Shown one piece after another: positions 1 through 64,000 of a stretch of DNA of 64,000 nt. Below the pieces are notes generated by a model, which was not told the DNA's origin, did not search any database, and worked only from the letters and a program-made list of their open reading frames with translations. The position numbers and the translations under genes were made by a program. How positions within the stretch are numbered: position 1 is the stretch's first letter; every line of letters starts with the position of its first letter. This DNA comes from Prochlorococcus sp. AG-469-F22 (GTDB lineage: Bacteria; Cyanobacteriota; Cyanobacteriia; PCC-6307; Cyanobiaceae), in NCBI GenBank assembly GCA_003211655.1, contig QCSC01000001.1:3967-67966 (forward strand), in the 5' to 3' direction.

Positions 1-371
1 AACATAATGCTATGGGTTATTACGGAAATGCATTTGGATTTGAGACTATAAGTTTACTTGATACTTTGGGAGAATCATCAAGCTTAAGACCAGAAAAAAT
101 TAGTTCTGCCTTAGAAGAACTTAAGAAAGATAATGTGAAAGTTTTGTTCTCTGAGCAGAAGCCGGTCTCAAAGTTAATCAAAAACCTAAGCAGACAAAGC
201 TCAATTCCTATTTCTTCTGATCAAATATATAGTGACGGACTAATGATGACAGGGAATACAGTTTCTGTTGCTGTCCACAATACATGTACCATTGTTAATT
301 CATTAGGTGGATCATGTGATAAGAAAGCAGGCAATGACTTGGAAAGCAGCTGGAGTTTTCAAAATAATTAA
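1..371 (+). CDS. Zn/Mn ABC transporter substrate-binding protein, C-terminal part (5' truncated by window)
   Basis: HNAMGYY..AFG, VLFSEQ and IYSDGL motifs of ZnuA/MntC-type SBPs; frame open from window start. Confidence 0.8.
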   Translation, partial: HNAMGYYGNAFGFETISLLDTLGESSSLRPEKISSALEELKKDNVKVLFSEQKPVSKLIKNLSRQSSIPISSDQIYSDGLMMTGNTVSVAVHNTCTIVNSLGGSCDKKAGNDLESSWSFQNN

Positions 372-380
372 AATTTTATA

Positions 381-403
381 TTAATAACGGTTTTCATTAT
401 CAA
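381..403. promoter_or_regulatory. Possible Zur/Fur-family operator
   Basis: Imperfect palindrome TTAATAACGGTTTTCATTATCAA upstream of a COG0523 gene. Confidence 0.4.
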
Positions 404-405
404 TT

Positions 406-438
406 AATGTCTAATATATTTACTATTAGACATTTTTT
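406..438 (+). terminator. Hairpin with T-run (putative intrinsic terminator/attenuator)
   Basis: AATGTCTAATA-tatttac-TATTAGACATT followed by TTTT. Confidence 0.45.
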
Positions 439-456
439 ATTTAGGTTAATTGGTTA

Positions 457-1815
457 ATGAGTATTAACGAAAAAGTGCCTGTGACAATCCTGACTGGATT
501 TCTTGGTTCTGGCAAAACGACTCTTCTTAATAGAATATTAAGCGAAGAACATGGTAAGCGAATCGCTGTAATTGAGAACGAATATGGAGAAGTTGGAATT
601 GATCAAGGATTGGTTATAAACGCCGATGAAGAAGTATTTGAAATGTCTAATGGTTGCATTTGTTGTACTGTTCGCGGAGATCTTATTAGAGTCCTTGGTA
701 ATTTAATGAAAAGAAGGGATAAATTTGACTACGTTTTAGTTGAGACAACAGGGTTAGCTGACCCTGGTCCTGTTGCTCAAACATTTTTTATGGATGAAGA
801 AATTAGTTCTGAATTCACACTTGATGGAATAGTTACATTAGTTGATGCAGCTCATATTGATCAACAACTTGGGCGTAGTGATGAGAGTTCTGAGCAAGTG
901 GCATTTGCAGATGTCTTAGTCCTTAATAAAACTGATTTAGTCTCAGATGATGCTCTTGATAACCTTGAATCAAGATTAAGAGATATGAATCGAATGACTC
1001 GTATTATTCGAGCAGAGAAAGCAGAGGTTCCTATTGAGACAGTTTTAAATTTGAGTGCATTCGATCTTGACCAAATTTTAAAGCGTAGACCAACTTTCTT
1101 AGAACCTGAATATCCTTTTGAATGGTCAGGAGTTTATGAGCTTGAGCCTGGAAAATATGAATTAAAACTTGAAGAAGGGCCTGATCCTGAAATGTCCTTA
1201 GTAGCTTTTACTAATCAAGGATTTAGTGAAGAAGAATTAAAAGAGGGTGCAGAAGCCTCTGTAAGACTTTATGCAGAAAAAGCTAAAAACTTAGAACCTG
1301 GAAATACTATTCCATATGATGAGCATTTAAGTCTTAAATTGCAAAACAAAGGATCTAAATCTTTTATTTTGGATGTTGAAAAAGAGTCAAAAGTTGGATT
1401 GTTCACACAACATACTGCTGAAGAATTCAAGATGAAAGTGCTAAAAATAGATTCCCAAAATAATGTTAAGGAAATTCCTTTTAAAACTGAAAGAAACTGG
1501 GTCGCAGAACATGAACATGATGATGAAGTTGGATCAATTGCAATAGAGCGTTTTGGAGATGTTGATCCTGAAAAGTTGAATACTTGGATGGGAAGACTTC
1601 TTTCCGAGAAAGGAGTTGATATATTCAGAACAAAAGGGTTTATTAGTTATTCTGGCAACCCACACCGAATAGTATTTCAAGGGGTTCATATGTTATTTAC
1701 TGCCCAACCAGATAAAGAATGGGGAAATGAACCACGAAGAAATCAACTCGTGTTTATTGGAAGAAATCTAAATGAAAAAGAAATGCAAGAGGGATTTGAT
1801 AAGTGCCTGATATAG
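457..1815 (+). CDS. CobW/COG0523 family G3E metallochaperone GTPase
   Basis: GFLGSGKTT, NEYGE, GCICC, ETTGLADP, LNKTD motifs; CobW_C domain (RTKG...QGVH). Confidence 0.92.
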   Translation: MSINEKVPVTILTGFLGSGKTTLLNRILSEEHGKRIAVIENEYGEVGIDQGLVINADEEVFEMSNGCICCTVRGDLIRVLGNLMKRRDKFDYVLVETTGLADPGPVAQTFFMDEEISSEFTLDGIVTLVDAAHIDQQLGRSDESSEQVAFADVLVLNKTDLVSDDALDNLESRLRDMNRMTRIIRAEKAEVPIETVLNLSAFDLDQILKRRPTFLEPEYPFEWSGVYELEPGKYELKLEEGPDPEMSLVAFTNQGFSEEELKEGAEASVRLYAEKAKNLEPGNTIPYDEHLSLKLQNKGSKSFILDVEKESKVGLFTQHTAEEFKMKVLKIDSQNNVKEIPFKTERNWVAEHEHDDEVGSIAIERFGDVDPEKLNTWMGRLLSEKGVDIFRTKGFISYSGNPHRIVFQGVHMLFTAQPDKEWGNEPRRNQLVFIGRNLNEKEMQEGFDKCLI

Positions 1816-2876
1816 AACCTTTTAGCCCTAGAGGCATGTTTCATGAAGGATGGTCTGCTGAAGTTGATGATTATGCAATAGTTTGTGGTTGGGCTTTGAA
1901 AGGGAAACTCTTTATCGTTGGAGACGTAGTCGGAGGGCTTTATGGGTTCGAAGGAGATACAGGAAAGCTTATTTGGAAAAAGGATGAAGCCCATTCCGGA
2001 GGTCTTCTTGCAATGTCTATCCATCCGAATGGAGAGATTTTTGCAACTTCAGGGCAAGACGGAATAGTTCGAATATTAAATTGCAATAATGGGGAGGAAA
2101 TTAAAGCCATTAAACTTGGTAAAGGTTGGGTAGAACATTTAAGTTGGTCAAATGGAGGTTTATATTTAGCCGTAGCTTTTTCCAAAAAAGTATATGTATT
2201 TAATCAAGATGGTAATGAACAATGGGTTTCAGAAGAACATCCGAGTACAGTAAGTGCCATATCGTGGTCGAATAAGAATGAATTAGCAACTGCATGCTAT
2301 GGACGCGTAACTTTCTTTGATGTAGCAAATAAAAAGACTAATCAGAAACTTGAATGGCAAGGTTCACTAGTTTCGATGCAGTTAAGCCCTGATGGAGATA
2401 TTGTCGCCTGTGGGAGTCAAGATAATTCGGTACATTTCTGGCGTAGATCAACTGGACTTGATGCTGAAATGACAGGTTATCCTGGAAAGCCTTCTCACCT
2501 TTCTTTTGATGATAGTGGCACGCTATTAGCAACTAGTGGTAGCGAAAGAATTACAGTATGGAGTTTTTCAGGAAATGGCCCTGAAGGAACAATGCCAGGA
2601 GAATTATGTCATCACACTGAACCAATTTCTAGCCTAGCTTTTTCTAACAAAGGTTTGCTAGTTGCTTCAGGTTCAAGAGATGGTTCAGTAGTAGCTAGTT
2701 TTCTTAAAAACGACGGGAATGGGGATCCTGTAGGAGCTGCTTTTGCTGGAGATTTAGTTGGAGATATTGCTTGGAGACCCGATGACTGCGCTTTAGCTGC
2801 AGTTAATGCGAAGGGTGTTGTAACCGTTTGGAATTTTAAAGTCCGAACAAATTCCTCTTCAAAAGGGTTCAAGTAA
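1803..2876 (+). CDS. WD40 repeat beta-propeller protein
   Basis: Repeated SGQDG/GSQDNSVHFW/SGSRDG WD-type repeats; overlaps the cobW-like gene end. Confidence 0.88.
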   Translation: MPDIEPFSPRGMFHEGWSAEVDDYAIVCGWALKGKLFIVGDVVGGLYGFEGDTGKLIWKKDEAHSGGLLAMSIHPNGEIFATSGQDGIVRILNCNNGEEIKAIKLGKGWVEHLSWSNGGLYLAVAFSKKVYVFNQDGNEQWVSEEHPSTVSAISWSNKNELATACYGRVTFFDVANKKTNQKLEWQGSLVSMQLSPDGDIVACGSQDNSVHFWRRSTGLDAEMTGYPGKPSHLSFDDSGTLLATSGSERITVWSFSGNGPEGTMPGELCHHTEPISSLAFSNKGLLVASGSRDGSVVASFLKNDGNGDPVGAAFAGDLVGDIAWRPDDCALAAVNAKGVVTVWNFKVRTNSSSKGFK

Positions 2877-2892
2877 TTTCTAGCTTATATAT

Positions 2893-3066
2893 TTACCAAT
2901 AATTAGTTTTCAAATGTCTCTCAATACAAATCACTTCGCAATCATTATCAATACCTTTTGGATGAATATCGCAATATGAAAGACACTGTAAATATTCATC
3001 TACGGGATTACTATTTTTATTATTAATATCATTATTGTAATTGTTTTGAATTTTTGAATTAGTCAT
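2893..3066 (-). CDS. Small (57 aa) twin-CX3C protein, not in ORF track
   Basis: MTNSKIQ...DEYLQCLSYCDIHPKGIDNDCEVICIERHLKTNYW*; GAGG RBS upstream. Confidence 0.7.
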   Translation of the reverse strand: MTNSKIQNNYNNDINNKNSNPVDEYLQCLSYCDIHPKGIDNDCEVICIERHLKTNYW

Positions 3067-3562
3067 AAATAGATTTCCTCAATTCATTTAGGGTTAACAT
3101 AAACGAGAGAGATAAGAAAAGAAATAAGCAAAACTTACTAAAAAACTAAACAAGAAATATATAAAATTTAAAGCGGAAAATAAACAAATTGATTATTACT
3201 ATCGGACATTTTGGATTAAACATCAATGCGTATAAAAACGGATTGTTTTTTTAAAAGTTTTTAATTAATTTGTGATTGTTGAGTTTTAGGAGGTCTTTCA
3301 AAATGATCGATAGCCTGCCTGCAATTTCGGAATAATTCCGAACTAATTTAATTAACTGCTCCAATTATTTTTTATTAATGTCTGAACTTACTTCTTTCGC
3401 ATCGTTTAGGTGCCCTACAGGAAAAAGTTCAATTCTAGAGTCTTTGCCCCAGTTAAAAACTATTAGTATTTTAAGGTTATTTTTAACTGAAAAATAATTA
3501 ACAACAAGGATCAATGATTTAGGCTAGTTGTTAATTTTGATAGATAAAATAAGTAAGAGAAT

Positions 3563-3592
3563 AAAAGGAGAGCTTTTAAAAGCTCTCCTTTT
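3563..3592. terminator. Perfect 30-bp palindrome, bidirectional terminator-like
   Basis: AAAAGGAGAGCTTTT-AAAAGCTCTCCTTTT. Confidence 0.7.
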
Positions 3593-3682
3593 TATTTGAG
3601 CTAAAAAAACAAACTTTGGCATTATTATATTTTTTTAGCTATTTATTGTAATAAGAAACTTTATTTGGATAGAGATAAAATA

Positions 3683-3823
3683 ATGTCAAAAAAACTTAGA
3701 TTTTTTACTGATTTATTAGCTAGAGCTGTTAATGAGATCGAATACAAAAATGTTCTTAAAAAATTAAAGAAACATGATCTTATAGCAGATGTAGATGATC
3801 AGAGATCACACCATTTCTATTGA
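3683..3823 (+). CDS. Small hypothetical protein (46 aa), not in ORF track
   Basis: MSKKLRFFTDLLARAVNEIEYKNVLKKLKKHDLIADVDDQRSHHFY*. Confidence 0.5.
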   Translation: MSKKLRFFTDLLARAVNEIEYKNVLKKLKKHDLIADVDDQRSHHFY

Positions 3824-3954
3824 TAGAGAAGGGGACTAAATTGAACTATTGTTATAAATCATTTACTTCAAAAATCTTACTTTGGCTAGATGTCTCATTA
3901 CAAAATAAATTTTTTATATTTCTAATAATAAGAAAAAAAGTTTTGTTTTAATCC

Positions 3955-4257
3955 ATGAATAATTACTATTGTCCATACTGTAATCCCAAATATCAATTTC
4001 CAAAAACATCAACATCTGGAGAATTAATATGTGGGTTATGTGGTGACCCTCTAGTAAAAAAGCCATTGATTAAAATCAATCAAATAATTGCTATTATTGC
4101 CTCCTTATCGCTAGTACTTCCATTGATTTACACGTTTATTATTTTAATTAAAAACCAAATAAATACTCCTAGTAGAAATTACAATGCAAGTGCAAGTTTT
4201 ATCGAGAAAAATTCAAACACAAGATTTTATCAACCTCTACAAAGTGATTTACTTTAA
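3955..4257 (+). CDS. Small Zn-ribbon membrane protein
   Basis: CPYC...CGLC followed by one hydrophobic helix. Confidence 0.65.
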   Translation: MNNYYCPYCNPKYQFPKTSTSGELICGLCGDPLVKKPLIKINQIIAIIASLSLVLPLIYTFIILIKNQINTPSRNYNASASFIEKNSNTRFYQPLQSDLL

Positions 4258-4502
4258 CAAGAATCATCATCTTCAATTTGATTTTTATAACTAGAATTAT
4301 TTAACTCTTTATTAATAATTAATGGTTTAACAGATTCTTTACAATGATTTTTACATCCTCCATTAAATGAATCGTGAGCTTGTAAAAAGTTACTATTTAT
4401 TAAAAAGATAAATAAGATTAATTTAAAAGTTTGTTTTATTTTGGATTTCATTTTTAGTAAATTATTTACCAAGCCTGGATTGACATTATCAACTAATTCC
4501 AA
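4254..4502 (-). CDS. Small secreted Cys-containing hypothetical protein (possibly prematurely stopped)
   Basis: Signal-like segment then HDSFNGGCKNHC; in-frame SKSLCRG* follows the TAA. Confidence 0.5.
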   Translation of the reverse strand: MELVDNVNPGLVNNLLKMKSKIKQTFKLILFIFLINSNFLQAHDSFNGGCKNHCKESVKPLIINKELNNSSYKNQIEDDDSC

Positions 4503-4729
4503 GGAGTGTTAATCAATCCCCAAATATCAAAAAAGAAAAATAAAATTGCAATAGCTACTAAATCCCAGGCCCTTTCCCTAAAAGCCCAAGGCGCTATAAA
4601 AACTTCTCCCAAACCATGAAGTGCAGCTCCAGTAGGTAGATGATCTAAAACAAGTAAACTATGAGAGAGAATAAAAAGTAAACTCGCAAAATATCTAAAA
4701 AAGACAAATTGCCAATTGCCAGAATTCAT
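4493..4729 (-). CDS. Small membrane hypothetical protein
   Basis: Hydrophobic 78-aa ORF with PWA...AWD motif. Confidence 0.65.
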   Translation of the reverse strand: MNSGNWQFVFFRYFASLLFILSHSLLVLDHLPTGAALHGLGEVFIAPWAFRERAWDLVAIAILFFFFDIWGLINTPWN

Positions 4730-4805
4730 GTTTTTTATATTTTTAAGAAATATAGTTCAATGCATAAAATATTGAAATAGATTTAGTTTATGGATATTTC
4801 TTTTT

Positions 4806-4819
4806 GTAGTTTTAAATAC
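4806..4819 (+). promoter_or_regulatory. Putative NtcA binding site
   Basis: GTA-GTTTTAAA-TAC (GTA-N8-TAC), 36 nt upstream of the ATP-grasp ORF start. Confidence 0.55.
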
Positions 4820-4855
4820 TAAATATCGTCCCAAGCTAAAGTAAAAAGTTAACAA

Positions 4856-6301
4856 ATGAAGAGATATATGTTTTCAAATTATCGTCCTAAAAATAATTTT
4901 GATGAATACTTTAAAGATAATTTAAATTCTGCCAGAGAAATTTTAACCCCCTTATTATCTTCCTTAGACAACATGGGTTTAGAAGAACTAAACAGAAATC
5001 ATTCAGCGGCCAAGAAGTTATTACTAAGACATGGAGCAACTTTTAGGTTAAACGACACAGGATTAAAAGGTACAGAAAGAATATTACCTTTTGATCCTTT
5101 ACCAAGAATAATAAGTAAGCACGACTGGATAACCTTAGAAGAAGGCTTAAAACAGAGACTTGAGGCAATAGATCTTTTCTTAGATGATATATATAATTCT
5201 CAAAATATAATTAATGATGGAATAATTCCAAGAGAATTAATTGAGAGCTCAGATGGATGGAGGCCTCAAATGTTGGGTTTTAAGCCTCCATTAAACAAAT
5301 GGTGTCAAATATCAGGACTTGATTTAATAAGAGATGGTCATGGGACTTGGCATGTTTTAGAAGACAACTTAAGATGTCCTTCTGGTGTGGCTTATTTTTT
5401 GGAGAATAGATTAGTCATGAAGAATATCTTCCCTAATCTTTTCTCAGGCAGGATAGTTAAACCTATTGATGAATACCCATCATTTTTATTAAAGACTCTC
5501 CAAGAACTAGCTGTTTGGACTGATACACCAAAAATAGTTTTATTAACACCTGGAATTTTTAATAGTGCATATTTTGAACATAGTTATTTAGCTCAAGAAA
5601 TGGGTATTCAATTAGTTCAAGGTCATGATTTAATTTGTAACGATGAATATGTTTACTTAAAGACTACTTCTGGATTAAAAAGAGTAGATGTAATTTATAG
5701 AAGGATTGATGATGATTTTTTAGATCCTATGAATTTTAGAAAAGATTCATATTTAGGTGTTAGTGGTTTACTAGATGTAATGAAGGCAGGTCATGTTGCT
5801 GTTGCGAATGTTCCCGGGACAGGAATAGCAGATGATAAAATGATTTATTCTTTTGTTCCTAAAATTATCAAATATTTTCTTGATGAAGAACCAATAATAA
5901 AAAATGTTGAAACCTATATTTGTTATTACAAAAAGGATAGAGAATATGTCTTAAAGAACCTTCCAAAACTTGTTGTCAAATCAGTCTCTGAAGCTGGAGG
6001 TTATGGAATGTTAATTGGTCCTCAATCAACTACAACTGAGATAAATGAATTCTCAGATAAAATCAAAAATAATCCTAGAAATTTTATAGCTCAACCTACT
6101 CTAGAACTTTCCACAGTTCCATCATTATGCGATGGCGAACTTTATCCATGTCACGTTGATTTAAGACCCTACATTTTAAGGGGAAAGGATGCATGGGTAA
6201 GTCCAGGAGGTCTAACTAGAGTTGCTTTAAAAAAAGGTTCATTAGTAGTCAATTCTTCTCAAGGAGGAGGTTGCAAAGATACATGGGTTGTAGGAAATTA
6301 G
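4856..6301 (+). CDS. Circularly permuted type 2 ATP-grasp protein
   Basis: PFDPLPRII, VLEDNLRCPSG, VDVIYRRIDDDFLDP, GGLTRVAL...VVNSSQGGG.KDTWV. Confidence 0.93.
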   Translation: MKRYMFSNYRPKNNFDEYFKDNLNSAREILTPLLSSLDNMGLEELNRNHSAAKKLLLRHGATFRLNDTGLKGTERILPFDPLPRIISKHDWITLEEGLKQRLEAIDLFLDDIYNSQNIINDGIIPRELIESSDGWRPQMLGFKPPLNKWCQISGLDLIRDGHGTWHVLEDNLRCPSGVAYFLENRLVMKNIFPNLFSGRIVKPIDEYPSFLLKTLQELAVWTDTPKIVLLTPGIFNSAYFEHSYLAQEMGIQLVQGHDLICNDEYVYLKTTSGLKRVDVIYRRIDDDFLDPMNFRKDSYLGVSGLLDVMKAGHVAVANVPGTGIADDKMIYSFVPKIIKYFLDEEPIIKNVETYICYYKKDREYVLKNLPKLVVKSVSEAGGYGMLIGPQSTTTEINEFSDKIKNNPRNFIAQPTLELSTVPSLCDGELYPCHVDLRPYILRGKDAWVSPGGLTRVALKKGSLVVNSSQGGGCKDTWVVGN

Positions 6302-6302
6302 A

Positions 6303-7259
6303 ATGCTTTTAAGTCGGGTAGCTGAATCTCTTTATTGGATTAATCGTTATTTAGAACGTGCGGAAAATATATCTCGTTTTGTGGAGGTTAGTGAAGCAAT
6401 GTCTTTAGATTGTCCACCAGGTAGTGCTGAACCATGGCTGCCTCTAATTGATGCTTCAAGTGATAGAGAAACATTTGATTCTAGATTTCCTGAAAAAAAA
6501 CAGGCTGATGTTATTAATTTTTTAATTAGGGATCGAATAAATCCCAACAGCATAATCTCTTGTATCCAATTGGCTAGAGAAAACGCTAGGCAAATAAGGG
6601 ATGTAATGACATCTGAAATGTGGGAACAAATAAATATTTTATATTGGAATTTACAAGAAGGGGAATCTATATGGGACCTTCCAAGGCAGGAGCAATTAAG
6701 CGAAATAAGAAGAGGATGTCAGTTGTTTTATGGCATTACAGACGCCACTCTTAGCAAAGATCTTGCATGTCAATTTAGTATTTTAGGTAGATTAATAGAA
6801 AGAGCTGATAAGACCTCTAGAATCTTAGATGTAAAATATTACTTATTACTTCCAAGCTTAGATGAGCTTGGAGGAGTCCTAGATGAGTTGCAGTGGATAG
6901 CTCTTCTTCGTTCAGCAGGTGCTTATCAAATGTTCAGGAAAGCAGAACAAAATTCTATCCAGCCGAATTCAGTAGCACGATTTCTTTTACTAGATAATAA
7001 TTTCCCAAGATCTGTCAGATACTGTTTGGATGGTATAAGTAATACCCTAAAAATGATTGATACCTCTCCAAGCTCAGATAATCCCTCAAAACTCGAGTGC
7101 ATGAGGGGTTTACTTAAAGCAAAGTGGAGTTATATCAGAATTGAAGATATAATTAATGACGGACTACATGAAGCTATTGATTCCTTACAAATAGATTTAA
7201 ACAAACTGCATAATCTCATAGAAGATAAATATTTTATAAATAAAGAATTTGATCAATGA
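6303..7259 (+). CDS. Alpha-E domain protein (DUF403)
   Basis: MLLSRVAESLYW..RYLERAEN; second ERADKT repeat; FPRSV. Confidence 0.92.
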   Translation: MLLSRVAESLYWINRYLERAENISRFVEVSEAMSLDCPPGSAEPWLPLIDASSDRETFDSRFPEKKQADVINFLIRDRINPNSIISCIQLARENARQIRDVMTSEMWEQINILYWNLQEGESIWDLPRQEQLSEIRRGCQLFYGITDATLSKDLACQFSILGRLIERADKTSRILDVKYYLLLPSLDELGGVLDELQWIALLRSAGAYQMFRKAEQNSIQPNSVARFLLLDNNFPRSVRYCLDGISNTLKMIDTSPSSDNPSKLECMRGLLKAKWSYIRIEDIINDGLHEAIDSLQIDLNKLHNLIEDKYFINKEFDQ

Positions 7260-8116
7260 AAATTAAATATATCCATAACCTTGAATATTCCTATGAAGAA
7301 TCAGTTCAATTGGGGGAACATCGATTATGTATCAAGCCAAGATCGCATGGATTTCAAAGGCTAATAAACTTTAATTTAAATATTTCTCCAAATCCTAAAA
7401 TTCTTTATCCTTTGCTTGCCGCCAGTGGTGAAGAGATTAATAGAATTACCTTTGAAGGATATACCGATTCATTATCTATTAAAGCAATAAGCGAGGTTGA
7501 GACACTTAAACATCCTTGCATTCTTGATGGTGTTAAAGAAAGGGACCTTACATTACCCTTTTGTAGAAGTATCATTAATAGAGATCTTCAGGGAGCTTTG
7601 GAAGGATGGATGCCAAATGGGCAGCATGATCCTTCTGCTGTTGTATTAGCGCAAGAGTCATTAGCAGGAAGTAGCAATAATGCCTTATCTTTCACATTTC
7701 AACTTATAGAAATTATTCAGGATCGAGTTAAGTATACGAAAAGACATACTGGCCCAGCATGGCCAGCAAGCAGGACTCTTAGAGAAAGGGTTGGGTCATG
7801 CAGAGACTTAGCAATGTTAATGGTTGAGTCATGCAGATCAGTCGGAATTCCAAGCAGATTTGTTAGTGGTTATCATTTTGAAGATCCTTTACCAAAAGAA
7901 TTTGAATTACATGCATGGGCTGAATTATATATCCCAGGAGCAGGATGGAGAGGTTTTGATCCAAGCGGTAAAGGATTAATAGACGAAAGGTATTTAACAT
8001 TAGTATCTTCTTCAAAATCCAACCTAACGGCAGTGATTACTGGAAACTTTAGAGGCAAAACAAACCTTAAGAATAATTTGAAATGGGAAATAAAGCCTTT
8101 AGAAATTTGTAATTAA
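7256..8116 (+). CDS. Transglutaminase-like protein
   Basis: GSCRD, HAWAE, GFDP catalytic triad motifs. Confidence 0.92.
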   Translation: MKIKYIHNLEYSYEESVQLGEHRLCIKPRSHGFQRLINFNLNISPNPKILYPLLAASGEEINRITFEGYTDSLSIKAISEVETLKHPCILDGVKERDLTLPFCRSIINRDLQGALEGWMPNGQHDPSAVVLAQESLAGSSNNALSFTFQLIEIIQDRVKYTKRHTGPAWPASRTLRERVGSCRDLAMLMVESCRSVGIPSRFVSGYHFEDPLPKEFELHAWAELYIPGAGWRGFDPSGKGLIDERYLTLVSSSKSNLTAVITGNFRGKTNLKNNLKWEIKPLEICN

Positions 8117-8199
8117 TTAAGCCTTTTAATCTTTAAAATTATTTTGAAGGATATTTAAAAAATAAGCTTAATTATTAATTTAATAGAGGTGTTGCTTAA

Positions 8200-8787
8200 T
8201 TGGTGTTAACTGATACGTTATCTTCAAAATTTATCTGTTTTCATTTAATTAATATTTCAAATAAATTGAACTCAACTTTAAAAATCGAACTTGCCAAGCC
8301 AAACAAATCTGAAATGTTTGAATTGAAAAGTTACGAAAAATTTCGTGATACGGAAGATGTCAGATTTTTCGATATTAGTATTAATAACTCAAATTTTAGA
8401 GACTTAGTTATTCATAATGGCCCAGCTGTGAGTCCACCTAATGATAAAGAATTAGGCAATTGGCAGTTTTACATTCATCACAATCAAGAGGATAACCTTT
8501 TAGCTATTTCAGGAGGAAGAACTTTTTATCTCGTAAACTTAGGCTGGGAATATCCTTTCTACAAAGTAAGATTAGAATCATGTGGTTTAATCTTAAAAAT
8601 CCCTAGAGGAACTTTTCATAGATCTGTTTCTGATGAAAATGGTTCTGTTGTTTTAAATCAAGCCATAAGAGATAGGGAAGGAAGTGTTGAATCTGAATTC
8701 AAAGTTACCAATAGCAAAGATAATAAAAAACTTCACGATTGCATAACAAATTTACAACCTAAATTTAAAATTTATAGTGTTAAATAA
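8200..8787 (+). CDS. Cupin-like conserved hypothetical protein (true start possibly Met at 8313)
   Basis: YIHHNQEDN...GG and IPRGTFHR cupin-type His motifs. Confidence 0.65.
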   Translation: MVLTDTLSSKFICFHLINISNKLNSTLKIELAKPNKSEMFELKSYEKFRDTEDVRFFDISINNSNFRDLVIHNGPAVSPPNDKELGNWQFYIHHNQEDNLLAISGGRTFYLVNLGWEYPFYKVRLESCGLILKIPRGTFHRSVSDENGSVVLNQAIRDREGSVESEFKVTNSKDNKKLHDCITNLQPKFKIYSVK

Positions 8788-8870
8788 CTTTAAAAACTTT
8801 ATTCAAATTTTAAAAAGAATTTAAATCATTATCTTATTGAGATAAGATAAAGAAACTGTAAAATCTCAAT

Positions 8871-9389
8871 ATGAATCGATTTAGCTTTTTGAAATACTTT
8901 TTATGTCTGACTTTTTCTTTTCTAATTTTTACCTCTCCTGTTTTTGCAGGTGCAAATGTGGCAACTAAAGGAGAGGGAGATGAGGTTCCTAGTTACGTAA
9001 GATCTAATATTACTGGTTTTGATTTTCATGGAGAGGACCTTCATTTATCCTCAATAGCAGGAGCAGTAGCAAGAGATGCTGACTTTAGCGAAGTCGATCT
9101 TCATGGAACAACATTAACTTTATCTGACTTAAAAGGTTCTAATCTTAACGGAATAGATTTAACTGATACTCTCGCAGATAGAGTAAATTTCCAAAAAACA
9201 GATTTAAGGAATTCTATTTTGATAAACATGATAGCTTCTGGGAGTAGCTTTGCTGGTGCTCAAATAGAGGGAGCAGATTTTTCTTACGCAATTCTGGATA
9301 GTGAAGACCAGAGAAATCTTTGCAAAATTGCTGAAGGAGTTAATCCAACTACAGGAGTTTCTACTAGAGATAGTCTTGAATGTAATTAA
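8871..9389 (+). CDS. Pentapeptide repeat protein (secreted/lumenal)
   Basis: Signal peptide; A(D/N)LXX repeats; C-terminal LC...G.NP.TG..TRDSLEC. Confidence 0.9.
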   Translation: MNRFSFLKYFLCLTFSFLIFTSPVFAGANVATKGEGDEVPSYVRSNITGFDFHGEDLHLSSIAGAVARDADFSEVDLHGTTLTLSDLKGSNLNGIDLTDTLADRVNFQKTDLRNSILINMIASGSSFAGAQIEGADFSYAILDSEDQRNLCKIAEGVNPTTGVSTRDSLECN

Positions 9390-9400
9390 GTACTTTAATA

Positions 9401-9760
9401 TTAGATAAATTTTTTCTTCCCATTAATATATTTATAAATCTTTTGATCTGGATCTATAAATATAGTTTCTCCATTTAATTTTGACTTCTTAAATTTTGAG
9501 AGTCTTGCTCTATGAATATTAGATTTTCTATTTGTAATATCTTCATTATCATAAAGTCCTATATTGATATTAATATCCGGATCTAAAAATGTTTTTTCAT
9601 CATCTCGTGAAAAAATTTTTTCAATATTTGACTCTTTACTAAGAAGTTTTTTTTTAAATTTAGATAACTTATTATTCTTATTTTTTTTTATGTTTGTAAT
9701 TTTATTAATTAGTAAAATCAAAACTAAAGCACAAGCAAAGCCAATTAAATATATATTCAT
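9401..9760 (-). CDS. Hypothetical protein with N-terminal TM helix
   Basis: Hydrophobic N-terminus; HRARL motif. Confidence 0.65.
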   Translation of the reverse strand: MNIYLIGFACALVLILLINKITNIKKNKNNKLSKFKKKLLSKESNIEKIFSRDDEKTFLDPDININIGLYDNEDITNRKSNIHRARLSKFKKSKLNGETIFIDPDQKIYKYINGKKKFI

Positions 9761-9951
9761 CTAATTTTAATTTTAAAATCAAAACCTAAATTGCTTTTAG
9801 TGGTTAATATTTCCTTTTTAAAAATCCCATAGGTAAAAATTCCAGATAAAGTTTTTAGAGATTCAAAAACCAAAAAAGAGATTAACAAGAAGAAAATCAT
9901 AATTGAATCAACAAGATAACTTCTTTTTTTATTTAACAAATTATTCATCAA
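9757..9951 (-). CDS. Small hypothetical membrane protein
   Basis: Coupled (ATGA-like overlap) to 9401-9760; one hydrophobic helix. Confidence 0.45.
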   Translation of the reverse strand: MMNNLLNKKRSYLVDSIMIFFLLISFLVFESLKTLSGIFTYGIFKKEILTTKSNLGFDFKIKIR

Positions 9952-9959
9952 AAATTTAC

Positions 9960-10832
9960 CTAACTATAGTTGTTACCATTTTTATATGGTCCAAAATGTT
10001 CACTACAATTTCTACCCATTATTTTAGCAAGATTTAAACTTTCTTCTATATTCCAATTGGAGGACATTCCATAAAGGATTCCAGCTGCGAAAGAATCTCC
10101 ACATCCATATGAGTCAACCTTATTTTTTTTAGTTTTAATAGCTTTATATCTACCTCCTGGAAATACTACCCCACCATTCTCACCTTCTGTTTTAAAAACA
10201 TATTTTGGGTTTAATTTTAATTCATCTAAAGAAAAAACTTCTCCAGGATCAAGATTACTTCCAATTAATCCATCTAAAAATATCCCGGATTCATTAATTA
10301 TATTTAATCCTACTCTGGGCGTGGTACATAATGTTTTAGCTACCCTCGATTTTTTAAATAATTCTTTATCGCCTGCCGTAATAAAAACTCCATCCATCTC
10401 ATTAAGGATAGCCCAATCTAAATCATCAATATGATTAGGAGACAATCTATCTCCAATAATAGTGATAGATCTTTCACCATCAGAGTCAATTACACTGAAA
10501 CCTTTTCTTGTTGGTTTATCTCGCCATCCTACATGTAATTTAATACCCATATTTTCAAGAATATTTAAACATTGCTTACCATGAAAATCATTCCCTAAAG
10601 CTGTAAAGAAATGGACTTCGCTGTTCGTTAATTCCCTTAGTCTTTTAGCTATTACTGATCCTCCCCCGGCAGGATATTCTAAAGATTTTTTAGAATGAGA
10701 GATTAAACCTGGTTGAGGTAATTGATCTACTTCAATAAAATTTATCCACTCGATATGTCCAATTACAGCAAATTTTAAATTCCCTTTTATAAATTTAAAA
10801 TCCTGAACTTTATTTTTTCCTACTTCAATCAT
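9960..10832 (-). CDS. PfkB family carbohydrate kinase (start reassigned to Met at 10832)
   Basis: PAGGG, LGNDFHG, DSYGCGDSFAAG signatures; the longer ORF start overlaps the divergent gene. Confidence 0.88.
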   Translation of the reverse strand: MIEVGKNKVQDFKFIKGNLKFAVIGHIEWINFIEVDQLPQPGLISHSKKSLEYPAGGGSVIAKRLRELTNSEVHFFTALGNDFHGKQCLNILENMGIKLHVGWRDKPTRKGFSVIDSDGERSITIIGDRLSPNHIDDLDWAILNEMDGVFITAGDKELFKKSRVAKTLCTTPRVGLNIINESGIFLDGLIGSNLDPGEVFSLDELKLNPKYVFKTEGENGGVVFPGGRYKAIKTKKNKVDSYGCGDSFAAGILYGMSSNWNIEESLNLAKIMGRNCSEHFGPYKNGNNYS

Positions 10833-10873
10833 AATTATATAAATACTATCATTAGGATATATATCATTTTCAT

Positions 10874-11242
10874 ATGGATTCATTAAACATACTAAAAGAT
10901 AATAGACAAAAACTATCGTATCTTTACCTTTTTCTATCAATCCTTGGGGCAATCCTTACCATGATGGCAAATTTTGATTTTGCTATTGAATATGGAAATA
11001 GTTTTGACATTAAAAATTTTATTTCATTAGCAAATTCCAATCCAGCAGCTCAATCCATTTCAAGAGATTTATTGGTTGGAGCTACTGCAGTTTTTATTTG
11101 GATAGTAAATGAATCTAAAAAATTGAATATAAAAAATATGTGGGTTGTTTACATTGGAACTTTTTTAATAGCATTTGCTTTCTCTGCTCCTTTTTTCTTA
11201 TTTCTTAGAGAAAGAAGAATAATTGAAATAGAAAAAAAATAA
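10874..11242 (+). CDS. DUF2834-like membrane protein
   Basis: ANSNPAAQS...DLL; IAFAFSAPFFLFLRER. Confidence 0.75.
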   Translation: MDSLNILKDNRQKLSYLYLFLSILGAILTMMANFDFAIEYGNSFDIKNFISLANSNPAAQSISRDLLVGATAVFIWIVNESKKLNIKNMWVVYIGTFLIAFAFSAPFFLFLRERRIIEIEKK

Positions 11243-11262
11243 ATATTATTTATATAAAAATT

Positions 11263-12492
11263 TTAAAATGATTTCTTAAATATCATCGCAAACATTAAAA
11301 AGCAAATAAATGAAATAGCTACCCACATAATTGATGCATAACCAAAAAGATCTAGCACCCTCCCAGAAATAAATGGCCCAAAAAAATATCCCATTGCAAA
11401 ACATTGTGATAACAGTGCTAGTGCATAACCTTTTTTATTTGAAGGGGCAATACTGAAAACAACATCTGTAGATGTTGGTAGGAAGGAGGATGTGCCAAAA
11501 CTTATTAAGACAATTGCAAAAAACACTAAATAAAAAGCTGCAATATTTAGATAACTAGAAATAAATAACAAAAGTGAGGCGAAAGAAAAGTTGATTAAGC
11601 TAAATTTCAAGCCAAATAATTTTCCCTTTTTTGATATCCATGCACCAATTGGCCATTGTAAAATTAATAATAAAATCAACTGAAAAGAAATGATAAAACT
11701 AATAACTTGTTCATTTAAGACATCTCTTATAACTCCACCCTTAACAAGATCAAGTGGTAACGTCACCTGAATTAAAGCAAGAGATGTAGTTATAAATATT
11801 ACAGATAAAACTATTATGGTTGTATTTTTGTTCCACCTCTCTTGATAGATTTTAAGATGATCTAAAGCCTTTTTTTGAGAGTTCTCTAAAGTTGTATTTA
11901 TTGACTTTTTATTTCTTAAAATCAAAAAAATAATTGAAAGCATACAAAATATATCATTTATAAAAATCGATTTGAGATAAATAAAATTATTCATCAATCC
12001 ACCAATCAATACTCCTAAAAATATTCCCAAAGCCTCAGAAGTTCTCACCAGGGCATAAGCTTTTCTTGTATCAATAGGTTTACAAAAATATGGGACTACA
12101 AATTCTGCAGTAGGCCAATATATCCCCGCGGCTGCTCCAATAAAAGCTTGACCCAGGATGTAAGAGTAAGTATCTTTTGAAATAATTAAACAAAATCCTG
12201 CAGCAATACTTATGAATGAAGAGATGACTAAAGGACTATGAATTTTGCCTGTTTTATTTAGGTAATTACCAGTAATGATTCTTGTTAAAGTACCTATGAT
12301 TGCTGATATCGTAAAACCTAGACCAATTTCTGTTGCTGACAATCCAATATTATTGAAAATAAGGGATGTTAAATAAATCACGCCTCCTGCTCCAAATGAA
12401 GCAAAAAATCTTATTTTAGTAATTAACCTTAAATGAAAGGGAAATTGACTCCACCAAAGTTTACTTGTAAGAAATTTATTCGGAATAAACAC
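11263..12492 (-). CDS. MFS transporter
   Basis: About 12 hydrophobic segments, 409 aa. Confidence 0.85.
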   Translation of the reverse strand: MFIPNKFLTSKLWWSQFPFHLRLITKIRFFASFGAGGVIYLTSLIFNNIGLSATEIGLGFTISAIIGTLTRIITGNYLNKTGKIHSPLVISSFISIAAGFCLIISKDTYSYILGQAFIGAAAGIYWPTAEFVVPYFCKPIDTRKAYALVRTSEALGIFLGVLIGGLMNNFIYLKSIFINDIFCMLSIIFLILRNKKSINTTLENSQKKALDHLKIYQERWNKNTTIIVLSVIFITTSLALIQVTLPLDLVKGGVIRDVLNEQVISFIISFQLILLLILQWPIGAWISKKGKLFGLKFSLINFSFASLLLFISSYLNIAAFYLVFFAIVLISFGTSSFLPTSTDVVFSIAPSNKKGYALALLSQCFAMGYFFGPFISGRVLDLFGYASIMWVAISFICFLMFAMIFKKSF

Positions 12493-12494
12493 AA

Positions 12495-14057
12495 TTGAAA
12501 TTCATTTTTATACTTTTTTTAAGTTTCTTTAGTTTTTGTTCAGCAAAAGATGTAATAGCGGCTGAAAAGATAAATATCAAGTTCGAAGAGATGTCAATCC
12601 CTTTAACTATAGATCAGTTATTAAATTTAGAGAATTATAAGGATGATTCTACAGAAGTAATAGACTGGTTTAAGCAAAATGGATTTTTAAAAGTATTTGA
12701 GATATCAAAATTTTTAGAATTCCCAGTATTTAAAGAAGAAAGTTTAAACAGGCAAGTATTAAGAAGTTGGGTAGGTATAAAGATTCTTTCAGAATTAAGT
12801 AATACTATTTTGGTTCCCAATGACAAAGATGGTATTAAGGTTTTTAATACAATAGAAAGTTTGTTGGAAGTTAAAAATGAAGTTTCTACTTTGGACATTC
12901 TAAAGGCTTTACCTTCAGAAGAAATTTCATTAGATATTGATAATTTAATTTTAATAATTTCTTCATGGAAAAAGGAATTAGCAAAGCAACAAATTCTAAA
13001 CCTAAAATTAAATTCTTTAGAAAAAACCAATAACTCTTTTTTTAAGAAAAAAGTACATAAAGATGATTCAGATCTTATAAAAATAAATAAGAAAATTTAT
13101 TCGACTCATAGAGGTGAGCCTTTAAAAATTGAATTATGGAAAAATAAGAAGACCAAATCAAATAAAGATCTAGTTATTTTCATGCCAGGACTTGGAGGAA
13201 ATATTGATAATTTCAGATGGATTGGCATTGAATTAAGTAAGAGAGGTTGGCCCGTAGTATTAATTGACCATGAAGGAAGTAATTCAGAGGCTTTTTTAGA
13301 AGTTCTCGAAGGTACTAATTCAATTCCAACTAGTGCTGACTTTTTCTTATACCGTATTAAAGATTTAGATACAGTAATAAAAGCGCATAATAATGGAAAA
13401 TTAGGATTAGCCAACGATTCCTATATTTTAATGGGACATTCATTAGGAGCTTTAATAGCTTTTTTATATGAAGGTGATTTACCTAAAGATGACTTTGAAG
13501 AAAGATGTGATTTAGCTTTAAAAGACTTTGCGATAACAAATTTATCAAAATTACTCCAATGTCAATTAAACGAAATTCCATTACCCGAAATAATCAATTC
13601 AAAGAAGGCAAATGGAATCATAGGATTTAATTCATTTGGCAGCTTAATCTGGCCAAATGAAAAAAATTCTGGGATTGAGATTCCAGTATTGTTAATTGGA
13701 GGAACTTATGATCTTATAACTCCCTTAATAAGTGAGCAATTCAAAGTATTTTTATCTACGACTAATAATCCTTTAAATAGATTCTTGATTATTGAGGGAT
13801 CAAGTCATTTTTCACCAATAAGAATCAATGTTAAGTATTCAGAAAATATCGAAAATAATGATATTTTTAAAATCAATAAATCTTTTATTGGATCTAATCC
13901 TTACTCTTTTCAAAATTTATCTTTAAAAGTTATCGTAGAGTTTTTAGATAATATAAAAAACAATGAAAGCATTAAAATTATAAAAAATCAAACTGAAAGC
14001 AATCTTGATTTTCATCTTTTAGATAGAAAGACTTTAAAAGCAATAATCAAAAATTAG
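12495..14057 (+). CDS. Alpha/beta hydrolase with DUF1400-type N-terminus
   Basis: AAEKI N-terminus, PGLGG, GHSLG nucleophile elbow, HFS. Confidence 0.85.
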   Translation: MKFIFILFLSFFSFCSAKDVIAAEKINIKFEEMSIPLTIDQLLNLENYKDDSTEVIDWFKQNGFLKVFEISKFLEFPVFKEESLNRQVLRSWVGIKILSELSNTILVPNDKDGIKVFNTIESLLEVKNEVSTLDILKALPSEEISLDIDNLILIISSWKKELAKQQILNLKLNSLEKTNNSFFKKKVHKDDSDLIKINKKIYSTHRGEPLKIELWKNKKTKSNKDLVIFMPGLGGNIDNFRWIGIELSKRGWPVVLIDHEGSNSEAFLEVLEGTNSIPTSADFFLYRIKDLDTVIKAHNNGKLGLANDSYILMGHSLGALIAFLYEGDLPKDDFEERCDLALKDFAITNLSKLLQCQLNEIPLPEIINSKKANGIIGFNSFGSLIWPNEKNSGIEIPVLLIGGTYDLITPLISEQFKVFLSTTNNPLNRFLIIEGSSHFSPIRINVKYSENIENNDIFKINKSFIGSNPYSFQNLSLKVIVEFLDNIKNNESIKIIKNQTESNLDFHLLDRKTLKAIIKN

Positions 14058-15094
14058 TATTCAATTCGAGGATCTAATATAGCAATTAAAATATCCACAA
14101 AAAGATTTAATGAGACTATTAGTAAAGAGGTGACAATTACAATTCCTTGAACAACAGTATAATCCCGTTGGGAAATAGCTTCATGTAACTTTAAAGCTAT
14201 CCCTGGCCATGAAAAAATAACTTCAAAAAGAAGCGCTCCTCCTGCTAAAGAAGCTATTGTTAAGCCTGAAATCGTAACAATAGGCAAAAGTGCATTAGGT
14301 AAAGAGTGATTAAAGATAATTTTCCTTCTTGAAATTCCTCTACATAAAGCTGCATTTACGTAATCACTTTTTAGTGTCTTGTCTAAATTTATTCTTAAAG
14401 ATCTACTAAAAATTCCGCTCAAAAGAAACCCAAGAGTTATTGAAGGAAGCGCAAGATGATATAAGCTTTCTCTTAAATAGATAAGATTATTATTTAGAAG
14501 ACTATCTAAAACTAGAAAGCCTGTAATTTTAGGTTGGCTATAAGTGATTGGGAACCTCCCACCAATTGGAAAAATTCTAAAATATACCGAAAAAATTAAT
14601 TGAGCTAAAATTGCCCCCCAGAAAGGTGGGATTGCATATGAAGAGATTCCTATTACTCTAGCAATGTAGTCTCCTTTTTTTCCTTTATTTTTTAAACCAA
14701 AAAAACCAAGAGGAAAGCCTATAAAGATTGCAAAGAATATTGAAAAGATACCTAGTTCTAAACTCGCTGGTAATGATTTAAGAATAATATCAAGAACCGG
14801 TTCTTGAGTACTTAAAGATTCTCCAAAATTGAAGTGCAAAATATTATTAATGTAAGAAAGATATTGACTAAGAAGAGATTCATTTAACCCTAATTTATTT
14901 CTAAGAATTTCTCTTGAAGCTTCATTAGCTCCAGATCCTAAAATTGCGTCAACTGGGTCTCCTGGCGCAACTCTCAACAAAATAAAAACCAATGTAGATA
15001 TAATCCACAACATTAAAGGTATTAAAGAAATCTTTAATAAAGCATAATTTAAAAGTTTATTAAGATCTCTACTCATTAATGAATTTGAGATCAC
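14054..15094 (-). CDS. dppB: Peptide ABC transporter permease
   Basis: APGDPV, EAA-like motif, QRDY.VVQG, LDPRI. Confidence 0.9.
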   Translation of the reverse strand: MISNSLMSRDLNKLLNYALLKISLIPLMLWIISTLVFILLRVAPGDPVDAILGSGANEASREILRNKLGLNESLLSQYLSYINNILHFNFGESLSTQEPVLDIILKSLPASLELGIFSIFFAIFIGFPLGFFGLKNKGKKGDYIARVIGISSYAIPPFWGAILAQLIFSVYFRIFPIGGRFPITYSQPKITGFLVLDSLLNNNLIYLRESLYHLALPSITLGFLLSGIFSRSLRINLDKTLKSDYVNAALCRGISRRKIIFNHSLPNALLPIVTISGLTIASLAGGALLFEVIFSWPGIALKLHEAISQRDYTVVQGIVIVTSLLIVSLNLFVDILIAILDPRIEY

Positions 15095-16640
15095 TCATTA
15101 AAATAATTCCTGCACCATTAAAAATAGGTTTTGAAATTTCATTTTGCGACCATGCTTTTTGAGATGAAATCCATATTGGAATATAAGGTATTGATTCTGA
15201 AGCTATTTTCTCTATTTCAATTAATTTCGCTAATCTTTCTTTACCGTTTAAATTTTCGCTATCAAGAAATAAATCTTCTACTGTATTTGATCCCCAAAAA
15301 CTTCCGCTGTAAACTGATTCTCCTTTTTTACAGTTTTTACCATCTATTTCACTGCAACTTAGAAGGGGTGTTAAATATGCCTCGGGGTCAGAATAAGCAC
15401 CCGTCCAATCAAGAATAACCGCTGTATATATTCCTAAATTTAGGTTCTTATAAATAGTTGTGGACTCTACTGCGTTGAGTTTAATATTAATACATTCATT
15501 CAAAATATTTTTTATTTGTTCTTGCCAAGAAAGAGCAATTAGTTTATCAGCAGGTACGTTAGATCTATAAGTAAGAGGAAAATCTAAAACATTACCATTG
15601 CAGTAACCCTCTTTTTTTAGTAAAACTTTTGCTTCTAATGGATCATATTTTGGCCATAATTCATTCTTATTTTTTTTATAAATTGGTGGCACAAGTGATC
15701 TTGAGGGTTGCCTTAATCCATAACTAACCTTTTCGCTAATGAAGTCCCTATTAAGACTTTTAGCTATAGCCAACCTTACATTAAGATTATTTAAGGGATA
15801 AGAATTTGTTCTTAGACTAATAAAACTTATTTCTGTAGCAGGACTCTTTCCTTCTTTAATTTCTTTGTTTTTGCTTAATAAATTTAAATTATTTCTTTGA
15901 ATATCATCGATTGAATTTGATAAAAGAACATCAATTTGTTTACTTTTAAGAGCTCCGAAAAGAGAAGAAGAGTTGGAATATCCAATAAAACTAATACCTT
16001 CATTATTAGGTTTATCACTCCAATAATTTAAATTTGGATCAATTATTTGAATTTCATTTGAAAATCTCTTCAATATATATTTACCTGTACCAACAAATTT
16101 ATCATTTAAAAATTTATCAGAATAATCTTTATAATAAGTAGGTGAAATAGGTGTCAAATTTATAGATGTAAGTAAACCATTAACAGAGCTTGATGGTTTA
16201 TTTAGATTAATGATTACTTTATATTCGCTTGGGGTTTCTATAGATTTTATTTTATTCCCCAAGATATAATTCATTGTTCCAATTCTTTTGAATCTATCAA
16301 AAGAAAACTTTATAGCATTTGAATTAAATAAAGTTCCATCATGAAAAAGAACATTTTTTTTTAGATTAATTTTTATTTGTAATTTATCTTTTGAAAAAAT
16401 TGGCATTCCTGATGCTAATTCAGGAATCAATTCTCCTTCAGAATTTAATTCATATAAAGTATCACCAAGCGAACTTAATAATTGTAGTGATTTAAGAGTA
16501 CTTGCCCTAGCTGGATCTAAGGATTCAATTTTACCTGAACTTGCAACTATAATTCTTTTGGATTTATTATTAGAAACGCAAGAATATTGTGATAAAGAAA
16601 TCAAAAAAACGAATAAAGCTATTAAAAAATTATTGTGCAT
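15069..16640 (-). CDS. dppA: Peptide ABC transporter substrate-binding protein
   Basis: SLDPA, PELA, FHDGT, GTGKY family-5 SBP motifs. Confidence 0.88.
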   Translation of the reverse strand: MHNNFLIALFVFLISLSQYSCVSNNKSKRIIVASSGKIESLDPARASTLKSLQLLSSLGDTLYELNSEGELIPELASGMPIFSKDKLQIKINLKKNVLFHDGTLFNSNAIKFSFDRFKRIGTMNYILGNKIKSIETPSEYKVIINLNKPSSSVNGLLTSINLTPISPTYYKDYSDKFLNDKFVGTGKYILKRFSNEIQIIDPNLNYWSDKPNNEGISFIGYSNSSSLFGALKSKQIDVLLSNSIDDIQRNNLNLLSKNKEIKEGKSPATEISFISLRTNSYPLNNLNVRLAIAKSLNRDFISEKVSYGLRQPSRSLVPPIYKKNKNELWPKYDPLEAKVLLKKEGYCNGNVLDFPLTYRSNVPADKLIALSWQEQIKNILNECINIKLNAVESTTIYKNLNLGIYTAVILDWTGAYSDPEAYLTPLLSCSEIDGKNCKKGESVYSGSFWGSNTVEDLFLDSENLNGKERLAKLIEIEKIASESIPYIPIWISSQKAWSQNEISKPIFNGAGIILMSDLKFINE

Positions 16641-16661
16641 AACATTTGATTTTTCAGAAAT

Positions 16662-16922
16662 TTACTTTTCATTACAAGTATCAGAGCAATAGGTTTGTAT
16701 TGTAATTTGATTAATTTCCAAGGAGAACGTCTTATTAACTTCCAAAGCGAAGGGCCACTCTCTTATCCAACAAACTTTACTCTCTGGATTAATTCCTACA
16801 ACCTGAAATGTCTTTTGACTATTTTTAATTTTCACACACGCGCCTTTATAGAGGTTTTTACAACTGTTATTAGGATTAAATTTAAAATTATTTTTAATTT
16901 CTACTAATTTTGAAAAACTCAT
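16662..16922 (-). CDS. Conserved hypothetical protein
   Basis: FQVVGI...CWIREWP motif; co-oriented in operon. Confidence 0.65.
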   Translation of the reverse strand: MSFSKLVEIKNNFKFNPNNSCKNLYKGACVKIKNSQKTFQVVGINPESKVCWIREWPFALEVNKTFSLEINQITIQTYCSDTCNEK

Positions 16923-16984
16923 TACATAAATACAATTCCTCTCTTTGGTTTAACAAGCTAAAGAGGGATATGCAAATGTTTTTT

Positions 16985-18286
16985 TCAAATACAACTTAAT
17001 TGACTAGCAATTAATTCAACTTCAGAAAGAGCATTTATTTCCTTCTTTGATTTTTCAAATTTACCATTTGAGACTTCGTGTGTGATAACAACTATTTCTG
17101 CTTTATTTTCACTTGCATCTAATTGGACAATTGATTCTATTGATACATCATTCTTACCAAAGAGATCTCCAATCTTACCAATCACTCCTGGACTATCTAA
17201 ACAAATAATTCTGAGATAATTCTTTTTTGATATTTGATTAGAATCAATGATATGACAGTCTCTCCAAAAATTAAAAGATAATAATGGATCAATGGATTTC
17301 ATATCCTTTGTTAATGAAGACTGGAGATTTAAAATATCAGAAACAACAGAAGCAGCGGTTGGTCCACTTCCCGCACCTGGTCCGTACAACATTATTTCCC
17401 CTAGAGGATCAGCATCTATAAGGATGGCATTATTCACACCATCAACCGTTGCCAAAGGATGAGATTTGGGGATTAAAGAAGGACCTACCCAAATATTTAG
17501 GGAAAGAGAATCATTAATTTTGATGGCATTTCTTTCAGAAAAGGCTAAAAGTTTTATTTCAAAACCTAGTTTATTTGCATATTCAATATCTTTAATATCT
17601 ATTTGATTTATACCCTCTGTACTAATTGAATCTCTATTAATTTTACCTCCAAATGCGAGTTCAGAAAGAATTAGAATCTTATCAGCAGCATCGTGTCCTT
17701 CAACATCAGCAGTTGGATCAAATTCTGCGAAACCAAGTTTCTGAGCTAATTGTAATGTTGCCTTATAGTCAGCTTTTTCATTTGACATTTTTGTAAGTAT
17801 AAAATTTGTTGTACCGTTTATTATCCCAACCATTTTATTTATTTGATTACTTTTAAGAGATCTTTTTAAAGGTTCAATTATTGGAATACCTCCACATACT
17901 GCTGCTTCTGTTAAAACATAGACTCCATTCTTAGCAGCTGCGGTATATATTTCACACCCATATCTTGCAATTACGGCTTTATTAGCTGTAACTACTGATT
18001 TTCGAGCCTTTAAAGACTTCAGAATAATATCCTTGGCTATATCTGTACCTCCCATTACTTCTACAATAACGTCAACATTTGGATCTTTAATTAATTCATA
18101 AGGATCATTTATTAATAGATTATTTTCTAAATTAATGTCCCTTTTTTTATTGATATTTTTAACAGCTATTCCTACGATTTCTATATCTTTTAAAATTGGA
18201 TGTAGGTCATTTGTCGATTTTAGGATTTTATAAATACCTTTTCCTACAGTTCCAAAACCAATAATTCCAATTTTACATTTTTGCAT
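16985..18286 (-). CDS. thrA: Homoserine dehydrogenase with ACT domain
   Basis: GFGTVG, VVTANK, GIINGTTNFIL, DPTADVEG, GPGAG; C-terminal ACT. Confidence 0.95.
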   Translation of the reverse strand: MQKCKIGIIGFGTVGKGIYKILKSTNDLHPILKDIEIVGIAVKNINKKRDINLENNLLINDPYELIKDPNVDVIVEVMGGTDIAKDIILKSLKARKSVVTANKAVIARYGCEIYTAAAKNGVYVLTEAAVCGGIPIIEPLKRSLKSNQINKMVGIINGTTNFILTKMSNEKADYKATLQLAQKLGFAEFDPTADVEGHDAADKILILSELAFGGKINRDSISTEGINQIDIKDIEYANKLGFEIKLLAFSERNAIKINDSLSLNIWVGPSLIPKSHPLATVDGVNNAILIDADPLGEIMLYGPGAGSGPTAASVVSDILNLQSSLTKDMKSIDPLLSFNFWRDCHIIDSNQISKKNYLRIICLDSPGVIGKIGDLFGKNDVSIESIVQLDASENKAEIVVITHEVSNGKFEKSKKEINALSEVELIASQLSCI

Positions 18287-18320
18287 TAGTTAACTTTATT
18301 GTAATTTCCATTTTATAATA

Positions 18321-18746
18321 TTATTTCGACAAAAAATCATTTGCCTGAGATTGCATTTTTAAGAGAATATTTAAAAAACCATTTGATCTTGATGGGGTTA
18401 GACTTGCCTTTAGACCAGTATCTTCTATAAATTTATTGTTTATATTAACGACTTCTTTTGGCGTTAATTCATTCATTCCATTGATAAGGAATGCAAGTAA
18501 CCCCTTTGTTATCAAAGCATCAGAATAGCCTTCCCAATAAAGTTTACCTTCTTGAAAACTTGCTTTAACAAAGACTTCAGAAACACATCCTTGAACTTTA
18601 TTTTCGGGAATTAAGATGCTATTATTTGGAACTTTTAATTTTTTACCTAACCATAAAATAAACTCATATTTTCTTTTGGGATCCTCTGCGTTTTTCAGTT
18701 TCTCAACTAATTTATGTAATTCAATATAAGTTTCTTTCATTTCCAT
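18321..18746 (-). CDS. sufE: SufE family Fe-S metabolism protein
   Basis: VQGCVSEV, SDALITKGL, LTPSRSNG. Confidence 0.92.
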   Translation of the reverse strand: MEMKETYIELHKLVEKLKNAEDPKRKYEFILWLGKKLKVPNNSILIPENKVQGCVSEVFVKASFQEGKLYWEGYSDALITKGLLAFLINGMNELTPKEVVNINNKFIEDTGLKASLTPSRSNGFLNILLKMQSQANDFLSK

Positions 18747-18783
18747 TGTTATAAAAGTATTAAATAAATAAATTAGATATACA

Positions 18784-19341
18784 CTATACTAATATTTCTT
18801 TTTCCGTAATAAAACCTGATAGAGGGATATCCCAATCAGCTCTAGTCAAAAATTTATCGCTTACACAATTAGAGGTTAAGATACCAATACATGGAATAGA
18901 TCTCCAATTTTCATCTTCCCTTAATTTATCAAAATATCCTCCACCGTATCCTAATCTTATTAAGTTTCTATCAACGGAAAGACACGGAATAAATATCATA
19001 CTAATTTTTTCATAACTTAATTTATTTGAAGAATAAGGAGCCAGTATCCCATGTAAATCTTTAGATAATTGTTTCTTATCCCAGGCACAAAATAAGAGAT
19101 TTTTGTTTTCTTGACATCTCGGCAAAGCTAATAAATATTCATGACCAAGACTTCTTAAATCAACTTCATTTTCAAGAGGCCAATAAATTCCTATATACTT
19201 TTTTTTTAAATCTTTTCTAAAAATTGAATCAACATATGTTTTAACATTGATTTCAACTTTTCTCATATCAATAGCTGAACTTTTATTTCTCAAGTTTCTA
19301 AAAAATTTCCTTTCGAAATTCTTTTTTTCTGAGATAATCAT
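18784..19341 (-). CDS. 5-formyltetrahydrofolate cyclo-ligase
   Basis: RLGYGGGYFD; WD.P motif. Confidence 0.9.
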   Translation of the reverse strand: MIISEKKNFERKFFRNLRNKSSAIDMRKVEINVKTYVDSIFRKDLKKKYIGIYWPLENEVDLRSLGHEYLLALPRCQENKNLLFCAWDKKQLSKDLHGILAPYSSNKLSYEKISMIFIPCLSVDRNLIRLGYGGGYFDKLREDENWRSIPCIGILTSNCVSDKFLTRADWDIPLSGFITEKEILV

Positions 19342-19350
19342 AATTTATAT

Positions 19351-19824
19351 TTAATTAAATCCTTCTTCATTTAATTTTGTAAGGGCTATGGCTAGTGCGT
19401 CTGCCGAGTCATCAGGTTTTGGTGTACAGGTTAAATTTAGGTTGTACATTACCGCTTCAATAACTTCCTTCTTTGATGCTTTGCCAGAGCCTGCGATAGT
19501 AAGCTTGACTTGAGAAGGGGCGTACTCACTAACTTTAATGCTTTTGGAAGCAAATACCATCATAATAACTCCCCGAGCCTGAACAACGCTAATGGTAGTG
19601 CTAGATCTATAAAAGAAAAATTTCTCTACCGCAGCAATATCAGGTTTCCACTGATCAATCAATGTATTGAGATCATTAAAAATTTCATAAAGTCTATCTC
19701 CTTCCTCTTTATTTTTATTAGTTTCAATTACCCCGCAATCAAGAAATATCTTCTTTTCATTTTGAATCTCAATAATTCCATATCCAACTCTTCCTAATCC
19801 AGGATCAATTCCAATAATCCTCAC
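19351..19824 (-). CDS. ruvC: Holliday junction resolvase (start reassigned to GTG at 19824)
   Basis: [27 protein letters not shown]. Confidence 0.93.
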
Positions 19825-19828
19825 TTTA

Positions 19829-20917
19829 TTATTCTTGTGATGATAATTGAAATTTGGAAAGGTCTTCTTTTTCATTCAAATCGAAGACTTTACAGAATGC
19901 TTGAATGACTCTTTCTCCTGAATCAACTTGTTCTAAGGGATCTTTTCTTAATCGATGCCTTAAAGAACATGTAATTACTCTAGAGATATCTTCTTCTTGC
20001 ACTTCAGTTCTTCCCTCAAATGCAGCAATTGCCCTTGCAGATCGATTAGTTACAATATCTCCTCTTAATCCATCAACATCAAGTTCGCCACATATAGAAG
20101 ATATATTTAATCTAAGATCATCATCCAATTGAACTGAATTTAATATCTCTTGAGCTTTGATAACTTTTTGCTGAAGGTCATCTTGCTGTTTCTCAACACT
20201 TATTGAGAATTCATCGGGATTATCATCAAATGAGGTTCGCTGATCAACAACTTTAACCCTTAATTCTGCATCTCTTACTGTCTTAACCTCAACGCTCATA
20301 CCAAACCTATCTAATAACTGAGGCCTAAGTTCTCCTTCTTCTGGATTGCCAGAGCCAATTAAAACAAATCTAGCAGGATGTCTAACTGAAACTCCCTCTC
20401 TCTCAACTGTATTCCATCCAGATGCGGCGGAATCTAAAAGAACATCAACTAAATGATCGTCGAGTAGATTAACTTCGTCTACGTATAACAAGCCTCTATT
20501 AGCTTTTGCTAATAAGCCTGGTTCAAAGGCCTTAATTCCTTCGCTTAAAGCCTTTTCTATATCTATAGTTCCGCACAGTCTGTCTTCTGTTGCCCCCAAT
20601 GGCAAATCAACCATTGGAACTTGTTTTTTATCTTTCTCCAAACTTTCTCCCTGTACAATTTTCTCTAAAACTTCTTTACTCTGTAAATCAGGATCTATAA
20701 GTGAACTATTATATGGATCATCTTTAACAACATCTATAGCTGGTAACAAGTCTGCTAAAGCTCTTATAGTTGTAGATTTACCAGTTCCTCTGTCACCCAT
20801 AATCATTACTCCTCCAATTCTTGGATCTATAACATTTAATAAAAGAGCTAATTTCATTTCTTCTTGACCAATTACAGCAGTAAAAGGAAAAACTCTTCTT
20901 TTCTTTGTTGTATTCAC
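19829..20917 (-). CDS. chlI: Magnesium chelatase subunit I
   Basis: [34 protein letters not shown]. Confidence 0.97.
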
Positions 20918-21183
20918 AGATTTAGTTTTACTTTATTTTCGAATGATCAGTAGATGATACTTCAGAAAATGTTTTTAGTAAATATCCAAATCAAATTGAA
21001 CGTTTTGACTATATTTGAGCTTATTTATATACAAATTTATTTATTAATCTAATTTAATTTTTTAGAGTCTATTTTTTTACCATAAAATCTTTCGTTTAGA
21101 ATATATTCAAAACTACAATCTTAAAAAAAGTTTTAACTAAAAAAATATTAACTTTTCCTCGATTTTTACTTAGCTTTATAATT

Positions 21184-21927
21184 TTACTTGCCTTTTGAAT
21201 TATTTAAAAACCAGTTAATTTGGTGAACGATTCCTCTCAAGACATTAATATCATGACTTGATGTCTTCGCTTTTAATAAAAATTTTTTAAATTTACTGAT
21301 TTTTGAATTAGCTGTATGTTCCAAAAGATACCCAGTTTTAATAAGCATTTCTTCTATTTCTTTAAAAGATTCATAAATTTGTTTTGATGATGCAAGGTCA
21401 AAAACTTGTAAATCTTTCTCTAAATTATTTGTTGAAGATTTATTTAATTCATACAAGATTATTGAAACTGCATGAGATAGGTTTAAAGAAGGATAGTTTT
21501 GAGAAGTTTTAATATTAAGAATCTTATGTGCAAAAAGTAATTCACTATTACTTAATCCTCTATCCTCTCTTCCAAATAAAATACCTAAATTATTAATCTC
21601 AACAAAAGATGAAATCCATTTAGATATGTCCTCAGGAGATTCACATTCAATATTATTACTTAAATCAATCCTTCCACAGGTAGCAATGACCAAATCGCAA
21701 TCAAAAATTGCATTCTCAATACTATTAAAAATTTTACAATTATCAATATATTTATGTCCTTTAAGAGCCATTTTTTTTGCTTCTAAGGAAAAAATATCAC
21801 ATTTTGGAGAAACAATCCTTAATTCATTAACATCAAAATTAGAACATAATCTTGCGATGCTTCCAACATTTAAAGATCCATTTGGTTCGACCAATACAAC
21901 AGTCAAGTTAAGTCTTTTTTTTTTCAA
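21184..21927 (-). CDS. trmJ: TrmJ/LasT family RNA methyltransferase
   Basis: VLVEP...NVG..AR, FGREDRGL, SLNLSHAV. Confidence 0.88.
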   Translation of the reverse strand: MKKKRLNLTVVLVEPNGSLNVGSIARLCSNFDVNELRIVSPKCDIFSLEAKKMALKGHKYIDNCKIFNSIENAIFDCDLVIATCGRIDLSNNIECESPEDISKWISSFVEINNLGILFGREDRGLSNSELLFAHKILNIKTSQNYPSLNLSHAVSIILYELNKSSTNNLEKDLQVFDLASSKQIYESFKEIEEMLIKTGYLLEHTANSKISKFKKFLLKAKTSSHDINVLRGIVHQINWFLNNSKGK

Positions 21928-21932
21928 ATTTA

Positions 21933-22337
21933 TTACAAGCTATGTAAATACTTTAATAAATTAGACATGTTTTGAGGATCAATTTCAAAACTTGGCATAG
22001 GAGGTGTAACTCCCTCAATAACTTGTTTTATGATTTCTGCATCATTTAAACGCAGGGTTATTGAATGTAAATCTGGTCCAACTAATCCTCTCGCAGTAAT
22101 ACCATGGCATCCAACACAATTCATTTTAAAGAGAGTATCTCCTTCTTTAACAGAACCGTTGAGTTCTAGAGTCTTAAGAATATATGTATTATTTTCTTCA
22201 CGATTAAAATAAAAGAAAGAGCCACAAATTAACAAAATCACACAAACAAAAAATAACCGTTTCCAGATTTTCGTTTTCAAATTTTTTTCTGCTGCAGATG
22301 ATGAAGATGTTGTCACAAAAAAATGTCTCTGTGTCAC
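21933..22337 (-). CDS. cytM: Cytochrome cM
   Basis: CVGCH heme motif, TPPMP; adjacent to petG. Confidence 0.88.
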   Translation of the reverse strand: MTQRHFFVTTSSSSAAEKNLKTKIWKRLFFVCVILLICGSFFYFNREENNTYILKTLELNGSVKEGDTLFKMNCVGCHGITARGLVGPDLHSITLRLNDAEIIKQVIEGVTPPMPSFEIDPQNMSNLLKYLHSL

Positions 22338-22371
22338 AATTGTGAATGAGAAATGAAAAAAATGCCAGAAA

Positions 22372-22491
22372 ATGATTGAACCTCTTTTATGTGGAATAGT
22401 TTTAGGATTAGTTCCAATAACCCTTCTAGGATTATTTGTTAGCGCGTGGAATCAATATAGGAGAGGCTCAGGAATGTTAGATATTGATTAA
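22372..22491 (+). CDS. petG: Cytochrome b6f subunit V (not in ORF track)
   Basis: [39 protein letters not shown]. Confidence 0.95.
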
Positions 22492-23064
22492 AAAAGTCAA
22501 TTTTGATTGGCCATAAGACCTAACATCATAAATCTTCCAGAGAATATTCGTCTTAATATCCATATCTAATGAATGTTCGCAGATAACAATAGTACCTTTC
22601 TTTATAAAATTACAATTAAATATTTGATTTAAAACTAATTCATGGTAGTTAGCTCTATATGGGGGATCTAAATAGATAAAGTCAAATTTTATTTTATTAA
22701 AATCATTTGAAGAGGAGATATTCCTCTCAGTATTTTGCTTCGTCCAAATTAATACATCTTTGCAAATAACTTCAATATCATTTTTTCGATTATCTATATT
22801 TTGCAATGAGTGAAGATTTTTTAAACATATTTTTGAATTGTTTTTATTTTTTTCAATTGCAACTATTTTTTTTGCTCCATGATTATAGGCTTCACAGGAC
22901 ACAGCACCTGTTCCACTAAATAAATCTAACCAATTAGAATTTTCTACAGTATTTTTCAAAATATTAAAAATTGCTTCTCTAACCATTAAGGTTGTTGGTC
23001 TAGTATCAATATTTCTCGGACTTTCAAGCCTTCGTCCTCCAATTAACCTCAAATTTGTTTTCAT
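22477..23064 (-). CDS. rsmD: 16S rRNA m2G966 methyltransferase
   Basis: [23 protein letters not shown]. Confidence 0.92.
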
Positions 23065-23078
23065 ATATTACAAACGAA

Positions 23079-23696
23079 TTATTGAATACTTTTAACCCAT
23101 CGACGTAAAAGTTTTCCACCGGTTTTCCCTGATTTTTCAGGATGAAACTGGCAAGCCAGTAAATTATCTCGTTCTATCATTGCTGTTAATTTTTCAGAAC
23201 CATAACTAACATTTGCAGTTATTAAATTAGTACTTGAGGGCACTGCATGATAAGAATGAACAAAATATACCCAATTATTTAATTCATCCTCTCTTAATAA
23301 GCTATTAGTACTTGTTGGTATAAGTTCGCACCATCCAACATGAGGGGTTCTTTGATCGGGTAATTCGGGGATTTTTTTAATATGGCCTTTTACTATTCCA
23401 AGTCCATTAGTTGAGCCTTCATCACTTGATTCAAAAAGTAGTTGCAATCCAAGACAAATACCTAAAAATGATTTCCCACTTTTAATCCAAATTTTAATAT
23501 CACTTATTAAATCTGTATTTATGAGATTGTTAATTGCAGGGTCAAACGAACCAACTCCAGGTAGTATTAAAGCTTTACAATCTTTTATTTGATCTTTATT
23601 TTTAATTAAAATTATCTCTTGTTCAAGACTATCTAAGGCGTTTGTTACAGAATGAATATTACCCATCCCATAATCTATGAGTCCTATTTTAGACAA
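23079..23696 (-). CDS. hisH: Imidazole glycerol phosphate synthase glutaminase subunit
   Basis: DYGMGN, PGVG, GICLG, FVHSY, QFHPEKS. Confidence 0.96.
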   Translation of the reverse strand: MSKIGLIDYGMGNIHSVTNALDSLEQEIILIKNKDQIKDCKALILPGVGSFDPAINNLINTDLISDIKIWIKSGKSFLGICLGLQLLFESSDEGSTNGLGIVKGHIKKIPELPDQRTPHVGWCELIPTSTNSLLREDELNNWVYFVHSYHAVPSSTNLITANVSYGSEKLTAMIERDNLLACQFHPEKSGKTGGKLLRRWVKSIQ

Positions 23697-23705
23697 TACC
23701 TTATT

Positions 23706-24029
23706 TTATAAGTGTTTAGATAAACTACTTGAAAGAGTCGCTTTTGGTACTGCTCCAACAACAGTGTCAACTTTTTGACCACCTTTGAAAATCATTAAGG
23801 TCGGGATACTTCTAATTCCATATTGGCTAGCAACATTTGGATTCTCATCTGTATTTAATTTAAATACTTTAATTTTACCTTCAAAGTCTTTCGAAATCTC
23901 CTCAACAACTGGTGCGACCATCCTGCAAGGTCCGCACCATGGAGCCCAAAAATCAACTAAGACTGGCAGATCACTTTGCAAAACTTCTTTATCGAATGAA
24001 GAATCAGTTACGGCGGCGGCTGATGACAT
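23706..24029 (-). CDS. trxA: Thioredoxin
   Basis: WCGPC. Confidence 0.97.
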
Positions 24030-24124
24030 AATTTAGATATTCCTTTAAGAAAATTTAGCAAGCTATTCTTTTAAGTGATGATTTCATTACAGATAAAAAC
24101 ATATAAGTAACAAAACATACTTAA

Positions 24125-24179
24125 GAAAGCCCGATAAATCGGGCGATTTGGTGTGTGAGGAGTATGGGGCTTCCCCCAT
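24125..24179 (-). ncRNA. yfr1: Yfr1 small RNA
   Basis: Minus strand has hairpin GGGG-gaag-CCCC, the conserved ACTCCTCACAC (24153-24163) and terminator GCCCGAT-tt-ATCGGGC; canonical guaB-trxA position. Confidence 0.92.
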
Positions 24180-24232
24180 GTCTTAATGATAACTCCTAAA
24201 GAGAAATTTTTTCCATATAAAGAGATTTGATT

Positions 24233-25396
24233 TTATTTACCCATTCCAAGTCGTTGGGCTTTTTGATAAACCTTACCCTCTGTCAAGAGAGATGGTGCAA
24301 TAACAATTTCTACTTTTTGCATTTCTTTAATATTTTTAGCTCCAAGAGTACTCATGGATGTCCGTATAGCTCCAATTAAATTATGTGTCCCGTCATCAAG
24401 TAATGCCGGTCCTTTTATGATTCTTTCTAAAGAACCGGTAGAGCCTACCTCAATTCTTGTACCTCTTGGTAAAATTGGACTGGGAGTAGCCATTCCCCAA
24501 TGAAATCCATTACCTGGGGCACTTGATGATTTGGCTATGGGGGAACCAATCATTACAGCATCAGCGCCACAAGCAAGACATTTACAAATATCTCCACCAG
24601 TAATAATTCCTCCATCAGCAATTATGGGAACATAACGACCAGTTTCTTCAAAATAATCATCTCTTGCTGAACTACAGTCAGATATTGCTGTTGCCTGAGG
24701 GATGCCGATGCCTAAAACCCCTCTTGAAGTACATGCAGCCCCAGGACCAATTCCCACCATAAGACCTGCTACGCCTGCTTTCATAAGTAGATCTGCGACT
24801 TCATAAGTTACACAGTTTCCAGCAACAACGGGAATTTTTAAAGATTTACAGAGACTTTTAATATTTAACGTCTCTTTTCCTTCCATACCTAAATGTTCGG
24901 TTGAAACTACTGTTCCCTGTAGAAAAAATAAATCTATTTTTGATTTAACAAGTGTTTCTTTAAATTTAATAGCAGCTTGAGGAGTTCCACTTAAAGCGGC
25001 TATACCTCCTTTTTCTTTAATTTCATTAATTCTTTGAATTATTAGGTCTTCTTTAATAGGTTCACTGTATATTTTTTGCATTAGAGGAACGAATTCACTT
25101 TTCCCAACAGATGAGATTTGACTCAATATTTCTTTTGGATTTTCATATCTAGTTTGAATACCCTCCATATTAAGAACACCAAGAGCTCCTAACTCTGAAA
25201 GCTCTACAGCTGTATCTACATCAACCACACTATCCATTGCACTTGCAATAATTGGAATTTCTCTTTTAATATTTTCAATTGACCAAGAAGGATTAGTTAA
25301 ATCATAATCAAGAGTTCGAGTCCCAGGAACTAACGCTATTTCATCAATACCGTAAGCTCTTCTAACTTTTTTGTTTAAACCAATTTCAATATTCAC
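24233..25396 (-). CDS. guaB: IMP dehydrogenase (GuaB3 type)
   Basis: ASAMD, VGIGPGAACTSR, IIADGG. Confidence 0.93.
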   Translation of the reverse strand: MNIEIGLNKKVRRAYGIDEIALVPGTRTLDYDLTNPSWSIENIKREIPIIASAMDSVVDVDTAVELSELGALGVLNMEGIQTRYENPKEILSQISSVGKSEFVPLMQKIYSEPIKEDLIIQRINEIKEKGGIAALSGTPQAAIKFKETLVKSKIDLFFLQGTVVSTEHLGMEGKETLNIKSLCKSLKIPVVAGNCVTYEVADLLMKAGVAGLMVGIGPGAACTSRGVLGIGIPQATAISDCSSARDDYFEETGRYVPIIADGGIITGGDICKCLACGADAVMIGSPIAKSSSAPGNGFHWGMATPSPILPRGTRIEVGSTGSLERIIKGPALLDDGTHNLIGAIRTSMSTLGAKNIKEMQKVEIVIAPSLLTEGKVYQKAQRLGMGK

Positions 25397-25576
25397 GATT
25401 TTTTTATTTTATTCTGATTAAATTAACAACTAAAGCTGTAATTAGCCAATAATTATTTAAAAACAAAAGAGTTTTTTTATTATTTGTGTATAAATGTGAG
25501 TATTTGAAAATTAATTATAAGCTTTTTTTTATTCATTCTGACAATCAGGGATTATTATTAAATAAAGGTCTTTTAT

Positions 25577-28183
25577 ATGTCTGATATTGTTGATTCTGAG
25601 AATTCTGGTTTGAATGAAAATAACGATCGAATCATTCAGACTGATTTAAGAAATGAGATGTCACGCTCTTATCTAGAGTATGCGATGAGTGTTATCGTCG
25701 GACGTGCTCTCCCTGATGCGAGAGATGGATTAAAGCCAGTTCATAGAAGGATCTTGTATGCGATGTATGAGCTTGGTTTAACAAGCAGTAGGCCATATAG
25801 AAAATGCGCAAGGGTAGTTGGAGAGGTTTTAGGAAAGTACCATCCTCATGGAGATACTGCTGTTTACGATGCATTAGTGCGTATGGCACAGGATTTTTCT
25901 ATGAGAATGCCATTAATTGATGGGCATGGGAACTTCGGGTCTGTAGATAATGATCCCCCTGCCGCGATGAGATATACAGAATCACGTCTTCAATCCCTAA
26001 CAGATGAAAGTTTGCTCGAGGATATTGAATCTGAGACTGTTGATTTTTCCGATAATTTTGATGGCTCACAACAAGAACCAAATGTTTTACCAGCTAGGAT
26101 CCCCCAACTCCTATTAAATGGATCATCAGGTATTGCTGTTGGAATGGCAACTAATATACCTCCCCATAATTTAGGAGAATTAATCGATGGTCTTAAAGCT
26201 ATAATTAAAAATCCCTCAACAGAAGATAAAGAACTTTTTGAATTAATTAAAGGACCAGATTTTCCAACTGGAGGCCAGATATTAGGAAGAGATGGTATCA
26301 GAGAGACCTTCAAATCTGGGAAGGGGTCAATAACGATGAGAGGTGTTGCAGATATTGAACAAATCAAATCTCCTGGTAGAGCAGAAAAAGATGCCGTAAT
26401 AATCACTGAGCTTCCATTTCAAACTAATAAAGCAGCTCTTATAGAAAGAATCGCAGATTTAGTAAATGAGAAAAGATTAGATGGGATATCAGATATTAGA
26501 GATGAAAGTGATAGAGATGGGATGAGAATTGTAATTGAGCTTAAAAGAGATGCCTATCCTCAAGTTGTTCTAAATAATTTATTTAAAATAACACCTCTAC
26601 AAAATAATTTTAGTGCAAATATTTTAGCTCTTGTCAACGGAGAACCTACAACCCTTTCTCTCAGAAAAATGCTAGATGTATTTTTAGAATTTAGAATTAA
26701 AACAATAAAAAGAAGAACAAGTTTCTTATTGAAAAAAGCAGAGGAGAGAGATCACATTATCAAGGGTCTTCTTTTAGCCCTTGACGCTATGGATAATATT
26801 ATTAATTTAATAAGATCTGCAAAAGATACGAATTCAGCAAGAGAGCAACTGCAAAAAGATCATGAATTATCAGTAATTCAAGCAGATGCAATTTTACAAA
26901 TGCAATTAAGAAGATTAACAGCTTTAGAGGCCGATAAAATTAAAGCAGAGCATGATGAGCTTACAAGGAAAATTACAGATTACAAAAATATATTGAATGA
27001 TAAGGAGAGAATAAATGAAATTATTCTTGAAGAGCTTAGTAAAATAGATGAAAGATTTTCATCTCCGAGAAAAACAGAGATTCTCAATTTAGGCGGGGGA
27101 CTTGATGATATTGACTTAATAGCTAACGAAAGATCCGTTGTTTTAATAACGACTGCAGGATACTTAAAAAGAATGCCTGTAAGTGAATTCGAATCTACAA
27201 GCAGGGGTTCTAGAGGTAAAGCTGGAACAAAGAATCAACAAGATGATGAAGTTAAATTATTCATAAGCTGCAATGATCATGATAATCTTTTACTTTTCAG
27301 TGATAGAGGGGTAGCTTATGCACTCCCAGCTTATCGAGTACCTATGAGTAGTAGAACAGCTAAAGGGACTCCCTCTGTTCAACTACTCCCAATACCAAGA
27401 GAAGAACAAATTACCTCTCTTGTTTCAGTAGATTCCTTCGATAACGAGTGTTATTTATTAATGCTCACTAAAGCTGGATTTATAAAAAGGACTCCATTAT
27501 CTGCTTTTTCAAAAGTTAGATCAAATGGTCTAATAGCTATTAACTTAGAAAAAGGGGATGCTTTAACCTGGGTTAGATTATCAACAGAAGGAGATAGTGT
27601 CTTAATTGGGTCAAGCAGAGGAATGACTATTCATTTTAGGTTAGATATTCATGAATTAAGACCTCTTGGAAGAACTGCTAGAGGTGTTAAATCAATGAAC
27701 TTAAAAGAAGGAGATCAACTTGTATCAATGGATGTTTTAAGTTTTAACATGGTTGATCAATTAGCAAATCTTGAAGAGGAAGATATTGAGAATGAGAATG
27801 AGGAAGATCTTGAAAGTAAGTCTTTAAAAGGACCTTGGGTTCTAGTAGCAAGTGCTTTTGGTCTTGGAAAAAGAGTTCCAGTTACAAAATTTAGATTACA
27901 AAAACGTGCGGGTATGGGACTAAGAGCAATTAAATTCAGAATCAAAGATGATTCACTCGTCGGCCTTAAGGTTCTTGGGAAAGGTGAAGAATTACTTTTG
28001 GTTACAGAAAAAGGAGTAATTGTAAGAACTAATGCTGATAGAATCTCTCAACAATCAAGAGCTGCTACAGGTGTAAAGTTACAACGACTAGATGATGGAG
28101 ATCATTTATCCGAGGTTGTGTTGGTTCCTCATGAACAAATTGAAGAAGAAGATCAATTAATTTCGAATGAAGAAGAAACTTAA
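25577..28183 (+). CDS. gyrA: DNA gyrase subunit A
   Basis: [30 protein letters not shown]-terminal pinwheel. Confidence 0.97.
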
Positions 28184-28208
28184 CAACCTTTAGATTTAGA
28201 AACTTCTT

Positions 28209-29420
28209 ATGGAAATTCTTGATATTTTGATATTAGGTTCTGGGCCTGCAGCATTATGTTTAGCTTCAGAATTAGCCAAACAAAATCTTAATATCAAGGG
28301 GATATCAACAAAATCTCCTTATGAAAAATGGGAAAACACCTATGGGATTTGGGCTTCTGAGTTAGAAGAATTTGGTTTAGCGTCTTTGTTATCTCATAGA
28401 TGGTCAAAAACTGTAAGCTATTTTGGAGATGGAATAAAGGATAAAGGGAATAGTCCCACAAAACATTATTATGATTATGGTTTAATTAATCAGGAAGATT
28501 TTCAAAATGAACTTTTGAAGACCTGTAAAGGTATTCAATGGTTAAATGAAACTGCAAAAGTAATTAAAACAGAAAACAAGATTTCTGAAGTAATTTGTTC
28601 ATCAGGGTTAAAGCTAAAGGCAAGATTAGTAATTGATGCAAGCGGACATAAGAGTAAATTTATAAAAAGACCATTTTTAAAAGAAGTCGCACAGCAAGCT
28701 GCTTATGGAATCGTCGGTAAATTTTCTACTCCTCCTGTAAAAAAAGATCAATTTGTTTTAATGGATTTTCGTTCTGACCATTTAGAGGATGAAGAGTTGT
28801 TAAAATCCCCCTCTTTTCTTTACGCAATGGATTTAGGGAGTGAAACTTATTTTGTTGAAGAGACATCACTAGCTAGTTATCCTTCTTTTTCACAAGACCA
28901 TCTAAAAAAAAGACTTTTAAGTAGATTAAATAACAAAGGTATAAAAGTAGTAGAAATTTTTCATGAGGAGAATTGCTTATTCCCTATGAATTTACCACTA
29001 CCATATAAGAACCAATCGGTTCTTGGTTTTGGAGGGGCCGCAAGTATGGTTCATCCCGCATCTGGATATATGATTGGATCTCTATTAAGAAGAGCTCCAC
29101 TTCTCGCTGAAAAATTAGCAATCTTTTTAAAAGAACCAAACTATAGTTCACTAGAATTAGCTACTAAAGGATGGTCAGTCTTATGGCCATATGAATTAAT
29201 TCAAAGACATAGGCTATATCAATACGGACTCAGGAGATTAATGAGCTTTGATGAAAGTAGATTAAGATGTTTCTTTTCTAATTTTTTCAAATTGTCAACG
29301 GAAGAATGGGTAGGTTTTCTGACCAATACTCTTCCATTACCTAAATTGATTTATGTAATGAGTAAAATGTTTATGAGTTCACCTTTAAAAGTTAAGCTTG
29401 GGATGTTAAAAATAAAATAA
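28209..29420 (+). CDS. crtL: Lycopene beta-cyclase (CrtL type)
   Basis: GSGPAA, NTYGIW, LMDFR, FVEETSL, VHPASGY. Confidence 0.92.
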   Translation: MEILDILILGSGPAALCLASELAKQNLNIKGISTKSPYEKWENTYGIWASELEEFGLASLLSHRWSKTVSYFGDGIKDKGNSPTKHYYDYGLINQEDFQNELLKTCKGIQWLNETAKVIKTENKISEVICSSGLKLKARLVIDASGHKSKFIKRPFLKEVAQQAAYGIVGKFSTPPVKKDQFVLMDFRSDHLEDEELLKSPSFLYAMDLGSETYFVEETSLASYPSFSQDHLKKRLLSRLNNKGIKVVEIFHEENCLFPMNLPLPYKNQSVLGFGGAASMVHPASGYMIGSLLRRAPLLAEKLAIFLKEPNYSSLELATKGWSVLWPYELIQRHRLYQYGLRRLMSFDESRLRCFFSNFFKLSTEEWVGFLTNTLPLPKLIYVMSKMFMSSPLKVKLGMLKIK

Positions 29421-29433
29421 TTAATTAGGCCTA

Positions 29434-29450
29434 TTTATAACTAACAAGCT
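29434..29450 (+). repeat. Left attachment-site candidate
   Basis: TTTATAActaaCAAgCT, 13/17 identical to 45231-45247. Confidence 0.55.
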
Positions 29451-29527
29451 ATTTCCTGAGAATCCAGTATTTGCAATAGGTTTGTAAAGAAGTAATGATA
29501 TTTATATTGTGTTTTTTAATTTAATTT

Positions 29528-29719
29528 ATGTTGCTAAATATCACAAAGAAACAAACAAAATCCGAAGTAGATCCAACCCTACAAGCAAGGGTTAATAAGG
29601 ATTTATTTAATCAGTTTACAAAACTAGCTGAACATTACAAATGTTCTAATGCTGAATTACTAAGAGCCTTAATCAAAGACTGCTTAAAAAGGTTTCAGGA
29701 GCCTAGAAATGAGCAATGA
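29528..29719 (+). CDS. Ribbon-helix-helix/CopG-like DNA-binding protein
   Basis: LQARVNKDL...S.AELLRALI pattern; directly before the primase. Confidence 0.65.
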   Translation: MLLNITKKQTKSEVDPTLQARVNKDLFNQFTKLAEHYKCSNAELLRALIKDCLKRFQEPRNEQ

Positions 29720-32057
29720 AAGAATTTTAAATTGCTCAATTAGGATTCCTCATCTTGAATTAATAGAGTCTGGATTACCAAGTGAAGTCCATCAACGACT
29801 TAATTATCTCCATGTCACTAAAGAAGAAGCTTATAAATTGGTTGGTTATAAGCTTTCAGGATGGGTTGTACTTTTTTGTAATCTAAAAGGGAATCCATAT
29901 CTACATCAAGGCAAACCTTTTTACCGGCTCAAGCCAGAACCTGAACAATTAGAAGGAGATCATCCACCCAAGTATCTATCTCCAAAAGATGCTGGTTTCA
30001 GACCATATTTTTCACGTTTAGCTAAAGAAGAAAAGTACAAGACATGTAAGAAGTTATTTATAACAGAAGGTGAGAAAAAAGCTGATGCCCTAACCCATTA
30101 TGGTTTTCCTTGTATAGCTCTAAGTGGTGTCAGTAGCTGGAAAGATAAAAGGAGTGGAGAATCCAAACCACTTCCAGAATTAGAAGAATTCAATTGGAAA
30201 AACAGGCTAGTATATCTTGTCTTTGATTCAGATATTATTTCAAAAGTAGAAGTACTTCTTGCTTTAAAGAGCTTAAGTGAATTTCTAAAAGGTAAAGAAG
30301 CAAAGGTATTTATTATCCTTTTACCAAATGAGCTAAATGGCGGAAAAAATGGTGCTGATGATTTTTTAAAGCGACATGGTAAACAAGCATTCTCTGAACT
30401 CGTAAGAATTGCAAGGCCAGCTTTTCATTACTACAAAAGAAAGAAAGAGGAGGTATTTACTTGGAAGCCTGAACCTTCAGAGACACACCATATTGCATTA
30501 ATGACAAGTATTATCTTTCAAGATTTCTATGCTGAAAGATCTGGAATAGGTTTATTTCGATGGAAAGAAAAATACTGGGAAAAAGTAAAAGGTAAATCTA
30601 AAGAGGAAATCTTAAAGCCTTTGCATCGATGGTTAGATGTGATGGATTTCCATAAAAGAAGTTGTAGTCACATCTCATCAATTAAAGAAGAATTACTTGC
30701 ACGTTTAAATCAAGAGACATGGGATCCAACTCATTTAATAGCTTTCTCAAATGGCACTTTGGATATACGAACAAACAAGCTTTCGCATGGGCATAACTCA
30801 AAGGATCTCATCTCCTTCTTATTTCCTTTCCCTTTTGATCAATCAGCTCAGTGTCCAACATGGATAAATTTCTTACAAGAAACATTTCCTGAACAAGAAG
30901 TCCAAAACCTTTTAAGAGCTTCTTTTAAATGGACTATTACACCAAAGGATTCTGAACAGCCATTCCCGTATGAGGTCGCATTTGATGTTCACGGTCCTAG
31001 GGGATGCGGAAAAGGAACCATCTCTGAAGTACTTACAGCTTTATGTGGTGGAAGCCACGGTGCAGGAATTGTACGTAGTGAAAGCTTTAACAATTCCAAT
31101 TCTCTAGCAGCGTTAATAGGTAAGAAAATTGCCATTGATCCTGATTCATCTGGTCATATTAAAGATCCAGGGATTTTTAATTCTATTGTTAGCAATGAAC
31201 CAGTTGGAGTCCATTTTTTTTATCAAAATCGATTTGCAGTTCGTTTAGGTGTTGTTATTTGGCGATTCTATAATGATACTCCTGTTGCTCATGGTGGAGG
31301 TTTAGAAGGTATGGGTAGGAGATTGATTACCTTTAGAATTTCAAATAGTCCAAAAATACGTGATCCTTCTTTAAAAAAGAAATTACTACATGAGATAGCT
31401 GGGATATTTCAATGGTGCTGGACGATGGGCGAAGAAGAGATGGAAGAGACGTTTAAGAATAGAGGAAGAATTCCATCAATTCAAGAAGCAACAATTGAAA
31501 ACTTATTGGAATCACGACCAGTTTTGAGATTCTTGGTCGAGAAATATCAAGATGGGATTGAATTTATTTTAGGTAGAAATTTGTACCACGAATATCGAGA
31601 CTGGGCAAAAGATACAGGCCTCCAACCTGTTAAAGAAACCAAGTTCGGACTGGAGGTCAAGAAGGTGGTGGGTTGGGTGGTGAGTAGCAAAACAAAATAT
31701 GGTGTCAACTATCAAATCAAGCCTATGATTGATTTTAATTTGACCGATCACTTTGGATTTGAATGCATAGATGAAGGGTTGAACTCACCACCAGAACTTA
31801 CCCTCCACCCAAACTCACCACCAGTAAATCCATCTAATAGATATGATTCTCAAACAAAGGTGAAGAGTTTGAAGGGTTTACCTCTTTCTTTTAATCAAGA
31901 AAAAAGCAAAAATAAAAACTGTATATATAAAGGGGTGGAGCAAACTCACCATACCCAACACACTCAACACCAAGAGACATTAAATCTAGCTACTTATAAT
32001 ACTGCTGAGTTTGAAGATGATAGTGAGCCACATTGGGGGCCTCGGCCTGTTCCATAA
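29709..32057 (+). CDS. Phage/plasmid primase-helicase (DUF3854 Toprim + D5_N + SF3 ATPase)
   Basis: ITEGEKKA, VFDSD, KNGADD; AFSNGTLD, CPTW; GPRGCGKGT Walker A; C-terminal LY..Y..W wHTH. Confidence 0.9.
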   Translation: MSNERILNCSIRIPHLELIESGLPSEVHQRLNYLHVTKEEAYKLVGYKLSGWVVLFCNLKGNPYLHQGKPFYRLKPEPEQLEGDHPPKYLSPKDAGFRPYFSRLAKEEKYKTCKKLFITEGEKKADALTHYGFPCIALSGVSSWKDKRSGESKPLPELEEFNWKNRLVYLVFDSDIISKVEVLLALKSLSEFLKGKEAKVFIILLPNELNGGKNGADDFLKRHGKQAFSELVRIARPAFHYYKRKKEEVFTWKPEPSETHHIALMTSIIFQDFYAERSGIGLFRWKEKYWEKVKGKSKEEILKPLHRWLDVMDFHKRSCSHISSIKEELLARLNQETWDPTHLIAFSNGTLDIRTNKLSHGHNSKDLISFLFPFPFDQSAQCPTWINFLQETFPEQEVQNLLRASFKWTITPKDSEQPFPYEVAFDVHGPRGCGKGTISEVLTALCGGSHGAGIVRSESFNNSNSLAALIGKKIAIDPDSSGHIKDPGIFNSIVSNEPVGVHFFYQNRFAVRLGVVIWRFYNDTPVAHGGGLEGMGRRLITFRISNSPKIRDPSLKKKLLHEIAGIFQWCWTMGEEEMEETFKNRGRIPSIQEATIENLLESRPVLRFLVEKYQDGIEFILGRNLYHEYRDWAKDTGLQPVKETKFGLEVKKVVGWVVSSKTKYGVNYQIKPMIDFNLTDHFGFECIDEGLNSPPELTLHPNSPPVNPSNRYDSQTKVKSLKGLPLSFNQEKSKNKNCIYKGVEQTHHTQHTQHQETLNLATYNTAEFEDDSEPHWGPRPVP
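31772..31951. repeat. Iteron-like repeats at the primase 3' end (putative ori)
   Basis: AACTCACCACCAG at 31782 and 31812, AACTCACCA at 31943; TGAAG(G/A)GTT at 31772, 31861, 31870. Confidence 0.55.
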
Positions 32058-32060
32058 TAA

Positions 32061-32170
32061 TTTGGGTCCTTTCCAGAGGAAGTAGGTGGGTGATTTCGAG
32101 CCCCAAATTTCCCCTAGGTAAAAGACTGCGTAATTGGACACACTTTTACAATTTCCTCATAGGGAAAATG
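32061..32170 (+). other. GC-rich structured intergenic site with lambda cosQ-like GGGTCCTTTCC
   Basis: GGGTCCTTTCC at 32064-32074; TTTGGG/CCCAAA inverted ends; repeated AATTTCC..TAGG. Confidence 0.4.
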
Positions 32171-32221
32171 GGCTAGAATCGTTGTATAGCAATTAATCTC
32201 ACCTAATGCAAATTTTGTAAG

Positions 32222-32467
32222 ATGAAACCAAAAGCATTTCATATTGAAGCGTTTACAATTACCCAGACAGCTAAAAAGTTAGGCTATAGAAGCACCAAAA
32301 CAATCTACAGACTGGTTAATAGATATGTTTTAGAGGATTATATTTTTTTAGAAAAATCAGGGAGAATTTATCTAATATTAGAACCACCAAATCTTCCAAC
32401 TCTTGCAGAAAAGATCAAAGCAAATATTCAATTTAGAAGAAATAATATTATCAAAAGGAGTTTATAA
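32222..32467 (+). CDS. HTH DNA-binding protein (excisionase/AlpA- or Nu1-like winged HTH)
   Basis: TITQTAKKLGYRSTKTIYRL HTH pattern. Confidence 0.7.
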   Translation: MKPKAFHIEAFTITQTAKKLGYRSTKTIYRLVNRYVLEDYIFLEKSGRIYLILEPPNLPTLAEKIKANIQFRRNNIIKRSL

Positions 32468-32593
32468 TGAAGTTAAATAAGATTAGATAAAATTAAAAGA
32501 ATTAATTAGCTAAAACATTATTTTTTTTATTAGTTTATTGTTTGATTTGATTTTTTTTGACAGTATTTAATTAAGTGTGTAATTTTTTAAACA

Positions 32594-33784
32594 GTGACAA
32601 CTGAATCAAGTCAAAATTCTGAATTTGCAAGAAAACATCCCAGCGAAGGAATGGATGCCTTAGATAAAGAATCAAAATTACCTTTAAAAGGATGGGAAAG
32701 CGAAGTTGCTCGAGCTAAGGAATATGGTTTAGAAGCCGCTAAAAGTATAGTCGATAGAAAAATATCTACATTTTCAAGAGGAGAGTTACCTCATTTTGCT
32801 GGGATTAATACATTTATGAAAGCCCCATATGTTGAAAATGTAAATGAAGTAGGAAATTATGATGTTGCGATAGTTGGGGTACCGCATGATTCTGGAACTA
32901 CATATAGACCAGGAACAAGATTTGGTCCTCAAGGTATAAGAAAAATTTCTGCTCTCTATACTCCCTATAATTACGAAATGGGCGTTGACCTAAGAGAGCA
33001 AATTTCTATATGCGACGTAGGAGATATTTTTACAATCCCAGCAAATAATGAAAAAAGTTTTGATCAAATTTCAAAGGGCATCGCTCATATTTTTGCGAGT
33101 GGTGCGTTCCCAATCATATTAGGAGGAGATCATTCGATAGGATTCCCCACTGTAAGAGGTGTTTGCCGCCATTTAGGGGATAAAAAAGTTGGAATTATTC
33201 ATTTTGATAGACATGTAGATACTCAAGAAACAGATTTGGATGAAAGAATGCATACCTGTCCATGGTTTCATGCAACTAACATGAAAAATGCACCAGCCAA
33301 AAATCTCGTTCAACTAGGAATTGGAGGGTGGCAAGTCCCAAGAGAAGGAGTAAAAATTTGCAGGGAACGAAGTACGAATGTTTTAACAGTTACTGATATT
33401 TGCGATATGGGTTTAAAAGAAGCAGCAGATTTTGCTATTGAAAAAGCCACAGATGGAACTGACTGTGTATATATTTCTTTTGATATTGATTGTATTGATG
33501 CTGGATTTGTACCAGGAACTGGTTGGCCTGAGCCTGGAGGTTTGTTACCTCGAGAAGCACTAAAACTTTTAGAATACATAATTAGAAATGTAAATGTATG
33601 CGGACTTGAGTTGGTAGAGGTTTCGCCTCCATACGATGTAAGCGATATGACAGCTTTACTAGCAACCAGGGTTATTTGTGATTCCATCGCACATCTAGTA
33701 GTAAGTGGTCAGCTTCCAAGGAAATCAAAGCCAGAATGGATTTTTGATAAATGTAATATGGCTGTTGATAAAAAATGGAGATAA
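32594..33784 (+). CDS. gdmH: Ni-dependent guanidine hydrolase (ureohydrolase family)
   Basis: Long N-terminal arm (TFSRGELPHFAGINTF), GGDHS, DRHVD, HTCPW, SFDIDCID, PGTGWPEPGG (Trp where agmatinases have Thr); adjacent HypA/HypB paralogs and ABC system. Confidence 0.88.
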   Translation: MTTESSQNSEFARKHPSEGMDALDKESKLPLKGWESEVARAKEYGLEAAKSIVDRKISTFSRGELPHFAGINTFMKAPYVENVNEVGNYDVAIVGVPHDSGTTYRPGTRFGPQGIRKISALYTPYNYEMGVDLREQISICDVGDIFTIPANNEKSFDQISKGIAHIFASGAFPIILGGDHSIGFPTVRGVCRHLGDKKVGIIHFDRHVDTQETDLDERMHTCPWFHATNMKNAPAKNLVQLGIGGWQVPREGVKICRERSTNVLTVTDICDMGLKEAADFAIEKATDGTDCVYISFDIDCIDAGFVPGTGWPEPGGLLPREALKLLEYIIRNVNVCGLELVEVSPPYDVSDMTALLATRVICDSIAHLVVSGQLPRKSKPEWIFDKCNMAVDKKWR

Positions 33785-33790
33785 ATAATT

Positions 33791-34147
33791 GTGCATGAAG
33801 TAGATATGACCAAATGCTTGATTCTCTCTATGGAAGAATGGGCAGAGAGAAAAAACAAAGAAAAAATAGTTGTTGAAAAAATTAATCTTAAGATTGGGGA
33901 ATTTACTTGTGTAGAGCCAATTTCGTTAATTAATACTTTTAATGCTGCTGTGTTTGGCTCATGGTTAGATTCTTCTGAGATTATTATTGAAACTATTCCT
34001 TTTGAGGGCAGATGCTCTAAATGTAAAAATTCATATTATCCAAAGAAAGATAATGGTTATAAATCTCCTTGTTGTAATTTAAATTTGGAAGAAATTATTA
34101 GAGGTAGAGAGTTGAAAATTTCATCTATTGATTTCAAAGAAAAGTAA
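33791..34147 (+). CDS. ghaA: HypA-family Ni chaperone (GhaA)
   Basis: MHE N-terminus, CSKC...SPCC, GREL. Confidence 0.88.
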   Translation: MHEVDMTKCLILSMEEWAERKNKEKIVVEKINLKIGEFTCVEPISLINTFNAAVFGSWLDSSEIIIETIPFEGRCSKCKNSYYPKKDNGYKSPCCNLNLEEIIRGRELKISSIDFKEK

Positions 34148-34189
34148 GAGTTTACTATCTAGAATAGATAAGTATTTTTATATATATAA

Positions 34190-34870
34190 ATGCATCTACC
34201 GCTTTCAGACAAAATTGAATTAAATATTCTTCATAAAAATAGCCACCAAGCTGAAATAAATAAAAAAAAGTTTAATGAGTGTAAGGTACTATGTCTAAAT
34301 ATAATGAGTAGTCCAGGTTCAGGTAAAACAAAATTACTTGAAAAAACTTTAGAAGATTTATCAAAAAAAATTAAGGTTGCCGTCTTGGAAGGTGATATGA
34401 CAACCACCTTAGATGCTGCGAGGTTAGAGAAATTAAATATTCCAGTTGTCCCAATTACAACTGGAAGAGCATGTCATCTAGATGCAAATATGGTTAAAGG
34501 TGGATTTAAAATTTTAGAATCAAAAATTAATCCTACTTTACTAGACATTTTATTAGTAGAAAATGTGGGTAATTTAGTTTGTCCAGCAGAATTTGAGATA
34601 GGGGAACATTTTAAAGTCGCACTTTTGAGTATTACTGAAGGGGAAGATAAACCTCTGAAGTATCCAGTTATGTTTCGAGAAGCAGATTTAGTTTTGATTA
34701 CTAAAGTAGATTTATTGCCACATCTAAATTTTGATATTGATGAATTAAAATCAAATATTTCTTTAACGAATCCTAAGGCAGAGGTGATAGAAATTTCTTC
34801 AATATCAATGACTGGATTTGATTTATGGAAAAATTGGATAAGTAAAAAGATTCAAGAATTTAAAAAGTAA
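34190..34870 (+). CDS. ghaB: HypB-family Ni chaperone GTPase (GhaB)
   Basis: SSPGSGKT, ACHLDA, ENVGNLVCPA, EGEDKPLKYP. Confidence 0.92.
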   Translation: MHLPLSDKIELNILHKNSHQAEINKKKFNECKVLCLNIMSSPGSGKTKLLEKTLEDLSKKIKVAVLEGDMTTTLDAARLEKLNIPVVPITTGRACHLDANMVKGGFKILESKINPTLLDILLVENVGNLVCPAEFEIGEHFKVALLSITEGEDKPLKYPVMFREADLVLITKVDLLPHLNFDIDELKSNISLTNPKAEVIEISSISMTGFDLWKNWISKKIQEFKK

Positions 34871-34903
34871 GGAAGAAATATAAATATTAGAAATTTTCTA
34901 AAA

Positions 34904-34917
34904 GTATCCATCATTAC
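34904..34917 (+). promoter_or_regulatory. Putative NtcA binding site
   Basis: GTA-TCCATCAT-TAC, 54 nt upstream of the SBP start. Confidence 0.55.
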
Positions 34918-34971
34918 AACTTTATATTTATTTTTTTTTAAGTATTGATATAACGTAATCCTTTTTTTTTA

Positions 34972-35970
34972 ATGTTCAAAAAGTTTAAAGCTTTTGCCTT
35001 TTCTTTGATTGCTTTAGTTCTTGCAATTTCATTGAGTACACTTTCAAGTCCAGCTGCTCCAAAAGGTGATCCTATTACTCTTGGATATAGTAACTGGGCA
35101 GGTTGGTGGCCATGGGCAATAGCTGTTGATCAAAAAATGTTTGAAAAAAATGGAGTTAATGTAGAGATGAAATGGTTCGATGGATATGTACAATCCATGG
35201 AAACTTTTGCTGCTGGTAAAATTGATGGAAATTCTCAAACCCTAAATGACACAATTTCTTTCCTACCTGGAGAGAATGGTGGAGAAGTAGTTGTACTAGT
35301 AAATGATAATTCTGCAGGTAACGATCAAATAATCGCAGATAAATCAATTAAAAGTGTTGCCGATTTAAAAGGAAAAACTGTGGCAGTTGAAGAAGGAGTT
35401 GTAGATGATTTTCTTTTGGTCCTAGCTTTGAATGATGTTGGGCTCACAAGAGATGATGTAATCATTAAGGGACTTCCAACTGATCAGGCTGCTACTGCAT
35501 TCGCAGCAGGTAAAGTAGATGCAGTTGGGGCTTTCCCTCCATTTACGGGCACCGCAATGAAGAGACCTGGAGCAAGAGTTATTGCAAGTTCAAAAGATTA
35601 TCCAGGAGCAATTCCAGATTTATTAGCTGTTAGTGGAGATTTAATCTCGGAAAGACCCGATGATGTTCAAAAAATAGTAAAAACTTGGTGGGATGTAAGA
35701 GCATTCATGGAAAAGAATCCAAGAAAGTCTGCAAAAATCATGGCTAAAAGAGCTGGAATTCCAACAAGAGAATATAAACAATACAAAGGTGGAACAAGGT
35801 TCTTTTCATTAGAAGAAAATTTAGAAGCTTTTAGTGGTGGATTTGGTATGAAACATATGCCTTATGCGGCGAAACAAATGGCAGACTTTATGGTTAAGGT
35901 GGGATTTATCCCTGAAAAACCTGATATGAGTAAATTATTCAATTCTTCTTTTGTAAAAAATATTAGTTAA
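34972..35970 (+). CDS. ABC transporter substrate-binding protein (SsuA/NMT1-like; probable guanidine binder)
   Basis: Signal peptide; GYSNWAGWWPW, QTLNDT, DNSAGND; gdmH context. Confidence 0.85.
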   Translation: MFKKFKAFAFSLIALVLAISLSTLSSPAAPKGDPITLGYSNWAGWWPWAIAVDQKMFEKNGVNVEMKWFDGYVQSMETFAAGKIDGNSQTLNDTISFLPGENGGEVVVLVNDNSAGNDQIIADKSIKSVADLKGKTVAVEEGVVDDFLLVLALNDVGLTRDDVIIKGLPTDQAATAFAAGKVDAVGAFPPFTGTAMKRPGARVIASSKDYPGAIPDLLAVSGDLISERPDDVQKIVKTWWDVRAFMEKNPRKSAKIMAKRAGIPTREYKQYKGGTRFFSLEENLEAFSGGFGMKHMPYAAKQMADFMVKVGFIPEKPDMSKLFNSSFVKNIS

Positions 35971-35984
35971 TAAAAAGAATTAGA

Positions 35985-36806
35985 ATGATTAGTTCAAAAT
36001 TAATCAAGAGGGATAAATCTTTTTTTTTATCCCTCTTTTCATTTGGTACTGAACCAAAAAAATTAAATAAAACATTCCTTCAAGTTGCATCACTTTTGCT
36101 GCCTCTTTTACTTTGGTCAGTAATTTGTCAACTAAAACTGGTAAGTGAATTGTTTTTGCCATCTCCCTTAGCAGTTTTTTATTCACTTTTAGATATGGCT
36201 GAAAGTGGGATCTTATTCGAAGATATATTTGCAAGTACTGGTAGGGTTTTTGCAGGTTTTATAATCGCTACAATTTTATCTGTTCCTTTAGGTATTGCGA
36301 TGGGGTCCTTCCCCTCTTTTTGTGCATTATGCGAACCTTTGATTGCAATGCTTAGATATATGCCTGCGGCTGCTTTTACTCCTTTACTGATTATTTATTT
36401 AGGAATTGAAGAAGCTCCAAAAATTGCGTTAATTTTTATTGGAACAGTTTATTTTAATGTTTTGATGGTTATGGATTCAGTAAAATTTGTTCCTAGGGAG
36501 CTTATAGAAACAACTCTTACTTTAGGTGGTAATACAAAAGATTTATTATTCAAAGTAATAGCAAGATATTCTTTACCAAGTATTATTGATACTCTAAGAA
36601 TCAATATTGCAACTTCATGGAACCTAGTAATCGTAGCAGAATTAATTGCGGCAGAAGTTGGTTTAGGAAAAAGGATTCAATTAGCTCAGAGGTTTTTTCG
36701 TACAGAACAAATATTTGCAGAATTAATAGTTCTCGGGATAATTGGATTCACTCTAGATATGAGCTTTAGATTTCTTTTAAGACGTACATGCAAATGGGCT
36801 GTTTAA
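35985..36806 (+). CDS. ABC transporter permease (SsuC/TauC-like)
   Basis: FLPSP, RYMPAAAF.PL, VAELIAA..GLG. Confidence 0.9.
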   Translation: MISSKLIKRDKSFFLSLFSFGTEPKKLNKTFLQVASLLLPLLLWSVICQLKLVSELFLPSPLAVFYSLLDMAESGILFEDIFASTGRVFAGFIIATILSVPLGIAMGSFPSFCALCEPLIAMLRYMPAAAFTPLLIIYLGIEEAPKIALIFIGTVYFNVLMVMDSVKFVPRELIETTLTLGGNTKDLLFKVIARYSLPSIIDTLRINIATSWNLVIVAELIAAEVGLGKRIQLAQRFFRTEQIFAELIVLGIIGFTLDMSFRFLLRRTCKWAV

Positions 36807-37568
36807 ATGAAACTGGATGTCAATAATATTTCAAAATACTTTGGGGAAGGCTCTAATAAAAAAAAGGCAATTGATGAAGTTAGTTTTTCAATAAGTTCTG
36901 GAGAGTTTAAAACTCTTGTAGGGAGTTCTGGATCAGGTAAAAGTACTATATTGAGGATTATTGCTGGACTAGAAAATCCATCAAAAGGAAACGTAAAAGT
37001 TGATGGAAAAGTTGTTCATGGTCCTGGCTTAGATCGAGGAATGGTTTTTCAGAAATATAGTCTTTTTCCATGGCTTACCGCAGAAGAGAATATTGCATTT
37101 GGAATGAACTTGAATTCTTATAAATTAAAAGAAATAAAATATCGAACATCTTATTTACTTGAAGTAGTGGGACTTCAAGATTCAGCTTCTAAGTATCCAA
37201 AAGAATTATCTGGAGGAATGCAACAAAGGGTTGCTATTGCTAGAGCTTTGGCGACAAATCCAAAAATCTTGCTTTTAGATGAACCTTTTGGAGCCTTGGA
37301 CTTGCAGATCAGAGAATCTATGCAGAGTTTTCTATATAAATTGTGGAAAAAAACTTCATTGACTGTTCTTCTTATTACACACGATATTGAAGAAGCATTA
37401 GCGCTATCTCAGCGAATATGTATTTTGGCTCCTAATCCTGGAAGAATAATAAAAGAAGTTAACGTTGATTTACAAAAAGATGATTTAAATAAATTGAGGC
37501 TGGATCCAAATTTCTCAAAGTTGAGATATGAGTTATCTGATTTTCTAAGAAGTATCCAAAAGAATTAA
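36807..37568 (+). CDS. ABC transporter ATP-binding protein (SsuB/TauB-like)
   Basis: GSSGSGKST, LSGGMQQR, LLLDEPFGALD, ITHD. Confidence 0.93.
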   Translation: MKLDVNNISKYFGEGSNKKKAIDEVSFSISSGEFKTLVGSSGSGKSTILRIIAGLENPSKGNVKVDGKVVHGPGLDRGMVFQKYSLFPWLTAEENIAFGMNLNSYKLKEIKYRTSYLLEVVGLQDSASKYPKELSGGMQQRVAIARALATNPKILLLDEPFGALDLQIRESMQSFLYKLWKKTSLTVLLITHDIEEALALSQRICILAPNPGRIIKEVNVDLQKDDLNKLRLDPNFSKLRYELSDFLRSIQKN

Positions 37569-38593
37569 TGTCTAATAAGAGTTTTTTGCCTACATGGCTT
37601 TATAACGATAAACAAATATTTAATTTTGAATTAGAGAAATATTCAAAAAACTTTTGGCATCCATTGATTTTTGTTGGAGAAATTAAAGCTGGAGAAATAT
37701 TAGAAAAAAAATTCTTAAAGCAATCATTATTTATTTCATGTTCACAAAATAATTCAATAAATGTTTTTAAAAATAGATGCCCGCATCGTGGCTCAGAACT
37801 ACTTTTGCTAAAAACAAAAGATAATCCCTCTAAAAGTATTTTCTGTCCCTATCATGGCTGGACTTTTGATGGCTTTGGTGAACTTAAAACACTGCCATTA
37901 AAGGACGATTTTGAGATCAAAGTAGAATTAGGTGATTATTTCTTAGAAAAAGTAAATTCTTTAGTAAATGGACCTTTTATTTGGATTAATTTCAGCAATC
38001 AACCAATATCTATAGATGATCAAATTGACCTTGTTGTCGGAAATTGTAACGATGAATGGAATATAAATTATGGTATATTTTCTGAATTTTCTAATACATT
38101 AAATTGTAATTGGAAAATAGCTCATGATAATACACTAGATGACTATCATGTCGCGGTCGCTCATAAGAATACATTACATAAAGAACAAGGTCCAATTAAA
38201 AACTATAAGTATTTTTTTAGTAAATTTTGTAATGTTCTTGTTACTCCAATGAATAGTAGAGAAAATTTATATACTTTTGGATTATTACCATGGACGCATA
38301 TTATAGTTTGGCCTGGTAGAGGTATTTTGTTAATAAGTTATCCTCCTCAAAGAATTGATCAATGTAGTTTGGAAATAAAATTAGCTTCGGCAACTCTATG
38401 TACAAAAGATTTAGAAGATTGGAAAATTAATATCTTAAATTTTCTTAGGGAAGATAAAGTTATTGTCGAATCAGTTCAAAAGTCTTATAGGGGGAAATTT
38501 AAACTTGGACCCCCTAATAGACTTGAACAGAGAATTATTCACTGGCAAGAAGTTTATAAGGAGTTTTTGCAGGCATATGGAATTTCTTTTTAA
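37568..38593 (+). CDS. Rieske non-heme iron oxygenase, alpha subunit
   Basis: CPHRG...CPYHGW Rieske ligands; NWK..DN.LDDYHV..AH and distal ED for mononuclear Fe; TAATG coupling to the ATPase. Confidence 0.88.
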   Translation: MSNKSFLPTWLYNDKQIFNFELEKYSKNFWHPLIFVGEIKAGEILEKKFLKQSLFISCSQNNSINVFKNRCPHRGSELLLLKTKDNPSKSIFCPYHGWTFDGFGELKTLPLKDDFEIKVELGDYFLEKVNSLVNGPFIWINFSNQPISIDDQIDLVVGNCNDEWNINYGIFSEFSNTLNCNWKIAHDNTLDDYHVAVAHKNTLHKEQGPIKNYKYFFSKFCNVLVTPMNSRENLYTFGLLPWTHIIVWPGRGILLISYPPQRIDQCSLEIKLASATLCTKDLEDWKINILNFLREDKVIVESVQKSYRGKFKLGPPNRLEQRIIHWQEVYKEFLQAYGISF

Positions 38594-38663
38594 AAAAGAA
38601 AATATTGCAAAGATACATATTGAAAATATAGGTAACCCAAAGATAATTGCTTCTACAAAAATT

Positions 38664-38697
38664 AGCTAATTGCCCCTTATTGTTGATCGACTGTCAA
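38664..38697 (+). repeat. Cargo-boundary repeat, copy A
   Basis: AGCTAATTGCCCCTTATTGTTGATCGACTGTCAA; 31/34 identical to copy C. Confidence 0.85.
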
Positions 38698-38751
38698 ATT
38701 AATCTGTTTAAAAATATCTACTGTTAATATGAATTAAATTTTTAAATTAAG

Positions 38752-39009
38752 TTGGTTTACTTTAAGAGAGAGTTTATTAAATCCCTTAAAATAAAAGGCT
38801 CTATATTTTTAATTGTGATAATTATTGGATTTATTTACTCAAGTCCAAAATCAAGGGTAATTATTGCAAATTCTTTTACTTCTTCAGCCAAATTTTTAAA
38901 TGAAACTGTCGAAACAAAAAATAAAGATAGTTGGTTTTCTGAACCAGATTTCGTTTTCAGTATTAGGTTAAGATTACGAGAATTTTTAAGAGGAACTCAA
39001 AGAGGTTGA
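38752..39009 (+). CDS. Small hypothetical membrane protein between repeats A and B
   Basis: One TM helix followed by YSSPKSR...A..L. Confidence 0.55.
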   Translation: MVYFKREFIKSLKIKGSIFLIVIIIGFIYSSPKSRVIIANSFTSSAKFLNETVETKNKDSWFSEPDFVFSIRLRLREFLRGTQRG

Positions 39010-39017
39010 AAAAGAAA

Positions 39018-39057
39018 TAATTGCCCTTTATTGTAGATGACTATCAATTACTAACTA
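39018..39057 (+). repeat. Cargo-boundary repeat, copy B
   Basis: TAATTGCCCTTTATTGTAGATGACTATCAATTACTAACTA; degenerate copy of A/C. Confidence 0.8.
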
Positions 39058-39180
39058 TTTGCGGTGCAAGTAGTAAGCGTTTCATTTAATTCCACCCATA
39101 ACAATATTCGAATCTATCTTTTTTGCATTGCAAAAATGCTTCATAGCGATTATCTGCTATACCTTGCCATACTTTGCTAA
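39044..39180 (-). pseudogene. Relic of two coupled small genes (3' end ...CKKDRFEYCYGWN* then MKRLLLAPQIVSN*)
   Basis: TAA-ATG junction like the one at 41760-41765; the leader runs into repeat B; the upstream part has no start. Confidence 0.5.
39061..39089 (+). repeat. 29-bp direct repeat, copy 1 (encodes MKRLLLAP on the minus strand)
   Basis: GCGGTGCAAGTAGTAAGCGTTTCATTTAA, identical to 41738-41766. Confidence 0.9.
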
Positions 39181-39310
39181 CTTAAAACGCTTAAAAAATT
39201 TAATCAATATCTCCAAAAAAAGATTTAGAGGGGATCGAAAACTTTAAAACGCTAACTTGAATTTTTATTTTTAGGTATTTTTACTAACATAAACTATAAA
39301 TTAGATGTAA

Positions 39311-40534
39311 ATGTCAATTAGGATTTTAAAAAGTTTTTTATTTCTAGCTTTATCCTCTCCTTTTATAGGGCAGGCAGAAACAAAGCAAGAAATCAAATAT
39401 CAATCCAATAGTTTTAATTCTTCAAATAGCGTTATTGCAAAGCAGGAATATGAAGTAGAAAAACCTTCATACATTATTGATAGAAATAAATGTAATGTTT
39501 TTGAAAACAAAAGATCTTCTACTTGTGTTGGACCAGAAAAGGCTTATCAACCTAAAGATGAATTAGATGAATACATAATTAAAGGAGCAACTTATTCGAC
39601 TAAGTTTGTTCCTTTAATGAATGATGGCGCAGAAGGTAGTGAATATACTAATTTAATGGCTAATGATGGTAAAAGATTATTGGTAGATGCTGGATTTGAT
39701 TTTGTAAATAGTACTGCTAATAGTGGAATTCAAAGTATTCCATTTTTTGCTCAAACATCTGTTCATATTTCTGGCGGCACAGAATCAGATACTAGTTTCT
39801 CAGTTAATAGCTTAATGAAGTTAGGAGAGCTAGCGGTTGATGATGAGGGTGATATAAAAACTCTCGCATTTTCTCAGGCAAGATTTGCTACTGCCACTAA
39901 TGCAGATGGTTCTACTACTAACTTAGGGTTAGGAATAAGACATCGTCCTGATGATGTATCAATGATTGGTGCTAACGCTTTCTGGGATTACAGAATGACA
40001 GACTATAGTGATGCTCATAGCAGACTTGGACTTGGAGGAGAATATCTTTGGAAAGATTTTGAATTTAGAAACAACTGGTATATGGCAATAACTGATGAAA
40101 AAGAAATCTTAATAAAAAATGTCAAATATACAGAAAAAGTTGTAGACGGATGGGATGCAGAAATTGGTTATAGGCTTCCAAGTTATCCAGAACTTGCTTT
40201 CTTCGTTAGAGGGTTCAACTGGGACTATAAATATACTCAAGATAATTCTGGATTAGAAGGATCTCTTAGTTGGCAAGCTACACCTCATGTTGGACTAGAA
40301 GCTTTTATTTCTAATGAAATTTCTACGGCCTCTACAAAAGTAAACACTGATTTGCCTGGAACTAATGAGACTTTCTTTGGATTAAGGATGAATTTAACAG
40401 GAAATCCAGTTAAATTTGCCAAAAATGATTACAAGAATAATATGATCACTCAAATGACTCAACCGGTAAAACGTAAATATGATGTTTTACTTGAAAGGAA
40501 AACTGGTTGGTCCGTTAATTTCGGTGGAAATTAA
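39311..40534 (+). CDS. Inverse autotransporter (intimin/invasin) beta-barrel domain protein without passenger
   Basis: NLGLGIR, GANAFWDY, HSRLGLGGEY, GWDAEIGYRLPSYPEL, V.RKYDVLLE; ends ~11 aa later. Confidence 0.85.
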   Translation: MSIRILKSFLFLALSSPFIGQAETKQEIKYQSNSFNSSNSVIAKQEYEVEKPSYIIDRNKCNVFENKRSSTCVGPEKAYQPKDELDEYIIKGATYSTKFVPLMNDGAEGSEYTNLMANDGKRLLVDAGFDFVNSTANSGIQSIPFFAQTSVHISGGTESDTSFSVNSLMKLGELAVDDEGDIKTLAFSQARFATATNADGSTTNLGLGIRHRPDDVSMIGANAFWDYRMTDYSDAHSRLGLGGEYLWKDFEFRNNWYMAITDEKEILIKNVKYTEKVVDGWDAEIGYRLPSYPELAFFVRGFNWDYKYTQDNSGLEGSLSWQATPHVGLEAFISNEISTASTKVNTDLPGTNETFFGLRMNLTGNPVKFAKNDYKNNMITQMTQPVKRKYDVLLERKTGWSVNFGGN

Positions 40535-40565
40535 TCTAAGTATTCTTTAAAGCACTCCAATAAAA

Positions 40566-41561
40566 ATGAAATTATTTACCAACGAATTTTTGAACTTACC
40601 AACTTTGAAAAGAAGCAAATTCTTGTTTTTTATAGCAGCATCTTTTTCTTCAATAATTGTCAGTTCAGAACCAACATACTCAAATGAAATAGCAAAATGT
40701 AGGGATTTAACTTTGCCATCATTAATTTCAGATGGTGGTCGAGTTAATGGAGGAAGGGGGTGTACTATGTCTCCAACTAGTTATAAGGTAAAAGCATTTG
40801 AATTAGGTCTTTGTACAGAAGCTAATAACCCATTTAGTACAACGGGCTTAGACACCTCTGGGTGTTTTGCTGTATGGAGTGATCCCAATGGTTATGAGGC
40901 GAATCTGGTTTCAGCAAATGGATCTGCTGCTGTTGAAACCTTAGATTCATCTAATGCAATAAGACCACCAGCAGGTACGTATAAACATGCTTATGTTATT
41001 ATCGATGACACAATTAAGATAAGAGCTACTTTAGAATTAGCTGGTGAGACTTGGAAAACATCAAATAAAGATGCTCATAAAGAGTATTTCCCTACTGATA
41101 GAGATGAGGGTCAAATAGCCTCTTTAGGTAAAGTATCTACAGAGGATGCAGACGAAGCCGAAACAAGATTAGGTTTTTTTAATGTTACTGGCAATGATGC
41201 CGACGATAAATGTTATTTACAAGACTATGTTGTTGACAGTGACATAACCTTAAATGCACTTATGTTGAAATCTGATAAGAAAACTATCGCTACTAAAGCT
41301 ACTTCTACAAGTAATTTTAATTATGATAATACGCTTTGTTCTGGTTCAAAATATATAGCAGGAGTAGAAACTTTTACAACTCCAATTGTTGTTACTGAGA
41401 ATACAACTTCAGCGTCTTTAACTTTTGATACAACAGATGTAGGTGTTTGGGTAGAAGGTTATGATGGTTATAGCAGCATCACCTCAGATAGAGGACCAGG
41501 AGGATCTGACAGGCCCTATTTTGATATGGGGGCTTTTATTATAAGGATATCTGTTAATTAA
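40566..41561 (+). CDS. Secreted beta-rich Cys-containing hypothetical protein
   Basis: Signal-like N-terminus, six Cys, Thr/Ser/Asp-rich; 31 bp after the barrel gene. Confidence 0.75.
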   Translation: MKLFTNEFLNLPTLKRSKFLFFIAASFSSIIVSSEPTYSNEIAKCRDLTLPSLISDGGRVNGGRGCTMSPTSYKVKAFELGLCTEANNPFSTTGLDTSGCFAVWSDPNGYEANLVSANGSAAVETLDSSNAIRPPAGTYKHAYVIIDDTIKIRATLELAGETWKTSNKDAHKEYFPTDRDEGQIASLGKVSTEDADEAETRLGFFNVTGNDADDKCYLQDYVVDSDITLNALMLKSDKKTIATKATSTSNFNYDNTLCSGSKYIAGVETFTTPIVVTENTTSASLTFDTTDVGVWVEGYDGYSSITSDRGPGGSDRPYFDMGAFIIRISVN

Positions 41562-41618
41562 TTTATATTTAAATGGTATTCCAAAAGTATTTTTAATAAT
41601 CGATTTAAAAACTATAAT

Positions 41619-41762
41619 TCATTCCTCTTGATAAGACCCTTTTGGAAAATTAGAAGCTCTCCAAGAGTCAAATGAGCATTCTAAATTAATAATGCCATTA
41701 TCTTTACTACTACAACCAAAAAGCAAAGTTAATAAAAGCGGTGCAAGTAGTAAGCGTTTCAT
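41619..41762 (-). CDS. Small lipoprotein-like ORF (47 aa), possibly truncated; not in ORF track
   Basis: MKRLLLAPLLLTLLFGCSSKD... lipobox-like LFGC; TAA-ATG coupled to the upstream gene. Confidence 0.6.
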   Translation of the reverse strand: MKRLLLAPLLLTLLFGCSSKDNGIINLECSFDSWRASNFPKGSYQEE

Positions 41763-41766
41763 TTAA
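41738..41766 (+). repeat. 29-bp direct repeat, copy 2
   Basis: Identical to 39061-39089. Confidence 0.9.
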
Positions 41767-42074
41767 AAATAAAATCTCTTTGCAACTTTTCTATCAAATC
41801 TTTCTTTTTCGTAAATTTTATTTTCTTCAATATTTTGATATTCCCAACCTAAGAATTGCCTTGTTTCTTTATCGTATTTACAAAATCTAGCTTTCTTAGA
41901 ATAAGTACCCCAAGGACTTTTGACCTTATAACTAATTCCCCCAATTATCCACTTATTGCAAGCCATTTCTGCTTCAGTAAAAGAACCATATCTTCCAAAC
42001 CAATTTGACCAATTTGCATTAACGGCAGTAGGTAGAGCGAGGGCTGCTAGTAGTGGGAGTAATAAGCGTTTCAT
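41763..42074 (-). CDS. Small secreted hypothetical protein
   Basis: MKRLLLPLLAALALPTAVNA signal peptide; two Cys. Confidence 0.75.
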   Translation of the reverse strand: MKRLLLPLLAALALPTAVNANWSNWFGRYGSFTEAEMACNKWIIGGISYKVKSPWGTYSKKARFCKYDKETRQFLGWEYQNIEENKIYEKERFDRKVAKRFYF

Positions 42075-42475
42075 TTCTTTTTAAGTTGCTTTTTTGTATT
42101 CGTAACAAGTCCAACTAATATGAGAATCTTAATTAGGATTCTATATCTAGCTGCAAATGCGGCTATTGGCTCTAAAAAGTCTTTTACTTCTTGTGGAAGT
42201 TGAGGGTAAACATCTTGTATATACCAAGGCAAAACAATTATTATAAACACCCCAAGAGCAGTCATTAGGACTACAGTTTTTAAAATTTCTTTTGCCTTCT
42301 CTTTCTTTGGTTTGTGATAGTCCTTGTAAAGTTCAATAAATTCATCCCATACAGAATCTGGCACTTGAGATACAGATACAAGACCTTCTAATTTAACGGC
42401 TAAATCCCAATCATATTTGTATGAAGCTTCTAATAGATTCTGGAACTCCGAATCAGGCATTTCCCTTAAGTTCAT
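42071..42475 (-). CDS. Hypothetical membrane protein
   Basis: Soluble N-terminus plus two hydrophobic segments; ATGA overlap with the next gene. Confidence 0.65.
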   Translation of the reverse strand: MNLREMPDSEFQNLLEASYKYDWDLAVKLEGLVSVSQVPDSVWDEFIELYKDYHKPKKEKAKEILKTVVLMTALGVFIIIVLPWYIQDVYPQLPQEVKDFLEPIAAFAARYRILIKILILVGLVTNTKKQLKKK

Positions 42476-42488
42476 ACTCTAATCCAAT

Positions 42489-42517
42489 AAAAAAAAGGAG
42501 CTAATTGCTCCTTATTT
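42489..42517 (-). terminator. Intrinsic terminator after the ligase gene (overlaps repeat C)
   Basis: Minus strand AAGGAGC-aatta-GCTCCTT followed by a T-run. Confidence 0.7.
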
Positions 42518-42542
42518 TAGATCGACTGTCAATTATTAACTA
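42499..42542 (+). repeat. Cargo-boundary repeat, copy C (abuts the ligase stop codon)
   Basis: AGCTAATTGCTCCTTATTTTAGATCGACTGTCAATTATTAACTA. Confidence 0.85.
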
Positions 42543-43295
42543 ATACTTAATCGCCATCTGCCAATGAGGGTAAGTTTCATAGGATTTTTCTCTAATTAAT
42601 TGTAATTTTCTAGAATTTAATTTAACTACTATTCCATCAGTAGGATAATTATTAAATAACTTTTTATCAGTCCATTGTTTACGGTACATTTCCACCTGAC
42701 TTGTAAAGTTAAGGCTTTTATATTCTGGAATTGTAAAACCTAATTTTTTTAAATATTGAAGGGAATCATGTTGGTTAAGTCGTCCGTTAATTATCTGAAA
42801 AGAACAAAAGCTAAGATGATCACTTTTACTATCAGCAGCCCGAAGATAACCTCCTGCCTGTCTTTGGCTAAAGCTGGGTCTGTCATACTCTGCTGGTGCA
42901 TATAATTCGCCTCTAATCTGGATTAAACCTTTAATATTTATCTTAGATGGTACATCTGGAATATCTTTTATTTTATTAGTAACATCTCCTCCTTTCCTTG
43001 CTATTGCCTTAACTAAATCTCCATCTATATATTGAATAGCAATGGCACATCCATCAATCTTAGGTTCAATTATTAATCTAGTATCGGACAATAATCCATC
43101 TAAAAAATCATCAATAGAATCTTTAGGCAAACTTGGCAATGGCAATATAGTTTTTTTAGAAAAGTAATTTGCTTCTGGATTAACTCTAAATAAATTGGCT
43201 TCAAGTTTATCGAACTGTTCATCAGTAATTAAAGGAGTTCCCATCCTGTAATTATGGTCGTACCATTCAATCCGTTCTTCAAGATATGTAGTCAT
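42540..43295 (-). CDS. NAD-dependent DNA ligase, adenylation domain only
   Basis: Y...P.ITDEQFD, EPKIDG, IRGE, TDGIVVK, MAIKY*; no OB/HhH/BRCT domains. Confidence 0.88.
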   Translation of the reverse strand: MTTYLEERIEWYDHNYRMGTPLITDEQFDKLEANLFRVNPEANYFSKKTILPLPSLPKDSIDDFLDGLLSDTRLIIEPKIDGCAIAIQYIDGDLVKAIARKGGDVTNKIKDIPDVPSKINIKGLIQIRGELYAPAEYDRPSFSQRQAGGYLRAADSKSDHLSFCSFQIINGRLNQHDSLQYLKKLGFTIPEYKSLNFTSQVEMYRKQWTDKKLFNNYPTDGIVVKLNSRKLQLIREKSYETYPHWQMAIKY

Positions 43296-43307
43296 AATTA
43301 AGCAGCT

Positions 43308-45160
43308 TTAATTTTTTCCAATAATTACAGTAGTTTTACCGTCTAATATTGGTCTATTTTTTTCTGCAATTTGCTCTTTCATTACTTCTTTAACATCTAT
43401 TCCTAATACATAAGCATCTTCCGCTCTTTGATCTAAACCAATATATTTATTAGTTTTAGTGTCATACATTCCAATACCAATATCAAATTTTATAGGGCTT
43501 TCATACTTTCTAGCTTTACTTACCTTTTCTGGAATTAAAACCTCAACAGCAAAACCAATCTCTTTTAAAAATAAATTAAATTCTGATCTTTTTTCTTTTA
43601 TAAATCTATCTTTATCTAAAAATAATTTAACTTTATCTTGAATATCTTTTGCAGCTTGTTTACCTGATTTTTTTCTTTGTAGATTCTGTAAATCTAATAT
43701 TGCTCGCTGATATTTTGTTTCCGCCTGTTTATATTCTTCTGTAGCTTCAAGTTGTTGTTTTTCTAAATTTATTGGAACTGCTCTGCCTTTAGCAAAATAT
43801 TCCGATTCTGCTTTTTTAAAATTTTCTAATTTAGCTTTTAATTGATTTTTTTCATCTAAAGCTTTTAATCTTTTATTTTTTTGTATTTCAACTTCTTCCT
43901 CGTGTTTTTCATCAGTCAAATAATCTTCCCATCTAAATAACATTATTCGATTTAAGATTTCTGATTCATTATCAATATTGTTATGAATTTGCTTGTAAGG
44001 AACAGTATTAGTAGCTTTGCAATTTAAATCTCCGTCAGCTTTAGCATTGTGACATTGTAAAAAAGACATTTCTACTTCTACTTTTTCTCCACCTTTAGCC
44101 CATTTTTTGGTGCCAACAATTCTTCTTCTTGTAATAACATCCATGCGACCACCACAATGACCGCAGCGTATTACTCCTTGAAATAAATTAACTGTTTTAT
44201 CTGTAGGAGATGTAAAAGTTCTATTTAATCTTCTGTTTTCTTTTGCTCCTTGAACTCTTTTAAATTGTTCTGGAGTAATATTGGAGGGAATGGATAGCAA
44301 ACAACTCCTCTCTTAGTTTTTTCTCCTGTAACTGCTCTATTTTTAAGAATGCACGTCGAAATTGCATCTTTACTCAAATATTTATTTTTTCCATTTAAAG
44401 GACTTTTTACACCTTCCTTCTTTAAGATTTTCGCAGTTTTTCCTATACCTATTGTTTCGGCCATATTAAATATTCTTTGTATTAATTTCTTCTCTTCTTC
44501 AAAAGCTTTTGCTTTACCTGTCTTTTCATCTATATAAATCCAAAAGGGATATAAATTACCTTTAGTTCATTTTTTTCTAGGTTTAAAAGAGCTAAAGTCT
44601 CCCTCTGAAAACTGTTTAGCTATTTTTTCTTCAGAACCATTTTTTCTATTTGCTTTTTCTTCCCACTCACTAGAAGCACCTAAGCTTGCACCTAAAAATT
44701 GAAACCATTGAGCATCATCTGTGCCGTTAAATGGTTTTCCTCCTAATTGAACAAATGCCAATTCCAAGCCACTATCAAGAATTGTATTAAGGAGTTTTGT
44801 TGATCCTCTAGCTCTAGATCTAGTTAATCGACTCCAATTTTCTACAACTAAACACGTTCCTCTTGGAATTTCTCCTTTTTCAGCAGCTTTAATTAATGAA
44901 GATAATGCTCCAATTTCACTATTTTTGCCCCTACCACTTACTCCTAAATCTCGAAATTCAAATCCATCTAAATTTTCATAGTCTGGATGACTTTCTAGCC
45001 AATTAAGATAATCTTGCTCCTGTCGCTCTATTCCTGATTTGTTTTCTGTTGTTTGAGCTTTAGTGCTAACTCGGATATATGAGACAGAAAATTTAGTGGC
45101 AACTGGAGTTACTTCACTATTTGTTATAGAAGTTTTTGTAGTTGTTTCTGCCATTGCCAT
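43308..45160 (-). pseudogene. Large serine recombinase (integrase) interrupted by an in-frame TGA (44567-44569) and a 1-nt frameshift (~44280)
   Basis: YIRVST..Q, DLGVSG, VENWSRLTR catalytic domain; YPFWI and LKNRAVTG recombinase domain; CGHCGG...C...C Zn ribbon; coiled coil. Confidence 0.88.
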
Positions 45161-45230
45161 GAATTGACTTAAAGGCAGTATGGCACAGGTTTTATGTTAT
45201 GACAAAAGGGGTAAAATATATCATGAGATT

Positions 45231-45247
45231 TTTATAATTGCCAATCT
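45231..45247 (+). repeat. Right attachment-site candidate overlapping the GH57 stop codon
   Basis: TTTATAAttgcCAAtCT; similar to 29434-29450. Confidence 0.55.
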
Positions 45248-46815
45248 TGAATTCTTATATTAGGGAATATTTTATCTTCTTCTTCAATATTTTTGAGAAA
45301 TTTATAATCAATAAAAGATTCATTTTCTAACATCGCAATTAATTTCCAGAATCTAAAAAGATGCCTATCAATCCTTTCTTTAGCGAGTTCAGTTGTGGTT
45401 CCCGCCTTTAAAATGAAACTCCAATCAGAGGATTCAGAAAGAAGTAACTCTCTTGCTGCTTGCTTTAATAATCTTATAGAGAAATCATCATAAAAGTTCT
45501 TTCTAGATAATTCAACAAAAACAGCACCCGCTTTTGTGATTTCTGGAACTATCCATGCGTTTTTATCATTAAGCCAGTAATTATGAAATCCACCCTGACC
45601 CCAGCTTGAAGGAGATGGATCACAAATTTGAAGGTTAGGATTTTGAAGAAGAATTTCCCTTAGGTTTGTAAGCTTAATGAAATATTTTGTAGATTTTTTA
45701 AGTATTTTTTCAATAAATCTTGGTCCTTCATACCACCAATGTCCAAATAGTTCAGCATCAAATGGAGCAATTAACAAAGGTTCAAATGATGCGGATAAAG
45801 AAAGTTTCTTTAATTGTTTAGATCTTGACAAAAGATAATTGTCAGCATGTTCTTCAACTTTTTTTATAGCTTCATCTTCTACATAAAATTCTTTTTTGCC
45901 TAGTGAACAATTATTGTTTGTAATTCTATGAAATTTCAATCCTAAAGGCCTGCTTGTTGGAATTCCTTTTTTTTGTAGTTCTGTGGAGGATAATTCCCAC
46001 CCTAAGTCTTTATGAAATTCTCTATAAACTGGATTCCCTGGGTATCCTTCTCTTGAGGACCAAACTGGCAATGTTGATTCACTATCTCTCCCAAAAAAAG
46101 CTACACCTTTTTTTGAACAAATAGGTGCATATACACCATACCTTGGCCTTGGTGATCCATTTAAAATCCCATGACCGTCTAAAACTGCATATCTAATTCC
46201 ACAATTTAGTAATATTTCATCAAGATTTTCATAATAAGCGCACTCAGGTAACCAAATCCCTAATGGTCTTGTTCCAAAAATAATTTCATGACTTCTTATT
46301 GCAGTATTTATTTGACCTAAAACTGTTTCAGGGTTTTCTCTAAGGATTGGTAAATATCCATGTGTTGCCGCACAAGTAAGGATATCTAAATTTCCAGTCA
46401 AATTTAAATTTTTAAATCTTTCAATTAAATCTCCAGAACATTTTTCCCAATATAAATAATTATTTTTAATATTTCTTAGAAGAAATTTAGATGCAGCTTG
46501 TTCTTTTTCAGGTAAATCATTCAAAAATTCTATTCTTGATTTAATCCAAGATGAGTATTTTTTTTGAATTTGTTTATTTTGAAGAAGTGACAATAAGGTT
46601 GGAGATAAACTGAGGGTTAATTTTGTATTGCTTGTATCTTGCTTTTTGCTTGATTCCATTACTTGAAGTAGTGGAATATAACATTCGAGTATCGCTTGGA
46701 ATAACCAATCTTCTTCTAAAGAATTTTTTTCATTTTTCCTAACAAATGGGAGATGAGCATGTAGAACTATTGCCAATCTGCCTAAGTAATTTTTATTAGG
46801 GAGAGGCCCATTCAT
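45232..46815 (-). CDS. GH57 family glycoside hydrolase/branching enzyme (DUF1957)
   Basis: HAHLPFV, ATHGYLP, WLPECAY, FDAELFGHWW, SSDW. Confidence 0.92.
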   Translation of the reverse strand: MNGPLPNKNYLGRLAIVLHAHLPFVRKNEKNSLEEDWLFQAILECYIPLLQVMESSKKQDTSNTKLTLSLSPTLLSLLQNKQIQKKYSSWIKSRIEFLNDLPEKEQAASKFLLRNIKNNYLYWEKCSGDLIERFKNLNLTGNLDILTCAATHGYLPILRENPETVLGQINTAIRSHEIIFGTRPLGIWLPECAYYENLDEILLNCGIRYAVLDGHGILNGSPRPRYGVYAPICSKKGVAFFGRDSESTLPVWSSREGYPGNPVYREFHKDLGWELSSTELQKKGIPTSRPLGLKFHRITNNNCSLGKKEFYVEDEAIKKVEEHADNYLLSRSKQLKKLSLSASFEPLLIAPFDAELFGHWWYEGPRFIEKILKKSTKYFIKLTNLREILLQNPNLQICDPSPSSWGQGGFHNYWLNDKNAWIVPEITKAGAVFVELSRKNFYDDFSIRLLKQAARELLLSESSDWSFILKAGTTTELAKERIDRHLFRFWKLIAMLENESFIDYKFLKNIEEEDKIFPNIRIQDWQL

Positions 46816-47056
46816 AGTTTTTTAAAGATTATGATTAAAGTTCGTTTAAAATGTCAAAATTTACTTTTAGGCAAATATTCAATTATTTAATTTTTTAAAA
46901 TAATACTTTATTAATCAAATATAAAAACTTTTTATTTAGAATATTTTAACCAAAAATAATATGGTTTTGATTCCTATACATAGGGTTTATTTATAAGTAT
47001 CTAGTAATTTTTTTTTAATTAGCTTAATATAGGATTAATCGTAATAAAATAAATTA

Positions 47057-48697
47057 ATGTCCAAAGATCCTGGCAGGATATTGATCTTTGATACAACGCT
47101 GAGAGATGGTGAGCAATCCCCTGGTGCGAGTTTAAATCTTGAGGAAAAGCTTGCAATTGCCCAACAACTTGCAAGATTAGGAGTAGATGTTATTGAAGCA
47201 GGATTTCCATTTGCTAGTCCTGGAGATTTTAAGGCAGTAAATAAAATTGCTGAAGTAGTTGGTGGAGAAAATGGTCCAATAATTTGTGGTTTAGCTAGGG
47301 CTTCTACAAATGATATAAAAGCTTGTTACGAAGCTATAAGCCCAGCCCCTAAAAAAAGAATTCATACATTTATAGCCACTAGTGATATCCACCTAAAACA
47401 TAAACTTAGAAAAACAAGAGCAGATGTTCTTTGTATAGTTCCTGAAATGGTTAGTTATGCTAAATCATTAGCTGATGATATTGAATTCTCTTGTGAAGAT
47501 GCCTCAAGGAGTGATCCTGAATTTCTTTATGAAGTAATTCAACTAGCGATCACATCAGGAGCTACAACTATTAATATTCCAGATACAGTTGGTTTCACAA
47601 CTCCAAGTGAATTTGGAAAACTTATTTTTGATATTAATAAAAATGTTCCAAATATTGATGAAGCTATTATTTCAGTTCATGGCCATAATGATTTAGGATT
47701 AGCCGTTGCTAATTTTCTAGAAGCAGCAAAGAACGGAGCGAGGCAATTAGAGTGCACAATAAATGGGATAGGTGAAAGAGCAGGGAATGCCTCCCTAGAA
47801 GAATTAGTAATGGCATTACACGTGAGGAAAAGTTTTTTTAATAGTTTCTTTGGAAGAAGTTCAGATTCACCGACTCCATTAACAGCCATAAGAACAGAAG
47901 AAATCACAAAAACTTCGAGATTAGTATCTAACTTAACTGGAATGAATGTTCAGCCTAATAAGGCAATTGTTGGGGCAAATGCTTTTGCTCATGAGTCGGG
48001 AATCCATCAGGATGGTGTACTAAAAAATAGACTCACATATGAAATTATTGATGCAAAAACTGTTGGTTTGAATGATAATAAAATTTCATTAGGGAAACTT
48101 AGCGGAAGAAGTGCCGTAAGAGCAAGATTGGAAGAGATGGGATACGATTTAAGTAGAGAAGACCTGAATGATGCTTTTGCTCGTTTCAAAGATCTCGCTG
48201 ATAGAAAACGAGAAATTACTGATAGAGATTTAGAAGCTATTGTTAGTGAACAGGTTCAACTTCCTGAATCTAAATTTCAACTAAGTCATGTTCAAGTTAG
48301 TTGCGGCAGTACATCCAAGCCTACCGCGACGGTAACTCTTATAAATACAGAAGATCATACTGAAGATACTGCTGTCGCAATAGGTACTGGACCTGTAGAT
48401 GCGGTTTGCGAAGCACTAAATGCATTAACTAAAGTTCCCAATGAATTAATAGAGTTTTCAGTAAAATCTGTAACGGAAGGAATAGATGCATTAGGGGAAG
48501 TTACTATAAGAATTCGGAACAAGAATAAAATATATTCAGGGCATTCTGCGGATACAGACGTAGTTGTTGCTGCTGCGAATGCTTTTGTAAATGCTTTAAA
48601 CAGGCTTGTATTTTCAGAGAAGAAAAACTCTATTCACCCCCAATTTGATAATTTAGAAAATCCTAAAAGTAAGATATTATCAAATCCTAAAAAATAA
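47057..48697 (+). CDS. leuA: 2-isopropylmalate synthase
   Basis: [29 protein letters not shown]. Confidence 0.97.
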
Positions 48698-48809
48698 TTT
48701 AGTTTTGGGATTATTAAGTTTAACCAAAAACTAGTAGCCTAATAATGTAGGTTAAAGCTTTAATTTTTATTTAATCAACTAAAGTAATTATTGATAGGTT
48801 ATTAAGGTA

Positions 48810-49160
48810 TTAGACTCTTGCATGAGGTGGTTTAATAGGTAATATCATTGCTTTACCCATAATCTCTTTAATAGTAAGTTATGAGCCTCCATAAAGACTG
48901 GCTAATATTATTCTAGCTATAAGTATTGGCTGGCCCTCTGCAATAGTTGAAATAATATCTGCTTCTGCTCTTTTAGCGGAGAAGAATTGGGGTATTACCT
49001 TAACTCTAGTATCTCTTTCAATGATAATTTCTGGAACAGCTCCATATCCTATTTTTCGATTAATCTCCCTTAAAGATATTTTTGGTATTGGTGGAGGTAT
49101 TACACTTTGTCCGCTTTATTTGGAATCTTAGCTTTAATAAATTGGTGTAATCCGAGACAT
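48810..49160 (-). pseudogene. Decayed gene remnant
   Basis: ATG at 49160, then protein-like segments (IPPPIPKISLREINRKIGYGAVPEIIIERD; EIMGKAMILPIKPPHARV) in different frames separated by stops. Confidence 0.4.
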
Positions 49161-49192
49161 CGAAGAAATATTATATTATAAAAAATATTAAG

Positions 49193-50665
49193 TTAAGAAA
49201 AAGTGTTATTTGTTGTTGTTGGATATTGAATTCGTCTATGTCTAATTCTTTTCCAAACATTTAAAAAAGATTTCTTTATTAGAAAAATTTCTCCCTTGGT
49301 AAGATTACTATCATTTAACTGGCCATCAACTTCTCTTGAATTAACTATTTTAGATATTGTTACTAGTGCTTCATAATCAGAAACATTAATATCCATCGCT
49401 CTTAATGCAGCCTCACATCCATCGGCAAGCATCAAGATAGCCGTTTCTTTAGATTGAGGGATAGGTCCTTTATATCTAAAATCGCTCTCATTAAAATCTA
49501 ATTTTTTCTCTTCAGCTTTATTAAGAAAATATCCCATTCTTAGAGTTCCTTGGTGTTCTGGTATGAAATTAGCTATTGGTTTTGGTAATCTATTTTTTCT
49601 TGCAAATTTCAGACCTTCGTCTACGTGGGCTTGTAAAACCTCTGCGCTTTTTAAAGGATCATCTATTTCATCATGTGGATTTTTCGCACCATCTTGATTC
49701 TCAATGAACCAATTTGGAGCATGTAATTTACCAACATCATGATACAGAGAACCTGTTTTAATAAGATCAATATCTCCTCCTATCATTCTTGTCGCCTCTT
49801 CAGCAAGACCACATATTAATAAAGTATGTTCGAAAGTCCCTGGAGCTTCAATAGAGAGTCTTCTAATAAGAGGTTTTTCTTTATCAGCCAATTCCAACAA
49901 CCTTGCCTTTGTTAATAATCCAAATATTGACTCAAAAATGGGAATAAATAATATTGTTATGAGCATTATTATTGCTAATAGAAGAGAATCAGAAAATATT
50001 TTTCCATTTGAATTGAAAAATACTTGGTTATCAAATAATGAATATTCCTCATTGCCAATTAGTAACCATTGAGAAAACATTGCCCCAATGGGAACAAATA
50101 TTGAAAGTTGAAGTAACTGAGCTCTACTTCTTATTCTTCCGCCAAGAACTGAAACGACACATGCGCAAATCAAGGTTATGGTTAGCAGATTACTATTAAT
50201 ATTTGTCAGAGAATCTGGCCAACTTAGACTTGCTATTGAGACCCAAGCTAAAGCAGTAATGGTTCCCATACCTTGAGAAATAATTAAAGCAGGAGGTATG
50301 ATGATTGATAAAGGACTAAATCCTGATCCAAATATATTTTTTATCATTTGAACAACTAATAGTAGCGAAATAATTAAGAGGATTTGTCTTGAATCAATAT
50401 TTGGATTTTCTTTTCTAGAAACTAGTATTAAAAATCCGCAAGTAAATAAGACTTCAGCAAAATTAATGCTCCAAGATAAAAAATCTGAACCCTCTAGAGT
50501 TTGAAGAAGAAGAATTTCATAGGTGGATACTATAGAGATAACAATACATATTAGGAAAATAATTAATTTATCTATTGTTGAAATTTCAATAGGGGTCTGT
50601 GAAGGGAATTGACTTCTTTTCCATAATTTATTTAATTTTTTTATAATTCTTGTTGTATTTTGCAC
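49193..50665 (-). CDS. 7TM-HD (HDIG) family phosphohydrolase
   Basis: TM region; EAPGTFEH, YHDVGK, EHQGT, LADGCEAA. Confidence 0.9.
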   Translation of the reverse strand: MQNTTRIIKKLNKLWKRSQFPSQTPIEISTIDKLIIFLICIVISIVSTYEILLLQTLEGSDFLSWSINFAEVLFTCGFLILVSRKENPNIDSRQILLIISLLLVVQMIKNIFGSGFSPLSIIIPPALIISQGMGTITALAWVSIASLSWPDSLTNINSNLLTITLICACVVSVLGGRIRSRAQLLQLSIFVPIGAMFSQWLLIGNEEYSLFDNQVFFNSNGKIFSDSLLLAIIMLITILFIPIFESIFGLLTKARLLELADKEKPLIRRLSIEAPGTFEHTLLICGLAEEATRMIGGDIDLIKTGSLYHDVGKLHAPNWFIENQDGAKNPHDEIDDPLKSAEVLQAHVDEGLKFARKNRLPKPIANFIPEHQGTLRMGYFLNKAEEKKLDFNESDFRYKGPIPQSKETAILMLADGCEAALRAMDINVSDYEALVTISKIVNSREVDGQLNDSNLTKGEIFLIKKSFLNVWKRIRHRRIQYPTTTNNTFS

Positions 50666-50739
50666 AGAATAGAACTAAATCTAATTGATTAATCTAAAAT
50701 TATAGGCATGTTAGGAGTAAAAAGGAGAAGTTTTTCTAA

Positions 50740-51636
50740 ATGTCATTAAAACTAGATGGTAAAAAATTATCCTTAGAAATAGAAGAAAGATTAAGAAATT
50801 ATATTCTTACTAATAAAACAATTGCAAAAAGAAATCCTGGTTTGGCTGTAATAAGAATTGGCGAAGATCCCGCAAGCGGAGTTTATGTAGGGAACAAAGA
50901 AAAAGCTTGTTCAAGAGTTGGAATAAAGAGTTATATTTTTCATCTAAAAGATACAGTAGAGCAAAAAGAAGTTGAACAATTATTAAATAAATTAAATCTT
51001 GATAATGATATTGATGGAATGTTATTACAACTACCCATATCAAAGAAATTTGACGAACAAAGATTGATAAGTTTTATTAATCCAGAAAAAGATGTAGATG
51101 GATTAAATGAGCAAAATATTGGGAAGTTAGTAAAAAATGAACAAGCAATGAGATCTTGCACACCAGCTGGGATCGTAAATTTACTAAAATCCCAAAATAT
51201 TAAATTTGAAGGAAAAAAAATTGTTGTTATTGGCAGAAGTTTGTTGGTTGGGAAACCCCTATCTCTTATGTTGTTGAATCTTAATGCGACGGTGACAATA
51301 ACTCATTCAAAAACTATAAATTTAAATAAAATATGCAAGGACGCAGATATATTAATCGCTGCTGCAGGAAAACCTAACCTCATAGACTCAAGTTTCGTTA
51401 AAGAGGGTGCTGTAATTATTGATGTTGGAATACATAGATTAACAAGTTCCGACAAAAGCAATACCAGATTATGTGGAGATGTATTATTAGAAGATGTCAT
51501 TCCTAAAGTATTTGCATACACCCCCGTCCCTGGGGGTGTTGGACCAATGACAGTAACAATGTTACTAGTAAATACTATTTTCAGCTGGCAAAAACAATTT
51601 GGTTTATCATCAACTCTTAATGACCTGCTGCCATAA
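50740..51636 (+). CDS. folD: Methylenetetrahydrofolate dehydrogenase/cyclohydrolase
   Basis: [31 protein letters not shown]. Confidence 0.96.
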
Positions 51637-51673
51637 AGCTAACGATGCAGAAAAACATTACTCAACGTAAAAA

Positions 51674-52576
51674 ATGACAGAAGTTATAGATAATATTCCA
51701 GATTTTGAAAAATATCTAACAGACACAAAAAAAGTCGTCGAAGAAGCTCTTGATTTCTCATTAGGCCCAGAGAATCCAGAAATCCTTAGGGAGTCAATGA
51801 GATACTCTCTCCTGGCTGGAGGGAAAAGGATACGTCCAATTTTATGTCTAGCTTCTTGTTCACTAGCAGGAGGCGAGCCCTCTCTAGCTGTTCCTACAGC
51901 AGTTGCCATAGAAATGATACACACCATGTCATTGATTCATGATGATTTACCTGCGATGGACAATGACGACTTAAGGAGAGGAAGGCCTACTAATCATAAA
52001 GTTTATGGCGATGCGATAGCTATTCTTGCTGGTGATGCACTACTAACGAGAGCCTTTGAAATGGTCTCACTAAGAAGCCCTGGCGTTGATCCCAATAGAT
52101 TATTAAATGTAGTTGGAGAACTTTCCCGTGTAGCAGGAGCACCAGGACTTGTTGGGGGGCAAGTTGTTGATTTGAAATGTGAAGGGAAAGAAGTTGACCT
52201 CGAAACCCTTGAGTATATTCATCTTCATAAGACCGGTGCATTATTAAAAGCTTGTGTAAGAACCGGGGCAATGATTGCCGGAGCAAATGAAGAATTATTA
52301 AAGGCCCTAACTACATATGCAGAGGGAATTGGTTTAGCATTTCAAATAATCGATGACATCCTTGATTTAACATCAAGCAGTGAGAAGCTTGGTAAAACAG
52401 CAGGTAAAGATCTTTTGGCAGATAAAACTACGTATCCAAAATTACTTGGAATGGAAGAATCAAAGAAAAGAGCTTTTAATTTAGTGGACCAAGCTAAAAA
52501 AGCAATTGAGCCTTGGGGTTTAAATGCAAAATATTTAAACTCCCTAGCTGATTTCATTACAAACAGAGATAGGTAA
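51674..52576 (+). CDS. crtE: Geranylgeranyl diphosphate synthase
   Basis: [26 protein letters not shown]. Confidence 0.95.
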
Positions 52577-52590
52577 AGAGTATTTAACTT

Positions 52591-53070
52591 ATGTCAGAAT
52601 TTTCAGCTTTCTTCGATAATTCAGTTCTTTTCTGGAGTTTATTATCCTGTTTAATAGCTCAATTTTTAAAAATTTTATTTAATATCTTTTCAACAGGAAA
52701 GATCAGATTTGGAATTATGTTTGAAACAGGAGGCATGCCCTCAAGTCATTCTGCTTTAATAACTGGTACTACGTCAGGGATAGGTTTTCAATTAGGCTTT
52801 GATAACCCAATATTTGCATTAGCAGTTGCACTTTCACTAATTGTTATGTACGACGCCAGTGGGGTTAGAAAATCAGCCGGTATTCAGGCTGCAGAAATTA
52901 ACAAACTATCTAGAAAATTAGATCTCAAGTCCCAAGTAGTTTTAAAAGAGACTCTTGGACATACAAAATTTGAGGTTATTGTAGGAAGTCTTTTAGGCCC
53001 ATTAATTACATTGCCCGGCATTGTTTTTATAGGTTCTCCTCTAAACATCTTTGATTTGATAATAAATTAA
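52591..53070 (+). CDS. Divergent PAP2 family protein (DUF212)
   Basis: TGGMPSSHSA, VMYDASGVR, LGHT..EV. Confidence 0.9.
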   Translation: MSEFSAFFDNSVLFWSLLSCLIAQFLKILFNIFSTGKIRFGIMFETGGMPSSHSALITGTTSGIGFQLGFDNPIFALAVALSLIVMYDASGVRKSAGIQAAEINKLSRKLDLKSQVVLKETLGHTKFEVIVGSLLGPLITLPGIVFIGSPLNIFDLIIN

Positions 53071-54461
53071 CAATCTTGAGAATAATTAACTTGTGTAGCA
53101 TTTACAAAATTTTTTGCTGCTTCAGGGCTACTTGGCAAATGTAAATGAATCCAACTTGCATGTAATTTTTTATCTGACCAACCTTCATTTTTAAATTTAG
53201 TCTCCCACGATTTAATTTCCCATGGAGAAGATAATTCGCTCTGATACTCAATTTTTTTCCAATCAAATTCTGAGGAAGACCTTTCAACTTCCCAATAATG
53301 AAATTCATGTCCTCTCATTGATTGATTTTGTTTAATTATTGGACTATCTTTTAAACCTTTTATATATCTATAACCTACCGACAAATTACTTTTTTTTGAT
53401 TTAAAAGGTAAAATTCCACTCATTTTATGGTTTTTACCATTTTCATCTTTTATTAAGTCTCCTAAGATCATCATCCCACCACACTCTGCATAAATAAATC
53501 CTTTTTTACGGAATTCCCTTAATGACCTTAAACTTTTATCTGAATCACTTATATGATTAGCATATTTCTCAGGAAAACCTCCTGGAATAATTAAAGATGA
53601 AGCCTCATTTGGAATTTCTTCATTATTAAAAATGCTCCATGAAATTAGTGGAATCCCAATTTCATCAAGAAACTCCTTCGTATCAGGGTATTGAAAATGA
53701 AAGATTTTATCTTCTGCAATTGCTATAGGTTTCTTTTTATCTATTTTAAAATCTTCACCACTAGAGGTATTTAATATATTTTTTTTTGGAGGAGATTTCA
53801 AAAATTTACTTAGAGAGACAACATCAAGATTTTTTTCAGCAAAACTTGCAAAATAATCAACATCAATTTTTTTGTCACTATCAAAAGGAGAAATTAAACC
53901 TAAATTAGCCTTATTAACAGTTATTTTTGAATCAGAAGGTAAAAAACCAAGGATTTCAATATCTTCATTTTTAAAAACTTCTCTAATTAATCTTTTATGT
54001 CTATCTGCATTGACGTTATTAAATATAATCCCTTTTATCGATAATTTATTATCAAAATCTCTAAAACCTCTTACTGTTGGGAGAAGAGAGGCTACTTGCC
54101 CTTTAGCATTAACAATAAAAATTATTGGGATATCAAGAAGTTTGGCAACATTTGAAGTACTTGAATAAGCAGTTGCACCTAATCCATCAAAAAGACCCAT
54201 AGCTCCTTCAATCAATGAGAATTCATATTTCCAAGAATGTTTTAAAAAATTTTTTTGAACCCATTCTTCACCACTCAAAAAAATATCTAGATTCCGACAA
54301 ATAGGTTGGCCAATTGAACTAAGTTGTTGCTGATCAAGATAATCTGGTCCGACTTTAAAAGTTTGTATTTTTATCCCTTTTGAAAAAGCCCAACAAGCAA
54401 TCAAAAGAGCTAAAGTAGTTTTTCCACTATCAGTTGAAGGCGAAGATATAACACAAGGCAT
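53067..54461 (-). CDS. cobB: Cobyrinate a,c-diamide synthase
   Basis: SGKTT, KVGPDYLD, EGAMGLFDG, YAECGG, GHEFHY. Confidence 0.93.
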   Translation of the reverse strand: MPCVISSPSTDSGKTTLALLIACWAFSKGIKIQTFKVGPDYLDQQQLSSIGQPICRNLDIFLSGEEWVQKNFLKHSWKYEFSLIEGAMGLFDGLGATAYSSTSNVAKLLDIPIIFIVNAKGQVASLLPTVRGFRDFDNKLSIKGIIFNNVNADRHKRLIREVFKNEDIEILGFLPSDSKITVNKANLGLISPFDSDKKIDVDYFASFAEKNLDVVSLSKFLKSPPKKNILNTSSGEDFKIDKKKPIAIAEDKIFHFQYPDTKEFLDEIGIPLISWSIFNNEEIPNEASSLIIPGGFPEKYANHISDSDKSLRSLREFRKKGFIYAECGGMMILGDLIKDENGKNHKMSGILPFKSKKSNLSVGYRYIKGLKDSPIIKQNQSMRGHEFHYWEVERSSSEFDWKKIEYQSELSSPWEIKSWETKFKNEGWSDKKLHASWIHLHLPSSPEAAKNFVNATQVNYSQDC

Positions 54462-54465
54462 TTAA

Positions 54466-55773
54466 TTACATTGATTTATCAAAACCATTAAATATTTGAA
54501 CTGCGACCTTAATAGCACTTTCAAAAAGTGGGCTAGTATTTCCCCTACTACTTCCCAATAACTTACTTACATCAGATTCTGATGAAGCAAAAGTGTTTGG
54601 AACAACTTGCTCTATTAATTGCATATCAGCCATACCTCCAGCTTCAAGTCTCATACATTCAACAGATTCACAGCCAAGAATTACACAAGTATTGTTTTTT
54701 CGAACTTCACTAATTTTAGAAATCAACCTTAATCCTATAACTTGGCCTGAATGAATACTTGGATTTCCCAAAGGTATAGGGTTTATAAATGTCGAAATTT
54801 CTTCACCATTATTTCTTTTGAATTCTATTTTTATTAATTCTCCATGTTTATATATTTTTGAAAATGACCATTCTAGTTTGTCACTAATCCACGAAATTAA
54901 AAGTAACGCTTGAAGAAAATTACCTTCTGCTATATCTATATCAATATCAGAAATATGATCTAATATAGGTCTTCTGGATGGAGGATCAAAAATCATTGCT
55001 AATGATTCACGCCAACTTTTCAGTCTTACCCAATTTAAATCATTTATAGCCTTGTTTGAATTTATTGATTGATACAGGATTTTCAAGCATCTTTTGGGCG
55101 ACCCATTCGCAGTATCAATAATTAGCCTAATACCTTGATCAGTAAAAAAATTAAAAATTTCTTGTGATTCATCAAGGCTGCCATTCCACCATAACCATAT
55201 AGGTAAATCTTTTATAGATAGTTCATCAATAATTTTCAATCCTTTCTTGTTAATAGAATTAGAGTCACCCCTTATGACGACTAAATCGCCACAGATAGGT
55301 TGAGTTATATTGTTATCACTAAGTGGACAATAGGCAGATACAAAAGTTTTTATCTCTGATTTTTTATTTAAAGTTGGTGCTAAGGTAATTAATCTTCTAG
55401 GATTTAAAGTACTTATTGAAGATTCAAAGAATTGCCCTCTTAAGTCTTCATAATCTTTATTTGATAAATTTTCCTTCAATAAAGTCAACAACTTTTCACT
55501 ATATATGGAAGTAGTATGTGATAATCCTTTATCTATAATTAATTTTTTAGCAACTTTTATGATCTCTGGACTTAATGTTCCAGTAATTGGTCCACTTATT
55601 AAGCCTGATTTAACCAAACATTGTTCAAGCCATGCAGGCTGCCAGACCATCAAAGTAAAAGTATTTGCTCCAGCGCTTTCTTCATCTTCAGAAATCCATA
55701 ATTGATTTAAATAATTAGATATTTCTTGATGAGGTAGTTCTAATGGGGTTTGAAGTGTTAATTGAGGTTTCAT
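54466..55773 (-). CDS. opcA: Glucose-6-phosphate dehydrogenase assembly protein
   Basis: PQLTLQTP N-terminus, LWWNG, DLNW.RL..WRE; downstream of zwf. Confidence 0.93.
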   Translation of the reverse strand: MKPQLTLQTPLELPHQEISNYLNQLWISEDEESAGANTFTLMVWQPAWLEQCLVKSGLISGPITGTLSPEIIKVAKKLIIDKGLSHTTSIYSEKLLTLLKENLSNKDYEDLRGQFFESSISTLNPRRLITLAPTLNKKSEIKTFVSAYCPLSDNNITQPICGDLVVIRGDSNSINKKGLKIIDELSIKDLPIWLWWNGSLDESQEIFNFFTDQGIRLIIDTANGSPKRCLKILYQSINSNKAINDLNWVRLKSWRESLAMIFDPPSRRPILDHISDIDIDIAEGNFLQALLLISWISDKLEWSFSKIYKHGELIKIEFKRNNGEEISTFINPIPLGNPSIHSGQVIGLRLISKISEVRKNNTCVILGCESVECMRLEAGGMADMQLIEQVVPNTFASSESDVSKLLGSSRGNTSPLFESAIKVAVQIFNGFDKSM

Positions 55774-55780
55774 TATAAAA

Positions 55781-57304
55781 TTAGGGTCTGCGCCAGAAAA
55801 TGTTGTCTTTGGAAAGTAATTGATCTGATTCAGGAGGTCCCCAAGTCATTGATTCGTATTTGTGAATAGGTAACTTCCAAGGAGCGTCTTCCATTAATTC
55901 TATTAATGGTGTATAAAGTTTCCAAGCAGCTTCTACCTCATCACTCCTTGTAAACAAGGTAGGATCAGAGAGCATGGCATCAGCCAACAACCTTACATAA
56001 CCTTCGTCAGAAGGTTCTCCAAAAGATTCATCATAAGAAAATTCCATCTCAACTGGTCTTGATTTCATACCAGAACCAGGTGATTTGACTTCAAATTTAA
56101 AAGTAGCTCCTTCATTAGGCTGAATCCTAAGAATAAGCTGATTTGGCGCAGGATTAATTATTGTTGATTCAAATAAATGTACTGGGACATCTTTAAATGT
56201 TAATACAATTTCCCCAAGTCTTTTAGGTAGTCTTTTACCTGTTCTTAAGTAGAAAGGAACTCCTTGCCATCGCCAATTATCAATAAATACTTTTGTCGCA
56301 ATATAAGTCTCTGTTGTGCTGTTCAAATTTACTCCATCTTCATCTCTATAACCTTTAAGTCTTTTTAGACTATTTCCTCCTTGTGCATACTGACCTCTGA
56401 TACAGCAATTCCAGGGTTCATTCTCATCGGCAAGTTTGGAAGCTTGAAGAACTTTTGCTTTTTCATTTCTTATTGCCTCAGGTTCAAATTTACCAGGAGG
56501 CTCCATTGCAGTTACCGCAAGCATTTGAGTTAAATGATTTTGGAGCATATCTCTTAAAGCCCCAGAGCTTTCATAATAACCAGCTCTATCTTCAACTCCA
56601 ACAGTCTCCGATGATGTTATTTGAACACTTGAAATATAATTCCTATTCCATATAGGTTCAAAAATAGTATTAGCAAACCTCATAACGAGTATGTTTTGAA
56701 CAGTCTCTTTCCCCAAATAATGATCTATTCGAAATATCTGACTTTCATCTGCACAACTTTGAACGATCTTATTTAATTTCTTTGCACTTGAATAATCTCT
56801 TCCAAAGGGTTTTTCAATAACGATTCGACTTTTCTTAGGATCATCTAATAATCCAGCAGCCTTTAAAGCTTTACATCCACTTCCATAAAAGTTTGGAGAT
56901 ACTGATAAATAAAAGGTCTTATTTCCATGTGTAGCCTGTAATTTGTCAATTTCATTTAATCTTTTGGAAAGTCTTACAACATGATCACTTTGCTGCAAAT
57001 CAACTGGTTCATAGAATAGATAATTTGAAAAATGTTCCCATTCCTTTTCATTGTTAGATATTTGATCAGCTAACTTAACCTTCATTTTTTCCTTAAAATC
57101 TTGATCACTCCAAGGCCTTCTTGCACAACCAACTATGGCGAATTCACTTGGGATTCTTCTTTGCAAATAGAGTTCAAATAAGGCAGGTATAAGTTTCCTA
57201 TGAGTAAGATCTCCACTAGCTCCAAATATTATTAGGCATTGTGGAGATATTACTCTTTCTTGTCGCAAACCTAATCTAAGAGGATTACTTAAGGTTGAGG
57301 ACAT
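55781..57304 (-). CDS. zwf: Glucose-6-phosphate 1-dehydrogenase
   Basis: GASGDL, EKPFG, RIDHYLGKE. Confidence 0.97.
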   Translation of the reverse strand: MSSTLSNPLRLGLRQERVISPQCLIIFGASGDLTHRKLIPALFELYLQRRIPSEFAIVGCARRPWSDQDFKEKMKVKLADQISNNEKEWEHFSNYLFYEPVDLQQSDHVVRLSKRLNEIDKLQATHGNKTFYLSVSPNFYGSGCKALKAAGLLDDPKKSRIVIEKPFGRDYSSAKKLNKIVQSCADESQIFRIDHYLGKETVQNILVMRFANTIFEPIWNRNYISSVQITSSETVGVEDRAGYYESSGALRDMLQNHLTQMLAVTAMEPPGKFEPEAIRNEKAKVLQASKLADENEPWNCCIRGQYAQGGNSLKRLKGYRDEDGVNLNSTTETYIATKVFIDNWRWQGVPFYLRTGKRLPKRLGEIVLTFKDVPVHLFESTIINPAPNQLILRIQPNEGATFKFEVKSPGSGMKSRPVEMEFSYDESFGEPSDEGYVRLLADAMLSDPTLFTRSDEVEAAWKLYTPLIELMEDAPWKLPIHKYESMTWGPPESDQLLSKDNIFWRRP

Positions 57305-57417
57305 ATCTTTTTATAAGTCTTATATAGATAAAATCGTCTTTTTTGGACTAATTAGCTACATTTTGTGTCTAAACCAATAAAGTCTTCTAGTTATTAAAAA
57401 AATTTTTATAAAAAAAT

Positions 57418-58581
<1,164 letters not shown>

Positions 58582-58696
58582 TTATTTACTATAAAGATTA
58601 TCAATTTGTATCCTAAATTGTACTCGTTTTAAAAAAATGGTTACGTTTTGAGATCGGAATATATACATATAAATTTGTTTTTTTCTCTTTTTTTAT

Positions 58697-59290
58697 TTGT
58701 TTTATCGGTATAGTTACACAGAAATAATTTTTTATCTAATAAAAAATTCATCTATGAATAATTCTCAAGGATCAGTATCTCATTCTCAAAATAATGATTA
58801 CAGAACAATTGAGCAGACCATGGAAAAGCTTTCTGGAGGTACAAGAAGGCTTGCAGCTCAGTTAACAACTTCTACCTCCTTCGAATCTCTATGGAATGTT
58901 TTAACTGATTATGACCGCCTAAATCTTTATATACCAAATTTGTTATCTAGTAAAAAAATTTATAAAAATAATAATAATGTTCATCTAAAACAAGTTGGGG
59001 CTCAAGATTTCCTTGGAATGAAATTTTCAGCGGAAGTTACTATTGATTTATTCGAAGAGAAAGAACTTGGTTTATTAAAATTTAGTCTAATAAAAGGAGA
59101 TTTCAGAAGATTTGAAGGAAGCTGGAAAATTAAAAAAATAAAAGACACTTCAAAAAACTCATTAATTTATGATCTGACTGTTCAGGGTTGTCAATGGATG
59201 CCAATAGGAATGATAGAAAAAAGGTTAAAAAAAGACCTTTCTGAAAATTTGATTGCTGTAGATAAGCAAGCAAAAGTCTCAATAAAATAA
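58697..59290 (+). CDS. SRPBCC/polyketide cyclase family protein (start probably ATG ~58753)
   Basis: LWNVLTDYD.L...IP, GDFRRFEGSW. Confidence 0.85.
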   Translation: MFYRYSYTEIIFYLIKNSSMNNSQGSVSHSQNNDYRTIEQTMEKLSGGTRRLAAQLTTSTSFESLWNVLTDYDRLNLYIPNLLSSKKIYKNNNNVHLKQVGAQDFLGMKFSAEVTIDLFEEKELGLLKFSLIKGDFRRFEGSWKIKKIKDTSKNSLIYDLTVQGCQWMPIGMIEKRLKKDLSENLIAVDKQAKVSIK

Positions 59291-59317
59291 ATAATTAAAA
59301 TTTTGAAAATTAATTTA

Positions 59318-59390
59318 TAGCCCCAAGGGGATTCGAACCCCTGTCGCCTCCGTGAAAGGGAGGTGTCCTAGGCCTCTAGACGATGGGGCC
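59318..59390 (-). tRNA. tRNA-Glu(TTC)
   Basis: GGCCCCATCGTCTAGAGGCCTAGGACACCTCCCTTTCACGGAGGCGACAGGGGTTCGAATCCCCTTGGGGCTA. Confidence 0.97.
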
Positions 59391-59431
59391 AAGGAAATAG
59401 CTTAATAGCTAATAAAAAATTAGGAGTAAAG

Positions 59432-60550
59432 CTATCCTTTCGTCAAGTGTTGTTGATCTTTGTTTTGGCCTTGCCACACTGGAACAGTAAAATGAAAGCA
59501 TGAACCTTCACCAACTTCTGATACAACCCATATTCTCCCTCCATGAACTTCAACAATTCTTCTGCAAACAGATAGGCCAATACCAAAGCCTGATGTCCCC
59601 TCAGATGTCTGTGGTAGTCTAACTCTATCAAGAAATATTCTTTTTTGCTCACTTACTGGAATTCCAGCACCTTTGTCACAAATCGTTATTTCTACCCATT
59701 GATTTGTTTTATGAATCAACGTAATTTTAATTCTTCCAGAATCTTCTGAAAATTTAAGGGCATTTTCAATTAAGTTTAAAAATACCTGTCTCATTCTTCT
59801 TTGATCTGCAAATACGCTTGGGAGATCAGATGGTATGTCAGTATCAATTTCTATCTTCCTTAATCTCCAAAACTTTTCTAATTCAAGAATTGCCTCAGCA
59901 CTTATGTTTCCTAAATCAATTTTTTGAGGATTAAAAAGAGCTTCCCATTTAGTTGTTCCAACCTCAAGAAGATCTTGAGATAAAAGTTCAATTTCTTCTA
60001 AACGTCGTTTAATTACGTCTTGCAATTTATTTATATCAATTTGTCCTAGTTTTTGACTTTGAATAGCAAGAGTTGCTGCCGTCAGAGGCGTTCTCAATTC
60101 ATGTGCAACCATTCTTAACAGTCTTTCTTGTGATTCAATTCTCTTTGTAAGTGTCTCATTTTCTTGTCTAAGGACCAATAATTCTTCTTCAAGGAGAAAC
60201 TCTTTTTGGGTTCTAATTGAATCTATTTTAGAAGGTTGAAGATTAATACCTAAATTTTGTGTAACACCTTCTTGTTTCCATCTAGGCAACCAAGTCTGCA
60301 ACTGAACAAAAATATTACTTCCTGCAAATATTTGCTTTGGAGCTGGTGAAACTTTAATAAGAGCCGGAATAGCAACCAACCTATGCAATTCAAGTAGTTC
60401 AGGTTGTTCTGTTGGTTCAGAAATCTGAAGAGAAATATCAAACTCGCAGTTATCAGACTCTAAATAAGATAATAATGATTTAAGATCACCTCTAGAAAGA
60501 TGATTTCTAGCAGCTACTAATATTAATTTTAATTCTTTTTTTTCATTCAA
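59432..60550 (-). CDS. sasA: KaiB-like-domain sensor histidine kinase
   Basis: [19 protein letters not shown] KaiB-like domain; AHELRTPL; NLIENALKF; GFGIGL. Confidence 0.93.
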
Positions 60551-60657
60551 ATCATTTGCCCAGAAGTTTTGATAAGCTGTTTTTGCTTATAAACACATTA
60601 AGATATTTATATATATTTTACAGTTAAGCTATACAAATAAATAGGCGATATTTAGAA

Positions 60658-61200
60658 ATGGTTGCTAATATTCAAAACAATAGTATTAATTACGGGGGAT
60701 ATAATTCTCCTGAAGTAAACATAGATAGTAATTTAAAAAGATGGTTTTCTCGTAATATTGGACTTTGGAAATCCAACAGGACATATTTTCTTGAAGAAGA
60801 AAGGAAAACTTACAACCTTTGCATGTACATAAATATTGAATCTCTTGAAAATAAAAAAGAATGGGAATCTCATTATAAATTTACTTGGTATCCAGAAAAG
60901 AAATATAGTTTTTTTGATGAACATCCCAAATATAGAGAAAGAGGAGAAATGCAAGCATATATAAAGGACCACCAATTAATAAGAGAAAAATTTTATTTAA
61001 GTGATATTGATGGAATATCCAATATTAAACAAGTTGATGAACATGAAATGATTTTCGAATCATCTTATGAAGATTGGTACATCCTTGAACACACAAGACT
61101 TATTGACGGAGATAATTATAGATATAGAGTTATATATTCATGGAACAAAGATAAACTTAAAATAGTAGAGAATCATCATGAAATAAAAATTATTACATAA
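60658..61200 (+). CDS. CpcS/CpeS-like (lipocalin-fold) hypothetical protein
   Basis: WFSRNIGLWKSNRTY resembles the N-terminal F..S.G.W.S.R motif of bilin lyases. Confidence 0.55.
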   Translation: MVANIQNNSINYGGYNSPEVNIDSNLKRWFSRNIGLWKSNRTYFLEEERKTYNLCMYINIESLENKKEWESHYKFTWYPEKKYSFFDEHPKYRERGEMQAYIKDHQLIREKFYLSDIDGISNIKQVDEHEMIFESSYEDWYILEHTRLIDGDNYRYRVIYSWNKDKLKIVENHHEIKIIT

Positions 61201-61269
61201 ATTCTATTAGCTAATTAAGTTTAAAAATAAAAAATGTTATCTTTAAAAAGTAAATTAAAAAAATAATTA

Positions 61270-61710
61270 ATGCTCATAAATTTGTATTCAAAAAAAATTT
61301 TTAAAATTTTAACTCTCCCTATACTTTTATACTTAACTTTTTTTGACATAACAGTATTTAATAAAGAACTAAAAGCCGACAAGAAATTACAAGCGGCTAC
61401 CGAGACAGATCTTTTCTTATATAGGCAAATGGGTGCCTCTTATCTTTGTATTGCTACAAATGCTGAAGTTGACTTTGAGAAAGGTCTTGGAATAGCTAGT
61501 GCTACTTTCGCAAATGTAATTTTAGGAAAGCATGAGGGCTTTATTAAAGAGTTTGGTACTGAGAAACTTGACCAAAAGAGATTATATAATGCTGGAACTT
61601 TTCAGATTGTGTCAAGTGCTCTAAATATTTGTCCTGAAAACATTCCTAAAGAAGTAAAAAATAGTTACGAGGAAAGACTAAAAGAGCTTATTAAACAAAA
61701 TAAAAAATAA
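61270..61710 (+). CDS. Conserved hypothetical secreted protein
   Basis: Signal-like N-terminus; YLC...ICP Cys pair. Confidence 0.7.
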   Translation: MLINLYSKKIFKILTLPILLYLTFFDITVFNKELKADKKLQAATETDLFLYRQMGASYLCIATNAEVDFEKGLGIASATFANVILGKHEGFIKEFGTEKLDQKRLYNAGTFQIVSSALNICPENIPKEVKNSYEERLKELIKQNKK

Positions 61711-61715
61711 ATTTA

Positions 61716-62711
61716 TTATCTAAACATAGAGCTAACCGAACTTTCTTCATGAATTCTCCATATTGCCTCTCCTAACATATTTGCTACAGAAAGTACTTTT
61801 AACTGAGGAAAGTCTTCATTATCAATAACTGGAATACTGTTAGTTACTATAACTTGTTCAAATAAATCTTTTGAACTTAACCTTTCATAAGAGGGTGGAG
61901 AGAAAACTGCATGAGAAGCACATGCGAAAATTCTCTTAGCACCTTCTTTTTTTAATAAATTTGCTCCAGAACAAATAGTACCCCCAGTATCAATCATGTC
62001 ATCTATAAGAATAGCCGTTTTCCCCTTGACTTCTCCAATTACAGTCAAACTCTCTGCAATATTATGAGCAGATCTTCTTTTATCAATAATCGCTAATGGA
62101 GCATCATTCATTAATTTGGCAAATGCTCTTGCTCTGGCTACTCCACCCACATCAGGAGATACAACAACAACTTCCTCCAACTTTAGAGATTCAAGATAAT
62201 CAATTAAGACAGGAGATCCATATATATGATCGCAAGGAATATCAAAATATCCTTGTATTTGAGCTGAATGTAAATCCATTGCAAGAACTCTATCCACACC
62301 TGACTTCTCAAGTAAATTTGCTGTAAGCTTTGCTGTAATTGACTCTCTTCCTGAAGTTTTTCTATCCGCCCTTGCATATCCAAAATATGGAATGACCGCT
62401 GTAATTTGTCTAGCTGAAGCTCTTTTACAAGCATCAACCATAATCATCAACTCCATTAAACTATCGTTAACAGGAGCGCATGTAGGTTGAATAAGGAATA
62501 CATCACAACCTCTTATAGATTGTTGAATTTGAACATAAAGTTCCCCATCAGCAAATCTTTTAGATACTAAGGGAACATTTTCAATCCCTAAATATGATGC
62601 AATTTCTTCAGCTAATTTAGGATTAGAAGTTCCGCTAACTAACCTAAGTCTACTATTAGTTAGATTAAAAGTTGGCTCTTCATTTTCTACTGCCGTGATA
62701 TAACTTGTCAC
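61716..62711 (-). CDS. prs: Ribose-phosphate pyrophosphokinase
   Basis: FADGE, PYFGYARADRK, VSPDVGG, DDMIDTGGT. Confidence 0.97.
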   Translation of the reverse strand: MTSYITAVENEEPTFNLTNSRLRLVSGTSNPKLAEEIASYLGIENVPLVSKRFADGELYVQIQQSIRGCDVFLIQPTCAPVNDSLMELMIMVDACKRASARQITAVIPYFGYARADRKTSGRESITAKLTANLLEKSGVDRVLAMDLHSAQIQGYFDIPCDHIYGSPVLIDYLESLKLEEVVVVSPDVGGVARARAFAKLMNDAPLAIIDKRRSAHNIAESLTVIGEVKGKTAILIDDMIDTGGTICSGANLLKKEGAKRIFACASHAVFSPPSYERLSSKDLFEQVIVTNSIPVIDNEDFPQLKVLSVANMLGEAIWRIHEESSVSSMFR

Positions 62712-62960
62712 GAAATTAGCGTTAAAAATCTACTAATATCGTAGTACCTAATATTAATTTCGCAAAAATTAATTAACTTATTTATCTTTAATAGTTATAA
62801 GTACTAACTTTGAATATTAAATAATCCGAAATATATAATTTTAAAAGTTATCGGCGAATATAAGAAAAATCTAAATTTATTTGTTAAGTGATATATATTT
62901 AATTATTCTTAATCTTAGATAATAATTGATAAAAGAATTATAAAAAATCACCTTATATTA

Positions 62961-64000
62961 ATGAGTTTAAATTCAGTTCTTAAAAAAAAATCGTTAGGCA
63001 TACTGGTTCATCCTTCAAGTCTCCCCGGTGGTAGTTACTGCGGGACCTTTGGAGAAGGCGCTAAAGATTGGATTAAGAAGCTTTGTAAGTATAAGATTAA
63101 TCACTGGCAATTCCTACCTCTTACTCCAACAGATTCAACTGGATCTCCATATAGTTCGCCATCCAGTTTTGCGTTAAATCCTTGGTTTCTTGATATCAAA
63201 AAATTAATTGAAGAAAACTTTATCATTTCAATACATAAGAAGGATTTACAATCAATTAATCAAAATGAAGATCATTTTGATTTTGATTTTGCAAATGATT
63301 TATCGAGAAAATTAGGAGAATATCTTTTATTTGATTGGGAATCTCAATCTGAAATAAGGAAAACTGATTTTTATTTATGGAATAAAAAAAATACTTGGGT
63401 TGAAGATTATTCAATCTTTATGGTCTTAAGAGAGAAATTCAATATGTTGCCATGGTGGGAGTGGCCATTGGAGTTTAAACAAAAGGAAAATGAATTTATA
63501 AAAACATGGATAAAAGACAAAAAAAATGAACTACTTAAAACGAAATTAATACAATGGCATCTTGATAAACAGTGGAAGGAAATCAAAGTCTTTGCCAAAA
63601 CTAACGGAATTACACTCATAGGTGATTTGCCTTTTTATGTTTCAAGAGACAGTGCGGATGTATGGAGTAATAAATCACTATTTTCAATATCTCAAAATGG
63701 AGATTTACTTTTTCAAAGTGGGGTGCCTCCTGATTATTTTTCATCTACGGGACAACTATGGGGTACTCCCACCTACTATTGGGCTAAGCACAAAAGTACA
63801 GCATTTAGATGGTGGAGAAAAAGATTTAAGAGACAATTTGAACTTGTTGACATATTAAGACTTGATCATTTTAGAGCGTTGGCTGGATATTGGAGAATTG
63901 ATGGGAATGCCCAAAATGCTATTAATGGGACATGGATTAAATCCCCTGGGGAAGAGCTATTAAATATTTTAAAAAAAGATTTAAAATCTGATTATCTACC
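62961..64000 (+). CDS. malQ: 4-alpha-glucanotransferase (3' truncated by window; absent from ORF track)
   Basis: GILVHPSSLPG, WQFLPL.P..STGSPYSS, IGDLPFYV..DSADVW, GVPPDYFS.TGQLWG.P, RLDHFR. Confidence 0.95.
   Translation, partial: MSLNSVLKKKSLGILVHPSSLPGGSYCGTFGEGAKDWIKKLCKYKINHWQFLPLTPTDSTGSPYSSPSSFALNPWFLDIKKLIEENFIISIHKKDLQSINQNEDHFDFDFANDLSRKLGEYLLFDWESQSEIRKTDFYLWNKKNTWVEDYSIFMVLREKFNMLPWWEWPLEFKQKENEFIKTWIKDKKNELLKTKLIQWHLDKQWKEIKVFAKTNGITLIGDLPFYVSRDSADVWSNKSLFSISQNGDLLFQSGVPPDYFSSTGQLWGTPTYYWAKHKSTAFRWWRKRFKRQFELVDILRLDHFRALAGYWRIDGNAQNAINGTWIKSPGEELLNILKKDLKSDYL

What the first reader, a model, noticed from the sequence alone, without database searches (positions are those of the whole stretch)
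29434..45237. Tycheposon-like element carrying a complete guanidine-utilisation system in a high-light Prochlorococcus
Seen: replication genes (RHH, primase-helicase, HTH) and integration genes (ligase, large serine recombinase) flank a nitrogen-acquisition cargo and interrupt core synteny. Known: tycheposons of marine picocyanobacteria combine these hallmark genes with nutrient cargo such as nitrate, phosphorus and iron modules. Inference: this element spreads guanidine use as a nitrogen niche trait. I do not recall guanidine hydrolase as described tycheposon cargo, but could not search.
Basis: partly seen in the sequence, partly recalled or inferred. Interest (0 to 1): 0.88.

Follow-up and report, generated by a model that had tools for sequence, protein, structure and literature searches.

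The report
Serine-integrase tycheposon captured guanidine genes
A 15.8-kb mobile DNA element sits at the end of a carotenoid gene in a marine Prochlorococcus and carries seven genes predicted to let the cell use guanidine as a nitrogen source; the same genes lie inside a collapsed relative of the element at a second site in another genome, so such elements likely move nutrient genes and leave them behind, although most carriers keep these genes at one ordinary island site.

Summary
The element is real: window 29419-45222, between 2-bp AT cores at the crtL/GH57 junction. That site is empty in 26 of 29 closest relatives and occupied, in both orientations, in others. The layout (inward-facing large serine recombinase, replication module at the far end, cargo) fits the tycheposon definition, which allows serine recombinases; no tRNA is involved. 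The cargo is the published guanidinase cluster ProCAG_004; GdmH and GimA keep every diagnostic residue. This scan met the cluster before on other DNA, but not this element.

New here: a 98-99% identical cassette lies between collapsed element ends at a second site (after dxr) in G191, and a metagenome contig shows a cassette-deletion scar. Element ends occur at four non-tRNA sites in 24 of 285 genomes; seven at dxr enclose another nitrogen-related cluster.

The element likely captured an island cassette and is a minor route, probably immobile here. Guanidine use and recombination are untested.

The parts
28209..29420 (+). crtL lycopene beta-cyclase (host core gene); its stop codon is completed by the element's first two bases
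   Evidence: NF045687 above cut-off; junction sequences
29417..29418 (.). attL crossover core, dinucleotide AT
   Evidence: Empty-site comparison; metagenome joint 29416->45223 with 2 letters fitting both sides
29419..45222 (.). Whole element, 15,804 bp between the cores, GC 0.327 against 0.312 for the genome
29528..29719 (+). Small ribbon-helix-helix-like protein, likely regulator
   Evidence: No hit itself; 77% homolog in G152 hits PF01402 at cut-off
29709..32057 (+). Primase-helicase of P4/D5 type (replication module)
   Evidence: homologs in 8 of 285 genomes
32222..32467 (+). HTH protein, candidate excisionase / directionality factor (inferred)
   Evidence: Sub-threshold HTH_17/23/28/29 hits; related DNA in 50 of 285 genomes
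32455..32463 (+). 9-bp sequence AAGGAGTTT, repeated at 38558-38566; metagenome locus L142 is joined across the two copies
32594..33784 (+). gdmH, predicted Ni-dependent guanidine hydrolase; T103, H220, W311, E342 match the four published diagnostic positions
   Evidence: 7ESR/7OI1 E 8e-227, 317 of 383 identical by hand count; 9FEK E 6e-170; positions mapped
33791..34147 (+). ghaA (HypA-like Ni chaperone)
   Evidence: PF01155
34190..34870 (+). ghaB (HypB-like GTPase)
   Evidence: TIGR00073 above cut-off
34904..34917 (+). Perfect NtcA-type box GTA-N8-TAC upstream of gimA
   Evidence: present in 54 of 54 other loci examined; consensus
34972..35970 (+). gimA, predicted guanidine-binding protein; W42, W45, D118, F188, D216 match Synechocystis W59, W62, D135, F205, D233 at a constant offset of 17
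35985..37568 (+). gimB permease (35985-36806) and gimC ATPase (36807-37568)
37568..38593 (+). Rieske non-heme iron oxygenase, start overlapping the gimC stop; metal ligands intact; closest solved fold CntA, then stachydrine demethylase; substrate unknown
38657..42533 (.). Second cargo block: ORFs 38752-39009 (+), inverse-autotransporter beta-barrel 39311-40534 (+), 40566-41561 (+), 41763-42074 (-), 42071-42475 (-), with copies of a 30-80-bp repeat at about 38657, 39009, 41738 and 42492
   Evidence: repeat has 13 hits in this genome
42540..43295 (-). NAD-dependent DNA ligase, adenylation domain only (251 aa, KxDG motif present), directly behind the recombinase
   Evidence: PF01653; same position in G190, G128, G021, G187, G053
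43308..45160 (-). Large serine recombinase reading inward; broken by TGA at 44567-44569 and a one-base loss near 44280
   Evidence: intact 664-aa homolog in G190 (90% DNA identity) with Resolvase + Recombinase + Zn ribbon
45120..45222 (.). Conserved right end of the element family (integrase 5' region and att arm)
   Evidence: 25 matches in 24 of 285 genomes at four host sites
45223..45224 (.). attR crossover core, dinucleotide AT
45232..46815 (-). GH57 branching enzyme (host core gene, intact)

Best explanation
This is a 15.8-kb tycheposon of the serine-recombinase type, inserted at a 2-bp AT core in the crtL stop codon, that likely captured the island-resident seven-gene cassette predicted to import and hydrolyse guanidine, and whose copy here is probably no longer self-mobile. 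Steps: (1) Shown by comparison: the family inserts at the ends of protein-coding core genes (crtL/GH57, dxr/ferredoxin, a glyoxalase locus, one more) and leaves the host gene end readable. (2) Inferred from serine-integrase chemistry: the recombinase joins attP and attB around the symmetric AT core, which explains both orientations; the HTH would direct excision and the primase-helicase would copy the excised circle. (3) Inferred: one capture event put gdmH-ghaAB-gimABC-Rieske behind the HTH gene, from a donor of the host's own clade. (4) Shown: the same cassette allele with the same left junction lies between element ends at the dxr site in G191, without integrase or primase. (5) Predicted: GimABC imports guanidine under NtcA control, Ni-GdmH loaded by GhaAB splits it to urea and ammonium, host urease finishes; the Rieske enzyme may demethylate methylguanidines first (speculative). 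Elements then decay and the cargo stays or is deleted.
For: Att mapping: empty site in 26 of 29 relatives and 3 of 4 metagenomes; same AT core in G069 (forward) and G190, G078, G152 (inverted); right end at crtL/GH57 in 9 genomes, 2 forward and 7 inverted. Family: sister elements with the same recombinase-ligase module carry TPR-CHAT cargo (G069), a capsid-protease gene (G021, G187) or a VirE helicase (G053). Cargo identity; urease alpha in this genome. Capture from own clade: gdmH+ghaA DNA 99% to G191, 93% to the island copy of G054, 87-88% to 23 other genomes; G000+G191+G054 form one clade with support 1.0 in an unrooted 26-sequence tree. Second site: G191 contig C23 reads dxr, HTH fragment, gdmH (98.7%); contig C26 reads gimB-gimC-Rieske (98%), about 430 bp, element right end, then the host DNA that follows dxr; its crtL site is empty. 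Deletion scar in L142 shares both junctions. Decay: two lesions in the recombinase, while 38 of 41 flanking genes align to G034 without gaps.
Against: No recombination, excised circle or growth on guanidine was shown. G191's cassette is on two contigs with a 1.6-kb gap, so its continuity is inferred from both outer ends mapping to dxr. The two lesions could be single-cell assembly errors: contigs from all 4 metagenomes, including ones differing at only 3-4 other letters, have the extra base at 44279, and the source reads were not available. No relatives were found in IMG/VR, so the transfer vehicle is unknown. The attP arms show little inverted symmetry (15 of 30). The tycheposon hallmark HMMs were not available.
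Confidence: 0.75

Rival explanations
1. The element is the main vehicle that spreads guanidine use through high-light Prochlorococcus.
For: Two chromosomal sites in two genomes; 2 of 3 carriers among the 30 genomes of the window's clade are element-bound; patchy presence, 61 of 285 genomes and 20 of 92 high-quality ones. The island copy could itself be a very old collapsed element.
Against: 59 of 60 other gdmH loci have no hit to my element-gene set, including 45 of 45 with at least 3 kb upstream and 9 kb downstream; 51 of 52 have the same 107-aa gene after the Rieske gene. No recombinase or primase domain among 76 neighbour-cluster representatives. Cassette divergence follows host divergence. 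In run X2 a 98%-identical cassette contig leaves the element upstream of gdmH.
Confidence: 0.08
2. The element in this cell is intact and active; the stop and frameshift are amplification or assembly errors.
For: The genome is a 59%-complete, 80-contig assembly; all metagenome contigs over 44279 keep the frame; G190 and G069 are open at both places; all other element genes are full length.
Against: Two independent single-base lesions in 1.85 kb, while 38 of 41 flanking genes are gap-free against G034; broken or deleted recombinases are common in the family (G152, G006, G162, G191).
Confidence: 0.15
3. The block is an assembly chimera that joins an island cassette, element fragments and core DNA.
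For: Likely single-cell assembly; no metagenome contig spans the whole stretch.
Against: Both outer junctions recur in G069; the HTH-gdmH junction recurs in G191; both cassette junctions recur in L142; borders fall exactly on the 2-bp core used by other insertions.
Confidence: 0.02
4. The element is real but the cargo works on another guanidino compound (agmatine or a substituted guanidine), not on free guanidine.
For: Profile libraries call it agmatinase (TIGR01230 just above cut-off); no guanidine riboswitch was found in the window or 8 loci; the Rieske oxygenase is not part of the characterised Synechocystis locus.
Against: 83% identity to solved GdmH; 4 of 4 diagnostic GdmH residues and 5 of 5 GimA pocket residues present; same gene order as sll1077-sll1082.
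Confidence: 0.05

Closest known systems
Cargo-carrying tycheposons of Prochlorococcus (Hackl et al., bioRxiv 10.1101/2020.12.28.424599; I read section 4 and passages; the Cell version was not held)
   Same: Site-specific integrase facing inward at one end, small replication module at the other, ligase/primase/regulator genes, nutrient cargo, 10-20 kb; sister elements of the same integrase group carry a capsid gene, as in the paper's PICI-like type.
   Different: Large serine recombinase (27 of 937 elements in the paper) instead of the usual tyrosine recombinase; target is the end of a protein-coding core gene outside tRNA islands; only a 2-bp core is shared by the two borders; both orientations occur; guanidine cargo is not named in the main text. 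This element may be listed in the paper's supplementary table, which I could not see.
ProCAG_004 / SynCAG_001 guanidinase cluster (Dore et al., bioRxiv 10.1101/2022.08.17.504260 = PMC10119275; passages read)
   Same: speB2/gdmH, hypA, hypB, three ABC genes, Rieske gene; linked there to N-poor, Fe-replete waters.
   Different: That text has no occurrence of 'tycheposon' or 'mobile'; here the cluster is inside an integrative element. The riboswitch reported for Synechococcus was not found here.
Synechocystis PCC 6803 gdmH-ghaA-ghaB / gimABC, sll1077-sll1082 (PDB 7OI1, 7ESR; PMC12704784 passages and section 6; PMC11410670 passages; Funck et al. 2022 not read)
   Same: Gene order, GdmH 83% identical, diagnostic residues, GimA pocket residues, NtcA box before gimA.
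   Different: No guanidine-I riboswitch and no perfect NtcA box before gdmH; extra Rieske gene; mobile context; no experiment in Prochlorococcus seen.
CntA carnitine monooxygenase (PDB 6Y9C, 6ZGP) and stachydrine demethylase (4QUR, 3VCA)
   Same: Best fold matches of the Rieske protein (TM 0.76-0.82); Rieske and mononuclear iron ligands conserved.
   Different: 16-23% identity; no reductase gene in the cassette; substrate unknown.

Membership tests
Tycheposon | Site-specific integrase (mostly lineage-specific tyrosine recombinase; a minority large serine recombinase) | tested here: met
   Large serine recombinase domains, site specificity shown by repeated use of one core; minority type; broken in this copy
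Tycheposon | Shared hallmark genes matching the published profile set | not testable with these tools
   Profiles are in supplementary data not available; gene classes (primase, ligase, regulator, xis-like HTH) match the legend read, and the primase has 42-47% homologs beside tyrosine recombinases in G202 and G110
Tycheposon | [quoted passage not shown] | tested here: met
Tycheposon | Cargo for local adaptation or phage interference | tested here: met
   Nitrogen cassette
Tycheposon (usual trait, not in the paper's definition) | Integration at one of seven tRNA/tmRNA genes | tested here: not met
   Only tRNA in the window is tRNA-Glu at 59317, 14 kb away; borders are at the crtL stop
Tycheposon | Excision, replication and transfer in capsids or vesicles | tested here: inconclusive
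   No excised-circle joint among the rows shown (tables were cut); no hits in viral contigs
PICI / PICI-like tycheposon | Capsid or small terminase gene | tested here: not met
   None among the element's ORFs; present in sister elements G021 and G187
GdmH guanidine hydrolase | Thr, His, Trp (and Glu) at N. inopinata 105, 222, 313, 344 | tested here: met
   T103, H220, W311, E342; mapping uses a constant 2-residue offset in the PDB chains, which fits all four
GdmH guanidine hydrolase | Adjacent HypA/HypB-like chaperones GhaA/GhaB | tested here: met
GdmH guanidine hydrolase | Ni-dependent hydrolysis of guanidine | not testable with these tools
   Needs enzyme assay
GimA guanidine-binding protein | Pocket residues W59, W62, D135, F205, D233 | tested here: met
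   W42, W45, D118, F188, D216 at one offset; conserved in 114-120 of 120 homologs; Sll1080 itself was not aligned
Synechocystis-type guanidine locus | Guanidine-I riboswitch upstream of gdmH | tested here: not met
   No Rfam match in the window at gathering score or in 8 gdmH loci at E up to 1

The most novel reading that the evidence does not exclude
A serine-recombinase branch of tycheposons is a second island-building system in Prochlorococcus. It inserts at the ends of core protein genes instead of tRNAs, rebuilds the host gene end, swaps integrase modules to change site, and then sheds its own machinery so that nitrogen cassettes stay fixed as micro-islands: the guanidine cassette in G191 and the pyrB2-asnB cluster behind the same element end at dxr in at least 8 genomes. 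The window is a full-length snapshot of that capture-move-collapse route, and its Rieske gene would widen the cargo to methylated guanidines.
Probability: 0.5. Interest if true: 0.72.

Novelty: new variant of a known kind. Interest (0 to 1): 0.5.

Why it matters
It ties two separately published things, tycheposons and the Prochlorococcus guanidinase cluster, into one physical element and shows how a nitrogen trait can be picked up from an island, moved, and fixed elsewhere. It gives exact attachment sites and an intact integrase (G190), so recombination can be tested directly in a group with few genetic tools. It also corrects scale: the element is a minor carrier of guanidine genes, so ocean maps of gdmH mostly track one island locus. 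Parts and element class are known, which limits surprise.

Tried and rejected
Long terminal repeats or a partial tRNA at the borders: none; only the 2-bp core is shared. Exact HTH-gdmH junction pattern: 0 in metagenome contigs, 0 in viral contigs. Recombinase, HTH and gdmH in IMG/VR: no confirmed relative. gdmH in 50,697 phage records: 3 distant agmatinase-like hits at 31-32% only. Riboswitch search: none. Promoter scan before gdmH: no site above shuffle level, although a TTGACA hexamer is conserved there in the 20 loci printed. Inverted symmetry of the att arms: weak (15 of 30 and 13 of 30). Metagenome depths (cassette about 40-85, backbone about 1-37, flanking core mostly 90-350 in X1, X2, X6) fit a minority element but are not cell shares, so they are not used as evidence. 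Naming the island repeat as the recalled 'PRE1': no paper found, name not used. ESM Atlas look-up of the 331-aa ORF: tool unreachable twice. P0214, a Rieske-ligase fusion from a 1.9-kb contig, looks like an assembly chimera and was not used. Cell version of the tycheposon paper not held.
Full report
Setting. The window is contig C1 of a 1.11-Mb, 80-contig, 59%-complete genome. Homologs are named Prochlorococcus. High-light status is inferred from 31% GC and relatives of about 1.7 Mb. The host belongs to a minority group of about 30 genomes at 84-97% identity at the crtL 3' end, against about 80% for most of the 285; that this is clade HLI is my inference, not tested.

Observation. Complete genome G034 is colinear with the window at 94-96% except for one insertion. 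Of the 29 closest other genomes, 26 have crtL joined to GH57 and 3 have an insertion at the same point. Three of four metagenomes hold the joint 29416->45223. The element is 29419-45222; both borders share only the dinucleotide AT, at 29417-18 and 45223-24. The crossover lies in the crtL stop codon, which stays a stop in either orientation. The only tRNA in the window is 14 kb away.

Element family. G069 has the element in the same orientation with TPR-CHAT cargo; G190, G078 and G152 have it inverted at the same core; G216 has a forward remnant. Insertion in both orientations at a symmetric core is what serine-integrase chemistry predicts (established knowledge, recalled). Recombinase homologs occur in 9 of 285 genomes and primase homologs in 8 of 285. 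The conserved right end gives 25 matches in 24 of 285 genomes, at four host sites: crtL/GH57 9 (2 forward, 7 inverted), dxr/ferredoxin 11, a glyoxalase locus 3, one other site 2. At dxr the end supplies a new start for the ferredoxin gene; 6 of 10 sampled control genomes have dxr directly followed by ferredoxin, and 4 have other DNA there. Sister elements in G021 and G187 carry a capsid-protease gene and G053 a VirE helicase, which mirrors the PICI-like and cargo types of tycheposons.

State of this copy. The recombinase has a TGA at 44567-69 and lacks one base near 44280; G190 (664 aa, 90% DNA identity) and G069 are open at both places. Contigs of all 4 metagenomes laid have the extra base, so the frameshift is private to this genome; the stop position was not among the rows shown. 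Of 41 flanking genes, 38 align to G034 without gaps, one has an in-frame 3-bp gap, one is divergent and one has a single-base gap that I did not examine. Real decay is therefore more likely than error, but source reads were not available. No second family recombinase was found in the assembled 59%.

Cargo. The hydrolase matches Synechocystis GdmH (7ESR/7OI1, E 8e-227; 317 of 383 identical by hand count) far better than any agmatinase and has all four diagnostic residues given in PMC11410670 (passages). The binding protein has all five pocket residues given for GimA in PMC12704784 (section 6) at one offset, conserved in 114-120 of 120 homologs. A perfect NtcA-type box precedes gimA here and in 54 of 54 other loci; the window holds 10 such boxes in all. 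No riboswitch was found. Urease alpha is in the genome. The Rieske protein has intact ligands, a confident model (pLDDT 89) and CntA, then stachydrine demethylase, as best folds. Methylguanidine demethylation is known from a different enzyme class (PMC12508155; listing and passages); a similar role for the Rieske protein is speculation. The cluster is already described in Prochlorococcus as ProCAG_004 (passages).

Where the cassette normally lives. gdmH is in 61 of 285 genomes, 20 of 92 high-quality. I fetched the surroundings of all 60 others. 53 show all seven genes; the rest end at contig edges. 59 have no hit to my set of element genes, including all 45 with at least 3 kb upstream and 9 kb downstream; 51 of 52 with enough sequence have the same 107-aa gene after the Rieske gene. 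Pfam on 76 of 83 ORF-cluster representatives (7 cassette clusters left out, ORFs under 90 aa not examined) found no recombinase or primase. gdmH+ghaA DNA is 99% identical to G191, 93% to the island copy in G054 and 87-88% to 23 other genomes (25 of the 60 used); G000, G191 and G054 group with support 1.0 in an unrooted tree. So the cassette follows host clade, and the element likely took it from its own clade's island.

Evidence that the cassette moved with the element. In G191 the crtL site is empty. Its contig C23 reads dxr, HTH fragment, gdmH, ghaA at 98.7% to the window. Contig C26 reads gimB, gimC, Rieske at 98%, about 430 bp, the element right end, then the host DNA that follows dxr. The right end there resembles the dxr-type ends more than the window's, which suggests an integrase-module swap (inference). 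A 1.6-kb assembly gap separates the halves. Only G191 of 50 genomes with HTH-related DNA continues into the gdmH leader. Among 46 metagenomic HTH loci (32 with at least 500 bp downstream) none has a cassette gene, but L142 joins the HTH end to the last codons of the Rieske gene and the element-specific DNA behind it, across the 9-bp repeat that flanks the cassette; I read this as a deletion scar of the same capture. Many HTH loci are island remnants, so 0 of 46 is a rough census.

A wider pattern. Seven of the ten other dxr-site ends enclose a four-gene block (carbamoyltransferase, asparagine synthase, M20 peptidase, DUF1028), and G003 makes an eighth. By domain content this is likely ProCAG_007 (asnB, pyrB2, pydC). 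Those ends are 72-77% identical over up to 96 bp, and G162 keeps a recombinase fragment inside one. These genomes are kin, so this may be one old event.

Comparison and novelty. The element meets the testable points of the tycheposon definition; 27 of 937 elements in that study had large serine recombinases. Its main text has no 'guanidin' or 'agmatin' and describes tRNA targets. Searches for tycheposon with guanidine, with agmatinase/speB/guanidin/urea (top 40 listed), with serine recombinase, tycheposon alone (25 listings seen), Prochlorococcus with guanidine terms and Prochlorococcus with large serine recombinase and attB showed no description of this combination. The Cell version and all bioRxiv supplements were not visible, and this element may be in their tables. 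Earlier notes of this scan cover the cassette on other genomes but not this recombinase.

Verdict. Observation confirmed with corrected borders and a broken integrase; interpretation partly supported. New variant of a known kind; interest 0.5.

Noticed in passing
L270-L272, L274-L277 (G144, G200, G203, G265, G033, G218, G175) and L299 (G003), between dxr and the ferredoxin gene: A carbamoyltransferase / asparagine synthase / M20 peptidase / DUF1028 block, likely ProCAG_007, sits inside the same element right end, with no element genes left.
   Followed up: partly
L096:4093-12360 (G021) and L097:3662-11923 (G187): PICI-like sister elements: serine recombinase, ligase domain, second glyoxalase copy, HTH, capsid-protease fusion, AAA helicase; in G021 the recombinase ends at 618 aa.
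   Followed up: partly
window 38657-38697, 39009-39089, 41738-41766, 42492-42533: A 30-80-bp repeat separates cargo ORFs; 13 hits in this genome and copies in many related elements, suggesting cassette-like exchange of small genes.
   Followed up: partly
window 42540-43295: Ligase gene is the adenylation domain only; two 52-53% homologs lie on contigs C32 and C16 of the same genome. Role unexplained.
   Followed up: no
window 39311-41561: Inverse-autotransporter beta-barrel without a long passenger, followed by a 331-aa ORF with no Pfam, NCBIfam or PHROG hit; possibly a two-gene surface module.
   Followed up: partly
G000 contig C24 and C17: Tyrosine-recombinase fragments, and on C24 VirE-like helicase and primase homologs: probable conventional tycheposons or remnants elsewhere in this genome.
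   Followed up: no
L061:2105-5509 (G069): Cargo of the closest sister element is a 1134-aa TPR-CHAT protein, a possible defence gene.
   Followed up: no
window 32530-32593 and L001-L020: The gdmH leader in Prochlorococcus has no riboswitch or perfect NtcA box but keeps a TTGACA hexamer, hinting at riboswitch-free expression.
   Followed up: partly
window 24126-24179 (-): Yfr1 small RNA between trxA and guaB; ordinary.
   Followed up: no
L105:1679-14071 (G128): A 4130-aa ORF with type I secretion-like genes next to a compound serine/tyrosine recombinase element.
   Followed up: no

Follow-up and report, generated by a model that had tools for sequence, protein, structure and literature searches.

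The last gene of a guanidine-utilisation cluster in Prochlorococcus sp. AG-469-F22 encodes a Rieske non-heme iron oxygenase that is best explained as a methylguanidine hydroxylase, a non-homologous stand-in for MgdH that would yield guanidine for the guanidine hydrolase GdmH; we put the probability of this reading at about 0.55. Irrespective of the substrate, guanidine as the product is considerably more probable. The window analysed is a stretch of 64,000 nucleotides of contig QCSC01000001.1. The operon and the position of the Rieske gene in it are already known (PMC10119275), and so is the reaction, since MgdH and MgdL of Vreelandella boliviensis are a methylguanidine hydroxylase and an N-(hydroxymethyl)guanidine lyase, respectively (Sinn 2025, PMC12508155). 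The initial annotation, which had proposed an oxygenase freeing guanidine from substituted guanidines, presented this as an undescribed pathway. In fact, demethylation of methylguanidine into guanidine catabolism was known through the unrelated MgdH/MgdL pair, and the association of the Rieske gene with gdmH was in print as well (PMC10119275, in the part of the text available). The predicted activity itself is supported by gene context, which narrows it to methylguanidine, although some copies of the gene are not linked to guanidine genes.

The genes of the cluster are arranged in the order gdmH-hypAB-gimABC, with the Rieske gene last (Table 1). The best solved-structure match of the GdmH protein was 7esr, the Synechocystis enzyme (E 7.8e-227, 756 bits, near-identical over 14-396); with the exception of the Nitrospira enzyme, other ureohydrolases scored 173 bits or less. 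The six upstream genes are orthologous to those of the Synechocystis gdmH-ghaAB-gimABC operon (PMC12704784), and the binding-pocket spacing is identical. Two differences set the systems apart. The Synechocystis operon lacks a Rieske gene, as stated in the initial annotation and as the accessible part of PMC10119275 confirms, and no guanidine-I riboswitch was detected in the window. Neither a riboswitch nor an exact NtcA box was found upstream in the window or in its Prochlorococcus relatives. RNA-library contigs from four studies overlap each of the seven genes in part; since contigs of this kind say nothing about transcription, strand, or expression level, they were not taken as evidence.

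Table 1. Positions of the guanidine cluster, its flanking element, and a distal FNR-like gene in the window
Feature	Position	Strand	Basis
Primase/D5 helicase of tycheposon-like element (context)	29709..32057	+	PF12965, PF08706, PF19263
gdmH, nickel guanidine hydrolase	32594..33784	+	7esr match, PF00491
hypA-like nickel chaperone (GhaA)	33791..34147	+	PF01155
hypB-like nickel chaperone (GhaB)	34190..34870	+	TIGR00073 above cut-off
GimA-type binding protein	34972..35970	+	W42, W45, D118, F188, D216 spacing as in GimA
ABC permease (GimB-type)	35985..36806	+	PF00528
ABC ATPase (GimC-type)	36807..37568	+	PF00005
TAATG stop-start overlap, ABC ATPase/Rieske gene	37566..37570	+	Sequence; local, not conserved
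Rieske non-heme iron oxygenase, alpha subunit only, candidate methylguanidine hydroxylase	37568..38593	+	341 aa; motifs, Pfam, model, dN/dS
Large serine recombinase of element, broken (context)	43308..45160	-	PF00239 and PF13408 in two ORFs
NAD-binding domain of FNR-like gene, outside element	57523..57873	-	PF00175, E 5.9e-28

Tycheposons combine an integrase with a replication module and are inserted at a tRNA. The tycheposon-like element here carries primase/helicase and serine recombinase genes. When read in three frames, the recombinase gene turned out to be broken, containing an in-frame stop as well as a frameshift. The only tRNA is 14 kb away, and a search for an attachment repeat around the element did not find one.

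The Rieske open reading frame is free of internal stops, and its product matches PF00355 (E 4.6e-15) and PF00848 (E 1e-9). The [2Fe-2S] ligands, in the C-x-H ... C-x-x-H arrangement, are C71, H73, C93, and H96, and the mononuclear iron site is formed by the 2-His-1-carboxylate triad H194, H199, and D296, with D191 in the bridging position; the latter four residues align with CntA H208, H213, D323, and E205. The Rieske ligands, like the other metal ligands, are identical in all 76 aligned homologues, so the motif set is not a chance match, and the intact motifs recognised in the initial annotation are confirmed. The predicted model (pLDDT 89.6) has a two-domain Rieske oxygenase fold and is closest to CntA (TM 0.78-0.81; Z 30.4, rmsd 2.7, 322 aligned), which is also the top sequence match (E 1.7e-17, about 21-23% identity).

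The closeness to CntA, an enzyme that cleaves C-N bonds, is a point in favour of an unlikely alternative: CntA-style cleavage of a larger N-substituted guanidine (guanidinoacetate, taurocyamine, guanidinobutyrate, agmatine, arginine, or creatine) through hydroxylation next to the guanidino nitrogen, giving guanidine or methylguanidine and an aldehyde. Against this, Stc2, a demethylase, has a Z of about 29, which is within about 1.5 Z of CntA.

Kinship with GbcA, Stc2, and CntA, suggested in the initial annotation, was not supported beyond the fold. Group Va is defined by a pi-cation residue, Tyr203 in CntA (PMC7948474); it requires Tyr or Phe at this position and group Vb requires Asn, whereas the homologues have Thr in 76 of 76 cases (Thr189 in the window protein). 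The group V Cys-x-x-Cys pair beside the iron is also absent, its place being taken by Asp192 and Val195. Membership in group Va (CntA, CMO, OxyBAC) was rejected on both grounds. Membership in group Vb (GbcA, Stc2) was rejected because of Thr189 in place of Asn and because the best NCBIfam match, the GbcA model NF058607, scored 77 bits against a cut-off of 670. With CntA (PDB 6y8j, 6y9c, 6zgp), the window protein shares ligand spacing, the lack of a beta subunit, and the equivalents of Tyr225 and Phe319 (Y213 and F292); it differs in the substitution of Tyr203 and of Cys206/Cys209, and in having no CntB-type reductase gene nearby. With Stc2 and GbcA, it has in common the alpha-only organisation and, as proposed here, oxidative N-demethylation of a cationic amine, but neither the Asn, the Cys pair, nor a partner reductase.

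A source of electrons was sought among the neighbours. No reductase, ferredoxin, or beta-subunit family was matched by any of the 17 proteins scanned with Pfam between 29709 and 45160, in agreement with the earlier observation that the element carries no reductase. A motif scan of 104 family loci, some of them from the same genome, revealed one ferredoxin-like gene and no FNR-like gene as a candidate dedicated reductase, and in a Pfam scan of 52 of the 103 unassigned neighbours the redox genes were single and non-recurring. Rieske oxygenases in phototrophs generally run on photosynthetic ferredoxin, and host ferredoxin/FNR was the supply proposed in the initial annotation. In the window's assembly, which is 59% complete, a profile search found Fer2 three times and an FNR-type domain once; the FNR-type match (Table 1) is possibly part of the electron supply.

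Identity to the window protein is 70-98% within Prochlorococcus and 34-40% in other picocyanobacteria; a sister group in other cyanobacteria follows at 25-30%, after which identity drops to that of generic Rieske enzymes. At E 1e-30 or better, a search of 1.84 billion representatives yielded only 10. In a quick tree of 71 rows, from which 17 near-duplicate, partial, or long rows had been excluded, the picocyanobacterial and sister groups form one clade (47 rows, SH-aLRT 99), and the family is, judged by this tree, a discrete cyanobacterial clade. Actinobacterial relatives with a CDYH motif (six loci) fell into a separate clade with other gene contexts and were uninformative. The Rieske gene is under purifying selection. 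Its dN/dS of 0.20-0.25 is the highest of the seven genes of the cluster (0.03-0.10 for the six neighbours), and this, together with the long Prochlorococcus branch, would fit a decaying passenger at the operon end. Such a passenger is nevertheless very improbable, as the dN/dS is far below 1, none of the 24 Prochlorococcus matches scored contains a stop, and the position of the gene is maintained across several cyanobacterial families.

At the junction with the ATPase gene, translational coupling of the oxygenase to the transporter was proposed in the initial annotation. The ATPase stop codon TAA (37566-37568) and the Rieske ATG (37568-37570) do form a true TAATG overlap in the window. A one-base overlap is, however, found in only two of 46 relatives, the spacing is a 3-base gap in all 23 other Prochlorococcus loci having the junction, and the remaining spacings range from -4 to +43 bases. 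Conserved translational coupling was therefore rejected: close spacing of the two genes is conserved, and the overlap itself is local.

The position of the gene is constant in picocyanobacteria. The ABC ATPase gene lies directly upstream of the Rieske gene in all 46 picocyanobacterial loci with upstream DNA (48 loci in total), and gdmH lies within 6.5 kb in all 39 loci having 7 kb or more upstream. Among 41 sampled genomes of the window's taxonomic family, the Rieske gene is present in 11 of the 12 with gdmH and in none of the 29 without it. The expected co-occurrence of this Rieske clade with gdmH thus holds in the 39 picocyanobacterial loci, but not in a sub-branch of five members or in a few isolated copies, which have no link to guanidine genes. 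A putative Rieske protein, Cyanorak CK_00002251, has been placed downstream of the guanidinase cluster, unlike the situation in Synechocystis (Doré 2023, PMC10119275, as far as its text was available). Its position and distribution match those of the gene studied here, and CK_00002251 is almost surely the same family, judged by position and shared strains and not by sequence comparison. In the accessible part of that paper it is described merely as a putative iron-sulfur protein and read only as an iron cofactor of the guanidinase system, with no substrate or catalytic role proposed.

Fifteen of the 39 picocyanobacterial loci have, inside the operon, a GMAS-like ligase gene of the TIGR03105 family, whose best solved match is glutamate-methylamine ligase; the gene also lies beside several other copies of the Rieske gene. 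This distribution would fit a methylamine branch, in which gamma-glutamylmethylamide formed by the ligase would be demethylated to glutamine by the Rieske enzyme. We consider such a branch quite improbable: TIGR03105 is absent from seven Rieske-positive marine-type genomes that each consist of one contig, as well as from six other Rieske-family genomes, and it occurs in gdmH clusters without a Rieske gene (L165, L178). Because the ligase is missing where the Rieske gene is present and present where it is missing, it looks like a separate accessory, though one hinting at methylated substrates.

The sister-group profile matched 40 of 401 genomes of the class at E 1e-60. Two of these (G474 and G504) were dropped for lack of the family motif, G474 also falling outside the clade in the tree, and 38 were kept. 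Guanidine hydrolase or carboxylase-pathway genes are present in 37 of the 38: gdmH in 31, and paired DUF1989 (cgdAB-type) genes in six of the other seven, the remaining genome (G489) having neither. Genome-level co-occurrence overstates the association, because gdmH is common (189 of 401 genomes) and related genomes are not independent. As 158 of the 189 gdmH genomes have no Rieske gene, the latter is an accessory.

Of 26 non-picocyanobacterial copies, four lie at contig ends and 22 have readable context. Nine of these are in gdmH clusters, five in carboxylase clusters, two in riboswitch-led importer modules without gdmH, and six elsewhere; the last six, which are not beside guanidine genes, count against the methylguanidine reading. 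In each of the five carboxylase clusters, two DUF1989 genes lie no more than a few kb from the Rieske gene, accompanied by a gene for a biotin carboxylase of about 1200 aa; three of the clusters also contain allophanate hydrolase. Linkage of the gene to two unrelated guanidine-degrading routes suggests that guanidine is the product. Guanidine-I riboswitches were found in all four of the five carboxylase clusters that were scanned, and in three sets of scanned loci at frequencies of six in eight (L108, L116, L119, L120, L128, L130), five in eight (L109, L111, L117, L118, L131), and three in seven (L027, L029, L036). Riboswitch control of the Rieske gene is not general, since in L128 and L130 the riboswitch comes only after the gene, immediately downstream of it, and in L119 and L120 the Rieske and MgdL-like genes are divergent from the riboswitch-led genes.

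Several observations would suit a different role for the protein, i.e., oxidation of another nitrogen compound (a cyclic guanidine, or a purine or creatinine oxidation product) or of guanidine itself, or service as an iron-sulfur redox accessory. Outside picocyanobacteria, Cys takes the place of the bridging carboxylate in 70 of 70 sequences, which also counts against the methylguanidine reading. Four rows of a nested five-row branch (L048, L134, L135, L137) lie beside an N-methyltransferase gene in an apparent biosynthetic context, which looks like a later recruitment, and one copy (L122) adjoins a xanthine/uracil-type permease gene. The many gdmH genomes without a Rieske gene and the iron-cofactor interpretation of Doré et al. 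point the same way. On the other side, the entire mononuclear site is unchanged throughout, as is the pocket lining, at overall identities of about 25-40%, GdmH of the characterised operon needs nickel chaperones only, and the MgdL-like neighbours described below indicate a hemiaminal product. Taken together, a role of this kind appears improbable.

The methylguanidine reading is also suggested by genes next to the Rieske gene in other cyanobacteria. In five genomes of three genera (G436, G420, G607, G589, G074), an unannotated MgdL-family gene encoding 270-283 aa lies directly beside it. The encoded proteins match the published MgdL alignment, in its accessible part, motif by motif when compared by eye, and their close relative P0394, which shares 72% identity with the neighbour in L120, is among the rows of the published alignment (E 5.7e-18). 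The catalytic D-x-R pair (D43, R45) is present in 25 of 25 rows of MgdL-like proteins, and the predicted structure, a beta-barrel, resembles yeast Hri1 most closely. A profile of the MgdL-like family matched 7 of 40 Rieske-family genomes and none of 40 others, all of the others carrying gdmH. Two non-adjacent copies are in unrelated surroundings, members of the family also occur away from guanidine genes (L079, L158, L159), and the cyanobacterial proteins are distant from the assayed MgdL. A distant MgdL-like copy was also seen beside another Rieske gene in a gammaproteobacterium. In L116 and L117, a riboswitch-led same-strand run ends with the ABC importer, Rieske, and MgdL-like genes, with gdmH elsewhere. 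No 2-oxoglutarate dioxygenase gene of MgdH size was found among the 52 of 103 unassigned neighbours scanned; the neighbour scan returned one 226-aa AlkB-like gene, in L028. Since an MgdL-like gene is adjacent and MgdH was not seen, the Rieske gene, by analogy, holds the place of MgdH in some relatives. Like MgdH, the enzyme proposed here would be an O2-dependent iron hydroxylase whose gene has been added to an operon for guanidine degradation that also encodes an ABC importer. MgdH, however, belongs to the 2-oxoglutarate/Fe(II) dioxygenases and shares neither sequence nor fold with the Rieske protein. The resemblance is functional only; the Rieske enzyme would also need an external reductant, and the window lineage shows no MgdL and uses GdmH rather than the carboxylase.

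The fate of formaldehyde bears on the choice between methylguanidine and a larger guanidine. An MgdL-like gene was found in none of 13 genomes of the window's family (the 59% complete window assembly and 12 complete or near-complete ones). The glutathione-dependent formaldehyde dehydrogenase TIGR02818 was found in none of seven complete marine-type Rieske-family genomes, none of 12 partial Prochlorococcus genomes, and not in the window's assembly; it is present in 15 of 20 other Rieske-family genomes, including all five with an adjacent lyase gene. The failure to find MgdL or formaldehyde dehydrogenase in these marine picocyanobacterial genomes, and the existence of a small sub-branch without guanidine linkage, speak against methylguanidine. 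The missing FrmA and MgdL would fit a larger guanidine that releases an aldehyde other than formaldehyde, as would three relatives (L112, L119, L120) adjoining hydrolase genes and a different binding-protein gene. Cleavage of a larger guanidine is, in turn, disfavoured by the narrow specificity of the assayed MgdL for N-(hydroxymethyl)guanidine (PMC12508155), and no aldehyde dehydrogenase was among the neighbours scanned.

In the binding protein, W42, W45, D118, F188, and D216 have the spacing of the five guanidinium-binding residues proposed for GimA (PMC12704784, accessible part). This retention of the GimA pocket favours a small substrate over a larger guanidine, judged by sequence; no co-variation of the pocket with presence of the Rieske gene was seen, which likewise suits a small substrate and also weighs against the methylguanidine reading. 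Pocket residues of the oxygenase were mapped through a sequence alignment to CntA at 23% identity, in which Asn270, a polar contact in CntA, corresponds to Ile or Leu in the Rieske family, again arguing against a larger guanidine. In the same alignment, Asp192 takes the position of CntA Cys206 in 146 of 146 sequences. Cys206 has been described as facing the ammonium of the CntA substrate at about 4.4 A (PMC10952381). An acid replacing an aromatic residue would suit a hydrogen-bonding cation such as guanidinium. The non-picocyanobacterial branch might use Asp192 in the bridging role, which would weaken the pocket argument.

The pathway that we propose for methylguanidine is as follows. The GimA-type importer would bring in methylguanidine as well as guanidine. 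The invariant Asp192 would hold the guanidinium group by a salt bridge, instead of the pi-cation stacking provided by Tyr203 in CntA, and O2 and two electrons from photosynthetic ferredoxin would be used to hydroxylate the N-methyl group, giving N-(hydroxymethyl)guanidine. In lineages without the lyase, including that of the window, this intermediate would decay spontaneously, and elsewhere its breakdown may be assisted by the MgdL-like neighbour; the half-life of its self-decay is over 1 h (PMC12508155). The products would be formaldehyde and guanidine, the latter then being hydrolysed by GdmH. Dimethylguanidine may also be a substrate. According to the accessible part of PMC11410670, GdmH of Nitrospira, offered a set of compounds with methylguanidine among them, released significant urea from guanidine and agmatine alone. 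With an orthologue lacking significant methylguanidine activity, a demethylase would be needed for GdmH to act on methylguanidine nitrogen.

A literature search in which subscription journals were thinly covered returned no paper assigning a substrate to this gene, or a Rieske enzyme to the role of MgdH. PMC12186494 and PMC12704784, in their accessible parts, make no mention of Rieske, and no measurement of methylguanidine in seawater was found in the sources available to the search. A broader claim, which we advance tentatively, is that this Rieske family, specific to cyanobacteria, is the first methylguanidine demethylase to be powered by ferredoxin, with a sister branch that transfers electrons across subunits without the canonical bridging carboxylate, and that it serves the use of organic nitrogen in the ocean.

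In the most abundant marine phototrophs, the Rieske gene tracks nitrogen-poor, iron-replete waters, as reported in the available part of PMC10119275. If the methylguanidine reading is correct, a gene that follows the environment in this way would acquire a function, and there would be a reason for the absence of the cluster from low-iron regions even though GdmH uses nickel. The family would represent a second, unrelated way of carrying out the MgdH reaction, and its active site would be one in which a Rieske enzyme holds a cation through Asp and not through an aromatic residue. Methylated guanidines would then join the nitrogen sources within reach of marine picocyanobacteria, and Prochlorococcus and Synechococcus of nitrogen-poor, iron-replete oceans would draw on them as organic nitrogen.

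The guanidine cluster of the window, whose last gene encodes the Rieske oxygenase, is housed in a tycheposon-like element that also carries a primase/D5 helicase gene, a small putative excisionase gene, a ligase-like fragment, and a serine recombinase gene disrupted by one stop and one frameshift. Such element genes adjoined the cluster in none of the 24 other Prochlorococcus loci, from which the window copy has diverged (dS ~0.7–0.9). In its main text, the tycheposon preprint makes no mention of guanidine cargo. The element further contains a gene with an inverse-autotransporter beta-domain, followed by one for a secreted-looking protein without a Pfam match, and short dispersed repeats that have matches on many further contigs of the same assembly.

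No guanidine-I riboswitch was detected in the Prochlorococcus copies scanned (the window, L002, and L003), and no exact NtcA box was found within 160 bases 5' of gdmH in the window (32468–32593) or in L002–L025. Many Synechococcus and Cyanobium copies differ from Prochlorococcus in having such features.

Features of the window and of loci carrying relatives
Feature	Locus	Position	Remark
Tycheposon-like element	window	29709-45160	houses guanidine cluster
Small putative excisionase	window	32222-32467	part of the element
Inverse-autotransporter beta-domain gene, then 331-aa protein	window	39311-41561	PF11924 (first gene)
Short dispersed repeats, 29-41 bases	window	38657-38697, 39009-39089, 41738-41766, 42492-42532	
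GMAS-like glutamate-methylamine ligase genes	L036	5875-7239, 14398-15645	
TIM-barrel, desaturase-like, and PRK07581 hydrolase genes 3' of the Rieske gene	L036	11225-14322	also freshwater relatives
N-methyltransferase and Rieske genes	L048	749-2895	
Rieske operon	L112	7363-12850	
Rieske/MgdL-like cluster	L079	14399-20404	gammaproteobacterial

In the sister branch of other cyanobacteria, Cys replaces the canonical bridging Asp/Glu in 70/70 sequences (alignment A3; L108–L112, L116–L138). A CDYH motif is common to this branch and to actinobacterial, sponge-associated Rieske genes (L051–L055, L066).

Relatives also occur in other gene settings. The tabulated trio of TIM-barrel, desaturase-like, and PRK07581 hydrolase genes lies 3' of the Rieske gene in many freshwater picocyanobacteria. 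A derived branch lies directly 3' of an NNMT/GntF-like N-methyltransferase gene (L048, L134, L135, L137); the L048 copy is also near aminotransferase, glycosyltransferase-like, and condensation-domain-like genes, surroundings that possibly represent a small biosynthetic cluster. At L112, the Rieske gene is the last of an operon that also encodes a hydrolase of the isochorismatase family and a binding protein of another kind; a metallo-hydrolase gene is adjacent, and gdmH of that genome is on a separate contig.

The gammaproteobacterial L079 cluster combines Rieske, desaturase, MgdL-like, aldehyde dehydrogenase, and aminotransferase genes, and on this basis the MgdL-like lyase family may serve additional hydroxylation pathways. 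Cyanobacterial guanidine clusters repeatedly contain or adjoin GMAS-like ligase genes, whether the Rieske gene is present or absent (beyond L036, such ligase genes occur at L116, L117, L119, L120, L123, L124, L162, L165, and L178); their role there may be methylamine capture.
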